This document shows, piece by piece, positions 1 to 64,000 of a stretch of 64,000 nucleotides of DNA. The position numbers were made by a program, and so were the translations under genes. The stretch comes from Octopus vulgaris. Taxonomy: Eukaryota. The notes under the pieces are model-generated. The model ran no database searches and had not been told where the DNA came from. It worked only from the letters and a program-made list of their open reading frames with translations. The first letter of the stretch is position 1, and every line of letters begins with the position of its first letter. Where the stretch lies: assembly GCA_951406725.2 (NCBI GenBank), contig OX597815.1, positions 92,938,001-93,002,000 on the forward strand. Reading direction: 5' to 3'.

Positions 1-39
1 TATATCTGTCTGACTATGTATGTATGTGTATGTATATAT

Positions 40-90
<51 letters not shown>

Positions 91-120
91 TAGATAGATA
101 GATACTCATACACACATGTG
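1..120. repeat. Compound microsatellite (TATG)n/(TA)n/(TAGA)n
   Basis: Directly visible simple repeats. Confidence 0.95.
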
Positions 121-900
121 TGCATCATCAGCACAGCAATTATCCTACCTTATATTCAGCAGATGAGATACCAGCCAAATACAAAAAAGAGTAGAACACA
201 TTTATGGCCAAAGTAATTTGCATAAATGAGATGAAAATGTGATAAGAGAAGTAACTCACAGTGGCCAGTGACATGCATTTGAGCAACAAAGATGAATAAG
301 GGTATATCAAATAACATACAAAATTAGTTCTTGATTTATTCAAACTATCTCTACTTCCAGAAAGTGTAGACCAATTCCGAATGTAAAGAGGATTCTCATG
401 AATGAAGAATTCTCCAAACTTGATATGTAATTAAGGACAAGACAGTTAGATTGTCTGAAAACAATACACTGTATAAAGCAGCTAGTGATAGGAAGGGCAT
501 CCAGGCATGGAAACCAAGCTAAAATGAAGTTTATGTGCACTTATCTATGAGAACAATTGGTCCCAATATGTACTGAGTCAGATTATGATCACCTGTCAAA
601 CCCATGCCAACATGGAAAGCAGATATATAATTATTATTATTATTATTATTATTGAGTGAGAGAGTGGTGCATGCCATCAGAGTGACACCGGGGTAAAATA
701 TATGAAGCCCAGTATACCCATCATGGCTACCCGTCTGATATGGGTACACCAGGCACATGCATCACTACCATATGTGCGTGACATGGAGATCTCATATCAA
801 GATAAACAGTGCATGATCTTGCAGGTGGGGCCCAGCTACAATTTTCTTCTGGTTGAGTAACCCATCCCACTCAAAACACACACATACACACACACACACA

Positions 901-956
<56 letters not shown>

Positions 957-961
957 AAGGA

Positions 962-1078
962 ATTAGTCAGCCTGAGAGCTATGGTAGTTGACACTTGCAA
1001 AAGGTGCTGTGTAGTAAAACTGAAAATGAAACCCCATGATTGGCAAACTAGTTTATTAACCACATAGCCTTGCCTATA
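962..1078 (-). mobile_element. Decayed tRNA-derived SINE head
   Basis: Reverse complement (ggcaaggctatgtggttaa...cagcaccttttgcaagtgtc...catagctctcagg) resembles the SINE heads at 42281, 53730-54100 and 61527. Confidence 0.6.
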
Positions 1079-1458
1079 TCATCATCATCATCATCATCAC
1101 CATTTAACGTCTGCCTTCCATGCCGTATATATGCCATATACGACTATGAGGATTTGCATTCCCAACGAAACTCGTCTTTTTCCCAAACTTCTTCTCAAAC
1201 CTGCTATAATGTAATACATGTCTTTGGTGTGGTAATTGTATGCGGTTGAAGAAGGCTATGGACATACATGTTACATCAATTATGCATTGATATAAATTGT
1301 CCAATAAAGCCAGAAACATATGTACCGCTAAATCCTTTGCATCCTGTTTTTCTTTTGATAAATATACCCTATCACTTACACCACTAACTGGCATATACAG
1401 GTGCTTACAGTTATCAAGTATTCACCCTGAATTTTTTGTGTATATATATATATATATA

Positions 1459-1890
1459 ATTTCAACAATTGAGGGTAAAATTAATTAATTATTAATCAAT
1501 TTCACCAAGTATTCAGTATGTAAAGGGACCATTTAAGGCGAATTCAAAATATTACATTTTATAAAGGGCTTAGTAAAATAAATTACTTTGCCACATACTG
1601 AACTCATTAGAAATAGCAGCCAAAAAAAAAAAATTTTTTTAGCCAAATTCTAATACTTAAAGAAAATTTCTCTCAGATAGTGCTTACTCAAAATAGCCCA
1701 CGAAGGTATGGGGGTAAAAACATTAAAAAATCACATATGCAAAGGTTATTTGAGAACGTACGTTTCTAGATCAGCCAAATACAATTCGGCATTTCTTTCG
1801 TCAGCCCAAAATTCCTTAATTCGGATTTGTAAACACTGAAAGTAGGAGCATACCCTTTTGGCGACTTTTCACCTCCGAAGATCCGTTCGG
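1459..1890 (-). mobile_element. Short HHR-bearing element (Penelope pseudo-LTR-like) between (TA)n tracts
   Basis: Bounded by (TA)n on both sides and contains a hammerhead motif at 1749-1810. Confidence 0.55.
1749..1810 (-). ncRNA. Type I hammerhead ribozyme motif (CUGACGA core)
   Basis: Minus strand reads tttggg CTGACGA a aga-aat-gccgaat-tgt-atttggc-tga-tct a GAA ACGT A cgtt ctcaaa. Stem II has an internal loop, stem III is the palindrome ACGT, the cleavage triplet is GUA, and stem I pairs only with a bulge. Confidence 0.6.
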
Positions 1891-2226
1891 ATATATATAT
1901 ATCCTTTCAAGGATTATTTTTTTTTAAAAAAAGAACACTAACACTCAATCCAATCCTTTTTCTAACCATAACCTATAAAGTAATGACGGAAAAATGAAAG
2001 TAAACAGATAAGGGAGTGTTTTCAGTAGTGGGTTCCATTACGTAATAAACATAGGAAGGACTGTTTTACGGTAAACAACATAGTCACACAAAGGAGCAGA
2101 GGCCTGTGATGAGGTCATGACGAATGCAAAAGAAACAGGAATGGTGTCATGATAGGCATGTTCCCTATTTGTTCAAAGCTAATAACTGATAGACACATAT
2201 GTACACACCCATGTGTATGTGCGTAC

Positions 2227-2229
<3 letters not shown>

Positions 2230-2257
<28 letters not shown>

Positions 2258-2311
2258 TGTATGTATGTATGTATGTATGTATGTATGTATGTATGTATGT
2301 ATGTATGTATG

Positions 2312-2375
<64 letters not shown>
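2230..2375. repeat. (TATG)n(TATC)n microsatellite
   Basis: Directly visible; source of the spurious MYVC/YLSI ORFs. Confidence 0.97.
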
Positions 2376-2376
<1 letters not shown>

Positions 2377-2470
2377 CCTTCTTCCCTTCTTTCCTGAGCG
2401 CCCAATAATACTTTATTTGTTCCATATCCTCGCGTTGTTGTCTTTTTGTTTTCTTGTTTGGATTAACTTT
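2376..2470 (+). mobile_element. Truncated end of the pseudo-LTR-like family also present at 28556-29030
   Basis: cttcccttctttcctgagcgcccaataatac...ggattaacttt is the reverse complement of 28556-28595 joined to 28863-28915, and ends in (TA)n. Confidence 0.75.
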
Positions 2471-2479
2471 ATATATATA

Positions 2480-3325
2480 CTAGCAGAATTGCCCGGCGTT
2501 GCTCGGGGCTGAATTGCTTGAAAGTACTGTTAATGATTGCACTGAATTATGATGATTATTCAGGCAAATATTGAAATAAGCTTACGGTGGGAAGTAAGGA
2601 CTTAACGCCAAACGTGTGCCATTGCATTGTTTTGGGGGAACCAAATTTCTGATGAGCATTATAGGGGCACTAACTTTAAGTTTGAGAAAGTGTGGTGGTA
2701 GTCCGGGGTGCTCAAAGCAATTGAGTACCTCTATTGGATAGTTGATGACGTCCTCTGGGTCAGGAGTTGTATCGATAGACTGATATACATCGACTTCCCC
2801 AGGAATGAGTTTTAGCATTTCATCATTAATATGGTGAACAGTTTTATTCCTCGGGGCCAGTATAGCCTTTTTGCCAATCCAATCCATATTCTGATAATTA
2901 GCTTGTAAATCTGGGAACACTGCATCTCTGAGATCAGAAGGCGTCTTAACAATGGTACAAATGGAATCGATGGCAATATTACCATTTTCATCCCCTGGTA
3001 TTTTGCCTTCGCCAAGTGCAAGGAGGGTGTGAGGAAATGCTGGTGATGTGATATTACGTCGCATATGAGCACGCATATTGGTGTGAAGTTTGAGAGTTAC
3101 TTCCGTTTATTTTAAAAAATATGCATTAAAATGGAAAAAAATGATGGTAAATTATTTGTAAAATCATAGACTCATCGTAGACGCGCGCTAATACCCAGAA
3201 GGGCTCGATATGAATCACGACTATAAGATACCCGGTTTTGGTTAAACTGCATCGCAAAATGTGGGAGTAGTTAGGAATCTAAATCGGAGTAGACTGACAC
3301 ACAACCTTTCTTTTATATATAAATA
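2480..3325 (-). mobile_element. Non-autonomous Helitron with a PIF1 helicase fragment
   Basis: Minus-strand 3' end is cccgagcaacgccggg (hairpin) then ...gCTAG|t. The 5' end is T(A)TTTATATATAAAAG. The internal helicase fragment is in sense orientation. Confidence 0.9.
2582..3098 (-). pseudogene. Helitron RepHel PIF1-family helicase fragment
   Basis: Motifs TLKLHTNMR, AILAPRN, YPIEVLN..GLPPH.LKLKV.APIMLIRNL...CNGTRL are typical of Helitron PIF1 helicases; truncated at both ends. Confidence 0.92.
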
Positions 3326-3984
3326 CATACATACACACACACATACATACACACACACAAACATACATGCATACATACATATACACATAAACCGAGTAAA
3401 AAATTTCAGTTATCTCTCTCTTTCACACATTACTCTCTGTCTCTTCACACACACTAACAGAAGCACTTCACTTACACAACATACTGTCTGTCTCCCACAC
3501 TCCATCAAACACACACACACACACATGTACATCAATGAGTCCCATGCACGGTAACTTCAAAGGAACTTCCCTCGTCATACAATCGCTTTCTCTTAGTCTC
3601 TTTCGCTCTCATTACTTATGTAAAAAAATAAAAGTTTTTTCTATGTGTGTATACAAGGAAGTGGGAGGCAGAGTGAAAGAATCACTCACTACAGTAAGTG
3701 AATTACTTTCATTTTATTCCTTGCCCACTGTGTGTGTGCGTTTGCGTGTGCTGTAAACCAGACTAAGAAAAGCATTTGACACACACACCAGAATGTGAGT
3801 TTTCTGTAAATTTTGCTTAATTGGAGTTTAAATTTTAAAAACTGGACCTGGCATGACGCGATGCATTGTACTCTCAAAACTGCTAGGTAAATTGTAATTG
3901 AAGAAATCCTATATTGTAGATTTGTATAACTCCCAAAGGGAGGCAGATAAAATCTGCCTTTTATAATAAGAGATATATATATAT

Positions 3985-4190
3985 TTTGCTTTGGGATTTG
4001 GTTTGCAAGATTCTTTATGTGAGTTCGTGTGTTGAAGCATATTCTGTTGTGTCTGGGGTGAGTCATTTTCTTTTTGTGCCTTATAATTTAACACATGCAC
4101 CGGCAAAATTTCCATTTATTTCTTATTTTTATTTCCCCCAAAAGTTTCGTTGCTTCTTGCAGCCTTTTCAATAGTTTTGACTCTGTCCGT
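3985..4190 (-). mobile_element. Short HHR-bearing repeat, same family as 19138-19340
   Basis: Shares tttggtttgcaagattcttt...gtgtgttgaagcatatt...ttgcttcttgca with 19138-19340 and abuts (TA)n. Confidence 0.8.
4138..4174 (-). ncRNA. Minimal hammerhead motif with U3-A8 core (UUGAAAA), partly decayed
   Basis: Minus strand reads cta TTGAAAA g gctgc aagaa gcaac GAA ACTT T tgg, with one mismatch each in stems II and III. Confidence 0.55.
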
Positions 4191-4225
4191 TATTTACATT
4201 ACGTTTCCTTTTGTTTGTTTGTGCA

Positions 4226-4805
4226 CATGTGTGTGTGTGCCTATGAATGTATGTATGTATGTATGTATGTATGTATGTATGTATGTATCTATGTATGTAT
4301 GTATGTATGCGTGTGTATGTATGTATATATGTGTGTGTATGCATATGTATATATGTATGTATGTGTGTGCATTTGTATGTATGTATTCTGCTTAATTCAT
4401 GTACTAGCGTGTCCATGTTTGTGTTTTTTTTAATATATGTGTGTGTATGTGTGCGCATGTGTTTATATATGTATGCATCTCTGTCTCCTTGTGTGTGCAT
4501 GTCAGAGTGTGTGGGCGTGTGTATTTTGCAACTATGTACTGTGTTTGTATGTATGGATGTGCATCTCCATATGTGTGGATGCATGTCTCCATATGTGTCC
4601 TTGTGTGGAGTAAAGTGTGTGTGTATTTATGGTTATGTGTTTCAGTCTCCATTTGCGTACGTGTGGTTGCCTGTTCATATAACCTATATACCTATCCGTT
4701 TGTGTGTTGATCTGTTTAATTTCATAACCATATACTTGCATATATGTGCATATACACATACATATATACACCCACCCATACACACATACATTCATCTATC
4801 TACAT
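4226..4805. repeat. Degenerate (TATG/TG)n low-complexity tract
   Basis: Directly visible. Confidence 0.9.
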
Positions 4806-4867
4806 AACAAACCACTCACTATTTTACTCTTCCTGTGTAAACTGTGGGTATGGGGGTATGATATCTG

Positions 4868-5575
4868 TTATGTATATTCACTATTTAATATTGGGGAAGT
4901 TTCATTTATAAGAACGTACTCCCGTATTTGTCTGAGTGTTGAGTCCTTTGGGTGCTTGGATAAGATGTGGATGTCAAGTTGACCCAGGTTGCATCCATGT
5001 TGGTCTTTAGCATGTTGGTAGAGTATGGAGGACTGTTTTTTGTTGTCATATTGTCTCAGATGTTCATTTAGTTGTTCCGCAATACTCCTAGATGTCTCCC
5101 CTATGTATGTCATGTTCATGTCTTTACAAGCACCTTCTATGCATCTTATGCTGTAAACTACATTTCTAGTTTTACAGTTAATGCCATCGCTAATCCTACA
5201 TACCATGCAGTTATCATTGGTGCATATGGTATTCTCAAAGGGGTACGTCCTACATAGTTGTGATCTGACAGAGTTCCCTAGCTTTTCAACAATCTTAATG
5301 TTGAGTTTGGTCTCCTTCAGAGCATTTCTACATCTATGGGCTAGTTCTCCATGGGCTGTGGCTTCTACAAACATCACTCCTTGATATTTGTCAATTTTGT
5401 ACCACGTGTTCGCCCTGTTTGCTTTGTCACAAGTTCTTTGTATCTAATTCCATTCTTTGTTTCTATATCTAGGGCAGGTACCACTGGTATCATTACATAT
5501 AATGTTACCTGATTTCTTTCTAGACCCCCCCTGTATACTCGAACCCTATCTTTCTGATCATATCCAGAGAACTGC
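4868..5575 (-). pseudogene. Penelope-like retroelement 3' part: RT C-terminus, Cys-rich linker and GIY-YIG endonuclease
   Basis: ORF 4868-5377 has C-x4-C-x2-C..NCKTRNVVYSIRC...TYIGETSRS...NEH...LYQH...H...RQIRE..LIN...P.LN. The upstream frame has QFSGY..KDR. Confidence 0.9.
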
Positions 5576-5579
5576 ATGT

Positions 5580-6243
5580 TTTGGGGTTGCAGCAAGCCAA
5601 TGGTGGTTCTGTGTGTTTACCATCTGATCCTGGTAGAAATTTTTCTCATCTGAGAAAAACCAAAACATGTTCAGTTGGAGGGGATGATTGAGTTTGTTCG
5701 AAAGTGTTGTAGTGCTGTCTTTCCTCTTGTCCTTGATGGCTTGGGATAAAAACTGGCCCTTTCTCATCTTGTATGAGGAATACCAAATGTCTTCATACTC
5801 TACCTGCCTGATAAGACATTCCTATGAACTTGATTGACTTGGAGGGATTGTTGTCAATCATGGCCTGGATCTCACCAACAAATTCAGGAGTTCTTTTCAT
5901 ATCAGAACGATCAGAGTGAATTTTCAATTTTCTTGAGCTGCTGTACCTTTGTAATCACCATTAGACTCATCCAACTCTTTCTGAATCCGCTGCACTATCC
6001 TCACTTTCACACCCAAACACTCTGAAATGATCGTATTGGAGCTTCTAGCATGAATGCCAAGCAGTACAGCATGTCATTTTCAAATTTCTGGCAGAGTGAA
6101 TTGCATCATGGTGCTGTTTTTCTCAAGGACAGTGTCCAACTGTCCCTACTATACTGTGCAGTGGACAAAATCAAAAACAAACAATGCACATGTGCAAAAT
6201 TAAATATATATAATGGTAACAATTTACCCATTGCACTCTGTAT
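5580..6243 (-). mobile_element. Tc1/mariner-superfamily (DD37D/maT-like) transposon, 5' half
   Basis: FWFFSDEKNFYQDQMVNTQNHHWLA covers the first catalytic D. The terminus aatttacccattgcactctg|ta matches 38147-38168. Confidence 0.85.
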
Positions 6244-7939
6244 GGATGATATATATAACCATGCACACATACACACACACACGCACATGCATACATATGT
6301 GTCACCAATTATTTTTTTCTTTCTTCTGAGCTACATCTTATGACTGCCTTACCTCATTCTTAACCTCCTCTTATATCTGCCATTGACCTCCTCTTAGCAA
6401 CTCATTACAAACACTCCTAAGCATCTTTGATCTCCATCTCTGTCACTGTATCTCTCTCCCTCTCTCTCTTTCAGTCTCACTCTTCCTCACACTCATCCTT
6501 TATCCATCTCCTACCCTCACATCATCTACATATTTTGTATTTATCTTTCCATACTGCCACTTATTAGCTCCTCCTTCCTTGGTCTCCTGTTTCTTATCAC
6601 ATTTTCCACTGGTACTATTTCTTATCACCTCCACCCCTGAAACTTATATTTACCAATGATCACATCTCCAGCCTTGTTCTCCATTCATTTACATCACCCT
6701 CCATTTATAATGGTATATCACTCTCCTCTCACCCTTCTTGACCTGTCACTATTCTCTCTTCTGCTCACCTGCATATACATAGAGGGTATGCACTGAACAC
6801 ATCTTCACTCTCTTTGTCTTCTCTCTTTCCAGTTATTGCATACAAGCTTACATAATGCAACATAGCCATGTACCTCCACTAAAGCAAAATACCTGTTCTT
6901 GTTCCTCTATCATACTCTAGCCTCTCAACACCTAGCATAAAGTCACCTCCCTCTCTACCACACCCTTACTCAGCTATTTTTTGTCTTATGAGTTATTTAG
7001 CAACTGGAAGTGGAATTAAGAAAAAAAGAAACAGACAAGCAATGTAAGTGGCCCAGGGGTATGAAAACACTAACCTCAAACGATAACAAACTTTGGCTCT
7101 TATTTCTAATTAACTCCCAAATTATATCAACAAATATAAACAATGTTTTCAGAATTTGTTTGTTGATACTCCCAGCTTTCTTCTACAACACCAAACTTAA
7201 GAAGTCTGCTGGTAAACACGATCCAAACATTATTGTCAACATTGATCCGTGTTGGATGAACCGCTTATCTAAAATCATTTAAAAAGGCTGAAGGTATTGT
7301 AACATCTCTCATTAAGACCCTTGTCAGCCACTTATTGGTTATCTATTTAAAGCCATATATGGCTATGGTATATCCACGATTACAGTGTGCCTCTAGTCTA
7401 GTGTGCCATCTTATTCCCAATATTGATTTATAAGAAGCTGTCCAGAGATGTGCAATGAGACAAATAGTCACTGTCTTGAATGTTTTGCTCATCAGGGCAT
7501 CAAATCTTTACACTAAAGGTTTGACATCTAGAAGCTGTTTTGGCACAAACCCATAAGTTTAGCCACTATCTTTCCAATACTGAATTCAGTCATGATTTGA
7601 GTTCAATACCTCACTCATGCATATGTTTATAAAAGAAAAGGAAAAAAAGAACCCCAGAACCCATGACTTTTGGAAATAATTTTTTTCATGCTTAGAATTG
7701 TCAGAACACTTCATGCTTCTAGTAATTTGCGAACACTTCACTCTTTTTGTTTTGTGGTTCCTTTGCTGCTTACTTTTCTGCCCTCTTGTGTACTATACAT
7801 GAATTTTTCACTACCATTGCTATCATTTTTTAAACCTGACTTGCTGCTGTCTGTTCCTCTTTTACCCTCTTCCAATGAGTTGTAGTGCATTTGAGCACTG
7901 TATACACTCTAAGCTCATTGTTGTTTTCCATATCTTTAT

Positions 7940-8030
7940 TTGATTCTAGTTGTTAAGATTGTTATTAACATCACTCAAATTAATATTGATTCTAGTTGTT
8001 AAGATTGTTATTAACATCACTCAAATTAAT
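7940..8030 (+). repeat. Perfect tandem duplication of ~45 bp
   Basis: ttgattctagttgttaagattgttattaacatcactcaaattaat occurs twice in tandem. Confidence 0.95.
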
Positions 8031-8319
8031 CACTTCCCATGGATTGTAGGATTTAAATTTGTTGTATACAGAGAGTTTTGAGAAACATTTTTTTAAATGC
8101 TGGTGTTATCTTCCCTGATTACATTTTCCTTGTAACAAGTTTTATCATAGGATCTATTTTCATCCATCCTTAAGTACCTGTGTAACCTTCCTCATCCAAT
8201 AGTTGAGAAATAGCCAGGATGTTGATAGAAATGTTGTTAGACAGGCTTGTAGTCCTTTCTCATTTTACAATTATGTAAAGACATTTATCAAGGCCAAGCT
8301 ACATCCCTATATCCCTTGA

Positions 8320-8500
8320 GTATGTATGTATGTATGTACGTGTGTATGTATGTATGTATGGATGGATGGATGGATGGATGGATGGATGGGTGGATGGATG
8401 GATGGATGGATGGATGGATGGATGGATGGATGATGAATGAATGGATGGATGAATGAACAAATGTGTGTGTTTGTGTGTGTGTGCATGAGTGTATGTGTGA
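8320..8500. repeat. (TATG)n(TGGA)n(TG)n microsatellite
   Basis: Directly visible. Confidence 0.95.
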
Positions 8501-9794
8501 GCCCAGCACACTAAGCTTCTTGAGTTGATTTATATCAGACAAATAATTAATGTATACTGTTAATTATGTATGGCATTGTCCTATTATCAATGTCTTTCAA
8601 AGCTAATAATATTTGTAGCAGCTAGGGCTTATGCTTTTCTGCACTTAAAAGCACAAGTAGCACAAAGAAGATTCACTCAACAATCCCAGTTGTAATCTCT
8701 TTCTTGAAAAAGTCTGAGAGAAACTAGCATCATCAGTTCAATCAATCCTATTACTTTACTTTATTGATCTTGAATAGATGAAAAGGGAAATTGATCTTAT
8801 CCAGATTTGAACTGAGATTGTAAAGGCTAGAATTAAATACTGCTGTAATGATTCAGCTAATTTGCCGTCAACTCTAATTTAACAGACTCTTTGTTTGGGA
8901 TATAGTGGCCTTGTGATGGGTGGTGTAATGTTGGGGGTAAACTATGAGCAAAGTCAAATCTTTAATCCAGAATGACTCCACTCCCTTTCTATAAACCTCA
9001 TAAATTTATCTCTAATTCTCTTAAGAAAGGATAATAGTACAGACCCCGTTTTGAGTCAATCATATTATATACATGTTTGCTTCAACTGCTTGAAATAACA
9101 GACAAGTTTTCCACAAATTACATGCCACTTTCTAAAAAGGAAAAGAATATTTTAGACAATGTGGACAAAGAAAGGATGTATGTTGCCTGAATAAAAGAAG
9201 GGACGGTCATGGCAGGAATGCTATTCATCATATGTCTGCTCTGTCCAAGGACTAAATAACAACAGCAACAACCAACTGCATAAACTCCTCTTTCTATTTC
9301 TTCATAATTGTAATTGTAAGAGAAATCAGATATACTAGGCCTCAACTCTACTGATGACATTCAATTGTACCCTTCATGCTTCCATTTTACAGCAGACTTA
9401 GCTTGTGAGGGAGAGTTCAATGTCTATAAGAATCACATAGCTAACTACTGAGAAACACTGTTCTCAGCCATGTTATAAATGTCATGTAAGAGTATGGTAC
9501 GGATGCAAGAATACCTTGTAATTTTAGACATGCTGAAGAATTATAGAAATTCTTTCTCTTGTTCAGAAATAATTTGTATTTCTCACAAATGTGTGTTTAC
9601 TAGAGAGCTATAATAACAACTTAATAGCTATTGTATTTCTTGTGTTCTATCACACACGAACATCTTGTTAGCTGCAGTCTATAATGTCACTTGTTCCACC
9701 TACAAGTTGATTGTACTTACAGATTACACAAAATATCGGCAAGAGTACATACACTAAACATGTTGCCATAAAACTGCATATATATATATATATA

Positions 9795-10240
9795 TTGGGT
9801 CATCCCATAAATAATGCAGTTTTTTTCAAAATTAAGATAAATTTTTCAAAATTAAGACAAAGTTCTTTTTTAATCTAAAATATACTCTCCTTCATTTTGT
9901 ACAATGCTCTTCCATCTATCTGGTATACTTGCAAGGCCCCTCTTCCAAAGTTCACTTGTCTGTGATGAAAAGTATTCTTCCAGTATGGTTCTGACCTCGT
10001 CTACAAAATTCATATTTTTTCTGACAAATAATTTTGAAGGCTGTGGAATAAATGATAACCAGATGGGGCAATGTCCAGAAAATATGGTGAGTAGGGCATT
10101 GTTTCCCGTTCAAACTGCTTCAATCTTTGGAATGGCATTCTTGCAGTATGTGGCCAAGCATTATCCTGATGGAAGAACACCTTTCGTCTTGGAACCAAAG
10201 ATGGCCATTTTTCTTCTAGAACTGACTTAAGTCGCTCAAG
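9795..10240 (-). mobile_element. Mariner (DD34D) transposon 3' fragment with TIR
   Basis: FFHQDNAWPH...PYSPYFLDIAPSGYHLFHSLQN matches the HDNARPH and YSPDLAPSDY motifs. TIR ttgggtcatcccataaataatgc follows TA; same family as 48262-48481. Confidence 0.9.
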
Positions 10241-10261
10241 CTGCTAGCAGATCAACTATCA

Positions 10262-11020
10262 AAGAAGTTGTTAAACTAAAATAGAAAATGAAGAAAACAC
10301 TACATTTAGAAAACTGGTCATTGCATTTTGATGGTAAACGTATTGATGACCAAGAATACCAAGTGCTAGTTTTAAAGAATGAACAGTGAGAAGTTAAGTT
10401 AGAAGCACTCCAATCACTAAATGGAAAAGCTGATACTGTTGTGAAAGGAATAACAGCTGTTTTAGATGAATACAATTTATGGAACTGTGTAAAGATGATT
10501 GTTGCTGATATGAGTGTGAACACTGGGAAAAGAAATGTGAAAAAATTACTGAATTGGCAGGATGGTGAGATTACACGAAATTTCTATTTCATTTGGAGTT
10601 TTTCCTTTCTTTGAAGAAACCGACAAATTTCCTACTGTAAAGTTTAAAAAAATACCTAACTTAAGTAATGCAAGATGGATTTCTCAAGCAATACTAGCTC
10701 TTTTGGCAGTTAATCTTCTACTAGAGAAAAGAGTTTTGCTTCTCAATGTTTGTCAATTCATCTCTTACAGTTGGGCAGATTTCTTATTTAATGACCAAAT
10801 GTTCAATGCACATGATTATTAGAAGTTATGTGGTAGCCTGCAAGTTCATAAAAAATCATTGAACTCTGTAAAAGACTTTTTGAGTTGAGAACCATCAAAA
10901 CTGGTAATTCCCAGAACAAATCAGAGTGCAGAACAGGCAATCAAGTGCCTTCAAGACCTTTATGATGTTTATAAAAGAAAGAGAAATTTCAGCTTTGATT
11001 TATTTTATCTAACAAAATAT
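10262..11020 (+). pseudogene. Decayed DDE transposase, hATm-like
   Basis: Broken frames give WSLHFDGKRID...GKADTVVKGI...IVAD.SVNTGKRN, SNARWIS and RTNQSAEQAIK, resembling hATm motifs HWDGK / DTTxxNTG / ARW / NDxAER. Confidence 0.65.
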
Positions 11021-12265
11021 TAATTCTTTGTTATGTTTAAAAAATTGCTAACATTCAGCAACCTTTTTCTGATACAGTTATTTAAAATTGGAATTAAACC
11101 TATAAAGTACTCATTATTTAAACAATATTTTTCTCTATGAAAATTATTGTGATTATTATTAACATTGTCTTTATTTTTATTTCTATTTTTATCAAGATAA
11201 ATATTATCGGGATCATTTACATTATTATCTTTTATATTATTTTTAAACATCTATTATTATTATAGAATCTAATACTATCCTTATATCTTGTCTTAGTTAA
11301 TGCTTCATTATAATAAGGTGCATGTTTTAGGAAGCTCTCATAATTCAATGAAAGCATCAAAGTTCTATTTCCTATATTATCTATCAATGATTTCTTAATT
11401 GAAGCGGGGTGATTACTGTAGGCATTTATATATTTCAGGTTTTCGTTAATTTTATGGAATGGTTGGGTTATACCTGTTAAAATATTAATATTAGCATATA
11501 AAAAATTAACATTATAATTCTCTTCATATATAGTAATACCTAAAACATATCTATTAAAGAACCTATATAATTTCTTTTTATATATTTCAAGTGTTCTATT
11601 TGTGCAGTTTTTGGTTATTAGTAATAGGTCATCTCTGTATAATCCACCTTCTAAGTTTCTTGACTGGCTTCCGTACTGGTGGCACGTAAAAAGCACCAAT
11701 CCGATCGTGGCCGTTGCCAACCTTGCCTGGCATCTGTGCCGGCGGCATGTAAAAAGCACCCACTACACTCACAGAATGGTTGGCATTAGGAAGGGCATCC
11801 AGCTGTAGAAATACTGCCAGAACAGACTGGAGCCTGGTGCAGCCTTCTGGCTTCCCAGATCCCCGGTCGAACCGTCCAACCCATGCTAGCATGGAGAACG
11901 GACGTTAAATGATGATGATGATGATGATGATGATGAAAATCTATTTGAATGAATTTATATTTATTTTAATTTTCAATATTATAAAACCATTCTAATGTGT
12001 CTTTAGTACTACCCCATAAATTTAAGTAATTCAGTTTATTTAATTTATTGATATATTTATCTAATATTATTTTATTCAATTTCCCTGGATCAGATTTGCA
12101 TGGGCAAATGAGTCTGACTTTTGGGTCTGCATAAAAATTATCTTTATGATCTTTTAATGTGATTCTTGGGTGCATAAGTACATAAGGTTCTGTTTCATTA
12201 TCTATTTTAGATTTCATCATTATTACTTTATAGGTCTTATTTAAATTATAAAGAGTATTCTATAT
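11021..12265 (-). pseudogene. Penelope-like reverse transcriptase relic, interrupted by an RTE tail
   Basis: RITLKDHKDNF..PKVRLICPCKSD.GKLNKIILD, FIQID, then GGLYRDDLL, VNFL, YINAYSNHP, YNEAL...Y. Confidence 0.9.
11657..11935 (+). mobile_element. RTE LINE 3' UTR fragment with (GAT)n tail
   Basis: ggcacgtaaaaagcacc...ggcattaggaagggcatccagctgtagaa...cccatgctagcatgga...(gat)n, as at the end of the RTE at 14160-15249. Confidence 0.9.
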
Positions 12266-12641
12266 ACTTTCATTAAAGAGAGAAGTAGCCTGCTCCTTTT
12301 CAGAGCTTAACTACTTCTTGTTAGATGTACTCTACCCATGCATGAGCATGTAAGTAGCATTTGAGTCTTGACACCTGTTTGAAATTTGCACCTAAAGTGA
12401 CAGAATTGCTTGTCTTGTCTGATTTGTGGATATTTTAATAGCTTTTAAGAGCAGTGGGGGTCTTACACATCTTACTACAAATGCGGCATATGAATGTTTA
12501 CTAGAATAAACTTTGTACAAAACAATATCCATTACATTCTGGTGATCTTGTGAAAAAATGAACTGCACAGCTTGAAGATTATGAATTGAACACACAATGC
12601 TTCTAATCTTCTAACCAACATACAAACCATTATACATACAT

Positions 12642-12790
12642 AGTGGTTGGCGTTAGGAAGGGCATCCAGCCGTAGAAACACTGCCAGATTTGACTGGGCC
12701 TGATGAAGCCTTCTGGCTTCACAGACCCCAGTAGAACCGTCCAACCCATGCTAGCATGGAAAGCGGACGCTAAACGATGATGATGATGAT
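12642..12790 (+). mobile_element. Young RTE 3' tail
   Basis: Nearly identical to 15096-15249 and to 19512-19635 (minus strand). Confidence 0.9.
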
Positions 12791-12809
12791 ATATATATAT
12801 ATATATATG

Positions 12810-13032
12810 GGGAGAGTTTGCGAAAAAAACAAAAGACGAAGACAGGTGGTGTACAAAACAAACAGATGTATTAGTATAACGCTCAGGAATAGAAAAAGTC
12901 TTTTATGTTTCGAGCCTACGCTCTTCTACAGAAAGGGACACAGAAAAAAAACAAGGAGAGAAACAACAAGAGAAAAAACATGTGTGTAGTGGCTAACGAT
13001 CTATCATGGCGACTAGTGCCGGACAGAAGGGA
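12810..13032 (-). mobile_element. Short HHR-bearing element inserted in (TA)n
   Basis: (TA)n on both sides, a second copy at 29030-29205, and a hammerhead at 12900-12935. Confidence 0.75.
12900..12935 (-). ncRNA. Minimal hammerhead motif with variant core CUGUAGA
   Basis: Minus strand reads cttt CTGTAGA a gagc gtag gctc GAA ACAT A aaag. Stems I and II are perfect; ACAT is one CpG-type transition from the palindrome ACGT. Confidence 0.65.
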
Positions 13033-14159
13033 ATATATATATATATATATATATAAATAAGGTACTCAATACATAACTGTGGTTTACCCCGACTCAACCT
13101 GGGACCTACATATATATATATATAAAACAAAGTTATTTTATTCCACACAGGTAGAAATATAGAAAAAGAAGTTGAGAATGAACTGGAATTTGTTTAGATT
13201 TTTTATTTTAAAAGTTTTAAAGACTTAACCAGTTTCACAGTTTTTTCTGATGTTTGAGATAGAAAGACGTGGAAATATTCTGCAATTGTCTTACTTTTGA
13301 TTGGAGTTCAAAAATTCCCTTGTTTTTATAGAGAACATGACTCAAATTAGTATTTGTTTTAGATATGATTTGATTGGCAAAGGATAACCACATGATTAGT
13401 TTTAGAAATTTTTGTAAGTTCCTCATTATGCCCATTTTTAAATATCATGTGACAATACGTTGGGTGCTCTATGTTAAAGTTGTCACAGTTGAGTGAACAT
13501 GCCCTGTGATAGTCCCAAATGATTAAGGCTGTTTGAATTTAATCTGTCATGTGTGGTAGAGGACGATCTAGGATGATTAGGCTTAGAAATTTTTGTAGGT
13601 TTTAATATCATCTAACAATATATTTTGCACAGAAAATTAGGACTAACATGGTTGAGTGAATGTGTCTAGTGACAGTCCAAAGCAATCAAGGCTCTCTAAA
13701 TTTAATCTGTCCAGTGGTAGAGTGGGATGAGTTGTTTCTATTTAGCCCAGTGGCTGAATAGTTATGATTTGTATGCAGGTATTAAATTTCATTCTCCTCT
13801 AATTTTGTGCATCATATGAGGAAAGATCATGATTGTGTCCAAAAGATCATGTCAAGTGTCAGAATAAGTTTGTGTGTGAATAGTTGTTGGTGAATGTAGG
13901 TTGTTAAAGTTCATTCAGTTTTGATTTGCATTTTTGTTTGGATATGTTTTCTTTGTTTATCTGTGCTTGATCTGTGGTATTGACTGAACGAAGGTAAAGT
14001 AGGAAGACTTAAAATTTAGGAGACTTATTTTTCACACATATGTCTATGTGTCCACTCAGTGGGGTCTGTCTAGTACTAGGGTCTTGTATTTTTTATTTGT
14101 TGACAATGAATAATTAGTCTATTTCTGAGAGTGAGTTTTGTTTGACCAAAGTAATCTTT

Positions 14160-15249
14160 GAGCTCAGAGAGCTCTTACCTCTGCTGGTGACAAAAGGCCT
14201 CTCGCACAGAGTGAAAGGCAGACTGTATGATGCGTGTGTACGAACAGCCATGCTACATGGCAGTGAAACATGGGCCGTGACTGCTGAGGATATGCGTAAG
14301 CTCGCAAGAAATGAAGCCAGTATGCTCTGATGGATGTGTAATGTCAGTGTTCATAATTGACAGAGTGTAAGTACCTTGAGAGAAAAGCTGGACCTAAGAA
14401 GCATCAGTTGTGGTGTGCAAGAGAGATGTTTGCGCTGGTATGGTCATGTGGCGAGAATGGATGAAGATAGTTGTGTGAAAAAGTGCCACACCCTAGCGGT
14501 TGATGGAACCTGTGGAAGAGGCAGACCCAGGAAAACCTGGGACGAGGTGGTGAAGCACGACCTTCGAACTTTAGGTCTCACTGAGGAAATGACTAGAGAC
14601 CGAGTCCTCTGGAAGTGTGCTGTGCGCGAGAAGACCCGGCAGGACAAGTGAGTCCATAACCCGTGGCCTTCTACTTGGGACGGAGCCAGCCTACGTATGC
14701 ATACCTTCCCTTCTTGGGACACAAAACTCTACTTGTGAAGACCTGTTGAGGCAAGTGAGGATCAGAATCGAAATCGATCAATGGAAATTGCAGATGTGTT
14801 ACCAGTGCCGGTGGCATGTCGAAACTCTACTTGTGAAGACCCGTTGAGGCAAGTGAGGATCAGAATGGAAATCGATCAATGGAAATTGCAGATGTGTTAC
14901 CAGTGCCGGTGGCATGTAAGAGAACCTTCCGTTTCGCGACCGTTGCCAGCACCGCCCCGTTTCGTGTCCATTGCCAGCCTCGCCTGGCCCTCGTGCCGGT
15001 GGCACATTAAAAGCACCATCCATTCATGGCCGTTTGCCAGCTCTGTCTGGCACCTGTGCGGGTGGCACGTAAAAAGCACCCATTACACTCACGGAGTGGT
15101 TGGCGTTAGGAAGGGCATCCAGCCGTAGAAACACTGCCAGATTTGACTGGGCCTGATGAAGCCTTCTGGCTTCACAGACCCCAGTAGAACCGTCCAACCC
15201 ATGCTAGCATGGAAAACGGACGCTAAACGACGATGATGATGATGATGAT
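14160..15249 (+). mobile_element. 5'-truncated RTE-clade LINE (ORF2 end, 3' UTR, (GAT)n tail)
   Basis: RELLPLL...KGRLYDACVRTAMLHGSETW...LRWYGHVARMDEDSCVKKC...GRGRPRKTW. The UTR has a ~98 bp tandem duplication at 14722-14915. Confidence 0.95.
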
Positions 15250-15389
15250 TTATACCTAAAAGTATATATTATATATGTCCCACTGCATTTTCCCCTTCTT
15301 GTGTGTGTGTGTGTGTAAATCCTATCAGGTGGTGCTATTAAGTTAGACATGGCCTGAACCAATCTTTGGTCAAAACATATCTAAGTTAC

Positions 15390-16360
15390 CATCGCTCTGA
15401 CTCCACATCCAGCACCTCCACCCTTCTCTGCCTAGCAGAACTTGTCCTCACTCCCAACTGCTTTACACTCGCAGAAGAAATTTACCAGCAGTTCTCTGGC
15501 ATCGCTATGGGAATGAGAATGAGCCCCAATTTTGCCAAGTTATTTTTTGGTTATGTTGAGACCCAAATCTTCTCACAATTCTCTGGACTAACCCCAGAGC
15601 TATATGGTTGCTATATAGACAACCGTATAGATGCCACCTCCCTTTTCCATGAACAGCTCTCCAATTTCATCTCTTTCATTTCTAACTTCCATCCTTCTCT
15701 CAAATTTACCTCTACCATCTCTGACACTTCTGTAAACTTCTTGGATATCTATCCCTCCATTGATCCCCCTCTCCCACTCTCTCATCACCTCTGCCTTCTT
15801 CAAACCTATGGACCCCCACTTCTACCTCAACTTTTCCTCTTCCCATCTCTCCCACACCAAACAGGCTATCCGCTACTCCCAGTTCCTCTGCTTCTGATGC
15901 CTGTGTAGCCAGGATCAGGATTTCAAGATCCTGTCCCAATACCTGGCCTGCTTGTTTATGCAATGTAGATACCCATCCACCCTTGTCTAAACTGCCCTTA
16001 TCTATGCTCATCAAATCAATTTGCATTACTACCTTCTCTCCTTCCCCACTCCGACTCCCCAACCACATTCCCTTTCCCCTCCTTTTCTACCCCTCCATCC
16101 TACTCCATCGTTGGAGGATCTTGTGAGTCTTCCGTCACCTCCAGTTAAATCCCACCACTGTCCCTATTTTCTCCAGCATGCCCTTGCTTTCCTTCAAATG
16201 CACCTGTAACCTACACGATCTACTGGTCTGTAGCTCCCACCTTACCTCTAATCCAATCCCATCCAGATCCTTCCCTTGCTCCAGATCCCGTTGTCACACA
16301 TGTCCCTTCATCACTAACACCACCTCCCTCACTGGATCCAACCAGTACACCCTCTACACT
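15390..16360 (+). pseudogene. Penelope-like (Neptune-type) RT relic with Cys-rich linker
   Basis: LAELVLT.NCF...YQQFSGIAMG..MSPNFA.LF.GYVE...YID...FHPSLKFT...VNFLDI, and later SFPCSRSRCHTCPFI. Confidence 0.9.
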
Positions 16361-16719
16361 AGGAACACCTATGAGATGTTTGTCTGTGTATGAACACCTC
16401 CATCGCCTGTCAGTTTTGCTTGGCCAATCACTCCACCTCCAATATTACCATCTTCAGCATTACCCTACGCAATGGATCCACCAACTGGAACAGCATTACA
16501 TTTTCACCCTTCATACTCATTATTATTTTATTTTATTATTAACTTTGATTTCGTATATTTTTTATTTGGTTATTTTAATTTTTTATCATTTATTTTTTAT
16601 TCGGTTATTAATTATTGGTTTATTCTGAATTTTTAATTTCATTTTTTATTTCTGTTACTATTTTATTCGTCGATTTTGACTTGAAAAATTTTTTCTAATT
16701 TTAAAATTTTATTTATTTA

Positions 16720-17089
16720 CTAGCAGTATCGCCCGGCGTTGCTCGGGTTTGTAAGGGAAATAACTATAAAGCATTTTTAGAGAGTTATAGCCAAAAAATG
16801 GAAAAAAAATGATGGTAAATTTTTTTTTAGTTAAAAAGGTCGAGTTGTGTCCCCTAGAGTGTCTGTGGTTTGTGTTTCTGATTCTCGACCCCATGTCGAA
16901 TTTATCGATTTTTTTCAGAACTGGGGGAACTTTTCAAAATTTTCGCTGTGTTAGTTTTGAATAAATGACATTGGGCTATGTGTGTGTCAAGTTTCATCAG
17001 AATCGGTTGAAAGTCGTGGTCAGGGTGAGGGTACAACCTAACAGACACACAGAAACACACAGACAAACTGCCGTTTATATATAGAGAGA
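16720..17089 (-). mobile_element. Complete short non-autonomous Helitron
   Basis: Minus strand a|TCTCTCTATATATAAACGG...cccgagcaacgccgggcgatactgCTAG|t shows a TC start, GC hairpin, CTAG end and A|T target. Confidence 0.93.
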
Positions 17090-17209
17090 TTTCTGTTACT
17101 GATTTGTTCTCATAATCTTCTTCCTTTATGTTTTTATTTTACCAATTTTTATTTATTTATCATTTTTTATTTTTTATTTTTAATTGCTTTGGTTTTTATA
17201 TTTCCTACT

Positions 17210-18510
17210 GCATACCACACAATGCACACACATGCACACATATACATGGACGTACACATGCACACACACACACACACATGTACACACACACACACACACA
17301 CACACACGTATATATACTGAGAGAGGGAGCAAGAAAGTGACACAGATAGATATATACATACACATACACAGAGATCGCAATAGAATAACACACAAAGATA
17401 GACACACACACATACTCATACACGTGCACACACACACATACACATTCCCACTCCATCTACATACACATACCAACACACACAGAGGCACTCTCACTCATTC
17501 ACACAGCCACACCCATCCATTCACACTCCTGCACGTGCACACACACACCTGCATGTGCACACATACAGATGCCCCCCACACACTCACATGTTCACACACC
17601 TGATATCCATACCCTTACACACCCATGCACACACCACTAAACCCCTCTCTCCTCATGTATGCACACATAACCTTCCATACACAACACACATGAACACAGC
17701 ACACACAAAATTCATGCACATGCACGCATATACACACATGCACGCACACACATGCATAGCCCCCTCACACACACACAGCCACCCTCACCCATTCACACAG
17801 CCACACCCATTCACACATCCAACATACCCACACTCCATCTCACCCTTCTCTCCCTTACACACCCATACATGTGCGCAAACATGTGAACACTTGAATGCAC
17901 ATACACATCCATACATTTGCACACCCTTTAGACTGCCTTTCACACATGCATGCATGCACAAACACATGCATACATGCACACACACATCCACACCCACCCA
18001 TTCACACACCCTTCAGATTGCCTCTCATACACACTTCAGACTGCCACTTACACACACTTCAGACTGCATCGATTCACTATTGACCATCCATGTTTTACCC
18101 ATGGATCTAAAGTCCCACTTATGATCTACGTATACCTTGGCTTGGTGTCAATAAATAAAGGGCTGAATAAATATCCCAGCATTCCCATTACCTACTCAGT
18201 CCTTCTGAAGGAGTCATATTACAATAAGGAGCTCCTTTTGAAAGCTGTCAAGTACACACACACACTGCCACACCCACCCATCCACCTGTCACTATAGCTG
18301 CTAATCTCTCACTATGACATTAACGCACAGGCACATACTACTCAAACTACTAACAAAAACACATACAAACAGTTAATACCACATAGACACACAGTTAATA
18401 CCTCACACACAGTTACCACCACATGCACACATGCTACCACACACACATGCTACCACACACACACGCGCTACCACACACACACATGCTATCACACACATAC
18501 ACACAAATGT
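17210..18510. repeat. Long degenerate (CA)-rich low-complexity tract
   Basis: Directly visible. Confidence 0.9.
18090..18256 (+). repeat. 167-bp inverted copy of 25591-25757 (transposase fragment)
   Basis: 4 mismatches in 167 bp by eye; encodes NKYPSIPI..SV.LKES.YNKELLLKAVKY. Confidence 0.92.
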
Positions 18511-18790
18511 CAACCATTCTTCACCCTCTCCTGTCCCAGAAAGCACTTTCTCTTTGTCTTTCAACTTCCAGTCATTTCAAAAATGTAACTACATGTGAAT
18601 TGTTGGTGACGTTTTTCCTCCTCCTTGCTTTTTCTTTGGACTTTCCTATGTTTCCTGTTTCAGAAGTGCTATGCTGGAAACATAAACCAACAACTCTTTT
18701 CCTTCTCTGAGCATCTTATTCATACTTTACATCTGCTACGTCCGCACATTGTTGTTTTTTCTTGTCTTTTTCTCTGTTTTTTTTTAATTA

Positions 18791-18840
<50 letters not shown>

Positions 18841-19092
18841 TGTCTGTCACTTGTTTTAGTCATTGGACAGCAACCTTGCTGGCACATAGCCATGAAGGTT
18901 TATAATTGAAAAATCAACTCTAGAACTTAATTTTAAGGTTGCTGCTTACTCTATTGGTCTCTTTTCCAATCTGTTATGTTATGGGGGTGTGAACAAACCA
19001 GCTGTCAAGTGGTGATGGAAGACAAACACAAACTTAGAAACACACATATTTACATTCATATATAAAAAATGTGCATGAATAATTATTCATTA

Positions 19093-19137
<45 letters not shown>

Positions 19138-19139
<2 letters not shown>

Positions 19140-19340
19140 TGCTTTTGCATTTGGTTTGCAAGATTCTTTTTGTGAATATGTGTGTTGAAGCATATTTTAT
19201 TGTGTCTAGGAAGAGTTATTCTGTTTTAATACCTTATTAATTAATACACTCACCAGTTTTATTTCCACTCATTATTTAATTTTCCTAAAATTTTCATTGC
19301 TTCTTGCAACCTCTTCAATAGCTATTGACTCTCTCCATTA
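19138..19340 (-). mobile_element. Short HHR-bearing repeat (family of 3985-4190)
   Basis: Similar to 3985-4190 and abuts (TA)n. Confidence 0.8.
19285..19321 (-). ncRNA. Minimal hammerhead motif, core UUGAAGA (U3.G8)
   Basis: Minus strand reads cta TTGAAGA g gttgc aagaa gcaat GAA AATT T tag; stem III is the palindrome AATT. Confidence 0.65.
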
Positions 19341-19511
19341 TCGGAGCTTTTTGTTTGTTTGTATGCATCAGCGTGCATGTGTGTATATGGTCATGTATTT
19401 CAGTCTTCTTCTGTGTATGTGTGTGTGTGTGTGTTTCCATATTACATATGTACCTATCTATACTTATCTGTCTGTTTACTTACATATCCATTTATCTACT
19501 TACATATATAT

Positions 19512-19635
19512 CATCATCATCATCGTTTAGCGTCCGTTTTCCATGCTAGCATGGGTTGGACGGTTCTACTGGGGTCTGTGAAGCCAGAAGGCTTCATCAG
19601 GCCCAGTCAAATCTGGCAGTGTTTCTACGGCTGGA
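19512..19635 (-). mobile_element. Young RTE 3' tail
   Basis: Reverse complement of the 15115-15249 tail. Confidence 0.9.
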
Positions 19636-19647
19636 TATATATATATG

Positions 19648-19699
<52 letters not shown>

Positions 19700-19776
19700 T
19701 AATAAAATATTAGGGAATAAATCCAAACTTACAGGGAAAAATCAGATTTAGGATTGAATCCAATTTTATAGTAAAA

Positions 19777-20023
19777 TATATTATATTAAATTAGAGATAA
19801 AACCACTATTAGGCAAATCATACAATGAAAAACTTAAGCCAATACATAAGATTAATTAATTTATATTATTTAAATATATATCAATATTATTAAAAAAGAT
19901 AATTTTTTTATAATTTTGATATATATTTAAATAATATAAATTAATTAATCTTATGTATTGGCTTAAGTTTTTCATTGTATGATTTGCCTAATAGTGGTTT
20001 TATCTCTAATTTAATATAATATA
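19777..20023. repeat. Near-perfect palindrome (arms ~121 bp, 5-nt loop)
   Basis: Centre at ~19900 with 2 mismatches. Arm motif gcctaatagtggttttatctctaatt is shared with 44610-44636. Confidence 0.95.
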
Positions 20024-20604
20024 ATATATATATATATACATACATACATATATACATACATACATACACACACACACAACAGAATATATATATACAGCGG
20101 ATCTAGTTTTTTTATTTGCAAAATATGCATTTTTTAAAAGACAGTAAAAATCTGAAAATCGGCTATAATAATAAGGTTTTCCTGTCTAATTGCTATGAAG
20201 GTATGATGTTGTGGAGAAAAAAAAATGGAGGAAAAGTTACAGAAGTTTAAAAATCGAAAAAACTGTGTATTTATAGCCAATAGCGAGACAGAAAGTTCTT
20301 GTGTTTAGTGGAGCAGTGTCAACTTTAAGGTTGTACCCTGTGAAATTGATAGTTTAGCGTCTGTGAAATGACCTCTTCATTGTAGGTTTCTAAATAAACA
20401 GAAATACCTAATAAAATCAACATGTATCATCTTACTGTTTCTTTTGTCTCTTCATTGATGTATGTTTTTATTATTTTTTCTTAATTTATAATATTAATAT
20501 ATTTGTCTGCATGTGTTTATTTTATGCAGTATTATGATTACCTGTCATGTATTTGTGTACATCATTAATGTATAAGTGTGTGTGTGTGAGAGAGAGAGAG
20601 AGAG

Positions 20605-20670
<66 letters not shown>

Positions 20671-22025
20671 GCATCTGTCTCCAAAGCTTCAAAGTTGGAT
20701 TTGTAAACTATGATAAGAATAACACTGGTCAACAAAGAATTTGTCCCAAGAAAAAGAATACCTGTATCTTATATGTTTTTGCATGCAGAATTCAAAAATA
20801 ATGTCAAATTATCTGTATTAAGTTCACATATTCCATTCACCTTCATAATGCCAAGAAGCTATACAAACATTGCTATGTATGAAAAATATATAAGGTATTA
20901 AGAGAATTGGTGAAAAATATCTATAATAGAATTCTAATTGATAAATATAAATTTTTATTAAAACAAAACACGCAGTTGAAGCCAATCTCATGGTGTGAAG
21001 AATCAACACAACATGTGGGTGGAATACAGCACAATATGCAGTTGTCATGGTAAGCTGTTCATGCCTCCCTGTCTGTTGATTGGCTATTATTATCCAAATT
21101 TCCCAACTTAAATTCTAAATAACATCAGATTCTTTAATTTATGAGATAAAGTAATTGATTGATTGTAATCAAAATTCAGGGTTGCATTGATAGACCAAAA
21201 TTGAAAGCAATCTGAGCAAAATTAAAGAGAGCTCATTTTGAAAATGAAAAGGAGATCCTATACAGCATATACATATACAACAGAGAATAAGCAGGGAATA
21301 ACGGATTCAACAACAAATATAAACAAACAACTAAATATTGAAACACCCACCGTTAATCAATGAATAAATACCTGTCACATACCCACGCTACAATTACATA
21401 CACACACACCATGATCACATACACACGCACATAAAACATTCCCATAAAAACAAATCCACCACAATACATACCACAATAACATTCACACACACAAAGCATT
21501 CTCCCAAAAAACAGAAACACACACATATACACACCCACCACAATATACAAAACATATTTCCAAAAAACAAAAACAACACATATAGACATACACACATACA
21601 CATACGCATAGCTGGCCATACACACCTACACACTCACACAGACAAAATAATGCATGTATGCACACACAAACACACATGCGTACGCACACACACACACGTA
21701 CACGCACATGCACACGAACACATATACAACAAAGCAATGGAAAATAATTCCTCCCAAATTCTTTGAATGACCATCCTTAAAAAAACACTCAAACACTAAA
21801 CCATATTCTGTCAGTAGAAAAAGAAAAAAGAATAATGTTTGCACAATATATTCCAAACACACACACACACAGCTGGCCACAACCTGAATACAAGTTTCTT
21901 ATTCAATTCAAAAGACTTCTTTTCAATAGAATTCTTGAAGCTTGAACTCTTGAACCTCCACCCCAAACCTACATAAACAAAACATATATAAGAGAATGAA
22001 CTAAAACATGGGTACAAACTGTTAA

Positions 22026-23640
22026 CCCTTCAATTTTTTTCTCTTTGACTTCCAAAAAAAGAAATTAGAGAAAGATGCAGATTTGTGCCTCATATAGCTA
22101 GCCAGAGGCGATTGCCCCTCAGAGCTAATCAACAGCAACATTAGTCCTATTTATCTGGACTGCCATGTTAGTTTAGCAATAAATATTAATACCCAGTACT
22201 CCTGTTGTATCTCTCCTTGAGAGATTTAGAAATTATAACATTTCTATTTTTGAAAATCAGTGAATGTGTTTCTCTGAATATTTATAAATAAAACCTTTGA
22301 ATAGAGGTCAGCAGCAATCCTTGCTCCACATTGATAAGAGACAATTACCCCAAAACTGGTCTGTGGATGCCAAGCCAGCAAGGGGAAGTTGATGACCTCC
22401 CCTGTTCAAAGGTTTATGGATGCCGATTTGTGCATCATATAGCTAGCAAGAGGGGCTCGCCTCTTGGAGCTAATCAACAGCAGCATTTGTCCTATTTCTC
22501 TAATACCCAGTACTGCTACTGTATCTCTCCTTTAGAGAGATTTAGAAATCATAACATTTCTATTTTATATATATATATACACACTCACACACACACACAT
22601 TATTTTACTTGTTCCAGTCATTTGATTGCGGCCATGCTGGGGCACCACCATGATAATGGGTTTTTTTTTTATCAAGCAACTAGGTTGCATTGGTGGTAAT
22701 CATCTTGGCTGAGATTAGCAATTAGTGCATGACAATGGTCTGGTGTATATTTACATCAATCTCTTTAACCAGCTTATGGCAGTGATTCATTCATTTGCCT
22801 GCATGCAGTAATGGTAACCACGCCAATTGAGGTCAGCACTCAGTGCGTGATAATGTTCAGCATATATTTACATCAACCACTTTAGTGCAAGTATTGTTTA
22901 GTTATATATCCCTGTTCCGGAGAGCTCATGCAGTTTTATTCCTGAATAAGATCACTCAATAGTACAAGTCAGATCAACTTCATCAAATCACATGAATTCA
23001 AAAACTGACTTTAGTATGATAAATTTCAAAACAAGGGTACCACACACAGTGGCAGATCACATTGTTTTATTTACATTTTCCTTTTGCTTTACATACTGTG
23101 TATTTCTTTGAAGCATTTGTCTTCTTGGCAGTGGGATGAAACAGTTGTGAAAATGTCCATGTCCCTTCACCATGCAGTGAGGAGAGAGTGTGGCATAGGG
23201 ACGTCCTTGCGTTCTGTACTTTGGCAGGTCTGATGCTTCTATCATTTCACGGACCAACAGATTCCTGAATGTCAGTCCATCCCCCACACTGCCGAGCATC
23301 AGCCAAATCAAATGTGAGTTCATGATACACATGTCAACTATATACAAGAAAATTATTTTGTACCATTCCACAAATTTTCTCACCAATTTGTCTCATCACC
23401 AGCTGATCTGAGTGATCAACCCTACCCCATCCCTTCATTATATGAAACAACTACACTCAGTTTCATTATGGTATTACCATCCACATCTTGTTTTCTAGTG
23501 TCCCTCATGCTTGCAGAATGCATTGTGGGTAACATGCAGATGTTCTTGTCATGCCACTATCAGTGCATCAGTAGGCTGTTTTCCCCTTTCAAAGTTCTAT
23601 CTCATGAAAATTGGGTAGCATGCTTTTCTGGCTTGGCTTG
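22026..23640 (-). mobile_element. Decayed piggyBac transposon
   Basis: Minus-strand frames at 23005-23640 give WHDKNICMLPTMH, YNEGMG, VEWYKIIFLYIVDMCIMNSH and C-terminal PLCVYPCFEIYHT. TTAA|CCCT at 22022 is a possible terminus, so the left boundary is tentative. Confidence 0.75.
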
Positions 23641-23970
23641 AAAAGGGTGAAATAAGAAATATATATATATATACTTCTATGCTGAAGTAGAGACATGTTC
23701 TTTATCTATCTCCTTAACTTATTGGTGATTTTAGGTATAATTATACTAATGTGTCCATCTGTTCTAATTTAATTAAATTCTATGTCTTAGTGCAGCTGAA
23801 GATTGGTTGACATTTTAAATTGATGTAATAATTGCATTGTTCAATTAAATGGAGTTGCATGAAACAATCATTCTGCATTACCTCTGGATATCCTTGCTAC
23901 TTATTTTGATATATATATATATATATATATTATTTTATCTAGTTTCAGCTCACAAGCTGTGGCCATGCTG

Positions 23971-24021
<51 letters not shown>

Positions 24022-24408
24022 TGATTATATATATGCAGCATAGCACAGAGGGAAAGAAGAGTCTTGTTAAGCCAACTCCTGAAATGAGTAACACTTTAGC
24101 ATTTGAAGCTAAGCTGTTGAATTTGTTCTAATTTATAAGATTTTTAACTTCTAAATCATTTGACATGAGCTGGAGTTGGTCTGTTTATTTTTTGCATTGT
24201 CTCATAACGCTTAATGAATTAGTTTTAATCATTCTCTTGCTATAACAGCTTCTCTAGTTAGTTGTTCTGTTTGATTTTGTATTTGAAAGTACATTCTAAA
24301 TGTTTAACTAATCTTATTTTACATATGATAAAGTGAAATGGGTTTCACACCAGTTATGCTGAGCAATAAAAAATAACTCATCACTGCAGATCAGATCAAC
24401 AATCCATA

Positions 24409-25870
24409 CACTGCAACACATTCATTTGAATAATTTTTATCTTTGTTCTTGCTCTTAATATGACTATGTCTATCATGTAGATGAGTTTTTCCACACATCT
24501 TCTACACTCAAACTTCAGTAACACCTCATATTTTTTCCCTTCTTCATTGTTTATAAAATTACACTGGTTTACAAAATTTGTTTTTGGCTCTGAGGCAAAA
24601 TGTGAATAGGTGTTTTTTTTAACTAATTTTGATGTGGTGAATTCAATTTTCTGAACAGTTTTGCTCTCTCAGCTCTAGTTTTTTTTCGCTTTCACACATC
24701 CTATTTTAATTATACTGCATATAAATTCAAAATATAATGTGTTTATTTCATCTATTACAAAGGCATATTACAGAAAAAAAACAAAAAAAACAGCATAGAT
24801 ATAGAACACTGATGGAATTAATGACTTGGATAATACAATACACACAAATCATAGTACAGCAGACACTGAGAAGTGAGATTTTTTGGACAATCTTATGTAT
24901 TTTGTCTCTGGGATGTCATGCAAAAACATGCAGCAAAAGTCTCCCATCATGCTGGGATTCCACTTGCCTTGGTAGTTGATCTCCATCTTAGTAATATCCT
25001 GGTGGAACCTTTCTCTATGTTCACCACTCACTGCTCTAAGCTTTGGAGGGATGAAGTTGAGGTGAAAGTCAAGAAAGTGAATTTTGAGTGACATTCGGCA
25101 TCCCATATCCTCATAAGACTGTAACAACTCAATACACGCTTGGTAATCTAGTATCCATGTGTTAGTAAGGAAGCCATGGCAGACTGACTTAAATGATTCC
25201 TATGCTCTTCATTCCTTTAAGGCAAGAAGCTCCTCAAAGTCCTTATCCTTCAGCACTTCTTGGATCTAAGGTCCGATGAAGATGCTCTCCAGAGCTGGGA
25301 ACAGAGTACACAAGTGTTGGAAGGCAGTGCCATTTTTGTCCATGGCCTTCACAAAATTCTTAATTAAACCAAGCTTGATATGAAGAGGAGGAAGAAGCAC
25401 CTTGTTCATGTCCAGCAGAGGATTTTCTTGGACACTGTGTTCACCAAGCAGTCCTTCTGCTTGTAGTGTTTGGACACAGCCCAACTGTCCAAGAGACAGA
25501 GAAAGCAACAGTACTTAGTGAAGCCCACTTGCATACCTATAAGGAGCCCAATGATCTTGAGGTCCTTGCAGAAACTCCACTGGTACTGGTTGTACTTGAC
25601 AGCTTTCAAAAGGAGCTCCTTATTGTAAGATGACTCCTTCAGATGGACTGAGTTGGTAATGGGAATGCTGGGATATTTATTCAGCCCTTTATTTATTGAC
25701 ACCAAGCCAAGGTATACATAGATCATAAGTGGGACTTTAGATCCATGGGTAAAACATTGCACTGGGGTTCATAATATTTAGTTTTTGACAGCAAGCTACA
25801 GCCATACTTGATCAGAATTTAGTCCCTAGAGCTGCAAGGTCCCTGGGTCTCGTGGGTGCCCATGCTTTAA
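24409..25870 (-). mobile_element. Decayed Chapaev3-like DNA transposon
   Basis: KYPSIPI, DLK..GFTKYCCFLCL.DS, KVLLPPLHIKLGLIKNFVKAM, IFIGP, MSLKIHFLD.HL, GEH.ERFHQDI..ME..YQG.W. Possible CAC terminus at 24409. Superfamily assigned from memory of the motifs. Confidence 0.8.
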
Positions 25871-26019
25871 GATGGCATAGAGAGGCTATCTAGTTGGTTC
25901 GTCTGCATTGTTGTTTCTATTGGATATGATTATCTTGATGGAGGTCGACAAGGTCAGTTGCAGCCAGTTGAAGTCATCATCTTTGTAATTATGGAATGTA
26001 AAGGAAAAAACGAACATTG

Positions 26020-26185
26020 AAGCATGGTTAAAAAGCTTGCTTTGCAACCATGTAGTCTTGGATTCTGCCCCATTGTGTGGTACCTTGGGCAAGTGTTTTC
26101 TGCCATAGCTTCGGGCTGACCAAAGCTTTGAGTGAATTTGTTAGACTGAAACTGAAAGAAGCCCATCGTGTGTGTGTATAGATAT
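26020..26185 (+). mobile_element. tRNA-derived SINE (head and body)
   Basis: tggttaaaaagcttgct...accttgggcaagtgt...gaccaaagc...gaaactgaaagaagccc followed by (TG)n. Confidence 0.8.
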
Positions 26186-26528
26186 ATCCATCCATCCATC
26201 TATATATACATATATATGAAAGTTTTCAGGTTGTTTTATTTATTGGTAATGTTTTACATATATTTACAATTCAAAATGGCCATCCTTTGCTTTTACTCTA
26301 TCCCTTAATCTTCATTCAATGTTTTATTGCTTCATAATTCTTTATACCAGTCATTTTCAATGCTATAATTTGTTCACAATTTGTTTGAGCCACCATATCT
26401 AATTAAGGGAAAACAATAATCAAAGGAATGTTAGGAAATGTAGTACAATATTTGCAACTATTTTTGCGAATAAGAATGTTTGAATTTATGTTGGAATAAC
26501 GAGTAAATTACTATGTTTAGATAATAGA

Positions 26529-26729
26529 ACCCTTTAGCATTCAGTCAAATGTAATACTTATTTATTCACATTGTTTTGAATTAATCATGCATTATCTCCT
26601 ATTTTGATGATGTGATTGTTTATTTTTAATTTATAAGGTAGATGGGTAGGGCCAGATCTGGCCAGCTTGAAGATAAAATAATTTGCCTATTTGGGTCTGC
26701 TATGGCCAGTTGAAATACCAAGAGGTTAA
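26529..26729. mobile_element. piggyBac-type MITE, decayed
   Basis: aaccctttagcattcag...gaggttaa; same family as 59232-59449. Confidence 0.75.
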
Positions 26730-27004
26730 AAACAGTAGTGTAGCATTTGAAGGTAGTTTGGCTACTTTTTTGGTTAGTTGAGTGCCATAGAGGTTCCCCC
26801 ATTTTGCTTGGTAATTTGTTTTGACCTAGATGAAAAGCTTTATCTTTTCTCAACAGAAAAATGTTGAGTTGTGATGTTCATGACTTTGTAAAGGAATAAG
26901 GTGTAAAGAAAGTGAACTAGCTTGAAACAAACATTAAAACTGTTTGTGAATTTACCTCAACTAGAGTTTTTGCTTCCCATCTTTTAACAATCTGTTAAAT
27001 CATA

Positions 27005-27395
27005 TTGAGTGATAAAATCATTAGAGTGTCAGACAAATTGTTCTGTGGTACTTGGGCACAATCCATTATGTTCTGAGGTCAAATCCTATTGTGATCAGCT
27101 TTACTTTTTTACTTCCAGGGTGATAAAATAAAACACTAGTGAAATATTAGAGTAGAATTAATCAATTAACACAGTCCCTGTAAATTATTGACCTTGTACC
27201 CAAATTAGAAATTAAGGGTGGTGGATTGGCAGAATCATTAGAATGTCAGAGTATTCTGATTTCAAATCTCACTGATGTCCACTTCACTTTCATCCTTTTG
27301 GAGTTGATAAAATAAACTACTAGTCTAGTACCGGGGCAGAATTAATCATCTAACCCTGTTCCCCGAATTTCTAGCCTGATACCTATGTTAGAAAC
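27005..27395 (+). mobile_element. Two tandem decayed SINEs (family of 35140-35350)
   Basis: Repeated gaatcattaga...ttcaaatc...tttcatccttt...gataaaataa motifs. Confidence 0.65.
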
Positions 27396-28506
27396 AGTTG
27401 TGTTTTTGTTTGTTTGAGTGACATGGATGTCTTTTACAGTGATCCAAAGCAGGTTGGATTCGCCACAGTTTGAGTGATAGAAAAAATTTATTTATAAATT
27501 TGTTTTTTTACTCAAGCACAGTTTCTACAAGTGTGGCTATCAGAGCCACTCATGGACTTTCTACTCTGAGAAGGAAAGATAGCAGAGAAGAGAAAAAAAC
27601 AGTTACAACAGTAGGTGCTTGGGGATGTTTCCAGAGTACCAATGGATAATCAGAATGGATGGAATCATCTTTTCCTTATCATTTGTAAACAATGAAGAGG
27701 CAGAGCACTGAGAAACTTAAGGTCTTCCTCTTTAACAAAATGGCTCACCAGAGGCCATAGCCAATATTGTCATCTCATTGTTTTCTGACAAAAAGAGACA
27801 GAATTCAGAGAAGGGTGGCTAGGGAACAAAAATAAGTGTGAGTTTGAATAGAAAGCTGGAAAGAGACTAGAGGTTCCTTGTGAGAAAACACTCCCATTCC
27901 ATGGGAACTGGAAATTTTACAGTAATCCAGAATAGTTTTATGTACACTTATCTTGCAAGAGATTTGTGTGGTCTTTGTCTGGGTTTTCACACATCTTTTT
28001 AAACATTCTGGAGATTACTCATTTTTAATAAAGTCATCCATTTTTCTTGTCTTGCGAGCTATACAGTTGGTGCAAACCTAATAATGCCAGTGTGTGAAAA
28101 TTGCAGGGGATGGTCTACTGAGATAAGATGTGGTAAGAGGAACAGAAAATATTCTACTTTCAAACAATATGGTCTGTCGACCTATGGAGCCAACCCTTGA
28201 TGAGAAACCATCAATACAGCTTTCCCAGGTCCAGGTATTTGGATAATATATCTATTCTTTTGTAATTCTTTGCAACCAAATGATTTTGCAAAAGTTATAT
28301 TGTGACATTTATTGCTAAGAACTGTTAAGTCATCCCTCTGAATAAACAAACAACAATTATATGTGTCTCACACAAAGCCTTTGCAGTACCATGTAATGTG
28401 TCATAAATATGTGGAACATTTTCAATATTTTTGTACTTGCATATTGTACAAGATATATGCATTATTAGATTGCCACAAACCTTGTGTTAATTTATTATTT
28501 TATGTA

Positions 28507-28555
<49 letters not shown>

Positions 28556-28556
<1 letters not shown>

Positions 28557-29030
28557 AAGTTAATCCAAACAAGAAAACACAAAAAAACACAACAATTTCC
28601 AGATTATCTTTGCCATTTCAGCTGGTTATACTCGAGATTGCTCCAATCTGGCCAGCCCCAAGGAAAAACTAAGCTAAGAGCATTAGATTCCTTGGAAGAA
28701 AACAGTAAATGTATACAAAAACAAGGATGGAAAAACAGAGAAATGTTACACAAATACAAATGCAAATAACAGGACATAACAACAGGTGTCTTTCGACTAA
28801 GGACGAATTAAATTAAGCTGGCGTGTGTGGAAGTAAATCCCTACGGCAGTGACATTAGTTTTGACGTGGAACAAATATAGTATTATTGGACGCTCAGGAA
28901 AGAAGGGAAGAAAGGAGGGTTTAACATTTCGAGCGGAGCTCTTCGTCAGAAACATAGGAGAAGGAAAGATCCCGAGAAGGGAAGACAGAGGAAAAAAAAT
29001 CGCCAACAGTACACACGAGGTCACATATAG
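28556..29030 (-). mobile_element. HHR-bearing pseudo-LTR-like element with a 273-bp templated insertion
   Basis: Abuts (TA)n and matches 2376-2470 apart from the insert at 28593-28865; hammerhead at 28919-28953. Confidence 0.8.
28919..28953 (-). ncRNA. Minimal type I hammerhead motif (CUGACGA)
   Basis: Minus strand reads gttt CTGACGA a gagc tcc gctc GAA ATGT T aaac; ATGT is one transition from the palindrome ACGT. Confidence 0.75.
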
Positions 29031-29205
29031 TTTCAAATTTACAGAAAAACAAAAGACGAAGACAGGTGTACAAAAAACAAGCAGGGGGATTAGTTTAAAG
29101 CTCAGGAAAATTAGAAAAGTCTTTTATGTTTTGAGCCTACACTCTTCAACAGAAAGGAATAAGAGGAAAGAAATGGAGAGAGATAAACTGTGTAGAGTTC
29201 AGCAG
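29030..29205 (-). mobile_element. Second copy of the 12810 family with a dead hammerhead (29121-29156)
   Basis: cttt CTGTTGA a gagt gtag gctc AAAA cata aaag; the conserved GAAA is mutated. Confidence 0.75.
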
Positions 29206-29214
29206 TCCAATGTA

Positions 29215-30146
29215 CGTGGTCTGATCAATAAACAACGAAACTAAAGTATGCAGAGTATGTAAAGTATGTACATACTAAAGTATGTAAAGTATGCCATAGT
29301 AATGAAACTAAAGTATGCAGAGTGAAGTCACTTGGATTGACCTTGAACTCCACTGTGCATGCACACTAAGTTTTAATGTTCTAGCTCACTTCCTCTGTTT
29401 ACAGTAGTGCTTGGAAGGAAGGTGTGTAGCGTGTGATCATCACATTGACCATGACAGAGGAAGGTGAGCAGAGAATCTGCATCACATTTTGCCAAAAGCT
29501 TGGTGATATCCGCTCAGAGGTCTACACAAAGTTTTCAAAGAGTTTTTATCATTCTTGAGACAATCAATATCTTGTGCATCTGAAACCTGAGTGTCTTTTG
29601 GTCAGCTGAAAGCAGTTTTGGCACAAACTTGGCAGACACACATCTCATACCCAAATCTTCTGTGATAATTGACTGAGCTGAATTGTGACTAATCAGCACA
29701 TCCTCTGATAATTCACAGCTGGTGATTTGACAACTTTCCCTCACATCTGCATGCACATCTACGATGTTTTTCTCAGTCTGCTGGTTGTGGGTCTCCCAGA
29801 ACATTCATCAATATCGACATTTTTTCAGTCATCTTGGAAACGTCTGAACCAGTCGTACATCTGTGTGTGGCTCATACACACCTCTCCATAGACTTTCTGC
29901 AACTTTGCCTAGGCCTCTGAGCAGGTATTGCCATGATAACTTTCTCTGTCATATTCAGTGTGATGATCATGTGCTACACACTTTTCTTCCAAGCACTGCT
30001 GTAAACAGCAGTAGTAGGCTAGAACGTTATAACTTAGTGCACAAGTACAGCAGAGTTCAAGGTCAATCTTTGCCAAGTGGCTTCACTCTGTGTGCTTTAG
30101 CTTTGTTACTATGGCAACAGTCTTGATACTTATTAATCAGACCTTG
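29215..30146. mobile_element. Mariner foldback derivative made of two inverted 5' ends
   Basis: TA|cgtggtctgatcaataa...ttattaatcagaccttg|TA. Plus strand gives MTEEGEQRICITFCQKLG; minus strand gives YDWFRRF...SGRP...ITEDLGMRCVSAKFVPKLL. Confidence 0.85.
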
Positions 30147-30182
30147 TATATATTATTTAATAGACACAATACATGTTTTTAT

Positions 30183-30237
30183 GTGGTACAAATAATTTCA
30201 TATGTTGAGAAATACCTCAGACATATTCATCAGGCAC
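30183..30237 (-). ncRNA. Hammerhead motif, left pseudo-LTR
   Basis: gtgc CTGATGA atatgtctgag gtatt tctcaacatat GAA ATTATTTGT A ccac; core intact, stems I and III partly decayed. Confidence 0.7.
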
Positions 30238-30939
30238 AAACCACATATCATAACTAAAAATTGAATGAGAGAAGAAATGTGAAAAATTGAGAAGGAAGTG
30301 TATAGAAAACATGGGAGATTAAAAAATGGAAAAAGTAAAATAGGTAAAGGCTGGAAAGATATCAACTAGTTAATCAGGAATAGGTGGAATTTTCCAATTC
30401 TTCAAAATGTACTTAGACATTTGTTTGCAACTGCTGAAAATTTCAGATCTAGAGTTCAATAGTGAGGGATTTTAAATCTGAAAAGGATCTGAGCTCTTTC
30501 AGCTAAATATAGCTTACATTTATTTGATCTGTTAACATAAGGTGTGGATTTTCAATTATTTTCCACTTAATCACATGTGGTGTTGCATTAGATTCCAAAC
30601 AACATATGTGGCTAGCCAACATAGTAGCATTACCTTTGTCCTTATATCAGATGGAGATTATGTGATTGGCATGGCAATTTTTAAATTCTCCTTCACATAA
30701 TCCAATATTGGTTTTCTTAACTGTTGTATTTTCATCTAGTGTTCAGTAACTTCTGCCTTATATATGAAAGATTTAATCATACATTGTTGGTTAAGTGGAC
30801 AGGATCCTGGGTCTCAACAGTTCCTTTTTTCACTTTTCGCTTTCCAATTTTTAACCTTCTACATTTTCTGTATGCTTCCTTCTCAAATTTTCACATTTCT
30901 TCTCTTATTCAATTTTTAGTTCATTATGATATGTGGTTT

Positions 30940-30994
30940 GTGCCTGATGGATATGTTTGAGGTATTTCTCAACATATGAAACTATTAGTAGCAC
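30940..30994 (+). ncRNA. Hammerhead motif, right pseudo-LTR
   Basis: gtgc CTGATGG atatgtttgag gtatt tctcaacatat GAA ACTATTAGT A gcac; stems I and III intact, A9G change in the core. Confidence 0.7.
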
Positions 30995-31289
30995 ATAAAA
31001 ACATGTATTGTGTCTATTACATAGTATTTATCTCTCACCAGATGGAGTACTTTTTTGTTGATCTTACCATCATGGAATAGTACATCATATATATATATTT
31101 GTATGATGGAGCACCGCCTTTAGTCAAGCAAATCAACCCCAGAGCTTGTGCTTTGTAAGCCTAGTACTTATTCTATCAGTCTCTTTTGCTGAACCGCTAA
31201 GTTATGGGGATGTAAGCACACCAGCATCGGTTGTTAAGTGATGTTGGTGGGGAGGAACAAACATAGACACTCAAGCACACACACACATA

Positions 31290-32205
31290 AAATACTAAAA
31301 TGGGACAAGAACGCAAAACATCCTGACAGGTGATACAGGTGATACAAAAAAGGGACAACAAAACATCCAGACAGATGATACAAAGAAAACAAGGATGGGT
31401 CATTTGGAGTTTTCTATCCTCAGTCAATTTCCAGATTATCTTTGCCATTTCAGCTGGTTATACTCGAGATTGCTCCAATCTGGCCAGCCCCAAGGAAAAA
31501 CTAAGCTAAGAGCATTAGATTCCTTGGAAGAAAACAGTAAATGTATACAAAAACAAGGATGGAAAAACAGAGAAATGTTACACAAATACAAATGCAAATA
31601 ACAGGACATAACAACAGGTGTCTTTCGACTAAGGACGAATTAAATTAAGCTGGCGTGTGTGGAAGTAAATCCCTACGGCAGTGACATTAGTTTTGACAGG
31701 CACAGGGAGGAAAATAGATGTTGCATGGATGCTAGTCAAACCAAGAAAGAAAGGTCAGGCTCGGCCAAACACCGGTCACATGGGGAGAGAAGAGAGAAAG
31801 GTAGAGGCAGAGGGATAGAAGAATTAAGGAGGGACGAGAAAAAGAATGAAAGGGACACAGTGAAGTGAAAGAGGAGGGAAAGTGAGCATGAAGAGAAGGC
31901 CAGGAAACGTGAGAGAGGGGGAACAAAAGAACGAAGAGTGGAATAAATGAAGTGTGAAAGAGCTGGTAGAAAGAAGGCATACTTACACTTTGGTCTCTTA
32001 TATGTAAGTATATATATATATCTATCTAAATTAATATATACAAAATTTAGATATATTATTCTTTCTATTTTTCCTTCTTTCTACCAGCCCTTTCACACTT
32101 AGTTCAATCATTCCACTCTTTGTTCTTTCGTTCCCCCACTCTCACATTTCCTGGCCTTCTCTTCATGCTCACTCTCCCTCTTCTTTCACTTTACTCTGTC
32201 CCTTT
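31290..32205. mobile_element. Older purine-rich interspersed element with a terminal inverted duplication
   Basis: 31849-31978 and 32073-32204 are diverged inverted repeats; 31425-31697 is identical to 28593-28865. Confidence 0.65.
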
Positions 32206-32745
32206 ACTTGTAAGAACTTGTTCCTCCCAGAATGTCTTTATCTGTTTTGTACACTACATTTTCAATGTACTTTTAATGCTTACATAAACGTGTTACTCAT
32301 AAGTGTGTGTGTGTGTGTGTATCGACAGTGTTTACATAATTTCATGTCAAACAATCTCACTGCTTAAGAGACAGTGTCATTGCTTACATCTGCCATAAAA
32401 ACATGTCAAATTGTTTGCTATATGAAAAACAAAGGGAATGAACACCTCATTTGAAAACGAATAAAGATGTGATGTGAGGGGGATTTGGTTGCTATTTCTG
32501 CCAAGTCGAGTGACTTTGCAAGGGCTCTCTCATTGGCTGAATTTTCTTAATGTCTTCAAAGATGAAGGACACCACTACTAAACTACAAAATCTGTATCAA
32601 TTATAGAATCAGTTGGAGATCATAACAAGTCAATATTATCATTACATTGAACATGTAAGGAAATGAATGAGAGTATCTTTAACTGGTCACTTGGCCTGCT
32701 AGAAATAGGAGCTAAATCATTCTCAAACCTTACTATACTGCCTTA

Positions 32746-33350
32746 TATATGGGTACATGATGTCACCAATGGTTCAAACAACAGGAAATATGTAAGCAAC
32801 AAAAAAAAAAATGGAGAACAGGACAAGTAAACACAGAGAAATGTCCCTTCATTAGTTGTCAGCTGTCTATCCTCATTTCAAGCATTCAATGACAATATGA
32901 GTCTTCAAAGACAGTTGCTCCCATAAATTCTAAAATAAAATTTAGGATTTATGGAGGGTCAAAGTTGGGAACAGAAACATTACAGTGGAGACATACAAGG
33001 AAACCGAATCAAAACAAACATGGAGGGTCGTTAGACCAGAATGAGAGGAAAACAGTGAATGCTGTGAGAAATGTATTTTTGAAAAGAGAAAAGATAGAAG
33101 AGAGAAAAAAGATAGCTGCTCTTTTGAACATCTGTGCAGGAAAAGAAAGATGGTCACGCGAGGAAAAGAAAGATGAATGATGGTCACGTGTGAACAATGA
33201 GAGAGAGTAAAAGAGAAAGAGGGAGAGAGAGAGACAAATAGAAAATGGTGAACGAGGGAGGGGAGAAAAAGTGAATTAGAGAAGGATGAAGGAAGAAAAC
33301 AGTGTAGAGAAAAGAGTCACATCAAAAAGGTGAAGATAAGCTTACTTGGA
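32746..33350 (-). mobile_element. Pseudo-LTR-like element; its end recurs at 34605-34686 with an inverted copy to 34750
   Basis: atgggtacatga..tcacca...caaacaaca.gaaatatgtaa...atggagaacaggacaagt is present at 32749 and 34608, and inverted at 34688-34750. Confidence 0.65.
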
Positions 33351-33411
33351 AATGGACGCATGGTATTCAATTAAATAATAACTAGTAAATAATATATTTT
33401 ATATATATATA

Positions 33412-34559
33412 TCTATATTATAAATCTGAAATGCGAAAAGTTTGTTTATTTGTTTGTTAGTTTGTTTGTCTGGTTTTGGCATTGAGAACGGGTTAAAGGC
33501 CACTAGATCCCGTCAGATTGACCATGCTAAAAATGGAATATACGAGTAAAAAATAGTCCCCCACCAATTCATCTAAAGGACAGTAACTCTAAAAAAGAAT
33601 ACACTTGGATGTAATGATCAGTCCAACCCATACCAGAATGAAAAGCAGATGTACAATAGTTATTGTGTATATACTGGTTTTATATTAATTAGTTACCATG
33701 ACCTTTGTAGGCCCTCTAAGATATGTGAGATTGATGTAGTAGATATCTGGTTTCTATAAAGTAGACATCTGCCAGAAAATAGAGAACAGCAAAGGTCTTG
33801 CATCTACAGAATGAGGATCAGTTGAAATGATAAGAGCAGGGTAGACAGGTGTAACATCAAATGAGCTTGGGTAGAGATGGTATGCAATTTGTTAGTTTAG
33901 ATTGCAGAAGATGTAGAAGAGAAAGAAAACAATGATACTGTTTGTGTGAGCCAGTAGTTAAAGCATACTGGTGAATGAGTCAGTAGAATGTCTTTTTTTT
34001 CTTTTTAAATCATTTTTATGTAACAGCACTGTCCTAAAGATACGAGCAGCACATGACATTGCATTGCTTTACAGCAAAATGTTTGAGTGACATCTGTTAA
34101 TAAACAAAAACAATTGGAAAGCTTACACATAAAGGAAAAGTGCTATGATGCCAAGAGTAACCATCAGCTGGAGCATAAGAATTCCATAAACCTTTCGAAT
34201 AAAACCTGGAAAATAGAATTAACAAGTTTAAAATGGTAATCCAAATATTTTTTCCTAAATATGCAAATCCTATACAAAATGTAACATTATGTGAATAAAT
34301 ATATTTTGTTTGTTAGGAATCATACTCCGTGATTGTAGTGGGTGCTTTTTTCATGCTACCGGCACAGGTGCTATGGGGGGAGGGGCACTGGCAGCGGCCA
34401 CGATCGGTTGGTGCTTTTTATGTGCCACCGGCACAGAAGCCAGTCAAGGCGGCGCTGCCATCGGCCACGTTCGGATGGTGCTTTTTACGTGCCGAAAGGA
34501 TGCAACAGAAAATAACAACCACACTCTTACCCGCGCATAGAGCGGGTCACCTTAAGCTA

Positions 34560-34560
<1 letters not shown>
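33412..34560 (+). mobile_element. Non-autonomous Helitron, ~1.15 kb, with heterogeneous interior
   Basis: 5' end a|TCTATATTATAAA..(gttt)n; 3' hairpin acccgc gcataga gcgggt then ...gCTAG|t; inserted in (TA)n. Confidence 0.75.
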
Positions 34561-34594
<34 letters not shown>

Positions 34595-34775
34595 CATACA
34601 TGCATACATGGGTACATGACATCACCAGTGAGTCAAACAACATGAAATATGTAAACTACGAAGAAAAAATGGAGAACAGGACAAGTTTGTTTACATATTT
34701 CATGTTGTTTGAACTGTTAGTGATGTTATGTACCCATATATGCATGTATATATATATGTATATACTATAATTTAC

Positions 34776-34832
<57 letters not shown>

Positions 34833-35139
34833 TGTAAAAAGACAACGCTTATTATTATATTAGGAGATTATACATATATTTTAACACTTTACAGTATATT
34901 TACATATATGCACAATTCTATACATTGATCTAAAACAACAGGATTACTAAAGGAAGATGTGAATTTAAAAGAAGAGAAAACCAAAAGGTCTCATGATATT
35001 CATTGAAGGATTTATTTCAGATATTCTCATTTTAAAAACCATCTCCAGTTAATTGTTGAGAGGACAGTGGTGTTGCATTGGTGGAGGTTTGCACCCTGTG
35101 AGTGCTCTTGTTACTATCATCATCATCATCATTATCAAA

Positions 35140-35350
35140 GTAGTGAGCTGATAGAGTGGTTAGTACATCAGGCAAAATGCTTAGCAGCATTTCGTCTGTC
35201 ATTACATTCTGAGTTAAAATTTCACTGAGGTAGACCTTGCCTTTTGTCCTTTCGGGGTCGATAAAATAAGTACCAGCTGAGCACTAGGGATGATGTAATC
35301 GACTTATTCCCTCCCTTGAAATTGATGGCCTTGTCCCAAAATTTGAAACT
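35140..35350 (+). mobile_element. tRNA-derived SINE (Meta-domain-like body)
   Basis: gtgagctgatagagtggttag...gagttaaaat...gccttttgtcctttcggggtcgataaaataagtaccag...tail (att)n. Confidence 0.8.
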
Positions 35351-35383
35351 ATTATTATTATTGTTGTTGTTGTTGTTGTTGTA

Positions 35384-35452
<69 letters not shown>

Positions 35453-35520
35453 ACTACTACTACTACTACTACTACTCTAGTAGTAGTAGTAGTAGCAGCA
35501 GCAGCAGTAGTAATAGTAAT
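35350..35520. repeat. Compound trinucleotide microsatellite with inverted symmetry
   Basis: (att)(gtt)(cta)n(ctg)n(cta)n followed by (tag)n(cag)n(tag)n. Confidence 0.95.
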
Positions 35521-35979
35521 ATGTAGTTGATGTAGTAGTCAACATAGGTTTTTCAAAGAGCTGGATTCTGAGGAAGGATATCTGCTTTTGATGGTTGCAA
35601 AGTAAGCTTCTCAACTACAGCGCTATGCTTGCATTCATTCAGTTTTGGACAACCTTATAAAAAAGAATAAGTTTTTTGTGAAATTTTGGTGTTTTTGTCT
35701 TTCCTTATCAGATCTTGTTTATATATATTTTAACCTATTTCAATTTATTTTGATACCTCATGACTTGAAAAATTTAATCTATTGTTTACTGGTAAATGAT
35801 ATGTTTGCTATCAAACATAGCTAATGGTATGTCTTACAACTTTGTAAATAACCCCATAAAAGTATGTTAGTATAATGTTTTGTAGCTCTCTAGTGTCTCA
35901 TGACAATTTAATTTTATCTGAGTAAACATCAGACAGTTATCACATACACACACACATACATGCACAAACACATGTATAC

Positions 35980-36110
35980 ACTGTAAAGACCCGTGTAATT
36001 TACGCACTTTTTTTCATTAAAATTAACTTTATTGGGTGCGTAAATTACATGAGTAGATTGTTTCCAGAATTTTTTAAAAAATTTCTTTTGTTGCAAAAAG
36101 ACGTACAAAA
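35980..36110 (+). mobile_element. pogo/Tigger-like MITE end
   Basis: ta|cactgtaaagacccgtgtaatttacgcac...gggtgcgtaaattacatgag forms a sub-terminal inverted repeat. Confidence 0.55.
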
Positions 36111-36906
36111 CATAAATATTTGTACTTGAAGTTGACTCATTTAATGTCAGAAAAGGTTTTTACAGAAAAAATAATGGCTCAAATATGAAGTTGACTTTAA
36201 TATATGCTGGACGGTATAATGCTCACTTTTTCTGTATAAATTTACTAAAACCATTAAATGGTTAGTTCTGGACGCCAGTAATGAACTCATTTGCATACAG
36301 TGAATCAGAGCAGAACCACCTTTATCCTTTCTAGTCAGCACTGTGCATTCCTTACTTTTTCCCTTTCTACTGGCAGACAGCAACCTTTTTGTCACTATCA
36401 AAAAAGAATTTCGCTATCACTACAAGCACTACTGTCCCCAACTAGCTGTCAGGTATATGAATAAATATATGTAAATAATATTTCTTCCTTTCTGGTGTTG
36501 ATCCTGCCATGTTCACTGGTTACTCCGGCGTTGGCACAATAATAGACTTGCCCAAACTGAATTGCTGGAGTTATTTAATTTTTTTCTAGAAAAATGCTTT
36601 TAAAAAGTTATAGAGGTTTAAAGTTTGATCACAGGATTTGGAAGCTGTTGTTTTTAATGTTTTCCATGAATTTTTCATGGGTTCAGCTAGTTATAATAAA
36701 TAGATATATCATTTACTACTAATAATATAACAGAAATCTTTTAGTACTCTCACATTTTTGTGACTATTTTTGGGGGATCTTTTCTGTTTGGTTGCCAGCA
36801 TCAATTTTCTGTTTGAATTAATTTCATATTCAGTGTAATGATACACTTTTATAGGCTAATTAATGAAATGAAAGTAATTTTCACTATAAATCAATAAATA
36901 CAGAGT

Positions 36907-37216
36907 GTACTTGCATAGCAAGTGACCTGATCTGAGATCATGTGCTGGAATGAAAACAATTGCAGCGTGGAAGGTGTTTATAAGCCTTTTAAGAAACACA
37001 CAAAATCCGTTAGATTCACTTATACATTTAGATTTAATTTGTCAAAATATTTTCGTTGCTTTGAGACTGCGACCTGTTCACTGACAAAATTCCGTGCTGC
37101 ACAGTCTCAAAGCGACGAAAATATTTTGACAAATTAAATCTAACTGTTGAAGTGAATCTAACGATTTTGTGTGTTTCTTAAATGGCTTATAAACACCTTC
37201 CACACTGCAATTGGGT
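36907..37216. mobile_element. Foldback HHR-bearing element with a 16-bp target-site duplication
   Basis: Inverted arms span 36957-37213; tcaataaatacagagt is present at 36891-36906 and 37217-37232. Confidence 0.9.
37038..37088 (-). ncRNA. Minimal hammerhead motif with swapped G3-C8 core (GUGAACA)
   Basis: Minus strand reads tttgtca GTGAACA g gtcgc agtctcaaa gcaac GAA AATATT T tgacaaa. Stem I is 7 bp and stem III is the palindrome AATATT; the other arm has gcgac, giving a perfect stem II. Confidence 0.7.
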
Positions 37217-37399
37217 TCAATAAATACAGAGTTATTAGTAATTAAAGTTTGAAAATTTAGGTACTTTTAGTCAGTTGTAAGCCATAGACACATTCATATT
37301 TTTCTTTTAAATTAACATAAACATTTATTTACATGAAAGAAAATTACGTGCTAAAAATAACAGCTAAATACGATTTATTTACATGAAAGAAATTATGCA

Positions 37400-38168
37400 A
37401 AAATGACATCTCATTTTAACAGGCATATTTACCAAAATTACATAAAAATATCTTGAAATACTAAAGAGTAAATTTATTCAATAAAATCGCCATTAGCTTC
37501 AACCACAGCCTCCAGAAGACTTTAGAATTTCCTGCAACTCTTCTGGATGGTCTTCTTGTTTAATTTGGTGAATGCTACCATAATCGTTGCCTTCAGTTCG
37601 TCTTTGGTGTTACAAGGAATTTTGATGGTCTCTCTCTCTCAACTACGCTCCACACATAATAATCAAGGGGTTGCAGTTAGGGGTGATGTGATTGCAGAAA
37701 TTGTCTGGCAACCATAACTGTGTTCTCCTGCATATGTGGCAAGGTACAGAGTCCTGTTGCAAGACAGGGTCTTCCAGCAGCCACTCTCTTCACCCGGAGC
37801 AGCACTACAACTTCCAAGCACTTGATGTATGCCTCTATGTTGAGTCTGAGGCCATGTGGGAAGATGGATGAAAGCATAACATTGCCATCACTAGTGATCA
37901 CTCCAAACACCATGATGTTGACTACATGCTTGATTTTTATCACTCTCAGTACATGTTCATATTGGAGCTTCCGGTACAAATGCCAAGCTGTACAGCATGC
38001 TTTTCCAAATTTCTGGTTGAGTGAACTGCGTCATGGTGCCGTTTTTTCTCACAGACGTTGCCCAACTGACCCTACTATACTGTGTAGTCGACAAAATCAA
38101 AAACAAACAACGTGCATGTGCAAAATTAAAAATATAAAATGGCAACAATTTACCCATCACATCCTGTA
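37400..38168 (-). mobile_element. DD37D/maT-like transposon with an internal deletion
   Basis: KH.VNIMVFGVITSDG..., frameshifted QQDSVPCH, NPLDYYVWSVVE, CNTKDELKA, LEAVVEANGDFIE*. The 5' end matches 6020-6243. Confidence 0.9.
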
Positions 38169-38174
38169 TGCATA

Positions 38175-38204
<30 letters not shown>

Positions 38205-38209
<5 letters not shown>

Positions 38210-38880
38210 TTGCCATAATTCTCATATATTCCCAACTATCATTCTTTATCATGATTTTGTTACTTTCTCTAATAACCTTTGAATCATATCTCTTTAAATA
38301 CTTGCCATAATTCTCATATGTTTCCAACTATCATTCTTTATCATGATTTTCTCCCCAGCGATAGAGTCATTGACTGCCTCATTACTCTCTTCTTGCTGCT
38401 ATTTCGATTTCCTTGTGGCAAAGCTAGCCGCTTATTTGACCACTTCAGATTGTAGATTATATAAAGAACCCTCTGCACATGGTTTTTCCCAAACCTTCAC
38501 ATCAATTACCCTGCAATTTGACACTAACATATCACACCAAATGACCAACTTCTAAGCTAAGAAATTTCTCTAGTTTTTAATTGCTCATCATTTTTTTCAT
38601 TCATTTAATATATTACTAACATGCTAACATTCTTGAGATAAAATAACTTGCATAACCTGTAATTCATTACTTTCTCTAGTAACTTTTGAATCGTATCTCT
38701 TTAAATATTTTCCATAATTCTCATGTGTTCTCAACTCTCATTCTTTATCATGATTTCCCCCAACTCCCAGCAATAAAGTCTCTCTCTGCTTCATTATTGT
38801 TTCTTTGCTGCTATTTCGGTTTTCTTGTAGTGAAGCTAGTCATTGTTTGTTCATGATGGCGAAGCTAACCATTGCTTGTT
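38205..38880 (+). repeat. Degenerate local tandem repeats
   Basis: ccataattctcat..ccaactatcattctttatcatgattt at ~38213, 38305 and 38712; downstream blocks 38350-38440 and 38760-38880 are also similar. Confidence 0.8.
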
Positions 38881-39125
38881 TGCAATGCACCCACCCTTTC
38901 CTAGTAATCCCTTCTATCGTACTGGTAATCTCTTCTCTTATACTGAAAACTCCTACAGAGAAAACTCCTCACTTCGGCATCAGAAGACCTGCATACTTCT
39001 GTCCCTCCCTTCTCATCAAACCACCTTCCTCCTGCTTTCTCTCTCCCTCCCTTTCTCTCTCCCTCTCTATCTATCTATCTATCTATCTATCTACCTATCT
39101 ATCTGTCTATCTGTCTATCTATCTA

Positions 39126-39167
<42 letters not shown>

Positions 39168-39459
39168 GCACTAACAAAATAGCTGCCCATTTACTGACTT
39201 AATTTAGCTTTGGCATATTTGTATTTGCAGCTGTAACACTTATATTTATAATGCTCATAACACTTATATTTACAATGCTTTATATTACTCTTACCCCCCC
39301 CCCCCCCAGTAGAAAAACAATTTTAACATTTGAATGATGATAGGTTACAAGCAAGAACAACTGATGTGATATGTTTGTTATCAAATGATCACAGAAACCT
39401 TCTTTTCAGGTGCTGAATAACATCTCTCCTTTCCATGTCCCCTCCCACATCTCTTTCCC

Positions 39460-42242
39460 AGTTTTCAGAGTCGGCACTGTCAATGTAGGCACATTGAGAT
39501 GTAGGTCTAGTGAGATTGTTGAGATACTTGAACCGAGGCATGTTGACGTATGCTGCATCTAAGAGGTAAGGTGAAGAGTTTCAGCCAGGTTCCTCACAGG
39601 CAAGACACATAAGTATAGAATCTACTGGGAAGGTAACAATGATGGAATAGGTGATGTGCAATAGAATGCTTAAGCTCAGGCTAGTCTTGCAGAATAGTAT
39701 AGCTACAATTATCTCTACCTACACCCCAAAAGCAAGCCTAACAAATGAACAGAAGGACCATTTTTATGATATTCTTCTGCAGGCTACCTCGAAGATGAGG
39801 GACAATGATCTCATCTTTGAGGCTGAGGATTTCAATGGGCATGTTGGATGGCAGCCTGGCTTCTTCTATGGTGTACATGGGTGCCATAAAATTGGTTCCC
39901 AAAACGAAGAGGGAATGAAGCTACTGGGATTCTGTGATGCAAATAACCTATTGATCTGTAGCACCAATTTCAGGAAGCCAGGTAGCCAGATCAATTAAAT
40001 TCTCATCAGAAAGCAGGATGCGTGGTTGCTTTTAAATACAAAGACCCTCCCTGTTGAAGAATGTACACCTACACCCACCCCAGCATAAACTAGTCATTAG
40101 TGACTTTAGACTTCAGACCAGAAGGATGCCAAGAAGCATACCAATCTAGAAAAGAAAGATTTGGAAGCTTAAAGACCCTTCATATGGACAGAGATTTAGG
40201 GACATCCAAATTGAGAAATTTGATGATAGGGAGGAAGAGCTACAGACTTGTGACATAGAGGGCAACTGGGATCTTGTACAGCTTGCTGAGTGACACAGAC
40301 TAAATCTGTGGTTGGTGCAAAGTTCCTTCAAGACCTAGGGTAACATGGTGATAGAACAATACTGTAGACAGGGCCATTAGAGCAAAGAAACAGGCCTGGA
40401 AGAGTTGGGGTAGCAGGGCACTGTATCAGATAGCCAGAAGGGAAGCTAGGAGACAGGTATATCTAGCCAAGGGAGAAGCAGAAAAGACGTTTGACTATGT
40501 TCAGTGATGTGAGGGCCAAACAACTGAAATATTTTGGATTGCAAGACAGTGTGTGAGAGAAAATTGTGATGTCATAGGAGAGAAATGTGTTTGTATGGAT
40601 GATGGTGCACTTGCATTTAATGATTCTGCAAAGGAAGAGGTTTGGTGATACCACTATGAAAGACTGCTGAACATGGAGAATAAATTGGAGGAGGAGAGTC
40701 TGCCAAATGTTGACCCAATTGCGAGACAAATTACCTGAATCAACAGTACCCTTATCGATAAAGCAATTAAGGATATGAAGAGAGAGAAAACCCCGGCCCA
40801 TAAGGCATCATTACTGAGATGCTTAAAATATCTGGTGGTGTGGGTTATGGTTTAGTCACCCGTATTGTAAATCAGGTGGTTCATGGAGTCATACCCAATG
40901 ACTGGTGTACCTGCACCATAGTGAATTGCTACAAAGATATCAAATTGTTGGATCAGGTGATGAAAGTTACGGAGAGGGCCATAGCCCAACTAATTAGGAA
41001 AAGAGTCTAGATGAGATGCATTTTGGTTTTGTTCCAGGTAGAAGCACCACTAATGCTATATTTCTGGTAAGGCAGCTGGAGGAGAAATACCTAACCAAAG
41101 ATAAACCTCTGTACTTAGCATTTGTTGACTTGGAGATGCACCTGGTTTAAGTTTTGGACACATAAAAGATGCAGCAATATCAGAGGAAGTTTAACAGGGA
41201 AACTAGCTTTTGACTCCATCGACTGTCAGGGGGACAAGCTAAAAGTAGTAGATAGCTTCCATTATTTAGGTGACCAAATTAGTAGTGGAGGTGAATGCCC
41301 TGAGTGTAGCTGTGAGAATAAGATTAGGATGGGCAAAGTTCAGAGAGCTCCTACTTCTGTTGGCAACAAAAAACTTATCTCTCAGGCTGAAAGGCAGATT
41401 GTATGATACATGTGTGTGAACAGCTATGCTACATGGCAGTGAAACATGGGTTGTGACAACCGAGGACATATGTAGGCTTCAAAGAAATGAAGCCAGTATG
41501 CTTCGCTGGATGTGTAATATCAGTGTGCATGTTTGACAGAGTGTAAGCATCTTGAGAGAAAAATTAGGCATAAGAGGAATGACAGCACTGGTATGATCAT
41601 GTGATGCATGTGGATGAGGACAGCTGTGTACAGAAGTACCGATCTCTAACTATGGAGGGAACCTGTGGCAGCGGTAGACCCAGGAAGACATGGAACAAGG
41701 TGGTGAATCATGATCTTTGAACTTTGAGTTTCACAGCAACTGAGGTCTTTGGCAATATGCTGTGATTGAGAAGACCTGACAAGCCAAGTGAAATTGTAGT
41801 CATGACTGATGCTGGTGTCATGTAACTGGTACCTGTGTTGGTGGTGCATAAAGAGCACCTTTCAAGCATTGGGTCTCACAGAGGTGAGTTCCTTTAGAGT
41901 GTTGGGCCTCTCAGAGGCGAGTACCTTTTGAGCTTTGGGCCTTATGGAGGTGAGTTCCTTTTGAGTGCTGGGCCTCTCAGAGGCAATGACCGAGACCTTT
42001 GGAATTATGTCGTGCTTTAGAAGAAGATCCCTCAAGCTGAACAAAATCACAGTTGTGACAGATGCCGGTGTCATGCAAATGGCACAATTAAGCAGCCATT
42101 ACACAGAGTAGTTGGCTTTAGGAAGAGCATCGAGCTGTGGAAACTGTGCCAAATCAGACTGGAGTCTGGTTCAGTCTTGCAGCTTGCCAGTCCTGGTCAA
42201 ACTGTCCAACCCATGCCAACATAGACCATAGACATTAAATGA

Positions 42243-42245
<3 letters not shown>
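39460..42245 (+). mobile_element. Near-full-length decayed RTE LINE (APE endonuclease, RT with internal deletion, 3' UTR)
   Basis: [64 protein letters not shown], then a jump at ~41135 to WTHKRC; ends in a (GAT)n tail. Confidence 0.95.
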
Positions 42246-42280
<35 letters not shown>

Positions 42281-42283
<3 letters not shown>

Positions 42284-42660
42284 CACTGGCATGACTGTGT
42301 AGTAAGAAGTTTGCTTCCCACCCACATGGTTCTGGGTTCAGTACCAGTGTGTGACTCTTTGGAGAAGTGTCTTTTACTAGGTCAATCAAGGCCTTCTGAG
42401 TGGATTTGTTAGATGGAAGACAATCATGTGTGTGTGTGTGTGTGTGTGTGTGCACATGCATATATGTATGAATATATATATATATATGTATCTATGTGTG
42501 TGTGTTTGTTCCCCACTACTGCTTGATAACTGGTGTTTGTTTACATCTCCCATAACCGAGCAGTTTGGCAAAAGAGACTGATAGAGTAAGTACCAGGCTT
42601 AAAAAGAAGTACTGGGTCGATTTGTTCAAGTAAACACTTGACCACAATCCAACGGTTGAA
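42281..42660 (+). mobile_element. tRNA-derived SINE, near complete
   Basis: ggcactggcatgactgtgtagtaagaagtttgcttccca.ccacatggttctgggttcagt (A/B boxes), (TG)n middle, and 3' part ...gatagagtaagtaccaggctt. Confidence 0.85.
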
Positions 42661-42674
42661 ACACATATATGTAT

Positions 42675-43992
42675 GACATGGAGAAAGCCTTTGACAGGGT
42701 CCACACTTCTTTATCTGGTGGTCATTGCAGATAAGTAGATGATTGGTTGGTGAGAGCTGTACAAGCCATGTACAGGGATGCTGTCAGTAAGGTGTAGGTT
42801 GGCAGTGAGTATAGCAACAAAGTCAGTGTACAGGATCAGTTCTTAGCATCCTCTTGTTCTTCATAGTCTTCATGGCTAAAACAGAGGAATGTCAAGGTCT
42901 GGAAGCAAAGAGCTTTAGAGTTAATTAAGCAAAGATGAAAATTTTAGTAAGTAGGAAAACAGACAAATCACAAATCCCTTTAAGGAGGTGACCCTGCTCT
43001 ATATGTAGAAACGGTGTAGGTAGAACTCCATAAGGTGTACCCAGTTCAAGCTATGGACACATAAGAAGTGCAGCAATATCAGAGGAAGGTTAACAGAGAA
43101 AGTAGTCTTTGTGTGTAGCAGACTATAGGTACAATAGACACTTGAAATGCTCAGAAAATATAAATTGTCAAAAGGTGGGGGGATACTAAGAAGTAGTAGA
43201 CAGCTTCCATTATCTAGGTAGCCAAGTCAGCAGAGGAGGAGGATGCTCTGAGAGCATAGCTGCTAGAATAACAATGGACTGGGCAAAGTTCAGAGAGATT
43301 CTACCTATGTTGGTAACAAAGGACCTCTCCCTCAGACTGAAAGACAAATTGCATGATGTCTGTGTGTGAACAGTCATGCTACATGACAGTGAGACATGGG
43401 CTGTGACTGCAGAGGACATGCAAAGGCTTGAAAGAAATGAAGCTAATATGCTCTGCTGGATGTGCAATATCAGTGTGCACAAACGACAGTGTAAGTGTAA
43501 AATTGGGTATAAGAGGCATCAGATGTAGTGTGTAAGAGAGAAGGCTGCACTGGTATGGTTATGTGATGTGTATGGACGAAGACAGCTGCATGAAGAAGTG
43601 CTGATCTCTAACTATGGAGGGAAGCCGTGAAAGAGGTAATCTCAGGAAGATGTAGGACAAGGTGGTGAAATATGATCTTTGGATGTTGAGTCTCATGCAG
43701 GTGTTGACAAGTGAGTGCGACTTTTGGTGATTTGCTGTGCTTGAGAAGACACGTCAAGCCAAATAAAATCATAGTCACAGCCAGTGTTAGTGACACATGA
43801 AAGGTACCCCTGCCAGTGGCATAAAAGACACCTTGCACACTCTGGAGTGGTTAGTGTTAGGAAAAGCATCCAGCTGCAGAAACCAAGCCAAAACAATCTG
43901 GAGCCTCATGCAGCTCTCTGGCTTACCAGCTCCAGTCAAACTATCTTACCTATATTAGCATAGGAAACAGATGCTAAATGATGATGATGATG
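42675..43992 (+). mobile_element. Decayed RTE LINE, RT to tail
   Basis: DMEKAFDRV, QGSVLS.LLF, Cys/His finger, FHYLGS, ETWAVT, LHWYG; (GAT)n tail. Confidence 0.92.
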
Positions 43993-44012
43993 TATGTGTG
44001 TGTGTGTGTGGG

Positions 44013-44046
<34 letters not shown>

Positions 44047-44119
44047 CATATATATACATACACACATGTATGTATGTATATACATATATCATCATTATGT
44101 ATATATACATATATATATA

Positions 44120-44636
44120 TGTAATATTTTTTTATATATATTAAAGAATACGTGTATCATGTTTAATGTATTAATATTAATATTTTTAAAGTTCCTTATC
44201 ACCTCTGACGAGGCCTATGGTTATATATATAAGTATCCTATTTTTAAATGCCTACAACCTCAGTATGTTGACACCTATAGGCAATAAAAATAAAATTAAC
44301 TACTTTTAGCCATAGGCTGAAACAGCTGTAAGAAGTGATTTTAATGATTTCAATAATTTATATTATGACTTTTATAATTTGTATTCTTATCTTATAAGTA
44401 TTGAATTATAAGATATATATGTACGCTATTGAGGTTCTCATTTTAATAATTTAAAAATTAAAAAATTTTTTTTAAATATAAAAATATAATAATTTATAAA
44501 TATAAATTTAAAAATTTCAAATTTTAAATTTTATATTCTATATATATATATTGTACATTATATTATTTATTTTTTTATGTTTTGGTTTATGTCTATCACT
44601 GTTAGTGTTGCCTAATAGTGGTTTTATCTCTAATTC

Positions 44637-44645
<9 letters not shown>
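44120..44645 (+). mobile_element. AT-rich HHR-bearing pseudo-LTR-like element in (TA)n
   Basis: Flanked by (TA)n, hammerhead at 44198-44339, and a 3' motif shared with the palindrome at 19777-20023. Confidence 0.75.
44198..44339 (+). ncRNA. Type I hammerhead motif with intact core and very large loop II
   Basis: atcac ct CTGACGA ggcctatggtta [~83 nt] tagccataggct GAA ACAGCTGT A ag aa gtgat; predicted cleavage after GUA at 44330. Confidence 0.85.
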
Positions 44646-44681
<36 letters not shown>

Positions 44682-45962
44682 TAAATATAAATACACACGC
44701 ACACACACACACACACATACATCTTTGTATATGTATGTATATGTATGTGTGTGTGTATATGCATTGCATCAACTATTCATGAAGATAAACTATGGTTTAT
44801 TTACTTTAAAGTTCAGTGTTTTATCAATAAGGGCAAGTGACTGTGCATGTGAGTTGATAAAGAAATGGAAAAAACAAAAGTAAAGCATTTTACTAGTTTT
44901 ACAAGTAGGTAAAAGCAAGGTTAATAACTATCACCAGTTATGTGCAATCTCAAGTAGGAGCATCTTACATGGTCACTCAATTTGCTAGAAATAGCAGATA
45001 AATTCTTCCTCATATAATATACAACTTAAAAAAGGAATGATGAGTCTTAAAAAAGACGAGCCTGTTATAGTTGGAATGCCTCTGAACATAGGTTTGCTTG
45101 ATCAGATCTTAACTGGGCCTAAACAACAACAAATTTTTGTAACTTATGATAAACTGTTGGGTTGGCAGAATCAGCAGATTGTTGTGGGTTTTAGTTGCAT
45201 TCCTTTACATTTTGAGTTCAAATCCTATTGAGGCTGCGTTTATCTTTCATCCTTCTGAAATCAATAAAATAAATACTATACATATACTGGGGAAGATAAA
45301 GCGGACTGTTTCTTCTCCCTAAATTTGTAGCAAGGCAGGATATAACAGATTGTTCCTTTCCTCCAGATTTGTAACTGTCTCAATGTTAAAAAACAAAGCA
45401 ATGTAAAACTAAATGAGGAATCTCTGTGGTCATTCAAACTGCTAGAAATAGTAGTTAAATTTCCCTGAACTAACACACTACCAACTAGAAAAAGATTATC
45501 AAATAATGTCCTAAATACCGTTATAAAATTGGGATAGTGACAGGTGGAATGCTTTGAATAGGTCTATTTAACCTGGCGCTAAACAACATCAATTAATACA
45601 ATAATGCTTTGTATATCTCTTCCTCCCTTAGATATACCTGATTAAACAGACCTATGCTATGTAGGTAGGTATTCAAATGGTTGGGTGAAATTCACACATT
45701 AAGTTAGAATACCATGCTTCTATCAAGCTGAGAACTGCACTGCATGCTCTGACATGCAATGGTTTATCATGTGAAGTCCAGGCATGTGTCTCCTTTATTG
45801 TCTTTGTTTTTGAATAAAAATTCAGAAAAAATTCAATGCAGCTGAGAAGAATAGACTCGTAGTTCTCTACAACATAACACTAGTATTCTTTTAAAATCCT
45901 TCACCCAATTTTATCTAATTCTATCACATTGTTAAGAGAAGAATGTGTGTGTGTGTGTATAT

Positions 45963-47850
45963 ATCATCATCATCATCATCATTTTTACCGTCCGCTTTCC
46001 ATGCTAGCATGGGCTGGACGATTTGACTGAGGACTGACGAACCAGATGGCTGCATCAAGCTCCAATCTGATCTGGGAGAGTTTCTACAGCTGGATGCCCT
46101 TCCTAACGCCAACCACTCCGAGGGTGTAGTGGGTGATATTTAAATTTCACTGGCACAGGAGCCAGTCAGGCGGCACTGGCATCAACCATGTTTGGATGGT
46201 GCTTTTTATGTGCTACCATCATGGGAAGCCAGCCAGATGGCACTGGCATTGACCCATGCTTAAGTGGTGCTTATTACATCCCACCAGCACGGGTGCTAGT
46301 CAGGCCGCACTGGCATCAGCCACAACTACAATTTCCATTTTGATTTCAATCTTGATTTTGATTTTGATTTTACTTGACTCAATAGGTCTTCTCAAGTTCA
46401 GCGAATCGCCCAATGATTCATGGATACTTTTAAATGGGCTGGTTATGTGATACTGGTGTAAGCTACAGTTGTGATATTACTTTACTTGCTGGGTCTTCTC
46501 AATCACAGCATATCTCCAAAGGTCTTAGTCTCCTGTCATTGCCTCTGTGAGGCCCAATGTTTGAAGGTCATGCTTCACCACCTCATCCCATGTCTTCCTC
46601 TTCCACAGATTCCTTCTACTGTTAGGGTGTAACGCTTCTTCACACAGCTCTCATCCATATGCAGCATATGACCATACCAGTGCAGTCGTCTCTCTTGTAC
46701 ATCACATCTGATGCTACTTATGTCCATCATGCTTACACTCTGGTGTGCATGCACACTGACATTACACATCCAGCGAAGCATACTAGTTTCATTTCTTTCA
46801 AGCCTACATATCTCCTCAACAGTCATGGCCCATGTTTCATTGCCGTGTAGCATGGCAGTTTGCACATATGCATCATACAGTCTACCTTTCACTCTGAGCA
46901 AGAGGCCCTTTGTTACCAGCAGAGGTAGGAGCTTTCTGAACTTTGCCCAGGCTACTTTTATTCCAGTGGCAACTCTCTCAGAGCATCCACTCCTACTACA
47001 GACTTGGTCACCTAGGAAGCTGAAATTAGAATTTATTCCACTGGCATGTGATGGAATCTGTCTTCTGAACATCTTCAGTGTTTATTACCCCTGTGCATCC
47101 TTTGATATTACTGCACCTCTTATGTGTCCATAGCTTACACTGGGTACATCTTATGGAGCTTCTACCTCCACCTTTTCTACAGATTGAGCAGAGCCATTTA
47201 CCTGAAGAGGCTTGTGATTTGTCTGCCTTCCTACTTACTAGGACTTTGGTTTTTGCTACATTGACTCTAAGGTCATTCGATTCTAAACCTTGCTTCCACA
47301 CCTGAAATTTCTTCTCTAGTTCTGGTTGTGATTCAGCTATAAGAGTAAGGTCATCAGCATAGAGAATTCTTGAATTCTTCTGTTATTGCCTGGAGGACTA
47401 TGAGGAATAAGAAGGGGCTGAGGACTGATCCTTGGTGAACCCCTACTTCTTAACTATACTCGTTGCCAACCCTCACCTTACTGACAGCATCCCTGTACAG
47501 CTCTCACTAACCATTCGTCTATCCCTAGTTTCCACATTGACCACCAGATAAAAGATCAGGGGACCCTGTCAAAGGCCTTCTCCAAATCAACAAAAGCCAA
47601 GTACAGAGGTTTATCTTTGGCTCGATATTTCTCCTGAGATATATATCAGTGGTGCTTCTGCCTGGCACAAAACCAAACTGCATCTCATCTAGGTTAACTC
47701 TCTCCCTATTCAGTTAGGCTATAACCCTCTCCGTGACCTTCATCACCTGATCCAGCAATTTGATACCCCTGTAGTTATTTCTATCTAAAGCATTACCTTT
47801 ACCTTTGTAGCAGTTAATTATGGTACTGCTACACCAGTCATTGGGTATGA
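45963..47850 (-). mobile_element. Decayed RTE LINE, RT to tail
   Basis: IPNDW...[51 protein letters not shown], Cys/His finger, LHWYGH; (CAT)n at the left end. Confidence 0.95.
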
Positions 47851-47858
47851 CTGTATGT

Positions 47859-47889
<31 letters not shown>

Positions 47890-47890
47890 G

Positions 47891-47933
<43 letters not shown>

Positions 47934-48038
47934 CATATGCACACATATATATATATGTATTTGTACATATATATGTGTGTGTGTCTGGGTGTGTATATGT
48001 ATGTGTATATATATGCATATATATATATATATATATAT

Positions 48039-48149
48039 GATCAGATTGGAGCCTGGCGCAGCCTCCTGGCTTCCCAGACCCCAGTCAAACCATCCAACCC
48101 ATGCCAGCATGGAAAACAGATGTTAAGCGATGATGATGATGATGATGAT
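48039..48149 (+). mobile_element. RTE 3' tail fragment
   Basis: tggagcctgg..gcagcc...cccatgccagcatggaa...(gat)n. Confidence 0.85.
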
Positions 48150-48261
48150 AAACCAGGGTCGAAATTCCCCCAGGACACCTGATGAAATCTGGAGAGTACA
48201 TCAGCCGAAACATGTTAACAACAAACAAGATGAGGACAAATATCTGTCAAATGTAAATAAT
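48150..48261 (+). mobile_element. Short pseudo-LTR-like fragment with a decayed hammerhead (48174-48216)
   Basis: gacac CTGATGA aatctg gagagtacat cagcc GAA ACATGT T; core intact, stems I and II damaged. Confidence 0.55.
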
Positions 48262-48481
48262 CTGTAGATGAGGTCAGAACATTTACTAGAGGAGTATTTT
48301 TCATCATGGACAAGTGAATTTTGGAAGAGGCAGGGGTCTTGCAAGTTTACCAGATAGATGGAAGAACATTGTAGAAAATGAAGGGGAATATATTTTAGAT
48401 TAAAAAAGAAGTTTGTTTATCTTAATTTTGAAAAATAAAAGAAGTATAAAAAAAACTGCACTATTTATGGGATGACCCAAT
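48262..48481 (+). mobile_element. Mariner 3' end with TIR
   Basis: LPDRWKNIVENEGEYILD* and TIR ttatgggatgacccaa; reverse complement of 9795-10005. Confidence 0.9.
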
Positions 48482-48694
48482 TTTTGTGTTGTTGAAAGAG
48501 ACAATGATTATTATTACATTTATGTATGTATATGTGGAACAAAGTGACTCAACAGAGAACAAATCAGCTTGCATCATCATGATGCTCATGAGTCAGGAGT
48601 AAAAGTCTGTGAAATGTTGCAGATGTTTTGTTGGGACCCTAAACAGGACACTTTCAACAACCCACCCAACTGTTGGAAGGAAATGGCATCATAT

Positions 48695-48955
48695 TAATCT
48701 GGTTAAGTCTCAGATCACAATTTATCAGTCAGTTTGTTTAGGTGCCAGCAATAGATATTAAATTAATGTGGTTCAGTCTCAAACAAGATTCCAGTTCATA
48801 TGAGGAGCAGGTACCAGGTTAATGCTGTTTAATCTCAAACTACTGACCACTTGTCAGGGCAATGTGGTTCCATCTTAGATCACAGTTTATCACTCAGTTT
48901 ACCTAGGTGTTAGGAAGACACCAGGTTAATGTGGTTGACAGTAAACCTCAGATCA
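48695..48955 (+). repeat. Degenerate minisatellite-like repeats
   Basis: Recurrent ttaatgtggttcagtctca and agatcaca.tttatca.tcagttt units. Confidence 0.6.
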
Positions 48956-49489
48956 AATTTTATTCAACCACACTATACTGATCTCACTCAGCCTGCCTAC
49001 TGATAAATGAATTTCTTGGGCATAAAAGGCTCGCACTGTATGTTGACATCTATTATTACTATTATTTATATGGATAACTAAAGAGAGAGCCTCTACATGA
49101 TCATTTAGTCTCCTGGTTTTCAACCAAGTTCTTCTAAAATCAAAACCTACTGTCTTTAAAAAAAGCATTGGATCATTTCTGATCCTAGATACATTGTCTG
49201 AGTAGAGTGTTTAAGACATTACAGTCAAGACCATGCAAGAACAATAACTTCAGTATTTGAAATTTCTTTTCAACAGATATTTTGCTATTAATGTGCATAC
49301 AGAATGTCTCTTCTTTTAGGGACTGCTTGACATATTGATGAACAGTCAATGTCTTTGAAGAGCATAAAGACTAAAAGGCAAGATTTATGTCCAACTTACA
49401 TGAATGTTTTGTTAGAACACTGAATACTGTATTATGCTGTAACAAAACATCTATGCTAAGATGGACATAAAGATTACCTTTTGGTATTA

Positions 49490-49803
49490 ATACTACTTAC
49501 AATATTTAGGGCATGATTGTGAAAGACACCTACTGCTCTGCCTGCAACACCAAAGTTGAGTTGGTGGCCAAAAGCAAGTGTTTGATGATCTTGCCAGGTA
49601 CACAATGAAGAACGTATGCACCAGGTTCCAGAGTTTTCAGGCCATGATGGAAGCTGAGGGTGGCTACTTTGAGTAAACTGTTATCTTTCAGCCAGAATCT
49701 AGTTGATATTTTTTGATTCTTTAGAGTGCTTTTATTTTTGGATGGGATATTGTATTTTCCTTTTCTTTTATATAAACTGTCAAATTAGCCCAAACACCCA
49801 GTA
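49490..49803 (+). mobile_element. DD37D/maT-like transposase C-terminus and TIR
   Basis: ACNTKVELVAK...CTRFQ...AMMEAEGGYFE*, ending ccaaacacccag|ta. Confidence 0.7.
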
Positions 49804-50239
49804 TTTCTGTGGACCCCCCCCAAAAAAAAACCCCCCAATATCTTCCCAAACAATAAATTTGAGATATATATTAATATCAAATGTATGCTGAAGAGAGCTA
49901 CATGAAGTATATCTTAAACGAAGCTTAACATTAAATTTATCTTATATCTTAAAACTGTACCTCAATATTGTATCAGACCACGGAATTGACTGGCAAAGTG
50001 ACGTCCTTCAACATTTGGCTGGCAGATATTCTGTCTGCTTGCTGTAAAATTTCTAGCACTACTACTGTAGTCTATGTTCCTCAAAGCTGACTGAAGTTGT
50101 GCCACATCCACTGAGGTCAGACTCACTCATTACTCCCCTCATCATCCATATAGTGCTAATCTTGATAAGTCCCGCACTATCTGTTACATCCTATCTTTTC
50201 TCCCAGAATGTCAACATCCTGGAATTTTCACCTTGCAGC

Positions 50240-52030
50240 TGTCAACTTGAGGTTGTTTATGAACATCAACAGCTTTGTATTTTAACAACCTCCTCAAGAC
50301 CAATCCTAGTTTTCTGCTGTAAAATTCCATTTTAAAGTGTTCACATGTAAATTAAAACCTATAATAATTATAATCTGTCTATCTCATTCAAAAATGGTAC
50401 TGAAATAATTCACTTTTTAGATGTGACTCTTGGCTTAGATGCTAATCTCTATTAGCCTTGCTATAAGCCAAATGAGTCATTACACTATATCCAATCTAAT
50501 CATCTGAGATTTCCTTTTATCTGCATAGTTATAGGTATTTCTATTAAAACCTATAAACTATCAGCCAATGAGGATATCTTTGATAACCACACCCTTCTGG
50601 AATAGTGGTTTCCTCAAGAGGATCTCCTATATTCTCAATACTAGACTGAAAACTAAACTTGAACTTCTCTTTCTTGGTACAGAATCTAAGCTCTCCAGGC
50701 TTGCCTCTTCCATCCTGTTCCCCCCACAAATGGTATTCCTCCATGGCCAATATTAGTCCAGTACTCCAGCTATCCTAGAAATGGAATAATCTCCAGGTTA
50801 GCTCAGCCAACACACTAAGTTCTAAAACATCAAGGGGCAGAAATTGGGAGAGCTTAAAGTTTGCACCCCTATTCTCTCCAGATTAAATCTTTACCCAAAA
50901 TCCTTAGCTCTAATTACTCACCCCACCATAAATATTACTCCATCTTCAACAAATCTTCTGTTAAAATCTCATACTCCACAACCCCTAACTTGGGATCTAC
51001 AAATTCCTCCTCCAATAGGTGCAAGCTCAGCCACCTTATTGTGGGCCTTATGAACCATTCATCTGGCCCCTGCCCTGACCCAGTGGGAACTCACTCTACA
51101 AATTTCAAGAGTCCAACCCACCTTAACAATAGTGATATTAGCATCATTGCCCTTGGTTTGTGTAACTATAACACTTGTGACTATGGTGAAACCTCTCCCA
51201 GCTCCATACTGGAAATGATAACACCTCTAGTTCTACCTCAAAGATAACTGATTGTATAAAGTAGCATAGGGTGGAGATTAGGCATAAGCCCAATGGTAGT
51301 GGAGAAAACTGTAATTGTTAGGTTTCCGAATATGTCCATTAGATGGATTTTGTTTATGTGACAATGTGGTATATAAATGTTGGGTCATTTCAAGGATTGC
51401 TATTGGGCTCAGCTAAACTCATTTTCAAATGGAGCCTCTAAACCAGTGGTTCTTAACCAGGGTCCATATAAGATTGGGTGGGGGGCACAACAAAATAAAT
51501 TGAGGATCCACATTAGTATTTTCAGGGCCCTTGAAAAAATTTCACTTTAGATGTATGTATTGCAAAAAACAGCTAGGTTTCTCTCTCTAACATTTTACGT
51601 AGTCCAACCTACACAAGTGAAAGTGTGAAAAACAGAATAGGAATTTTGTAAAATGTATTTATAAAACTAGTTTTTAAGCATTGAATGGCTACAAATATAT
51701 GTATATTCACTGCACCTTGTATATATATTCCACCAGAATAAAACTGTAATTAGAGGGAGTCCATAGATAAAAAATGGTTGAGTACCCTTGCTCTAAACCC
51801 TCAACTTCCTTAGCTACATATATACACCAACTCAAGTCCCAGGATATTCCCTATAGCTTGATCAGGTCCATGGTTCATGAGGGCATCCCAAACAATGTTA
51901 ATCATTACATATGTAATTCATATTTCAGAGAATCACTTGCTATTGTTTGCCATTATAATACCTCATTATTCAATAGGTTCTCTAATGTAATCTCATGTAA
52001 ATATGTTTTACCAAATTTGTGCATTATGTG
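50240..52030 (+). pseudogene. Decayed Penelope-like ORF (RT C-terminus and GIY-YIG)
   Basis: IHFLDVTL...Y.PCYKPNE.LHYIQSNH at ~50405-50505, NVVYKC at ~51362, and STSLATYIHQLK...IPYS...CN...RESLAI...LFNR...SCK at 51800-52005. Confidence 0.75.
51444..51790. mobile_element. hAT (Charlie-like) MITE with 8-bp TSD
   Basis: TIRs cagtggttcttaacc / ggttgagtacccttg; TSD ctctaaac at 51436-51443 and 51791-51798. Confidence 0.92.
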
Positions 52031-52913
52031 AAGTTTTTATAATTTCTCCTAATTGTGGTTGAATATCTTTACTTTTTATCCAAGTAATGTAAGTATCAAT
52101 TTTCCTCCTCTTTCTCTCAATATATTTTCCTCCTGTGCTATCACCACCCATACTCCTTTATTTCAATGCTTTTCTCTTTCTGCTTCTTTGTCTGGTCAGT
52201 TGACATTCCAAACTAATTTATGATATGCTTAACTTTATCTTTACCACCTGACATTTTCGTTGGCTAGGCTGATTTCTCCCCTTCTCTCTTCTTTGTTTCA
52301 TTTATTTTATCTTTCTTCCTTATTCTAGAAGTTGTCCTTTTTCCCAAACCCCTGATCTTGTTCCATATCCTCTCTCTCTCTGTAGCCATTATTTTTGCTA
52401 GCTCCAATTTGCCAATGTTTTCTTGATGAGAGGAGCCACACTTTTTGGAATATCTTCAGATCTTTGCAGTCTGGCTGCCAATTTTTGAAAATTCAAAGTT
52501 TATTGAAAATTTTAAAATTTGATACATTAATGTAGTTTTTCAAGCTGAATCTCAGGAGATATTTCACTTTTTACCAGAAAAAAAAAAGAAGTTATAGAGG
52601 TTTAAAGTTTGATAATTTTCACTCAGTCACAAATCCTAGTTTTGCTTGCACGCATAGTTTGTGTTGGCTTCAGACTGGATAGGACAAGTAACCCTGGCTT
52701 TTGGGATCTGCTAAGTTATTTTCAGCTAGCAGATCCATATAGGCTGGAACACCTGGATGCTCCATTGTGGACATGGTTAATAGCGTTGGGTTTTCCAGAT
52801 TGTATATAAATAAGATTTTAATTAGAAAAGTAGACATATATATATGTATATTCACTGCACCTTGTATATATATATATATATTACCCTGTATATATATATA
52901 TATATATATATAA

Positions 52914-53500
52914 TCGTTTAACGTCCGCTTTCCATGCTAGCATGGGTTGGACGGTTCAACTGGGGTCTGGGAAGCCCGAAGGCTGCACCAGGCCAGTCAG
53001 ATGTGGCAGTGTTTCTACAGCTGGATGCCCTTCCTAACGCCAACCACTCCGAGAGTGTAGTGGGTGATTTTATGTGCCACCGACACAGGTGCCAGACGAG
53101 GCTGGCAGACGGCCACGCTCGGATGGTGTTTTTTATGTGCCACCGACACAGGTGCCAGATGAGGCTGGCAGACGGCCACGCTCGGATGGTGTTTTTTATG
53201 TGCCACCGACACAGGTGCCAGACGAGGCTGTCAGACGGCCACGCTCGGATGGTGTTTTCTTATGTGTCACCGACACAGGTGCTAGACGAGGCTGGCGGAC
53301 GGCCACGCTCGGATGGTGTTTGTTACGTGCCCTCAGCACGGAGGCCAGTCATTTCGGTACTGGCTACGGTCACGTTCGGATGGTTTTCTTATGTGCCACC
53401 GGCACTGGTACCACAAGGATACAAATTCCATTGATGTTCATCTATTTTGATTTGGTTCGATTTGATTTGATACGACCTGTTGAGGCAAGTGAGAATCGAA
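52914..53500 (-). mobile_element. RTE 3' UTR with ~59-bp internal tandem repeats
   Basis: Four copies of tatgtgccaccgacacaggtgccagacgaggctggcagacggccacgctcggatggtgttt; RTE tail at the left end. Confidence 0.9.
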
Positions 53501-53729
53501 TCGTATATGTATATATATATATATTACCCTGTATTTGTATATATATATATTACCCTGTATTTGTATATATATATATATTTGTTTTGCAAGATTTTTGATG
53601 TGAAATTGTGTTTTTATTGGCTGAACTGGCAAAATGACCATTCCTAAATACAACAATATATATATATATATAATTCTATTTACTAAATATATACATATAC
53701 ATAATTCTATTTACTAAATATTCTTTTTT

Positions 53730-54100
53730 TTTTGTTTCAGTCATTTGACTGTAGCCATGCTGGAGCACTGCCTTTAGTCGAGCAAATCAATCCCAGGACT
53801 CATCCTATGCTATCATGCTCTTCAGCTGAACCACTAAGTTACGGGGATGTAGGCACACCAGCATCAGTTGTCAGGTATTGTTGTGGGTACAAACACAGAC
53901 ACACAAACATATGCACACATATATATATATACATATGATGAGCTTCTTTCAGTTTCCATCTACCAAATCCACTAACAAGGCTTTGGTCGGCCCAAGACTA
54001 TAGCAGAAGACATCTGCCCAAGGTGCCATGCAGTGGGACTGAACCCAGAACCATGTGGTTGGTAAGCTAGCTACTTACTACACAACCACTCCAGCGCCTA
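53730..54100 (-). mobile_element. tRNA-derived SINE, near complete
   Basis: Minus strand ggcgctggagtggttgtgtagtaag...ggttctgggttcagtcccactgcatggcaccttgggca. Confidence 0.9.
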
Positions 54101-54111
54101 TATATGTATTT

Positions 54112-54556
54112 AGTAAATAGAATTATAAGCCTTCACTGTATACTGACTATAGAAAATAGTCTAATATTATTACAGCATATAAATCTCCATAAGTGAAAAA
54201 AGTAAGCATTAGTACATTTGAAAATGAACCCACACCCTCTTACTTTTGTGATATGTGTGATGACTGATTACATGAACATACTCACCCTTCTTTTTTCTAT
54301 CAAATTTAGGAACAATGATTTCATATTGGCAAATTTGTAAACATGTGCAAATTCTGAATGAATTATGAAAATTTTGTAAATAGAATTAAAAGCTTTCACC
54401 ATATACTGACTATAGAAAATAGTCTAGGGCATATAAACCCCTATAACACTTCCCACATGTACTAATGCCCATTTTTTTCATTATGAGTGTTTATAAGCCC
54501 TAATATTAGACTACTTTCTAGTCAAAATACAGGGAGAGCTTATAATTCTATTTACT
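54112..54556. mobile_element. MITE with ~55-bp terminal inverted repeats
   Basis: agtaaatagaattataagc...atagtctaatatta versus taatattagacta...gcttataattctatttact, plus an internal direct copy at 54376-54427. Confidence 0.75.
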
Positions 54557-56567
54557 TTCATGCTATTCCAGTTTTCTCAACTGTAAAAATGAGTTGCGAT
54601 GTCACTAGTGCTAAGCTGTATTGGCTTTTGCCTTTTGGATAGCATTGGTGGCATGGAGAGGGGAGACTGGTATGCGTGGGTGACTGGTGGTCTTCCATAA
54701 AACAACCTTGCCCAGACTTGTGCCTTGGAGGGGAACTTTTTATGTGCAATCCTATGGTCATGAATGACCAAAGGGGATCTTTATCCTTATAAGTAGGGTT
54801 AGGGTTAGAAATGGGTAAAAGAGATACTGTATCCTTGTATAACCGATGGGTGCTTTATTGGTGTGCAATGCTGAAACTGAAATACCTCAGGAATCAAAAT
54901 CTATATTAGTGTGTTACAAAAATAATATGAAGTGTAGAAATTCCTGACCTCAGAAATATCAAATGAACTGTAAAATGGAATAAATTTATTGCCTCTATTT
55001 AAGCTTGTATCAACAGGTTTATCTACTACAATTCAGTATGATACAAACACTAAGGATGATAGGTACTCTTAGTACATCTTTAGTGGTCTCAAACTGAAAA
55101 ACAGTTATTGAAATTAGTCTCTAAATGGTTGTTCAACCAGTTAGAAATAGTAGCCAAATACTCCTCAAATCACAGTCTATCATCTTTTGACAAATGACAC
55201 TGAATAAAGTGATCCTAGAGACACCATATCTGAAAAGCAAAAAAGAAAAAAGATGGTCACAGCTGGAATGACCTGAGATAAAAAAAAAAAAGTAACAACA
55301 ATAAGAAAGTCAAAATAAAAACTGATTTTGATAAATCGTGAACTTTTTTTAACTATCTGGTAAGAAGGGGCAGTTGTACCCATAAGCCTTTTTAGGGCCT
55401 GTGAAACCAGAGGGAGGGAGGAAAGAAAGTTTATTTAGACTGGAGACCTGGCTTGAATGCCTGCAATAGAGTGGACTTCTGTATAGACATACAAAAGCTA
55501 GGAGATAGTATTAAACTAGGTAGTGCAATAAGTCTATCACTCAAATAAGCCACAAAAGGGATCTAAATCCAGAACGTTAGAGCAAAACCCAATACCACAA
55601 GGCACCCCATCCAATGTTATAATGATCCTGCAAGTCCACAGCTCTAGACTGGTGCTTTATTATAAATCAATCCCAGAAGAATGAAAAGCAAAGGTGACAT
55701 CGGTGGAATCTGAAACTAGAATACTAAAAGCCAGAATAAATACTGTAAGGCATTTCTGTCTGACATTCTACCAGTTCTTCCAGTTTCTATTTGGAGCAAA
55801 AAACACAAAAACAAACAACAGCAGTAGTCATTGTCATCATCACCACCATCACCATCACCTCGTTGCTTAACTTGCTTAAGCCAACAAATTTCTAGATGTC
55901 CACTTTGAGTGATGTGGCATGGGTTTGACTTGGGTTTTAGTTACAATTATCTCCTCTGCATATACCACAACTACAGATGATAGCAATAGTTTTCTCACCG
56001 AACTGGTCATTAAAAGTTGTTTGTTCATCCACTCAGCATTTGTGATATTTACTGTTGATTCAGTAAGTTCATCTGCCAAAATACTTCACATCCACCATGC
56101 TGCATCCTATGATTTCAATGTATCCTGGCTTGGGTGACAGAAGCCAGAATAAAACAGAATTGGTAATACAATCAGCCATTGTTGATGTTGATGAATGAAC
56201 ATGAATATGGAGTGAATGGAAAGATGTCATACACTAAAAGACAAATGTATTTTTATTGCCAGTCATTTCATTATTTGACTACAGAAAAACAAACAAAAAA
56301 AAAACTTCTTCACGGTGAACGGTGAACGCAAGCCATGAGTCTATGAACAACAAGTTAACACCATTTACTTCAATGTATAATGTTTAGCCCAGATTCTGTT
56401 GTTAACCAGCCGGTTAGACCAAGGTTCTTGACTTGCTTCCACACATGCATTGGATCAGCAAGAAATGAGTTCTTTGTATGTATGTATATATATATATATT
56501 ACATACATATATGTATGTGTGTATATATATGTGTGTGTGTGTGTGTGTGTATGTATAAATATATATG

Positions 56568-56628
<61 letters not shown>

Positions 56629-56844
56629 AACAAAAAAAATACAATAACTGCATCTCAAGAAATGTTCCATGGTTCGGAGTATGTACCAAATGTGGAAGAG
56701 GTCAACAGGACAGGAGTGGAGAGGACAGGTGTGATTTGTGAATTGAGGTAAATAAATGGAGAGGAGAGGGCGATGAGGGTAGCTGGGATTGGGTTGACAG
56801 AAGTCTGATAGAGAAATAACAGGTAAGAAAGAAAAAAAAGGAAG

Positions 56845-57195
56845 ATATATAGACTGATCGATTTTTAGAGAGATAGGTAGGATGATAGTAGAATAGATAG
56901 ACTGATAGATGCATAGATAGGCAGATAGATAGATAGATAGATAGATAGACAGATAGAGAGCAAAACAGATAGATTCTAGGAGGTAGGTAAGTAGTTAAGT
57001 AGACAGATAGATGGCTATGAAAGGCATACAGATATGTTGGTAAGTAGATAATTAGGTAGACAGACTGATATATAAATAGATAGGTAGGTAGGGAGCTATA
57101 TAGTTGAATAAATGAAAGGATAAATAGATTTATAGATAAGTAAATATACATATACAGATAGATAAATAAATAGATTAAAAGAGAGAGAGAGAATT
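56845..57195. repeat. Degenerate (TAGA)n tract
   Basis: Directly visible. Confidence 0.9.
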
Positions 57196-57709
57196 TAGAT
57201 AAAGAGGTGTATCTGTTGACACTAGAAAATTGTCAATGTTTAAGAAAAGAAAGGTTTAATAAATATTTTCTGTTTACTAATAATAAAAAAAAAAATAAAC
57301 AGAAATGAATAAATTCTAAGGCATGCAGGCACACACACATACACACTCACAAGCACATATACACATACATGCATATACATTACAAACATACACAACACAC
57401 AGAGTTTTGAAGGGGGTAGAAGAAAGAGATGTAGAGGTAGTGACAACAAAAGTTAAAGAGAGAAACTGAGAGAGGATGATAGAGAAAGAGAGAGAGAAGG
57501 GAGAGGAAGAAAGTGAGTTTTCATTTAATCTCTGTCATTTTATTTGAAGAATATTCTGATGTCTGGACCAAGTTTAACTTTATTTTAGAATATTCCAGGA
57601 TCTATATCAGGTCAAGGCTGTGTAACCTGCCATAGAGAGTCATGTGATAGGGGGGATGGTGAAGTGGCTAAAATATCAGAAGGGTGAGTGAGAGAATGAA
57701 GAGCACATT

Positions 57710-57805
57710 TCAAAGAAGGGTCACTGAGCATTTATTGGAGGGAATGGGGCTCATCACCAATGTTTCCTGGAACGTGAAGCACACCTGTGCACAAATGGAA
57801 TCACA
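57710..57805 (-). other. Candidate alternative 3' exon of the minus-strand gene
   Basis: Strong acceptor cctttctttttgtttttgtgcag|TGTGATTCC in non-repetitive sequence; all three frames stop within 32 codons. Confidence 0.35.
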
Positions 57806-59231
57806 CTGCACAAAAACAAAAAGAAAGGTATATTTGTTAGAAACAGTTGCATGGTTCTTAAAGAGTCAAGGATATAATTAGACAAATGTAACACTTTAAG
57901 TGCACAGCATCTTCATGGTTACAAAAATTGGATGGTGCCATGAGATACACACCTGAATGACCTCATTAATTCCAGGTGTACATGGACTCAAGAATTTAGC
58001 AGAAACATGATTGTTTTTTTGTTTATTGTCACTGGGCAAGTTTGCACATTGTTTTAGCATTTTGACACATTAAAATTATTGAATAATATTTATTAAAGGG
58101 AGTATAGTGTTGGTGACACTTTCAGAATTTTATAAAGATTAGCTGAGATTAGAGAGGAGTGAAAGGGTTGTCAATTGTTTTTAAAGTATGCACCTGTTGA
58201 AGGTCATGAAAGGTCAACAGTTGAAAGTCATTGTTTAGAGTCATGAAGGGTCATCGGTAAAGTATGTAATAAATACACTACAGGATCAACAGTTTTGTTA
58301 TTTTATTCAGTAAGTGAACAAAAAGAATGAAGGTCTTTTGTTTGTCTTTTTTTTTTGTAGGGTTAGTCACCATAACCTTTGAGAAACTGAAAAAATAGGA
58401 GGTTGTCTCAGAGTGAAGGCTTGTGAGCAGGAAACCCACTAGTTGAAACAAACAGAAGCAAATTAATGAAGCAAAACAAAAATGATGGGAAAGAAAACAG
58501 CAAACATAAAATTATGGAAAACGTAAGAATCATTTGTGAAGACATTCTCTCCTCCAGGGGTTGTTAAGTAAATAGGAATAAAGAGATGAGGGTAACTACT
58601 ACATGAAGAGGAAGGCAAATGAGATTTTGTAAGGGTCCTTCTTAAAGTGGGTTAGGAGTATTACTGATTAAATGAACTGAAGTGGAACAGCCACAGTCAG
58701 AAATTACTGGGAGCTTAATACTACTGGTATAGGATTGGGAGAGATAACGCTTACCATGTAAGTCTCCAAGTGGTAGGTGAGGAAATGGCCTCTAGATATA
58801 AGGGTAAATATGGAAATAAGCTGTTCTGAACCAAATACAGAATGTCTTTTGGCAAAGCATAGCCCCTGACAATCCCCACCCCCAGCCTAGGGTTACAAAT
58901 GAAATCAAGGGAAGTAGCATGGTGTATGTGTAGTCACTGACCAATGGTGATATGCACACATGATACTGAGGAAAAGAACCTCTGTGAGGTCAATGGCCAA
59001 CATCATAAAGTTCCTGAAGTGCATTAATGCTAATATGTATAGATCCAATGACTAGAGACATCATTAGCCAATGAAAGATTTCAGTGATTCACATAAAATT
59101 CAAATCCAAACACACTTCACTAGATGATGAGGGTAACACTATATTGCTTACCAACAAAGAAGCTTCTATAAACTTGCTTGATCTGTGACATAGCAGCCAA
59201 ATCACCCTCATATCATATCATACCATCTTAA

Positions 59232-59449
59232 CCCTTTAGCATTCAGATTCCTCTGTCAAGTGTAATATTCCTTTATTCACATTGATTTTAACCCATCATG
59301 CATTGTTTCATAGCTTTAAGATTTCATTGATGTGATTATTATTTTAGAATCACATTGTAGGGTAGGTGTGAGAGGCTGGATCTGGTCTGGTTGAACATAA
59401 AACTGGTGGAATATTTGGGCTGGATCTGGCTAGTTTAAATACTAAAGGG
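59232..59449. mobile_element. piggyBac-type MITE with TTAA TSD
   Basis: TTAA|ccctttagcatt...aatactaaaggg|TTAA, nested in an older SINE-like repeat (~59170-59555). Confidence 0.92.
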
Positions 59450-60609
59450 TTAAATAAAAGATACACCGAACACTCTACTCTCAGACACAATAAAATTTGG
59501 GATGGTTGACTGGAATACCTTTCAGCATGCTCAATGAGGGCTGACCTGGGGTTAATAATTATATGGTTTAAATTATAAGTAAAGAATTATAGTTTCTTTC
59601 TGGTTGTTTTCTAAAACCATCACCATATCATGATTTCAAGGAACATCCATATGACATTACTATTAACTCTCTTCCCATGTCATCCAAATGCAACAAGACA
59701 CAGAATGGAAAATGAACAATACATTGTAATGACCAATAACAAAGTTACTTTATTGCCTATAACCGTAATATAATGCTATTGCTAATGTACTTTATCAACC
59801 ATCATCATCACCAAACCCATTTCATGTTATATTGACTGTTATCACAAATGTGTTTGGTATTATCCTAAACATGTTAGTGTTATGCTTTCAGTGTTATACA
59901 AAAGGTCTGTATTACCCTAAACATGTTTGGTGCTATAATAAACACTAATTGAACATATTAAACATAGTTGTGCCATACAAAGCTTATCTATTATACACTG
60001 ATTATTTGGACTAGTGCTCTCATTTTGGTTATACAATGCACAGTAATTTCTAATCTAAGAGATTCATATAAAAATTACATTAAGTTTTATAGTAAACATG
60101 TTTTCTTTTATACTAAATATATCTGCTACTAGACTAAACACATCTGAAAATACTCTAAACATTGCATGGTAACAAAACACTGGGTACAGTGCTGTCACTA
60201 CTTACAATAATGAACCCTTTAGTAGTGTGTTACCTACATATAGTTACAAAGATCAAGCCATCTTCAAACAACTTGGTATCATACTAAATATGTTCAGTGT
60301 TATACTAAACATGTTTGATGGTTTCATAAATACATTTTCTGTTTTACAAAACATGTATGTTAAACTAACTACTTCTGATATTATGCTAAACACATTTACT
60401 GTTATACTAAACACATATTCACACATGCTTTTAATAAATGACTTGAGTTATGAACACATTTATCAGTTTGTTATAATTAACCACATCGCATCTTACTATA
60501 CTACCCCAGTAGTAGTCAACTATACTATATAGTATGTACACTAATAGAGACTGTATAAAAAAAAAAGACACTGTAACACACACCCTTATTTGGTCCAACC
60601 TTACCTCTA

Positions 60610-60785
60610 GGTGGTCACTTCATCTGCTAGAAATAGCAACCATATCTATCTCAAGTCACAACCTACTGTCTTCAGAAAGGACACATTAGATAATAAAGTC
60701 CAACATATACCTCTAAAATGACAGGAAGGTCATAGCTGGAATGTCCTCAGTATTAAGCATGCTTGATCAGTGTTAACAGGGGGAG
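60610..60785 (+). mobile_element. Old SINE-like interspersed repeat (other copies ~9085-9275, 44968-45135, 45427-45590, 55126-55280, 59170-59555)
   Basis: Shared ggtcac...gctagaaatagca.ccaaat...gatggtcatagctggaatg motifs. Confidence 0.7.
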
Positions 60786-61526
60786 CAGTTAACTACCACA
60801 TACTGGCCTCACTACTAATGTCATTGCAACATAAATAGGGATGATACCGTGTTGCTACATCTAAACCCACAAAGGGTTTACACCAAGCACTGCATTAGTT
60901 GGACTTTTACAGTGCTACAGCTACTTACAATGAAGAACCATTCAGCATATATAACCGCATACAGCTATGTTGACTGAGCCATTTTCAACCATGGATGAAG
61001 CACATGGCCAGAGATAAGATGCTACTCTGTATACACAGCCATCTGTATAGCTCTACTACACTATAACATAGCAAGTAATATTCTAGTAATATAGTAGTTA
61101 ACTAGTATACTACAGATTATCATTATAACTATTGTGTGTGTACTGGTATGTATGTATATATGTATGCATATATATATATGTGCTTGTATGTAAGTATGTA
61201 TACACATACTTATGTTTACGAGTAGCTTATGATACCAGTGATGTTTCAACAAGTCCCTTCACTGTTGTTTTCTTCTTTTACTATCCTCACCCCCAAATAC
61301 ATTCAAACACTGACCTCCCATATCAACATCACCAGAACAAAGGTTGCTTAACCTAAAAATCGAAAAGTCGAAATGTGGAAGAGAGCATTTTTCATGCTCA
61401 CCCTCCCTCACACACACATACATACATATAAACATAAGTATGTAAATACATTGCAGATATATTTATATATATATATGTATGTGTGTATAAATATTACACA
61501 CACACACACACATACGTATATTCACA

Positions 61527-61690
61527 TAGGCACAGGCATGGCTGTGTGGTTAAGAAGTTTTACTGCTCAACCATGTACTTTTGGATTCAGTTAAACTGTG
61601 TTTTCTTTTGTAGCCTCAGCTAACCAATACCTTGTGACTGAATTTGCTAGATGGAAACTCTATGTACAAATGTTTATGTGTGTGTGTGTG
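61527..61690 (+). mobile_element. tRNA-derived SINE head
   Basis: ggcacaggcatggctgtgtggttaagaagttt...ggattcagt...tagcctcag...gatggaaact. Confidence 0.8.
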
Positions 61691-63224
61691 CACGCATGAA
61701 AAAATGGTGAAATTTGTTGTCATTCCCTGTTAGCATATTGTCTGCTAGCTCTGCACTTTCAAAGACATAGGGAATTAAAAAGAATCCCTTACTTGAAAAA
61801 TAGGTAAGGGTTAATGACAGGAAGGGTATCTGGCAGTAAACAACACCTCAATAATATGTATTTCTGTAATCTGTTCTAGCATGAAAAAAAAAATGTAAAA
61901 ATGCAAGAACATTTTACATACATTTTACTTATACACCTATTATTTACATACAAATATACATACATACCTATATAGAAACGTGATTATTAGTGCTATTTGA
62001 CAAAGTAGGAGGCCATATTGTTAACTGCTTAGATTTCCAGTAGTATTCTGGTACTTGCTTTTGATAAGATAGGGAGCAATACATTTGTCGATAATAACCC
62101 ACAGAATACTACTGGTTGATGCCTGAGATGTTGCAGACTATGTACTAAGTCAACTCACCCTTGCTACTGCTGGGAGTCTACGATGTCAACATCATTCTGA
62201 ATGGTTAATTTCAAATTTAATCCTTTTGCCACCACATCAATGTTGAAATATATTGCCTTTGTTGCAATTAATTTTGAAAAATAATGAAGAGTTATTTCTA
62301 ACAATAACAGTCATTATGAAGCTGGCATTTGGAATATGTGCTAACATGAAATTTTGAGGGAAGGCTTTAATTTAGATTACTTTACAACAACAAATCTGTT
62401 TCAAAGAACAAAGGACAGCTTCAGGTGTGTTGGTATTAAAGAGATTAACATATTCATAACTTCTTTTTCTCTAAAATATTTAAATGTTTGAGATGGATTA
62501 ATGCTATTTTAATTTTTCAAACAAATTAACTTCATTTTCTTAAGAAAATACTTAGGAATATTTGCATCTACACTATGTTTTGATTGGTTTGATCTCTGAT
62601 TGTCAATGGTTGTCTTAGTAGCAAACCAGGTTTGAACAAGTTCAGAAATGGTTATTTTGAATCTGTATGATGAACACACTCAGGAATGAGACACCAGATG
62701 ACAACAGAAGATCAAGCAGCTTCAAGCATATAAATGTAAAATACTGAAAATGCTTTTAATTCTAAAAAATTAAGAGACAACCCCCCCCCCTTTTGTTTGT
62801 TGTCTTATTTATCTCTGTTGTATGTCTGTGTAAAGTGCAAATGAAAAGAGTTGATTATGACAAAGTAACTCTAATAGTTTAAAATAACCCCAGGAGCAGC
62901 CCACACTCACAGAAATAAAGTCAAGTAGCTAAAACCTATTGAAATAATACCAGGGAAGACCACACCCAGCTAAACAACCTCAGAGGTTACACCATCAAAA
63001 TAATCACAGAGGCAGTCAACACTCATGATTACTTACTCCAGAACGACAATGATAATTAAATAGATGCTTTACTCTTTTGGAGGTAAATATTTAGTGTTGG
63101 ACAGCAACAGCAAACTAAACAGAAAAATTATTTTACACACACACACACACATGCATGCATGCACACAACGTATGTATATGCATATAGATGTGTAAGTGAA
63201 TGTATATGTGTGTGTAAATGTGCA

Positions 63225-63264
<40 letters not shown>

Positions 63265-63738
63265 GTGTGTGTGTGTCTACAGAACACATAAAAAAGCCAA
63301 AAAAAAGGAAAAGATAGAGGAAGATTATGGTGATGAATAGTTTGTATTTGTTGAGTGATGTCTGACAGCTATATAAGAAAAAAATTATTGTATGACATGT
63401 CAATAGGGAATCAAGAGATTGCTAGAGTTTCCTGCTACAGCAACACACTTGTAAGGTAATGAAACAGTCTTCATGTTTGCATGGCTACTGCTGTGGAAAT
63501 GGACAATAAATGAAGACCCACCCACCCACCCATCCTGTTCAGTGAGCCAATAAATCAATATAGAACTGGTCTGACAACATGCAATGACACATGATGATTG
63601 AAAAGGTATATTTGGGAATGGAGTCAGTCGGGTGAGATTTTGAAAAACAAAGTGGGTGGGGATGGGACACACGCACCAGTGGAAGAAAGGGGTATAAAAA
63701 GAAAAGATGGTGGTGTTGGTGGGAGCATGTTTTGAGTG

Positions 63739-63881
63739 TCACTCAGTAGTGGATGAGGCAATTGAGTTGAGGCACATCTGAGACAGCAGACGGGAACAGT
63801 TTATTGAGATCAGAGTAGTGAGGAAGATGGTCACTATGATGTCAGCACTACAGCACACAGCCCTCACTTCAGTGTATCGCT
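63739..63881 (-). CDS. Probable terminal coding exon of a host gene (upstream exons beyond the window), encoding a hydrophobic C-terminus
   Basis: Acceptor ctttctcattgtctttttctatttcag|AG with a branch-like gcttac upstream. Only one frame stays open: xRYTEVRAVCCSADIIVTIFLTTLISINCSRLLSQMCLNSIASSTTE*. GC is higher than in the flanks and unique UTR-like sequence follows. Product not recognised. Confidence 0.6.
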
Positions 63882-64000
63882 CTGAAATAGAAAAAGACAA
63901 TGAGAAAGATATATGTGTGTGTATATTTATGTAAGCAAACAATGAAAAAATAGTTTGTTTATTTGTCCAAAGCTAATGAATAATTCACTGTTAATGAGAG

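Follow-up and report, generated by a model that had tools for sequence, protein, structure and literature searches.

Hammerhead motifs with a varying 3-8 core pair at putative 3' ends of Penelope-like elements in Octopus vulgaris

Penelope hammerheads and retrozymes as the closest described systems

Penelope elements have been described to carry minimal type I hammerheads (Cervera and de la Pena 2014, PMC4209133), with which the Octopus vulgaris motifs described here share an extra base between positions 9 and 10.1, a G10.1-C11.1 pair, a palindromic minimal stem III, a frequent U17 and an occurrence as both single and inverted copies. The motif lists in the consulted part of that paper include U3-A8 for Schistosoma mansoni and U3.G8 for Saccoglossus, hence these two cores are already published and not new. 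The same lists hold no G3-C8, U6, C4 or C9 core and no cephalopod (the supplements may list variants), whereas here C-G, U.G, U-A and G-C occur within one related element set.

Combining C3G with G8C gives partial rescue of a Penelope hammerhead (PMC11167929), and in a full pairwise scan the G:C swap was the sole rescue in that core region (PMC9901934). Engineered hammerheads with this swap, which is also that of family A, are partly active in vitro (PMC11167929, PMC9901934, PMC8495972, PMC3884650); these are laboratory mutants, whereas in family A, with its thousands of copies, the majority carries G3-C8 naturally. In the literature searched, G3-C8 was found only as an engineered core and not as a natural one, the largest survey (Lunse 2017) lying outside that search.

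Like Neptune and Nematis elements, families A, B and M have a CX2-5CxxC linker ahead of their C-terminal GIY-YIG domain (Craig et al. 2021, PMC8557442), while fragments of family D share a CxxC near their end with the Hydra clade. (TA)n flanks, tails and inversions are likewise shared with Neptune, Nematis and Hydra elements, the putative placement of A, B, M and D among these being based on motifs read by eye. In the sections of that paper covered here, the function of Penelope hammerheads is called unclear, and they are considered possible parasites of the element. Families F and K share short, putatively non-coding hammerhead tandems with metazoan non-LTR retrozymes (PMC7229834; bioRxiv 10.64898/2026.07.22.740005); the F unit of 565 bp exceeds the 170-400 nt quoted for the latter.

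Motifs in the window and their genome-wide families

The window, the whole stretch of 64,000 nt that was analysed, is from Octopus vulgaris (GCA_951406725.2, contig OX597815.1, positions 92,938,001-93,002,000 of the forward strand). A sequence-only reading had listed eleven hammerhead motifs in at least six repeat families; all eleven were found at the places given, the earlier coordinates marking one end of each motif, and all belong to genome-wide families, representing nine families or subfamilies (Table 1).

Table 1. Hammerhead motifs and associated features in the window
Feature	Position	Position 3	Strand	Details
Family F hammerhead	1746..1812	1804	-	CUGACGA, C3-G8
Subfamily B2 hammerhead	4133..4179	4171	-	UUGAAAA, U3-A8
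Penelope-like ORF 3' end, family B2	4868..5503		-	CX4CxxC linker and GIY-YIG; PF01541, E 3.4e-6
Family C1 hammerhead-like motif	12896..12939	12931	-	CUGUAGA, C3-G8 with A6U
Subfamily B1 hammerhead	19280..19326	19318	-	UUGAAGA, U3.G8 wobble; passes descriptor
Family C2 hammerhead	28915..28957	28949	-	CUGACGA; passes descriptor
Decayed C1-type copy	29117..29160	29152	-	CUGUUGA, G12A
Family D hammerhead	30178..30241	30233	-	CUGAUGA, long stem II; arm of inverted insertion
Broken endonuclease-like fragments, D element	30406..30742		-	tblastn E 1e-7 to 4e-15 against D-locus frames
Family D hammerhead, inverted arm	30936..30999	30944	+	Private A9G
Family A hammerhead	37035..37089	37081	-	GUGAACA, reversed core pair G3-C8
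Second A 3' end, inverted and truncated	37102..37210		+	Directly 5' of family A motif
Family G hammerhead	44197..44342	44205	+	CUGACGA, 8-nt palindromic stem III
Family E motif	48171..48226	48179	+	CUGAUGA; three cleavage-site bases missing

The family A motif possesses a 7-bp stem I, a 5-bp stem II (with one mismatch in the window copy), an AAUAUU palindrome and U17. The B2 motif and the endonuclease relic share a strand, with the motif approximately 0.7 kb further downstream, and the endonuclease-like fragments of D are located upstream of the minus-strand D hammerhead. The F copy is part of a 565-bp unit that occurs in tandem arrays elsewhere in the genome and has, family-wide, an A.A at the base of stem II. 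The G motif closes solely by way of a 12-bp stem II around an insert of about 95 nt (folding z -3.75). The E form without the three cleavage-site bases is a minority (12/100 among the first E copies listed).

The window copies are mostly decayed, and only those of B1 and C2 (2/11) pass a descriptor that leaves positions 3 and 8 free. A stricter descriptor gave one to two matches in the window against 0.47 in shuffles, which is not better than shuffled sequence. Single-strand folding was significant in two of nine window copies, few such folds being expected because the motifs are decayed and of the dimer type. No hammerhead was present among 100 Rfam matches to the window at E<=1, and the output of a generic repeat finder was dominated by microsatellites.

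Whole-genome pattern searches returned 7,500 matches for family A, 5,054 for B, 26,471 for C1, 16,990 for C2, 5,361 for E and 71 for F, with none for the reversed-pattern control in each case. In an 800-kb sample of evenly spaced genome pieces from four chromosomes, the descriptor with free positions 3 and 8 matched 27 times, compared with 7, 4 and 1 times in three shuffles, so that matches were more frequent than by chance. Of the majority sequences, those of A, J, B1, B2, C1, C2 and K satisfy the type I descriptor and those of H, E, F and G fail it; in D, G, H, M and the E majority, stems I and II and a palindromic stem III around the core were recognised by eye. The earlier assignment to minimal type I hammerheads (stem I, stem II and palindromic stem III) is thus upheld at the family level. 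The family A sequence was present in 4/4 sequencing runs bearing three organism labels, the variant rows ending at 37070. In 10 E loci there was no tRNA call by ARAGORN, so that E is described as having a tRNA-like head by eye only.

The 3-8 pair and other core positions

Positions 3 and 8 are complementary in the majority sequences of all 13 families (C-G in eight, G-C and U-A in two each, U.G in one), in line with the family-level pairing and the cores beyond the reach of CUGANGA searches (e.g. UUGAAAA, UUGAAGA and GUGAACA) that had been proposed from sequence alone. All counts out of 100 are by-eye tallies of the first 100 listed rows. C3-G8 was seen in 98/100 copies of C1, 93/100 of C2, 92/100 of E, 98/100 of M, 71/71 of F and 10/10 of G; it is the consensus state of D, and that of H through selection on C-G in the search, so H is not an unbiased count. 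U3-A8 characterises B2 (93/100, B pattern) and K (99/100), and U3.G8 characterises B1 (20/26). G3-C8 is found in 94/100 listed matches of family A and is the commonest state in family J, including old copies (29% diverged) in which changes are found at position 7, in loop II and in the palindrome. In C1, position 7 varies freely (A28, C19, G13, U40) and position 3 is C in 100/100. Position 8 is altered only in lineages with an altered position 3, each time to a partner; the chance of three changes coinciding in 3/11 lineages is about 1 in 165 (hand arithmetic, before ascertainment bias). Fourteen of 50 loop-6 relatives were mismatched at 3-8 by our own count, which was read as decay, and one pair count used 24 hand-picked rows. 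Variation of the core pair by family likely reflects selection on the working shape of the hammerhead.

The invariant U4, G5, A6, A9, G12, A13 and A14 are present in A, J, B1, B2, D, E, F, G, H and K, and the family majorities shown retain G5, G12, A13, A14, A15.1 and U16.1. Three families carry uncompensated changes: A6U is the family state of C1 (90/100), U4C occurs in 64/100 copies of C2, and A9C in 96/100 of M, which is young and has long open frames. Lacking an invariant U4, A6 or A9, C1, the C2 majority and M are hammerhead-like variants and not canonical members, and the CUGUAGA core, previously listed alongside other C-G cores, has to be set apart as non-canonical. These A6U, U4C and A9C cores of big families had been overlooked by the sequence-only reading. 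The changes are predicted to weaken cutting. A natural A6U hammerhead core was not found in the literature searched.

Element structure, coding partners and possible explanations

Hammerheads of families A, B, D and M were found downstream of same-strand RT/GIY-YIG sequence, which supports the Penelope link suggested earlier. At locus L461 an unbroken 1,025-aa frame with a GIY-YIG match (E 1.8e-5) is followed by an intact G3-C8 family A motif; the RT-like motifs of this frame are a by-eye reading, with no Pfam RT match. A same-strand upstream endonuclease was seen at 8/30 B1, 6/60 B2, 8/30 D and 4/88 A loci (the last with an A query). In M, whose frames reach 1,312 aa, the motif is located downstream of the family's own endonuclease frame, and two same-strand motifs 4.6 kb apart were found around the 1,312-aa frame. 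For B, D and M, the RT/GIY-YIG frame evidence covers the 3' part only. Two A copies in direct orientation at a distance of 3.5 kb were considered as a full element, but proved to be part of a larger duplication.

An inverted upstream copy accompanies 31/88 A, 13/60 B2, 1/30 B1 and 10/30 D loci, some loci being one insertion viewed twice, and two 3' ends occur in both family A and family M. The 5'-truncated copies, inverted 5' copies and optional tail of A, B, D and M correspond to those of EN+ Penelope elements, and (TA)n flanks are present at these elements. The endonuclease regions of A, B and M are 46-55% identical, and for DNA downstream of the motif none of 300 shuffles was as good for A-J, A-B1, M-A or M-B2; judged by these alignments, A, B and M are relatives. 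The descent of H is partly supported, as of two H copies compared with M one scores above shuffles, and the H consensus was matched by 1/300 shuffles against B2 with no excess against A, J or B1. The same-strand upstream frames indicate that the motifs are mostly Penelope-like 3' ends and not only non-autonomous retrozymes, and A, B1, B2 and D represent the 3' ends of 5'-truncated Penelope-like elements.

Only F and K look like retrozymes, with putatively non-coding units; K does not occur among the sites of the sequence-only reading. Each unit carries a type I hammerhead, the tandem arrays have periods of 565 bp (F, adjacent units 99.8% identical) and 362 bp (K), and both families show Penelope-like inverted 5' copies. 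The F unit was covered by contigs in three runs guessed to be RNA, with no accumulation of ends, a signal that contigs do not carry. A 3.9-kb K pair enclosed unrelated frames. No coding partner was seen at 30 C1, 30 C2, 30 E and 10 G loci.

The explanation that we favour, and regard as fairly probable, is that Penelope-like elements, and short elements that probably borrow their enzymes, have type I minimal hammerheads at their 3' ends, with 3-8 pairing maintained by long-term selection on the active fold and cutting dispensable in any one burst. Two motifs of a tandem transcript would pair via their stem III palindromes and fold with help of the element's protein, and a cut after position 17 would trim or circularise the RNA. 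Lineages with working cores would persist longer, while damaged ones (A6U, U4C, A9C) could still amplify; given this tolerance, a lineage could cross a mismatched 3-8 state to G3-C8. The U17 of A and J would prevent mispairing of G3 with C17. Against this explanation, uncompensated core changes have become fixed in big families, the non-canonical pairs represent about three events (A/J, B and K), A and B were chosen by a reader seeking pairing, and the C-G/U-A change in stem II fits CpG decay.

It is unlikely that all cores cut and that every transposition cycle needs cutting, A6U, U4C and A9C being slow but sufficient with the element's protein. The variant families do retain stems, palindrome and GAAA; U4C, with lower activity in vitro, supports viroid infectivity, A6C keeps low activity (PMC3088659), and an anole Penelope hammerhead cuts only with protein (PMC11167929). 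However, the three variant cores themselves weaken the idea that all motifs cut, A9C could pair with G12, and cleavage-site bases are missing in some E copies. Furthermore, the sections of PMC11167929 covered here report unimpaired insertion in vitro by catalytic mutants of the hammerhead and no RNA ends at the cut site, and Naiads are described as thriving without canonical hammerheads (PMC8557442).

Improbable, more so than universal cutting, is that catalysis is lost and the fold persists solely for protein binding or priming, the 3-8 pairing being structural or a coincidence of few events. A9C in a family as young as M, altered cores in the two largest families and the small number of independent 3-8 events would suit this, but the retained G5, G12, A13, A14, A15.1 and U16.1 and the restriction of position 8 changes to lineages changed at position 3 argue against it. 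The version first proposed, in which every family is a non-autonomous retrozyme with mobilisation in trans, is very improbable: the label fits the tandem units of F and K, and C1, C2, E and G lack a coding partner in the loci examined, but it is refuted for A, B (B1 and B2), D and M, which lie downstream of their own GIY-YIG endonuclease frames.

Under the favoured explanation of long-term selection with cutting dispensable per burst, a more specific reading is put forward tentatively and with some doubt: one Penelope clade may form a natural active-site series (C-G, U.G, U-A, G-C, plus A9C), and family A may be the first natural, recently amplified G3-C8 ribozyme, a protein-assisted dimer that arose via dead intermediates, since a single cycle can do without cutting although it is favoured long-term. 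The step from C-G to G-C requires two transversions through a mismatched state, and unless the active fold is under selection the natural swap is difficult to account for. Among the sister elements G3-C8, U3-A8, U3.G8 and A9C are all represented, and two of these elements have long unbroken frames; together they provide a test set for cleavage versus transposition. Censuses based on CUGANGA would overlook tens of thousands of motifs in this one genome.

Hammerhead-type motifs in the window and across the genome

The window consists mainly of microsatellites and decayed repeats of cephalopod-like appearance (assembly size 2.8 Gb), and all eleven hammerhead-type motifs proposed in the sequence-only reading were found in it. 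Hammerheads were absent among the 100 matches listed by an Rfam search at E<=1. Taken as single copies these motifs are weak: a strict structural descriptor returned one to two motifs against 0.47 in shuffles, and two of the eleven passed a scored descriptor that left positions 3 and 8 open. The expectation that such motifs exceed chance was borne out when the same scored descriptor was applied to 800 kb of genome sampled at even spacing, where 27 matches occurred against 7, 4 and 1 in shuffled sequence, 17 of the 27 being C-G at the 3-8 core pair (canonically C3-G8). Further C3-G8 hammerheads of other families were seen in the evenly spaced sample (L392:7383+, L351 and two copies in L406).

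Because inserted copies decay, the family is the proper unit of analysis. For each family, 30 loci (for G, 10) found by searching the genome with each window site were aligned. Because the aligned loci are those that match the window copy best, core states were taken from pattern searches with core positions free, which gave whole-genome totals, the states being counted by eye over the first 100 places listed. Reversed-pattern controls gave 0 matches, except for 2 in the search on the E cleavage site.

Features of the window (single positions are core position 3 of a motif)
Feature	Position	Strand	Remark
Family A motif	37081	-	
Family B motifs	4171; 19318	-	
Family C1 motifs	12931 (12896-12939); 29152	-	
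Family C2 motif	28949	-	
Family E motif	48179	+	
Family F motif	1804	-	
Family G motif	44197-44342		
More K and C2 fragments	22074-22495; 2375-2457; 18632-18769		Beyond the sequence-only list
Pif1-type helicase fragment	2582-3106	-	PF21530, E 3e-11; likely Helitron relic
LINE-like coding relics (four)	14161-14540; 41251-41693; 43193-43622; 46575-47081		Mutually related
RT-like relic	11235-11660	-	By eye; no Pfam match; unlinked to hammerhead there
RT-like relic	15342-15905	+	As preceding row
Inverted trinucleotide repeat (CTA/TAG)	35423-35520		Long, near-perfect, hairpin-forming

Core states of the repeat families

Besides the families of the eleven window sites, four others (H, J, K and M) came to light. 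Positions 3 and 8 are complementary in 13/13 family majorities. Family A (7,500 matches) reads G-C in 94 of the first 100 listed, the others being U-C (3), G-G, G-U and C-C (1 each). In family B (5,054 matches) the first 100 comprise 93 U-A, 3 U-G, 3 C-A and 1 C-U, and B1 is a separate subfamily with U.G (20/26 copies). Family K (499 matches) is U-A in 99 of the first 100 listed. Family J is old and related to A, its copies being 29% diverged from the J majority; G-C is the commonest state among 21 copies, alongside G-U, A-U, A-C and other decayed states.

The pair is C-G in D and G, in all 71 matches of F and in 92 of the first 100 listed for E (5,361 matches). H, an old C-G set sharing stem I of A, was found by a pattern requiring C-G, so its state was preselected. 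The largest family seen, C1 (26,471 matches), has C3 in 100, G8 in 98 and U at position 6 in 90 of the first 100 listed, with four states at position 7 (A28/C19/G13/U40). Among the first 100 listed, C2 (16,990 matches) has C-G in 93 and C at position 4 in 64, and M (3,337 matches) C-G in 98 and C at position 9 in 96; the catalytic G12 could be a pairing partner of this C9. Stem II of F opens with an A.A mismatch in every aligned copy. The cleavage site of E is complete in most copies, three bases being absent in 12 of the first 100 listed, as in the window copy. Loop II of G holds a structured insert of ~95 nt (935 first-look candidates genome-wide).

Penelope-like and retrozyme-like elements

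The proposal that these are non-autonomous, retrozyme-like elements fits F and K, which resemble the non-LTR retrozymes described in PMC7229834 in their tandem anatomy, but not for A, B1, B2 and D, which have an endonuclease upstream, or for M, which has long frames of its own. K forms 362-bp tandems. The 565-bp unit of F is repeated in arrays that carry an inverted 5' copy and are flanked by (TA)n; neighbouring units are 99.8% identical, and arrays of four near-identical units (L214:581-3011, L218) suggest very recent amplification. A coding partner was not found for C1, C2, E and G (30 loci each, 10 for G). Longer E copies (L187, L195, L203) begin, upstream of the motif, with a tRNA-like head that has A- and B-box-like parts (by eye) and an (AAT)n spacer; ARAGORN made no tRNA call in 10 E loci. 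E is possibly a SINE-like element bearing a hammerhead.

The window B2 motif lies 0.7 kb downstream of a GIY-YIG frame. Within loci extending only 1.5 kb, a same-strand upstream endonuclease was found in 8/30 B1, 6/60 B2, 8/30 D and 4/88 A loci (30 of the 88 selected for longer 5' ends), with some additional opposite-strand matches, as expected from inverted arms. A protein search yielded a copy of A with a continuous frame of 1,025 aa. This frame bears RT-like motifs (by eye; no RT domain matched in Pfam), a CX3CxxC linker and GIY-YIG (E 1.8e-5), and the G3-C8 motif that lies with (TA)n 1.0 kb past it is intact. The same search found the sister family M (L462-L465, L467, L468; e.g. L462:1529+), which is Penelope-like and young; its frames reach 1,312 aa, and its motif was seen in six of seven fetched loci, the seventh being rearranged.

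In their endonuclease regions A, B and M share 46-55% identity (B1 vs B2, 73%). The pairs A-J, A-B1, M-A and M-B2 have homologous DNA on the downstream side of the motif (0/300 shuffles), as do, more weakly, A-B2, J-B2, M-B1 and M-J (1-3/300), H being ambiguous. Inverted 5' copies were present in 31/88 A, 13/60 B2, 10/30 D, 15/30 E and 13/30 F loci, and the window D pair is one such insertion, with endonuclease fragments between its arms; structures of this kind are on record for Penelope-like elements (PMC8557442). In A, a pyrimidine-rich, branch-point-like stretch with CAG at its end lies ~20 nt upstream of stem I (L301-L330; 473 exact matches) and precedes the start point of many A copies. 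It is possibly an intron end adjoining the hammerhead, an arrangement described for Drosophila Penelope.

Covariation and a possible role of cleavage

Across A/J, B and M, one structural slot reads G-C, U.G, U-A and C-G. When A is compared with B, two pairs of stem I likewise differ on both sides, and the palindrome differs in length with palindromy kept (both by eye). A 24-row alignment, paired at 3-8 in 24/24 and ahead of every one of 500 shuffles by three of five measures, illustrates rather than tests pairing, since its rows were hand-picked from 54 listed with undecayed copies favoured. A C-G/U-A change in stem II is consistent with CpG decay. Independent 3-8 events are few (U-A twice, G-C once). 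Change at position 8 is confined to the three lineages with a position 3 change; the chance of this coincidence is ~1 in 165 (hand arithmetic, 11 lineages) before ascertainment bias, A and B having been noticed because their 3-8 positions pair.

The uncompensated core changes A6U, U4C and A9C in three very successful families (C1, C2 and M) count against strict catalysis. Natural A6C and U4C are described as slow, not dead (PMC3088659), and a full pairwise scan reports that only the G:C swap escapes low activity among changes in that core region (PMC9901934). For the anole element, hammerhead cleavage is reported only with protein, a double swap gives partial rescue, dead mutants still insert and RNA ends at the cut site were not found (PMC11167929).

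For elements whose anatomy, core states and linkage are demonstrated here, we propose that two motifs in a tandem transcript would pair via stem III, that protein would aid motif folding and that cleavage would trim or circularise the RNA. Cutting may benefit the lineage in the long run and be dispensable for each burst; together these would explain a kept 3-8 pair alongside damaged cores, and the dispensability would explain how G3-C8 was reached through a mismatched state. Both A and J have U17 at the cleavage site. A G3-C8 mutant is reported to be less active when base 17 is C than when it is G (data not shown there; PMC3884650), so U17 may have eased the swap.

U3-A8 has already been published, both in natural hammerheads and in Penelope elements, and U3.G8 is listed for Saccoglossus. 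In the literature searched, which did not reach the largest survey (Lunse et al. 2017), G3-C8 appears only in engineered mutants. For the giant-squid genome, 235 Rfam hammerheads are reported, with no detail where they are mentioned (PMC6962438). The observation is real, and the natural high-copy G3-C8 core, together with the series of core states among related elements, is worth following up.

What the first reader, a model, noticed from the sequence alone, without database searches (positions are those of the whole stretch)
44198..44339. Intact hammerhead with ~83-nt loop II insert
All core nucleotides are present. Stem II is 12 bp (ggcctatggtta/tagccataggct), stem III is the palindrome ACAGCTGT and the site is GUA. 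The large loop II holds a nested hairpin (tgccta...taggca). This is the best candidate for an active ribozyme in the window and is unusually long for a Penelope-type HHR.
Basis: partly seen in the sequence, partly recalled or inferred. Interest (0 to 1): 0.72.

Follow-up and report, generated by a model that had tools for sequence, protein, structure and literature searches.

The report
Long-armed hammerhead in Hydra-clade retrotransposon
This is a real hammerhead (self-cutting RNA) motif in a broken leftover of a common jumping gene; its roughly 100-base side arm is longer than in published relatives but occurs in over a thousand places in this genome, and this lone copy is predicted to cut poorly without a partner.

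Summary
The motif is there as described: core CUGACGA 44205-44211, 12-bp stem II, 83-nt loop, palindrome ACAGCUGU, predicted cut after 44330. It lies in a ~430-bp fragment, truncated at both ends, of the 3' repeat of a Hydra-clade Penelope-like retrotransposon. A copy 95% identical follows an RT plus GIY-YIG ORF elsewhere in the genome. The long arm is not special to this copy: 1,419 exact long-form motifs against 2,316 short ones, in lineages down to 39% identity that still fold as rods. Published Hydra hammerheads have loops of 3-10 nt. Pair-by-pair covariation did not survive tree-aware tests. The active monomer is predicted 10.7 kcal/mol above the free fold, the dimer 2.7 per strand. No partner lies in the window, the best stem I rests on a private mutation, and 0 of 30 sampled copies start at the cut. 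So 'best active candidate' is weak. The scan noted long-stem hammerheads on other DNA of this genome before. A long-stem variant of a known kind.

The parts
44033..44461 (+). Fragment of the 3' UTR and 3' repeat (pLTR) of a Hydra-clade Penelope-like element, truncated at the 5' end and lacking both normal 3' ends
   Evidence: 86% to L005 over 44033-44461; 87% to L149 over 44069-44461; L149 carries RT, EN, UTR, hammerhead and tail in one orientation
44186..44204 (+). Stem I 5' strand. Family register: 2 bp (44203-44204), 5-nt bulge (44198-44202), 3 bp, 8 bp. In this copy the private C44200 offers another register
   Evidence: constrained folds; alignment
44205..44211 (+). Catalytic core strand CUGACGA (C3-A9)
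   Evidence: sequence
44212..44223 (+). Stem II 5' strand (12 nt); G10.1 pairs with U11.1
   Evidence: G.U closing in 42 of 44 family copies
44224..44306 (+). 83-nt distal part of stem II, predicted imperfect rod: 44249-44254/44278-44283 helix, apical hairpin, possible 44231-44235/44301-44305 helix
44307..44318 (+). Stem II 3' strand
44319..44330 (+). GAAA core strand, 8-nt palindrome ACAGCUGU (stem III) and GUA site; predicted cut after 44330
44331..44344 (+). Stem I 3' strand
44462..44640 (+). 3' end of a different, abundant repeat family fused to the fragment in place of its own tail; related loci carry their own hammerhead-like motif upstream; followed by (TA)n
   Evidence: 844 first-look candidates; L214 and L109 show CTGAAGA...TGAAAC upstream
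44013..44045 (.). (TA)n-rich run at the 5' junction, the typical Hydra target
   Evidence: target preference from PMC8557442 section 11

Best explanation
The stretch is a type I hammerhead motif in a truncated genomic copy of the 3' repeat of a Hydra-clade Penelope-like retrotransposon, and it likely cuts, if at all, only as a dimer or with help from the element's protein, while its ~107-nt stem II is a lineage-wide rod that is likely kept as an RNA structure. In the full element the motif lies at the end of a long AT-rich 3' UTR and, in tandem arrangements, about 500 nt upstream of the next start codon (shown from single copies). Two transcripts, or the two repeats of one tandem transcript, would pair through the 8-nt palindrome and swap stem I strands to build two active cores (inferred from energies and from published Penelope hammerheads). 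Most copying uses RNA that was not cut at this site, since copies do not start there (inferred). This copy is a passive, partnerless remnant.
For: Linkage: L149 has RT (1902-2851), EN (4126-4482), UTR, a hammerhead 95% identical to the window (7698-7856) and tail on one strand; L150 and L151 show EN-UTR-hammerhead; L143, L144 and L152 show repeat-tail-ATG-ORF. Hydra motifs RWK, DKT, CxCX5C, CxxC plus CxH and (TA)n flanks are present. Penelope-type inverted 5' pieces in L023, L043, L064, L074. Dimer: active-fold penalty 10.7 kcal/mol as monomer and 2.7 per strand as dimer for this copy; all 12 clusters scored gain about 8 kcal/mol per strand. PMC4209133 reports no monomer activity and low dimer activity for a metazoan Penelope hammerhead; PMC11167929 reports protein-assisted cutting and uncut RNA as the main template. 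Rod kept: 9 of 9 chosen lineage representatives fold at z <= -3.1 at 39-79% pairwise identity (five of them compared), whereas random change of 20-25% of positions leaves z <= -3 in 5-7% of 40 trials per setting. 14 of 27 genomic long motifs have stem I, joined ends and z < -2, against 0 of 73 metagenome matches. Uncut template: 0 of 30 sampled copies begin at the cut; 1 match to a start-at-cut pattern against 185 copies of the post-cut sequence.
Against: No cleavage data exist for any member. Tree-aware covariation tests failed: no pair significant by G-test against 100 simulated alignments (best E about 1), 38 covarying-looking pairs against 45 +/- 14 in 40 nulls, and a median of 1 compensatory difference in 5 independent tip pairs, P about 0.6. 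The favourable counts (75.7% paired, 16 of 38 pairs with two-sided change) used a structure that I drew from those same sequences, and RNAalifold itself predicted only 8 proximal pairs. The nine representatives were picked after I had seen folds; some lineages fold poorly (cluster 3, z -0.3 to -1.9; 13 of 27 fail). Even the dimer stays 2.7 kcal/mol per strand above the free fold. Pfam did not recognise the RT or EN pieces; the clade call rests on motif comparison, not on a tree.
Confidence: 0.72

Rival explanations
1. The long arm has no function: stem II length drifts freely because the core tolerates any closed stem, and rods persist only because unstructured inserts would misfold the core or because fold-back copying regenerates them.
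For: Stem II plus loop lengths in this genome form a near continuum: 16, 21, 25-31, 54-60, 85-88, 94-113 nt. Covariation not significant. The middle helix is partly disrupted in the window's family by a 3' insertion.
Against: Lineages at 39-65% identity keep 97-101 nt and a rod fold; 1,419 exact long-form motifs exist.
Confidence: 0.35
2. This copy is an efficient monomeric ribozyme, the long stem II and the private 5-bp stem I stabilising the core.
For: All core nucleotides intact; 12-bp stem II; window penalty (10.4) is at the low side of the family range 7.7-15.0 kcal/mol (L001 row). Nearest-neighbour energies ignore tertiary contacts.
Against: Only 2 bp of stem III in cis; the predicted ground state pairs CUG of the core with CAG of the palindrome; G.U at 10.1-11.1; the private change falls in the stem I bulge that most lineages keep as AUA.
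Confidence: 0.08
3. The motif is catalytically idle in the family and is kept as a protein-binding or translation element in the leader of the downstream ORF.
For: No copies start at the cut. One sister lineage has U4 changed to C (12 of 14 copies CCGAAGA, 2 CCAAAGA). The motif lies about 500 nt before the ATG. PMC13725137 links type I hammerheads to cap-independent translation (passages).
Against: Core, palindrome, GUA and the first two stem I pairs are kept across lineages whose arms are unalike (25 of 27 with 2-bp stem I), as expected for catalysis; in PMC13725137 the translation effect needed cleavage.
Confidence: 0.15

Closest known systems
Hammerheads of Hydra-clade Penelope-like elements, incl. 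Hydra-1_Obim (Craig et al. 2021, PMC8557442; seen: passages, section 11, supplement parts 1-2 and search hits)
   Same: Type I motif in sense near the 3' end; near-palindromic short stem III (often acag..ctgt); U before GAAA common, with G.U closing in Penelope-13_HM and -17_HM; ORF motifs; (TA)n target.
   Different: Published loop 2 is 3-10 nt and stem II 3-7 bp; here about 107 nt. Published elements are mostly under 3 kb; this family has an ORF span of about 2.8 kb with Asn-rich inserts and a much longer 3' UTR. The Hydra-1_Obim hammerhead and protein are a different family.
Minimal hammerheads of metazoan Penelope-like elements (Cervera and de la Pena 2014, PMC4209133; seen: parts 1-2 of 4 of the text, no supplements)
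   Same: In flanking repeats, mostly solitary truncated copies in thousands, palindromic stem III, proposed dimer action, larger than usual helix II.
   Different: Their helix II is 6-8 bp, with a conserved G10.1-C11.1 pair and an extra nucleotide after A9; here a 12-bp stem with distal rod, G.U closing and no extra nucleotide.
Poseidon PAc hammerhead of Anolis (Frangieh et al. 2024, PMC11167929; seen: passages)
   Same: Tail downstream of the ribozyme defines copy ends; uncut RNA is the template; no reads ending at the cut.
   Different: There the ORF starts inside stem II; here the start codon is about 500 nt downstream; different clade.
Dimeric small hammerhead variants (Lunse et al. 2017, PMC5785218; not held, seen only as cited in PMC6765202 passages)
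   Same: Short palindromic stem III, dimer cleavage, Penelope association.
   Different: Could not check whether its alignments include long stem II forms.

Membership tests
Type I hammerhead ribozyme | CUGANGA, GAAA and UH core in type I order with three stems | tested here: met
Type I hammerhead ribozyme | G10.1-C11.1 closing pair | tested here: not met
   G.U in 42 of 44 family copies; sister lineages have G-C or A-U; G.U also in published Hydra motifs, so not disqualifying
Type I hammerhead ribozyme | Match to an Rfam hammerhead model | tested here: not met
   no hammerhead hit at gathering score or at E <= 10
Type I hammerhead ribozyme | Self-cleavage after GUA | not testable with these tools
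   only contigs were available
Type I hammerhead ribozyme | Tertiary contact between stems I and II | tested here: inconclusive
   a stem I bulge (AUA) and a weak or open stretch 4 bp into stem II recur across lineages, but no contact was shown
Penelope-type (dimeric) hammerhead | Short palindromic stem III favouring dimers | tested here: met
Penelope-like element | RT and C-terminal GIY-YIG endonuclease upstream of a ribozyme-bearing repeat | tested here: met
   L149, L150, L151; EN piece resembles an Atlas cluster with GIY-YIG on 31% of members, score 0.95; Pfam silent
Penelope-like element | Partial tandem and inverted 5'-truncated copies, tail beyond the repeat | tested here: met
   L143, L144; L023, L043, L064, L074; two 3' ends about 190 and 360 nt after the cut
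Penelope-like element | Intron in the repeat or 5' UTR | tested here: inconclusive
   GUAAG overlaps the cut site, but no splice joint from it in four runs of contigs
Hydra clade | RWK and DKT motifs | tested here: met
   IRWK and SDKT in L143, L144, L152
Hydra clade | CxCX5C linker; CxxC and CxH around conserved E and N; no CCHH | tested here: met
   CNCRIRENC, CSLCINE, CLH against section 11
Hydra clade | Insertion into (TA)n | tested here: met
Hydra clade | Placement in the Hydra clade of an RT tree | not tested
   reference proteins were seen only in part in the supplement; similarity judged by eye
Non-LTR retrozyme | Short non-coding tandem units bounded by hammerheads | tested here: not met
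   family is tied to a coding element and no short tandem units were seen among the 30 loci

The most novel reading that the evidence does not exclude
A group of Hydra-clade retrotransposons in this genome has replaced the small loop II of the hammerhead by a selected ~100-nt rod that acts as a functional module: an internal loop 4 bp from the core stands in for loop II in the contact with stem I, and the distal rod is a landing site for the element's RT-endonuclease (or for double-strand RNA factors) that gates cutting until dimer or RNP formation.
Probability: 0.3. Interest if true: 0.55.

Novelty: new variant of a known kind. Interest (0 to 1): 0.3.

Why it matters
What hammerheads do in Penelope-like elements is still open. 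These families offer a natural series with the same core and palindrome but arms of 16 to 113 nt, so the effect of stem II length, dimerisation and protein help can be tested side by side. They also show that descriptor and Rfam searches with short loop limits miss a large share of such ribozymes (1,419 long against 2,316 short exact motifs here). The window copy itself is ordinary debris.

Tried and rejected
Rfam: no hammerhead hit. A TATAACC/GGTTAT pairing between the stem I bulge and stem II is possible in the window's family only and was dropped. RNAalifold on the 27-sequence alignment gave only 8 proximal pairs. Tree-aware covariation: negative. U11.1 as CpG decay of this copy: rejected, 30 of 30 aligned copies have it. 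First guess of Neptune clade: replaced by Hydra. Excess of copies starting at the cut: not found. Sequencing runs: no RNA holder listed; the runs laid are contigs guessed to be RNA, which cannot show ends, strand or level; no cut-site ends or splice joints were seen. Metagenome scan: 119 loci returned, 80 examined (73 distinct matches), none passing all three criteria; treated as chance matches. ORFs beside the sequence-unrelated long-arm groups: none found in the 18 chromosome-C1 stretches fetched (the Hydra pieces in L357 precede a 54-nt motif), so their clade is unknown. No same-strand hammerhead was found downstream of L143, so no complete two-repeat copy was seen. None of the near-full copies read (L143, L144, L149, L152) has an uninterrupted ORF. 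PDB sequence search of the EN piece: best E 0.16. A weak PH_8 Pfam hit at 61352-61591 is low-complexity sequence, not an exon. Lunse et al. 2017 is not held. The window row was mis-indexed by one base; the L001 row and one search are the valid ones. One search crashed and was redone.

Full report
Observation. The region folds at z = -2.9. Rfam gives no hammerhead hit. It is the only motif that passed the window scan; the looser scan listed three weaker candidates as well.

It is a repeat. The 181-nt query has 944 first-look candidates in the 2.8-Gb genome; the 41 matches listed are 92-100% identical, the window itself included. In 30 aligned copies mean identity is 94%. U at 11.1 is in 30 of 30, so it is the family state. 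C44200 is private (28 A, 1 T), so the tidy ATCAC/GTGAT stem I is an accident of this copy; the family register has 2 bp, a 5-nt bulge, 3 bp and 8 bp. Contigs from runs of several coded organisms hold the family and read A at 44200. The genome is probably an octopus; this is inferred from size, repeat content and the scan's notes, not shown.

Parent element. Walking upstream led to single copies with coding sequence. L149 has RT, linker, endonuclease, a long AT-rich UTR, a hammerhead 95% identical to the window and the tail, all on one strand; L150 and L151 show EN-UTR-hammerhead; L143, L144 and L152 show the repeat and tail running into an ATG about 500 nt after the cut. The ORF has RWK, DKT, CxCX5C, and CxxC plus CxH around the conserved E and N, which are the features listed for the Hydra clade in PMC8557442 section 11. 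No RT tree was built, and Pfam did not recognise the pieces. Copies sit in (TA)n, have two 3' ends and often carry inverted 5' pieces. None of the four near-full copies read has an unbroken ORF. The window copy spans about 44033-44461, has no ORF, lacks both normal 3' ends and is fused to the end of another repeat family.

The long arm. The genome has 3,850 exact matches to the 3' half-core, 1,419 to the full core with an 85-115-nt spacer (control 0) and 2,316 with an 8-38-nt spacer (control 1). Among 86 distinct motifs from my loci, one related group of lineages has arms of 92-114 nt with closing pairs G.U, G-C or A-U; one of them is linked to an endonuclease 51-64% identical to the window family's (L093, L095). 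Further long groups of unlike sequence exist; no ORF was found beside them. Lengths of 16-60 nt also occur. The published Hydra list has loop 2 of 3-10 nt; its longest loops, 29-34 nt, are in non-Hydra spike-moss elements. Eight full-text searches found no description of a ~100-nt stem II in Penelope hammerheads, but Lunse et al. 2017 was not held and the supplements of PMC4209133 were not read.

Is the arm selected? For: a 38-pair rod drawn on 27 sequences has 75.7% of cells paired against 31-43% for slid partners, with two-sided changes at 16 pairs; nine representatives fold at z <= -3.1 although identities fall to 39%, while random change of 20-25% of positions keeps such a fold in 5-7% of trials; 14 of 27 genomic motifs against 0 of 73 metagenome matches pass three structural criteria (80 of 119 metagenome loci examined). 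Against: the structure and the representatives were chosen after seeing the folds; RNAalifold found only 8 pairs; no pair was significant against tree-simulated nulls; independent tip pairs showed no excess of compensatory differences. The rod is likely but not proven to be under selection.

Mechanism. Energies put the active monomer 10.7 kcal/mol above the free fold, in which core CUG pairs with the palindrome; a strand-swapped dimer through the 8-bp palindrome cuts this to 2.7 per strand, and all 12 clusters scored show a similar gain. This fits the dimer model and the low activity reported in PMC4209133 (parts 1-2 of 4 read) and the protein-assisted cutting in PMC11167929 (passages). If the 3' ribozyme cut before reverse transcription from the tail, many copies should start at the cut. 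They do not: 0 of 30 sampled, and 1 pattern match against 185 post-cut copies. Either the template is uncut or it is re-joined into a circle; the data do not separate these. Run data were contigs only and say nothing on cutting.

Earlier notes of the scan report Hydra-clade ribozyme ends with unusually long stems on other DNA of this genome; my Hydra assignment preceded that look-up, and nothing was noted near this place or on look-alike sequence.

Verdict. Observation confirmed; interpretation partly supported. A long-stem variant of a known ribozyme in a known retrotransposon clade, abundant in this genome; this copy is a truncated orphan and a poor bet for activity on its own. Interest 0.3.

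Noticed in passing
window 19772-20028: Near-perfect 257-bp palindrome (arms 97% complementary) made of two head-to-head ends of the same repeat family whose end is fused at 44462-44640 (75-78% identical).
   Followed up: partly
window 44462-44640; L214, L109: The fused family has its own hammerhead-like motif with intermediate arms (about 70 nt in L214, about 45 nt in L109). The fusion to the window fragment may be a template switch or a nested insertion with deletion.
   Followed up: partly
window 4871-5443 (-): GIY-YIG endonuclease fragment (Pfam E 3.4e-6), likely another Penelope-like element; no standard hammerhead found near it.
   Followed up: no
window 2585-3106 (-): Pif1 helicase 2B domain hit (E 3e-11), possibly a Helitron remnant (label recalled).
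   Followed up: no
window about 42900-43992 (+), 46700-47400 (-), 14161-14660, 41316-41580: Several decayed LINE-like copies ending in (GAT)n; RVT_1 hit at 47029-47382. One ends just upstream of the hammerhead fragment on the same strand.
   Followed up: no
L037, L056, L093 and kin: A sister lineage has C in place of U4 in the core (CCGAAGA in 12 of 14 copies) with a G-C closing pair and the lowest predicted folding penalty among long forms; a better bench candidate than the window copy.
   Followed up: partly
L143, L149, L132, L134: The ORF carries two long Asn-rich low-complexity inserts between RT and endonuclease and a 3' UTR far longer than in published Hydra elements.
   Followed up: partly
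L094 622-1191 (-), L073 7-72: A second, divergent Hydra-like family (EN 26-32% identical) with a 31-nt arm and a different palindrome.
   Followed up: partly
window 44329-44333: GUAAG at the cut site resembles a splice donor and follows the palindrome in 3,850 exact matches; stem I pairing also explains it; no splice joint seen.
   Followed up: partly
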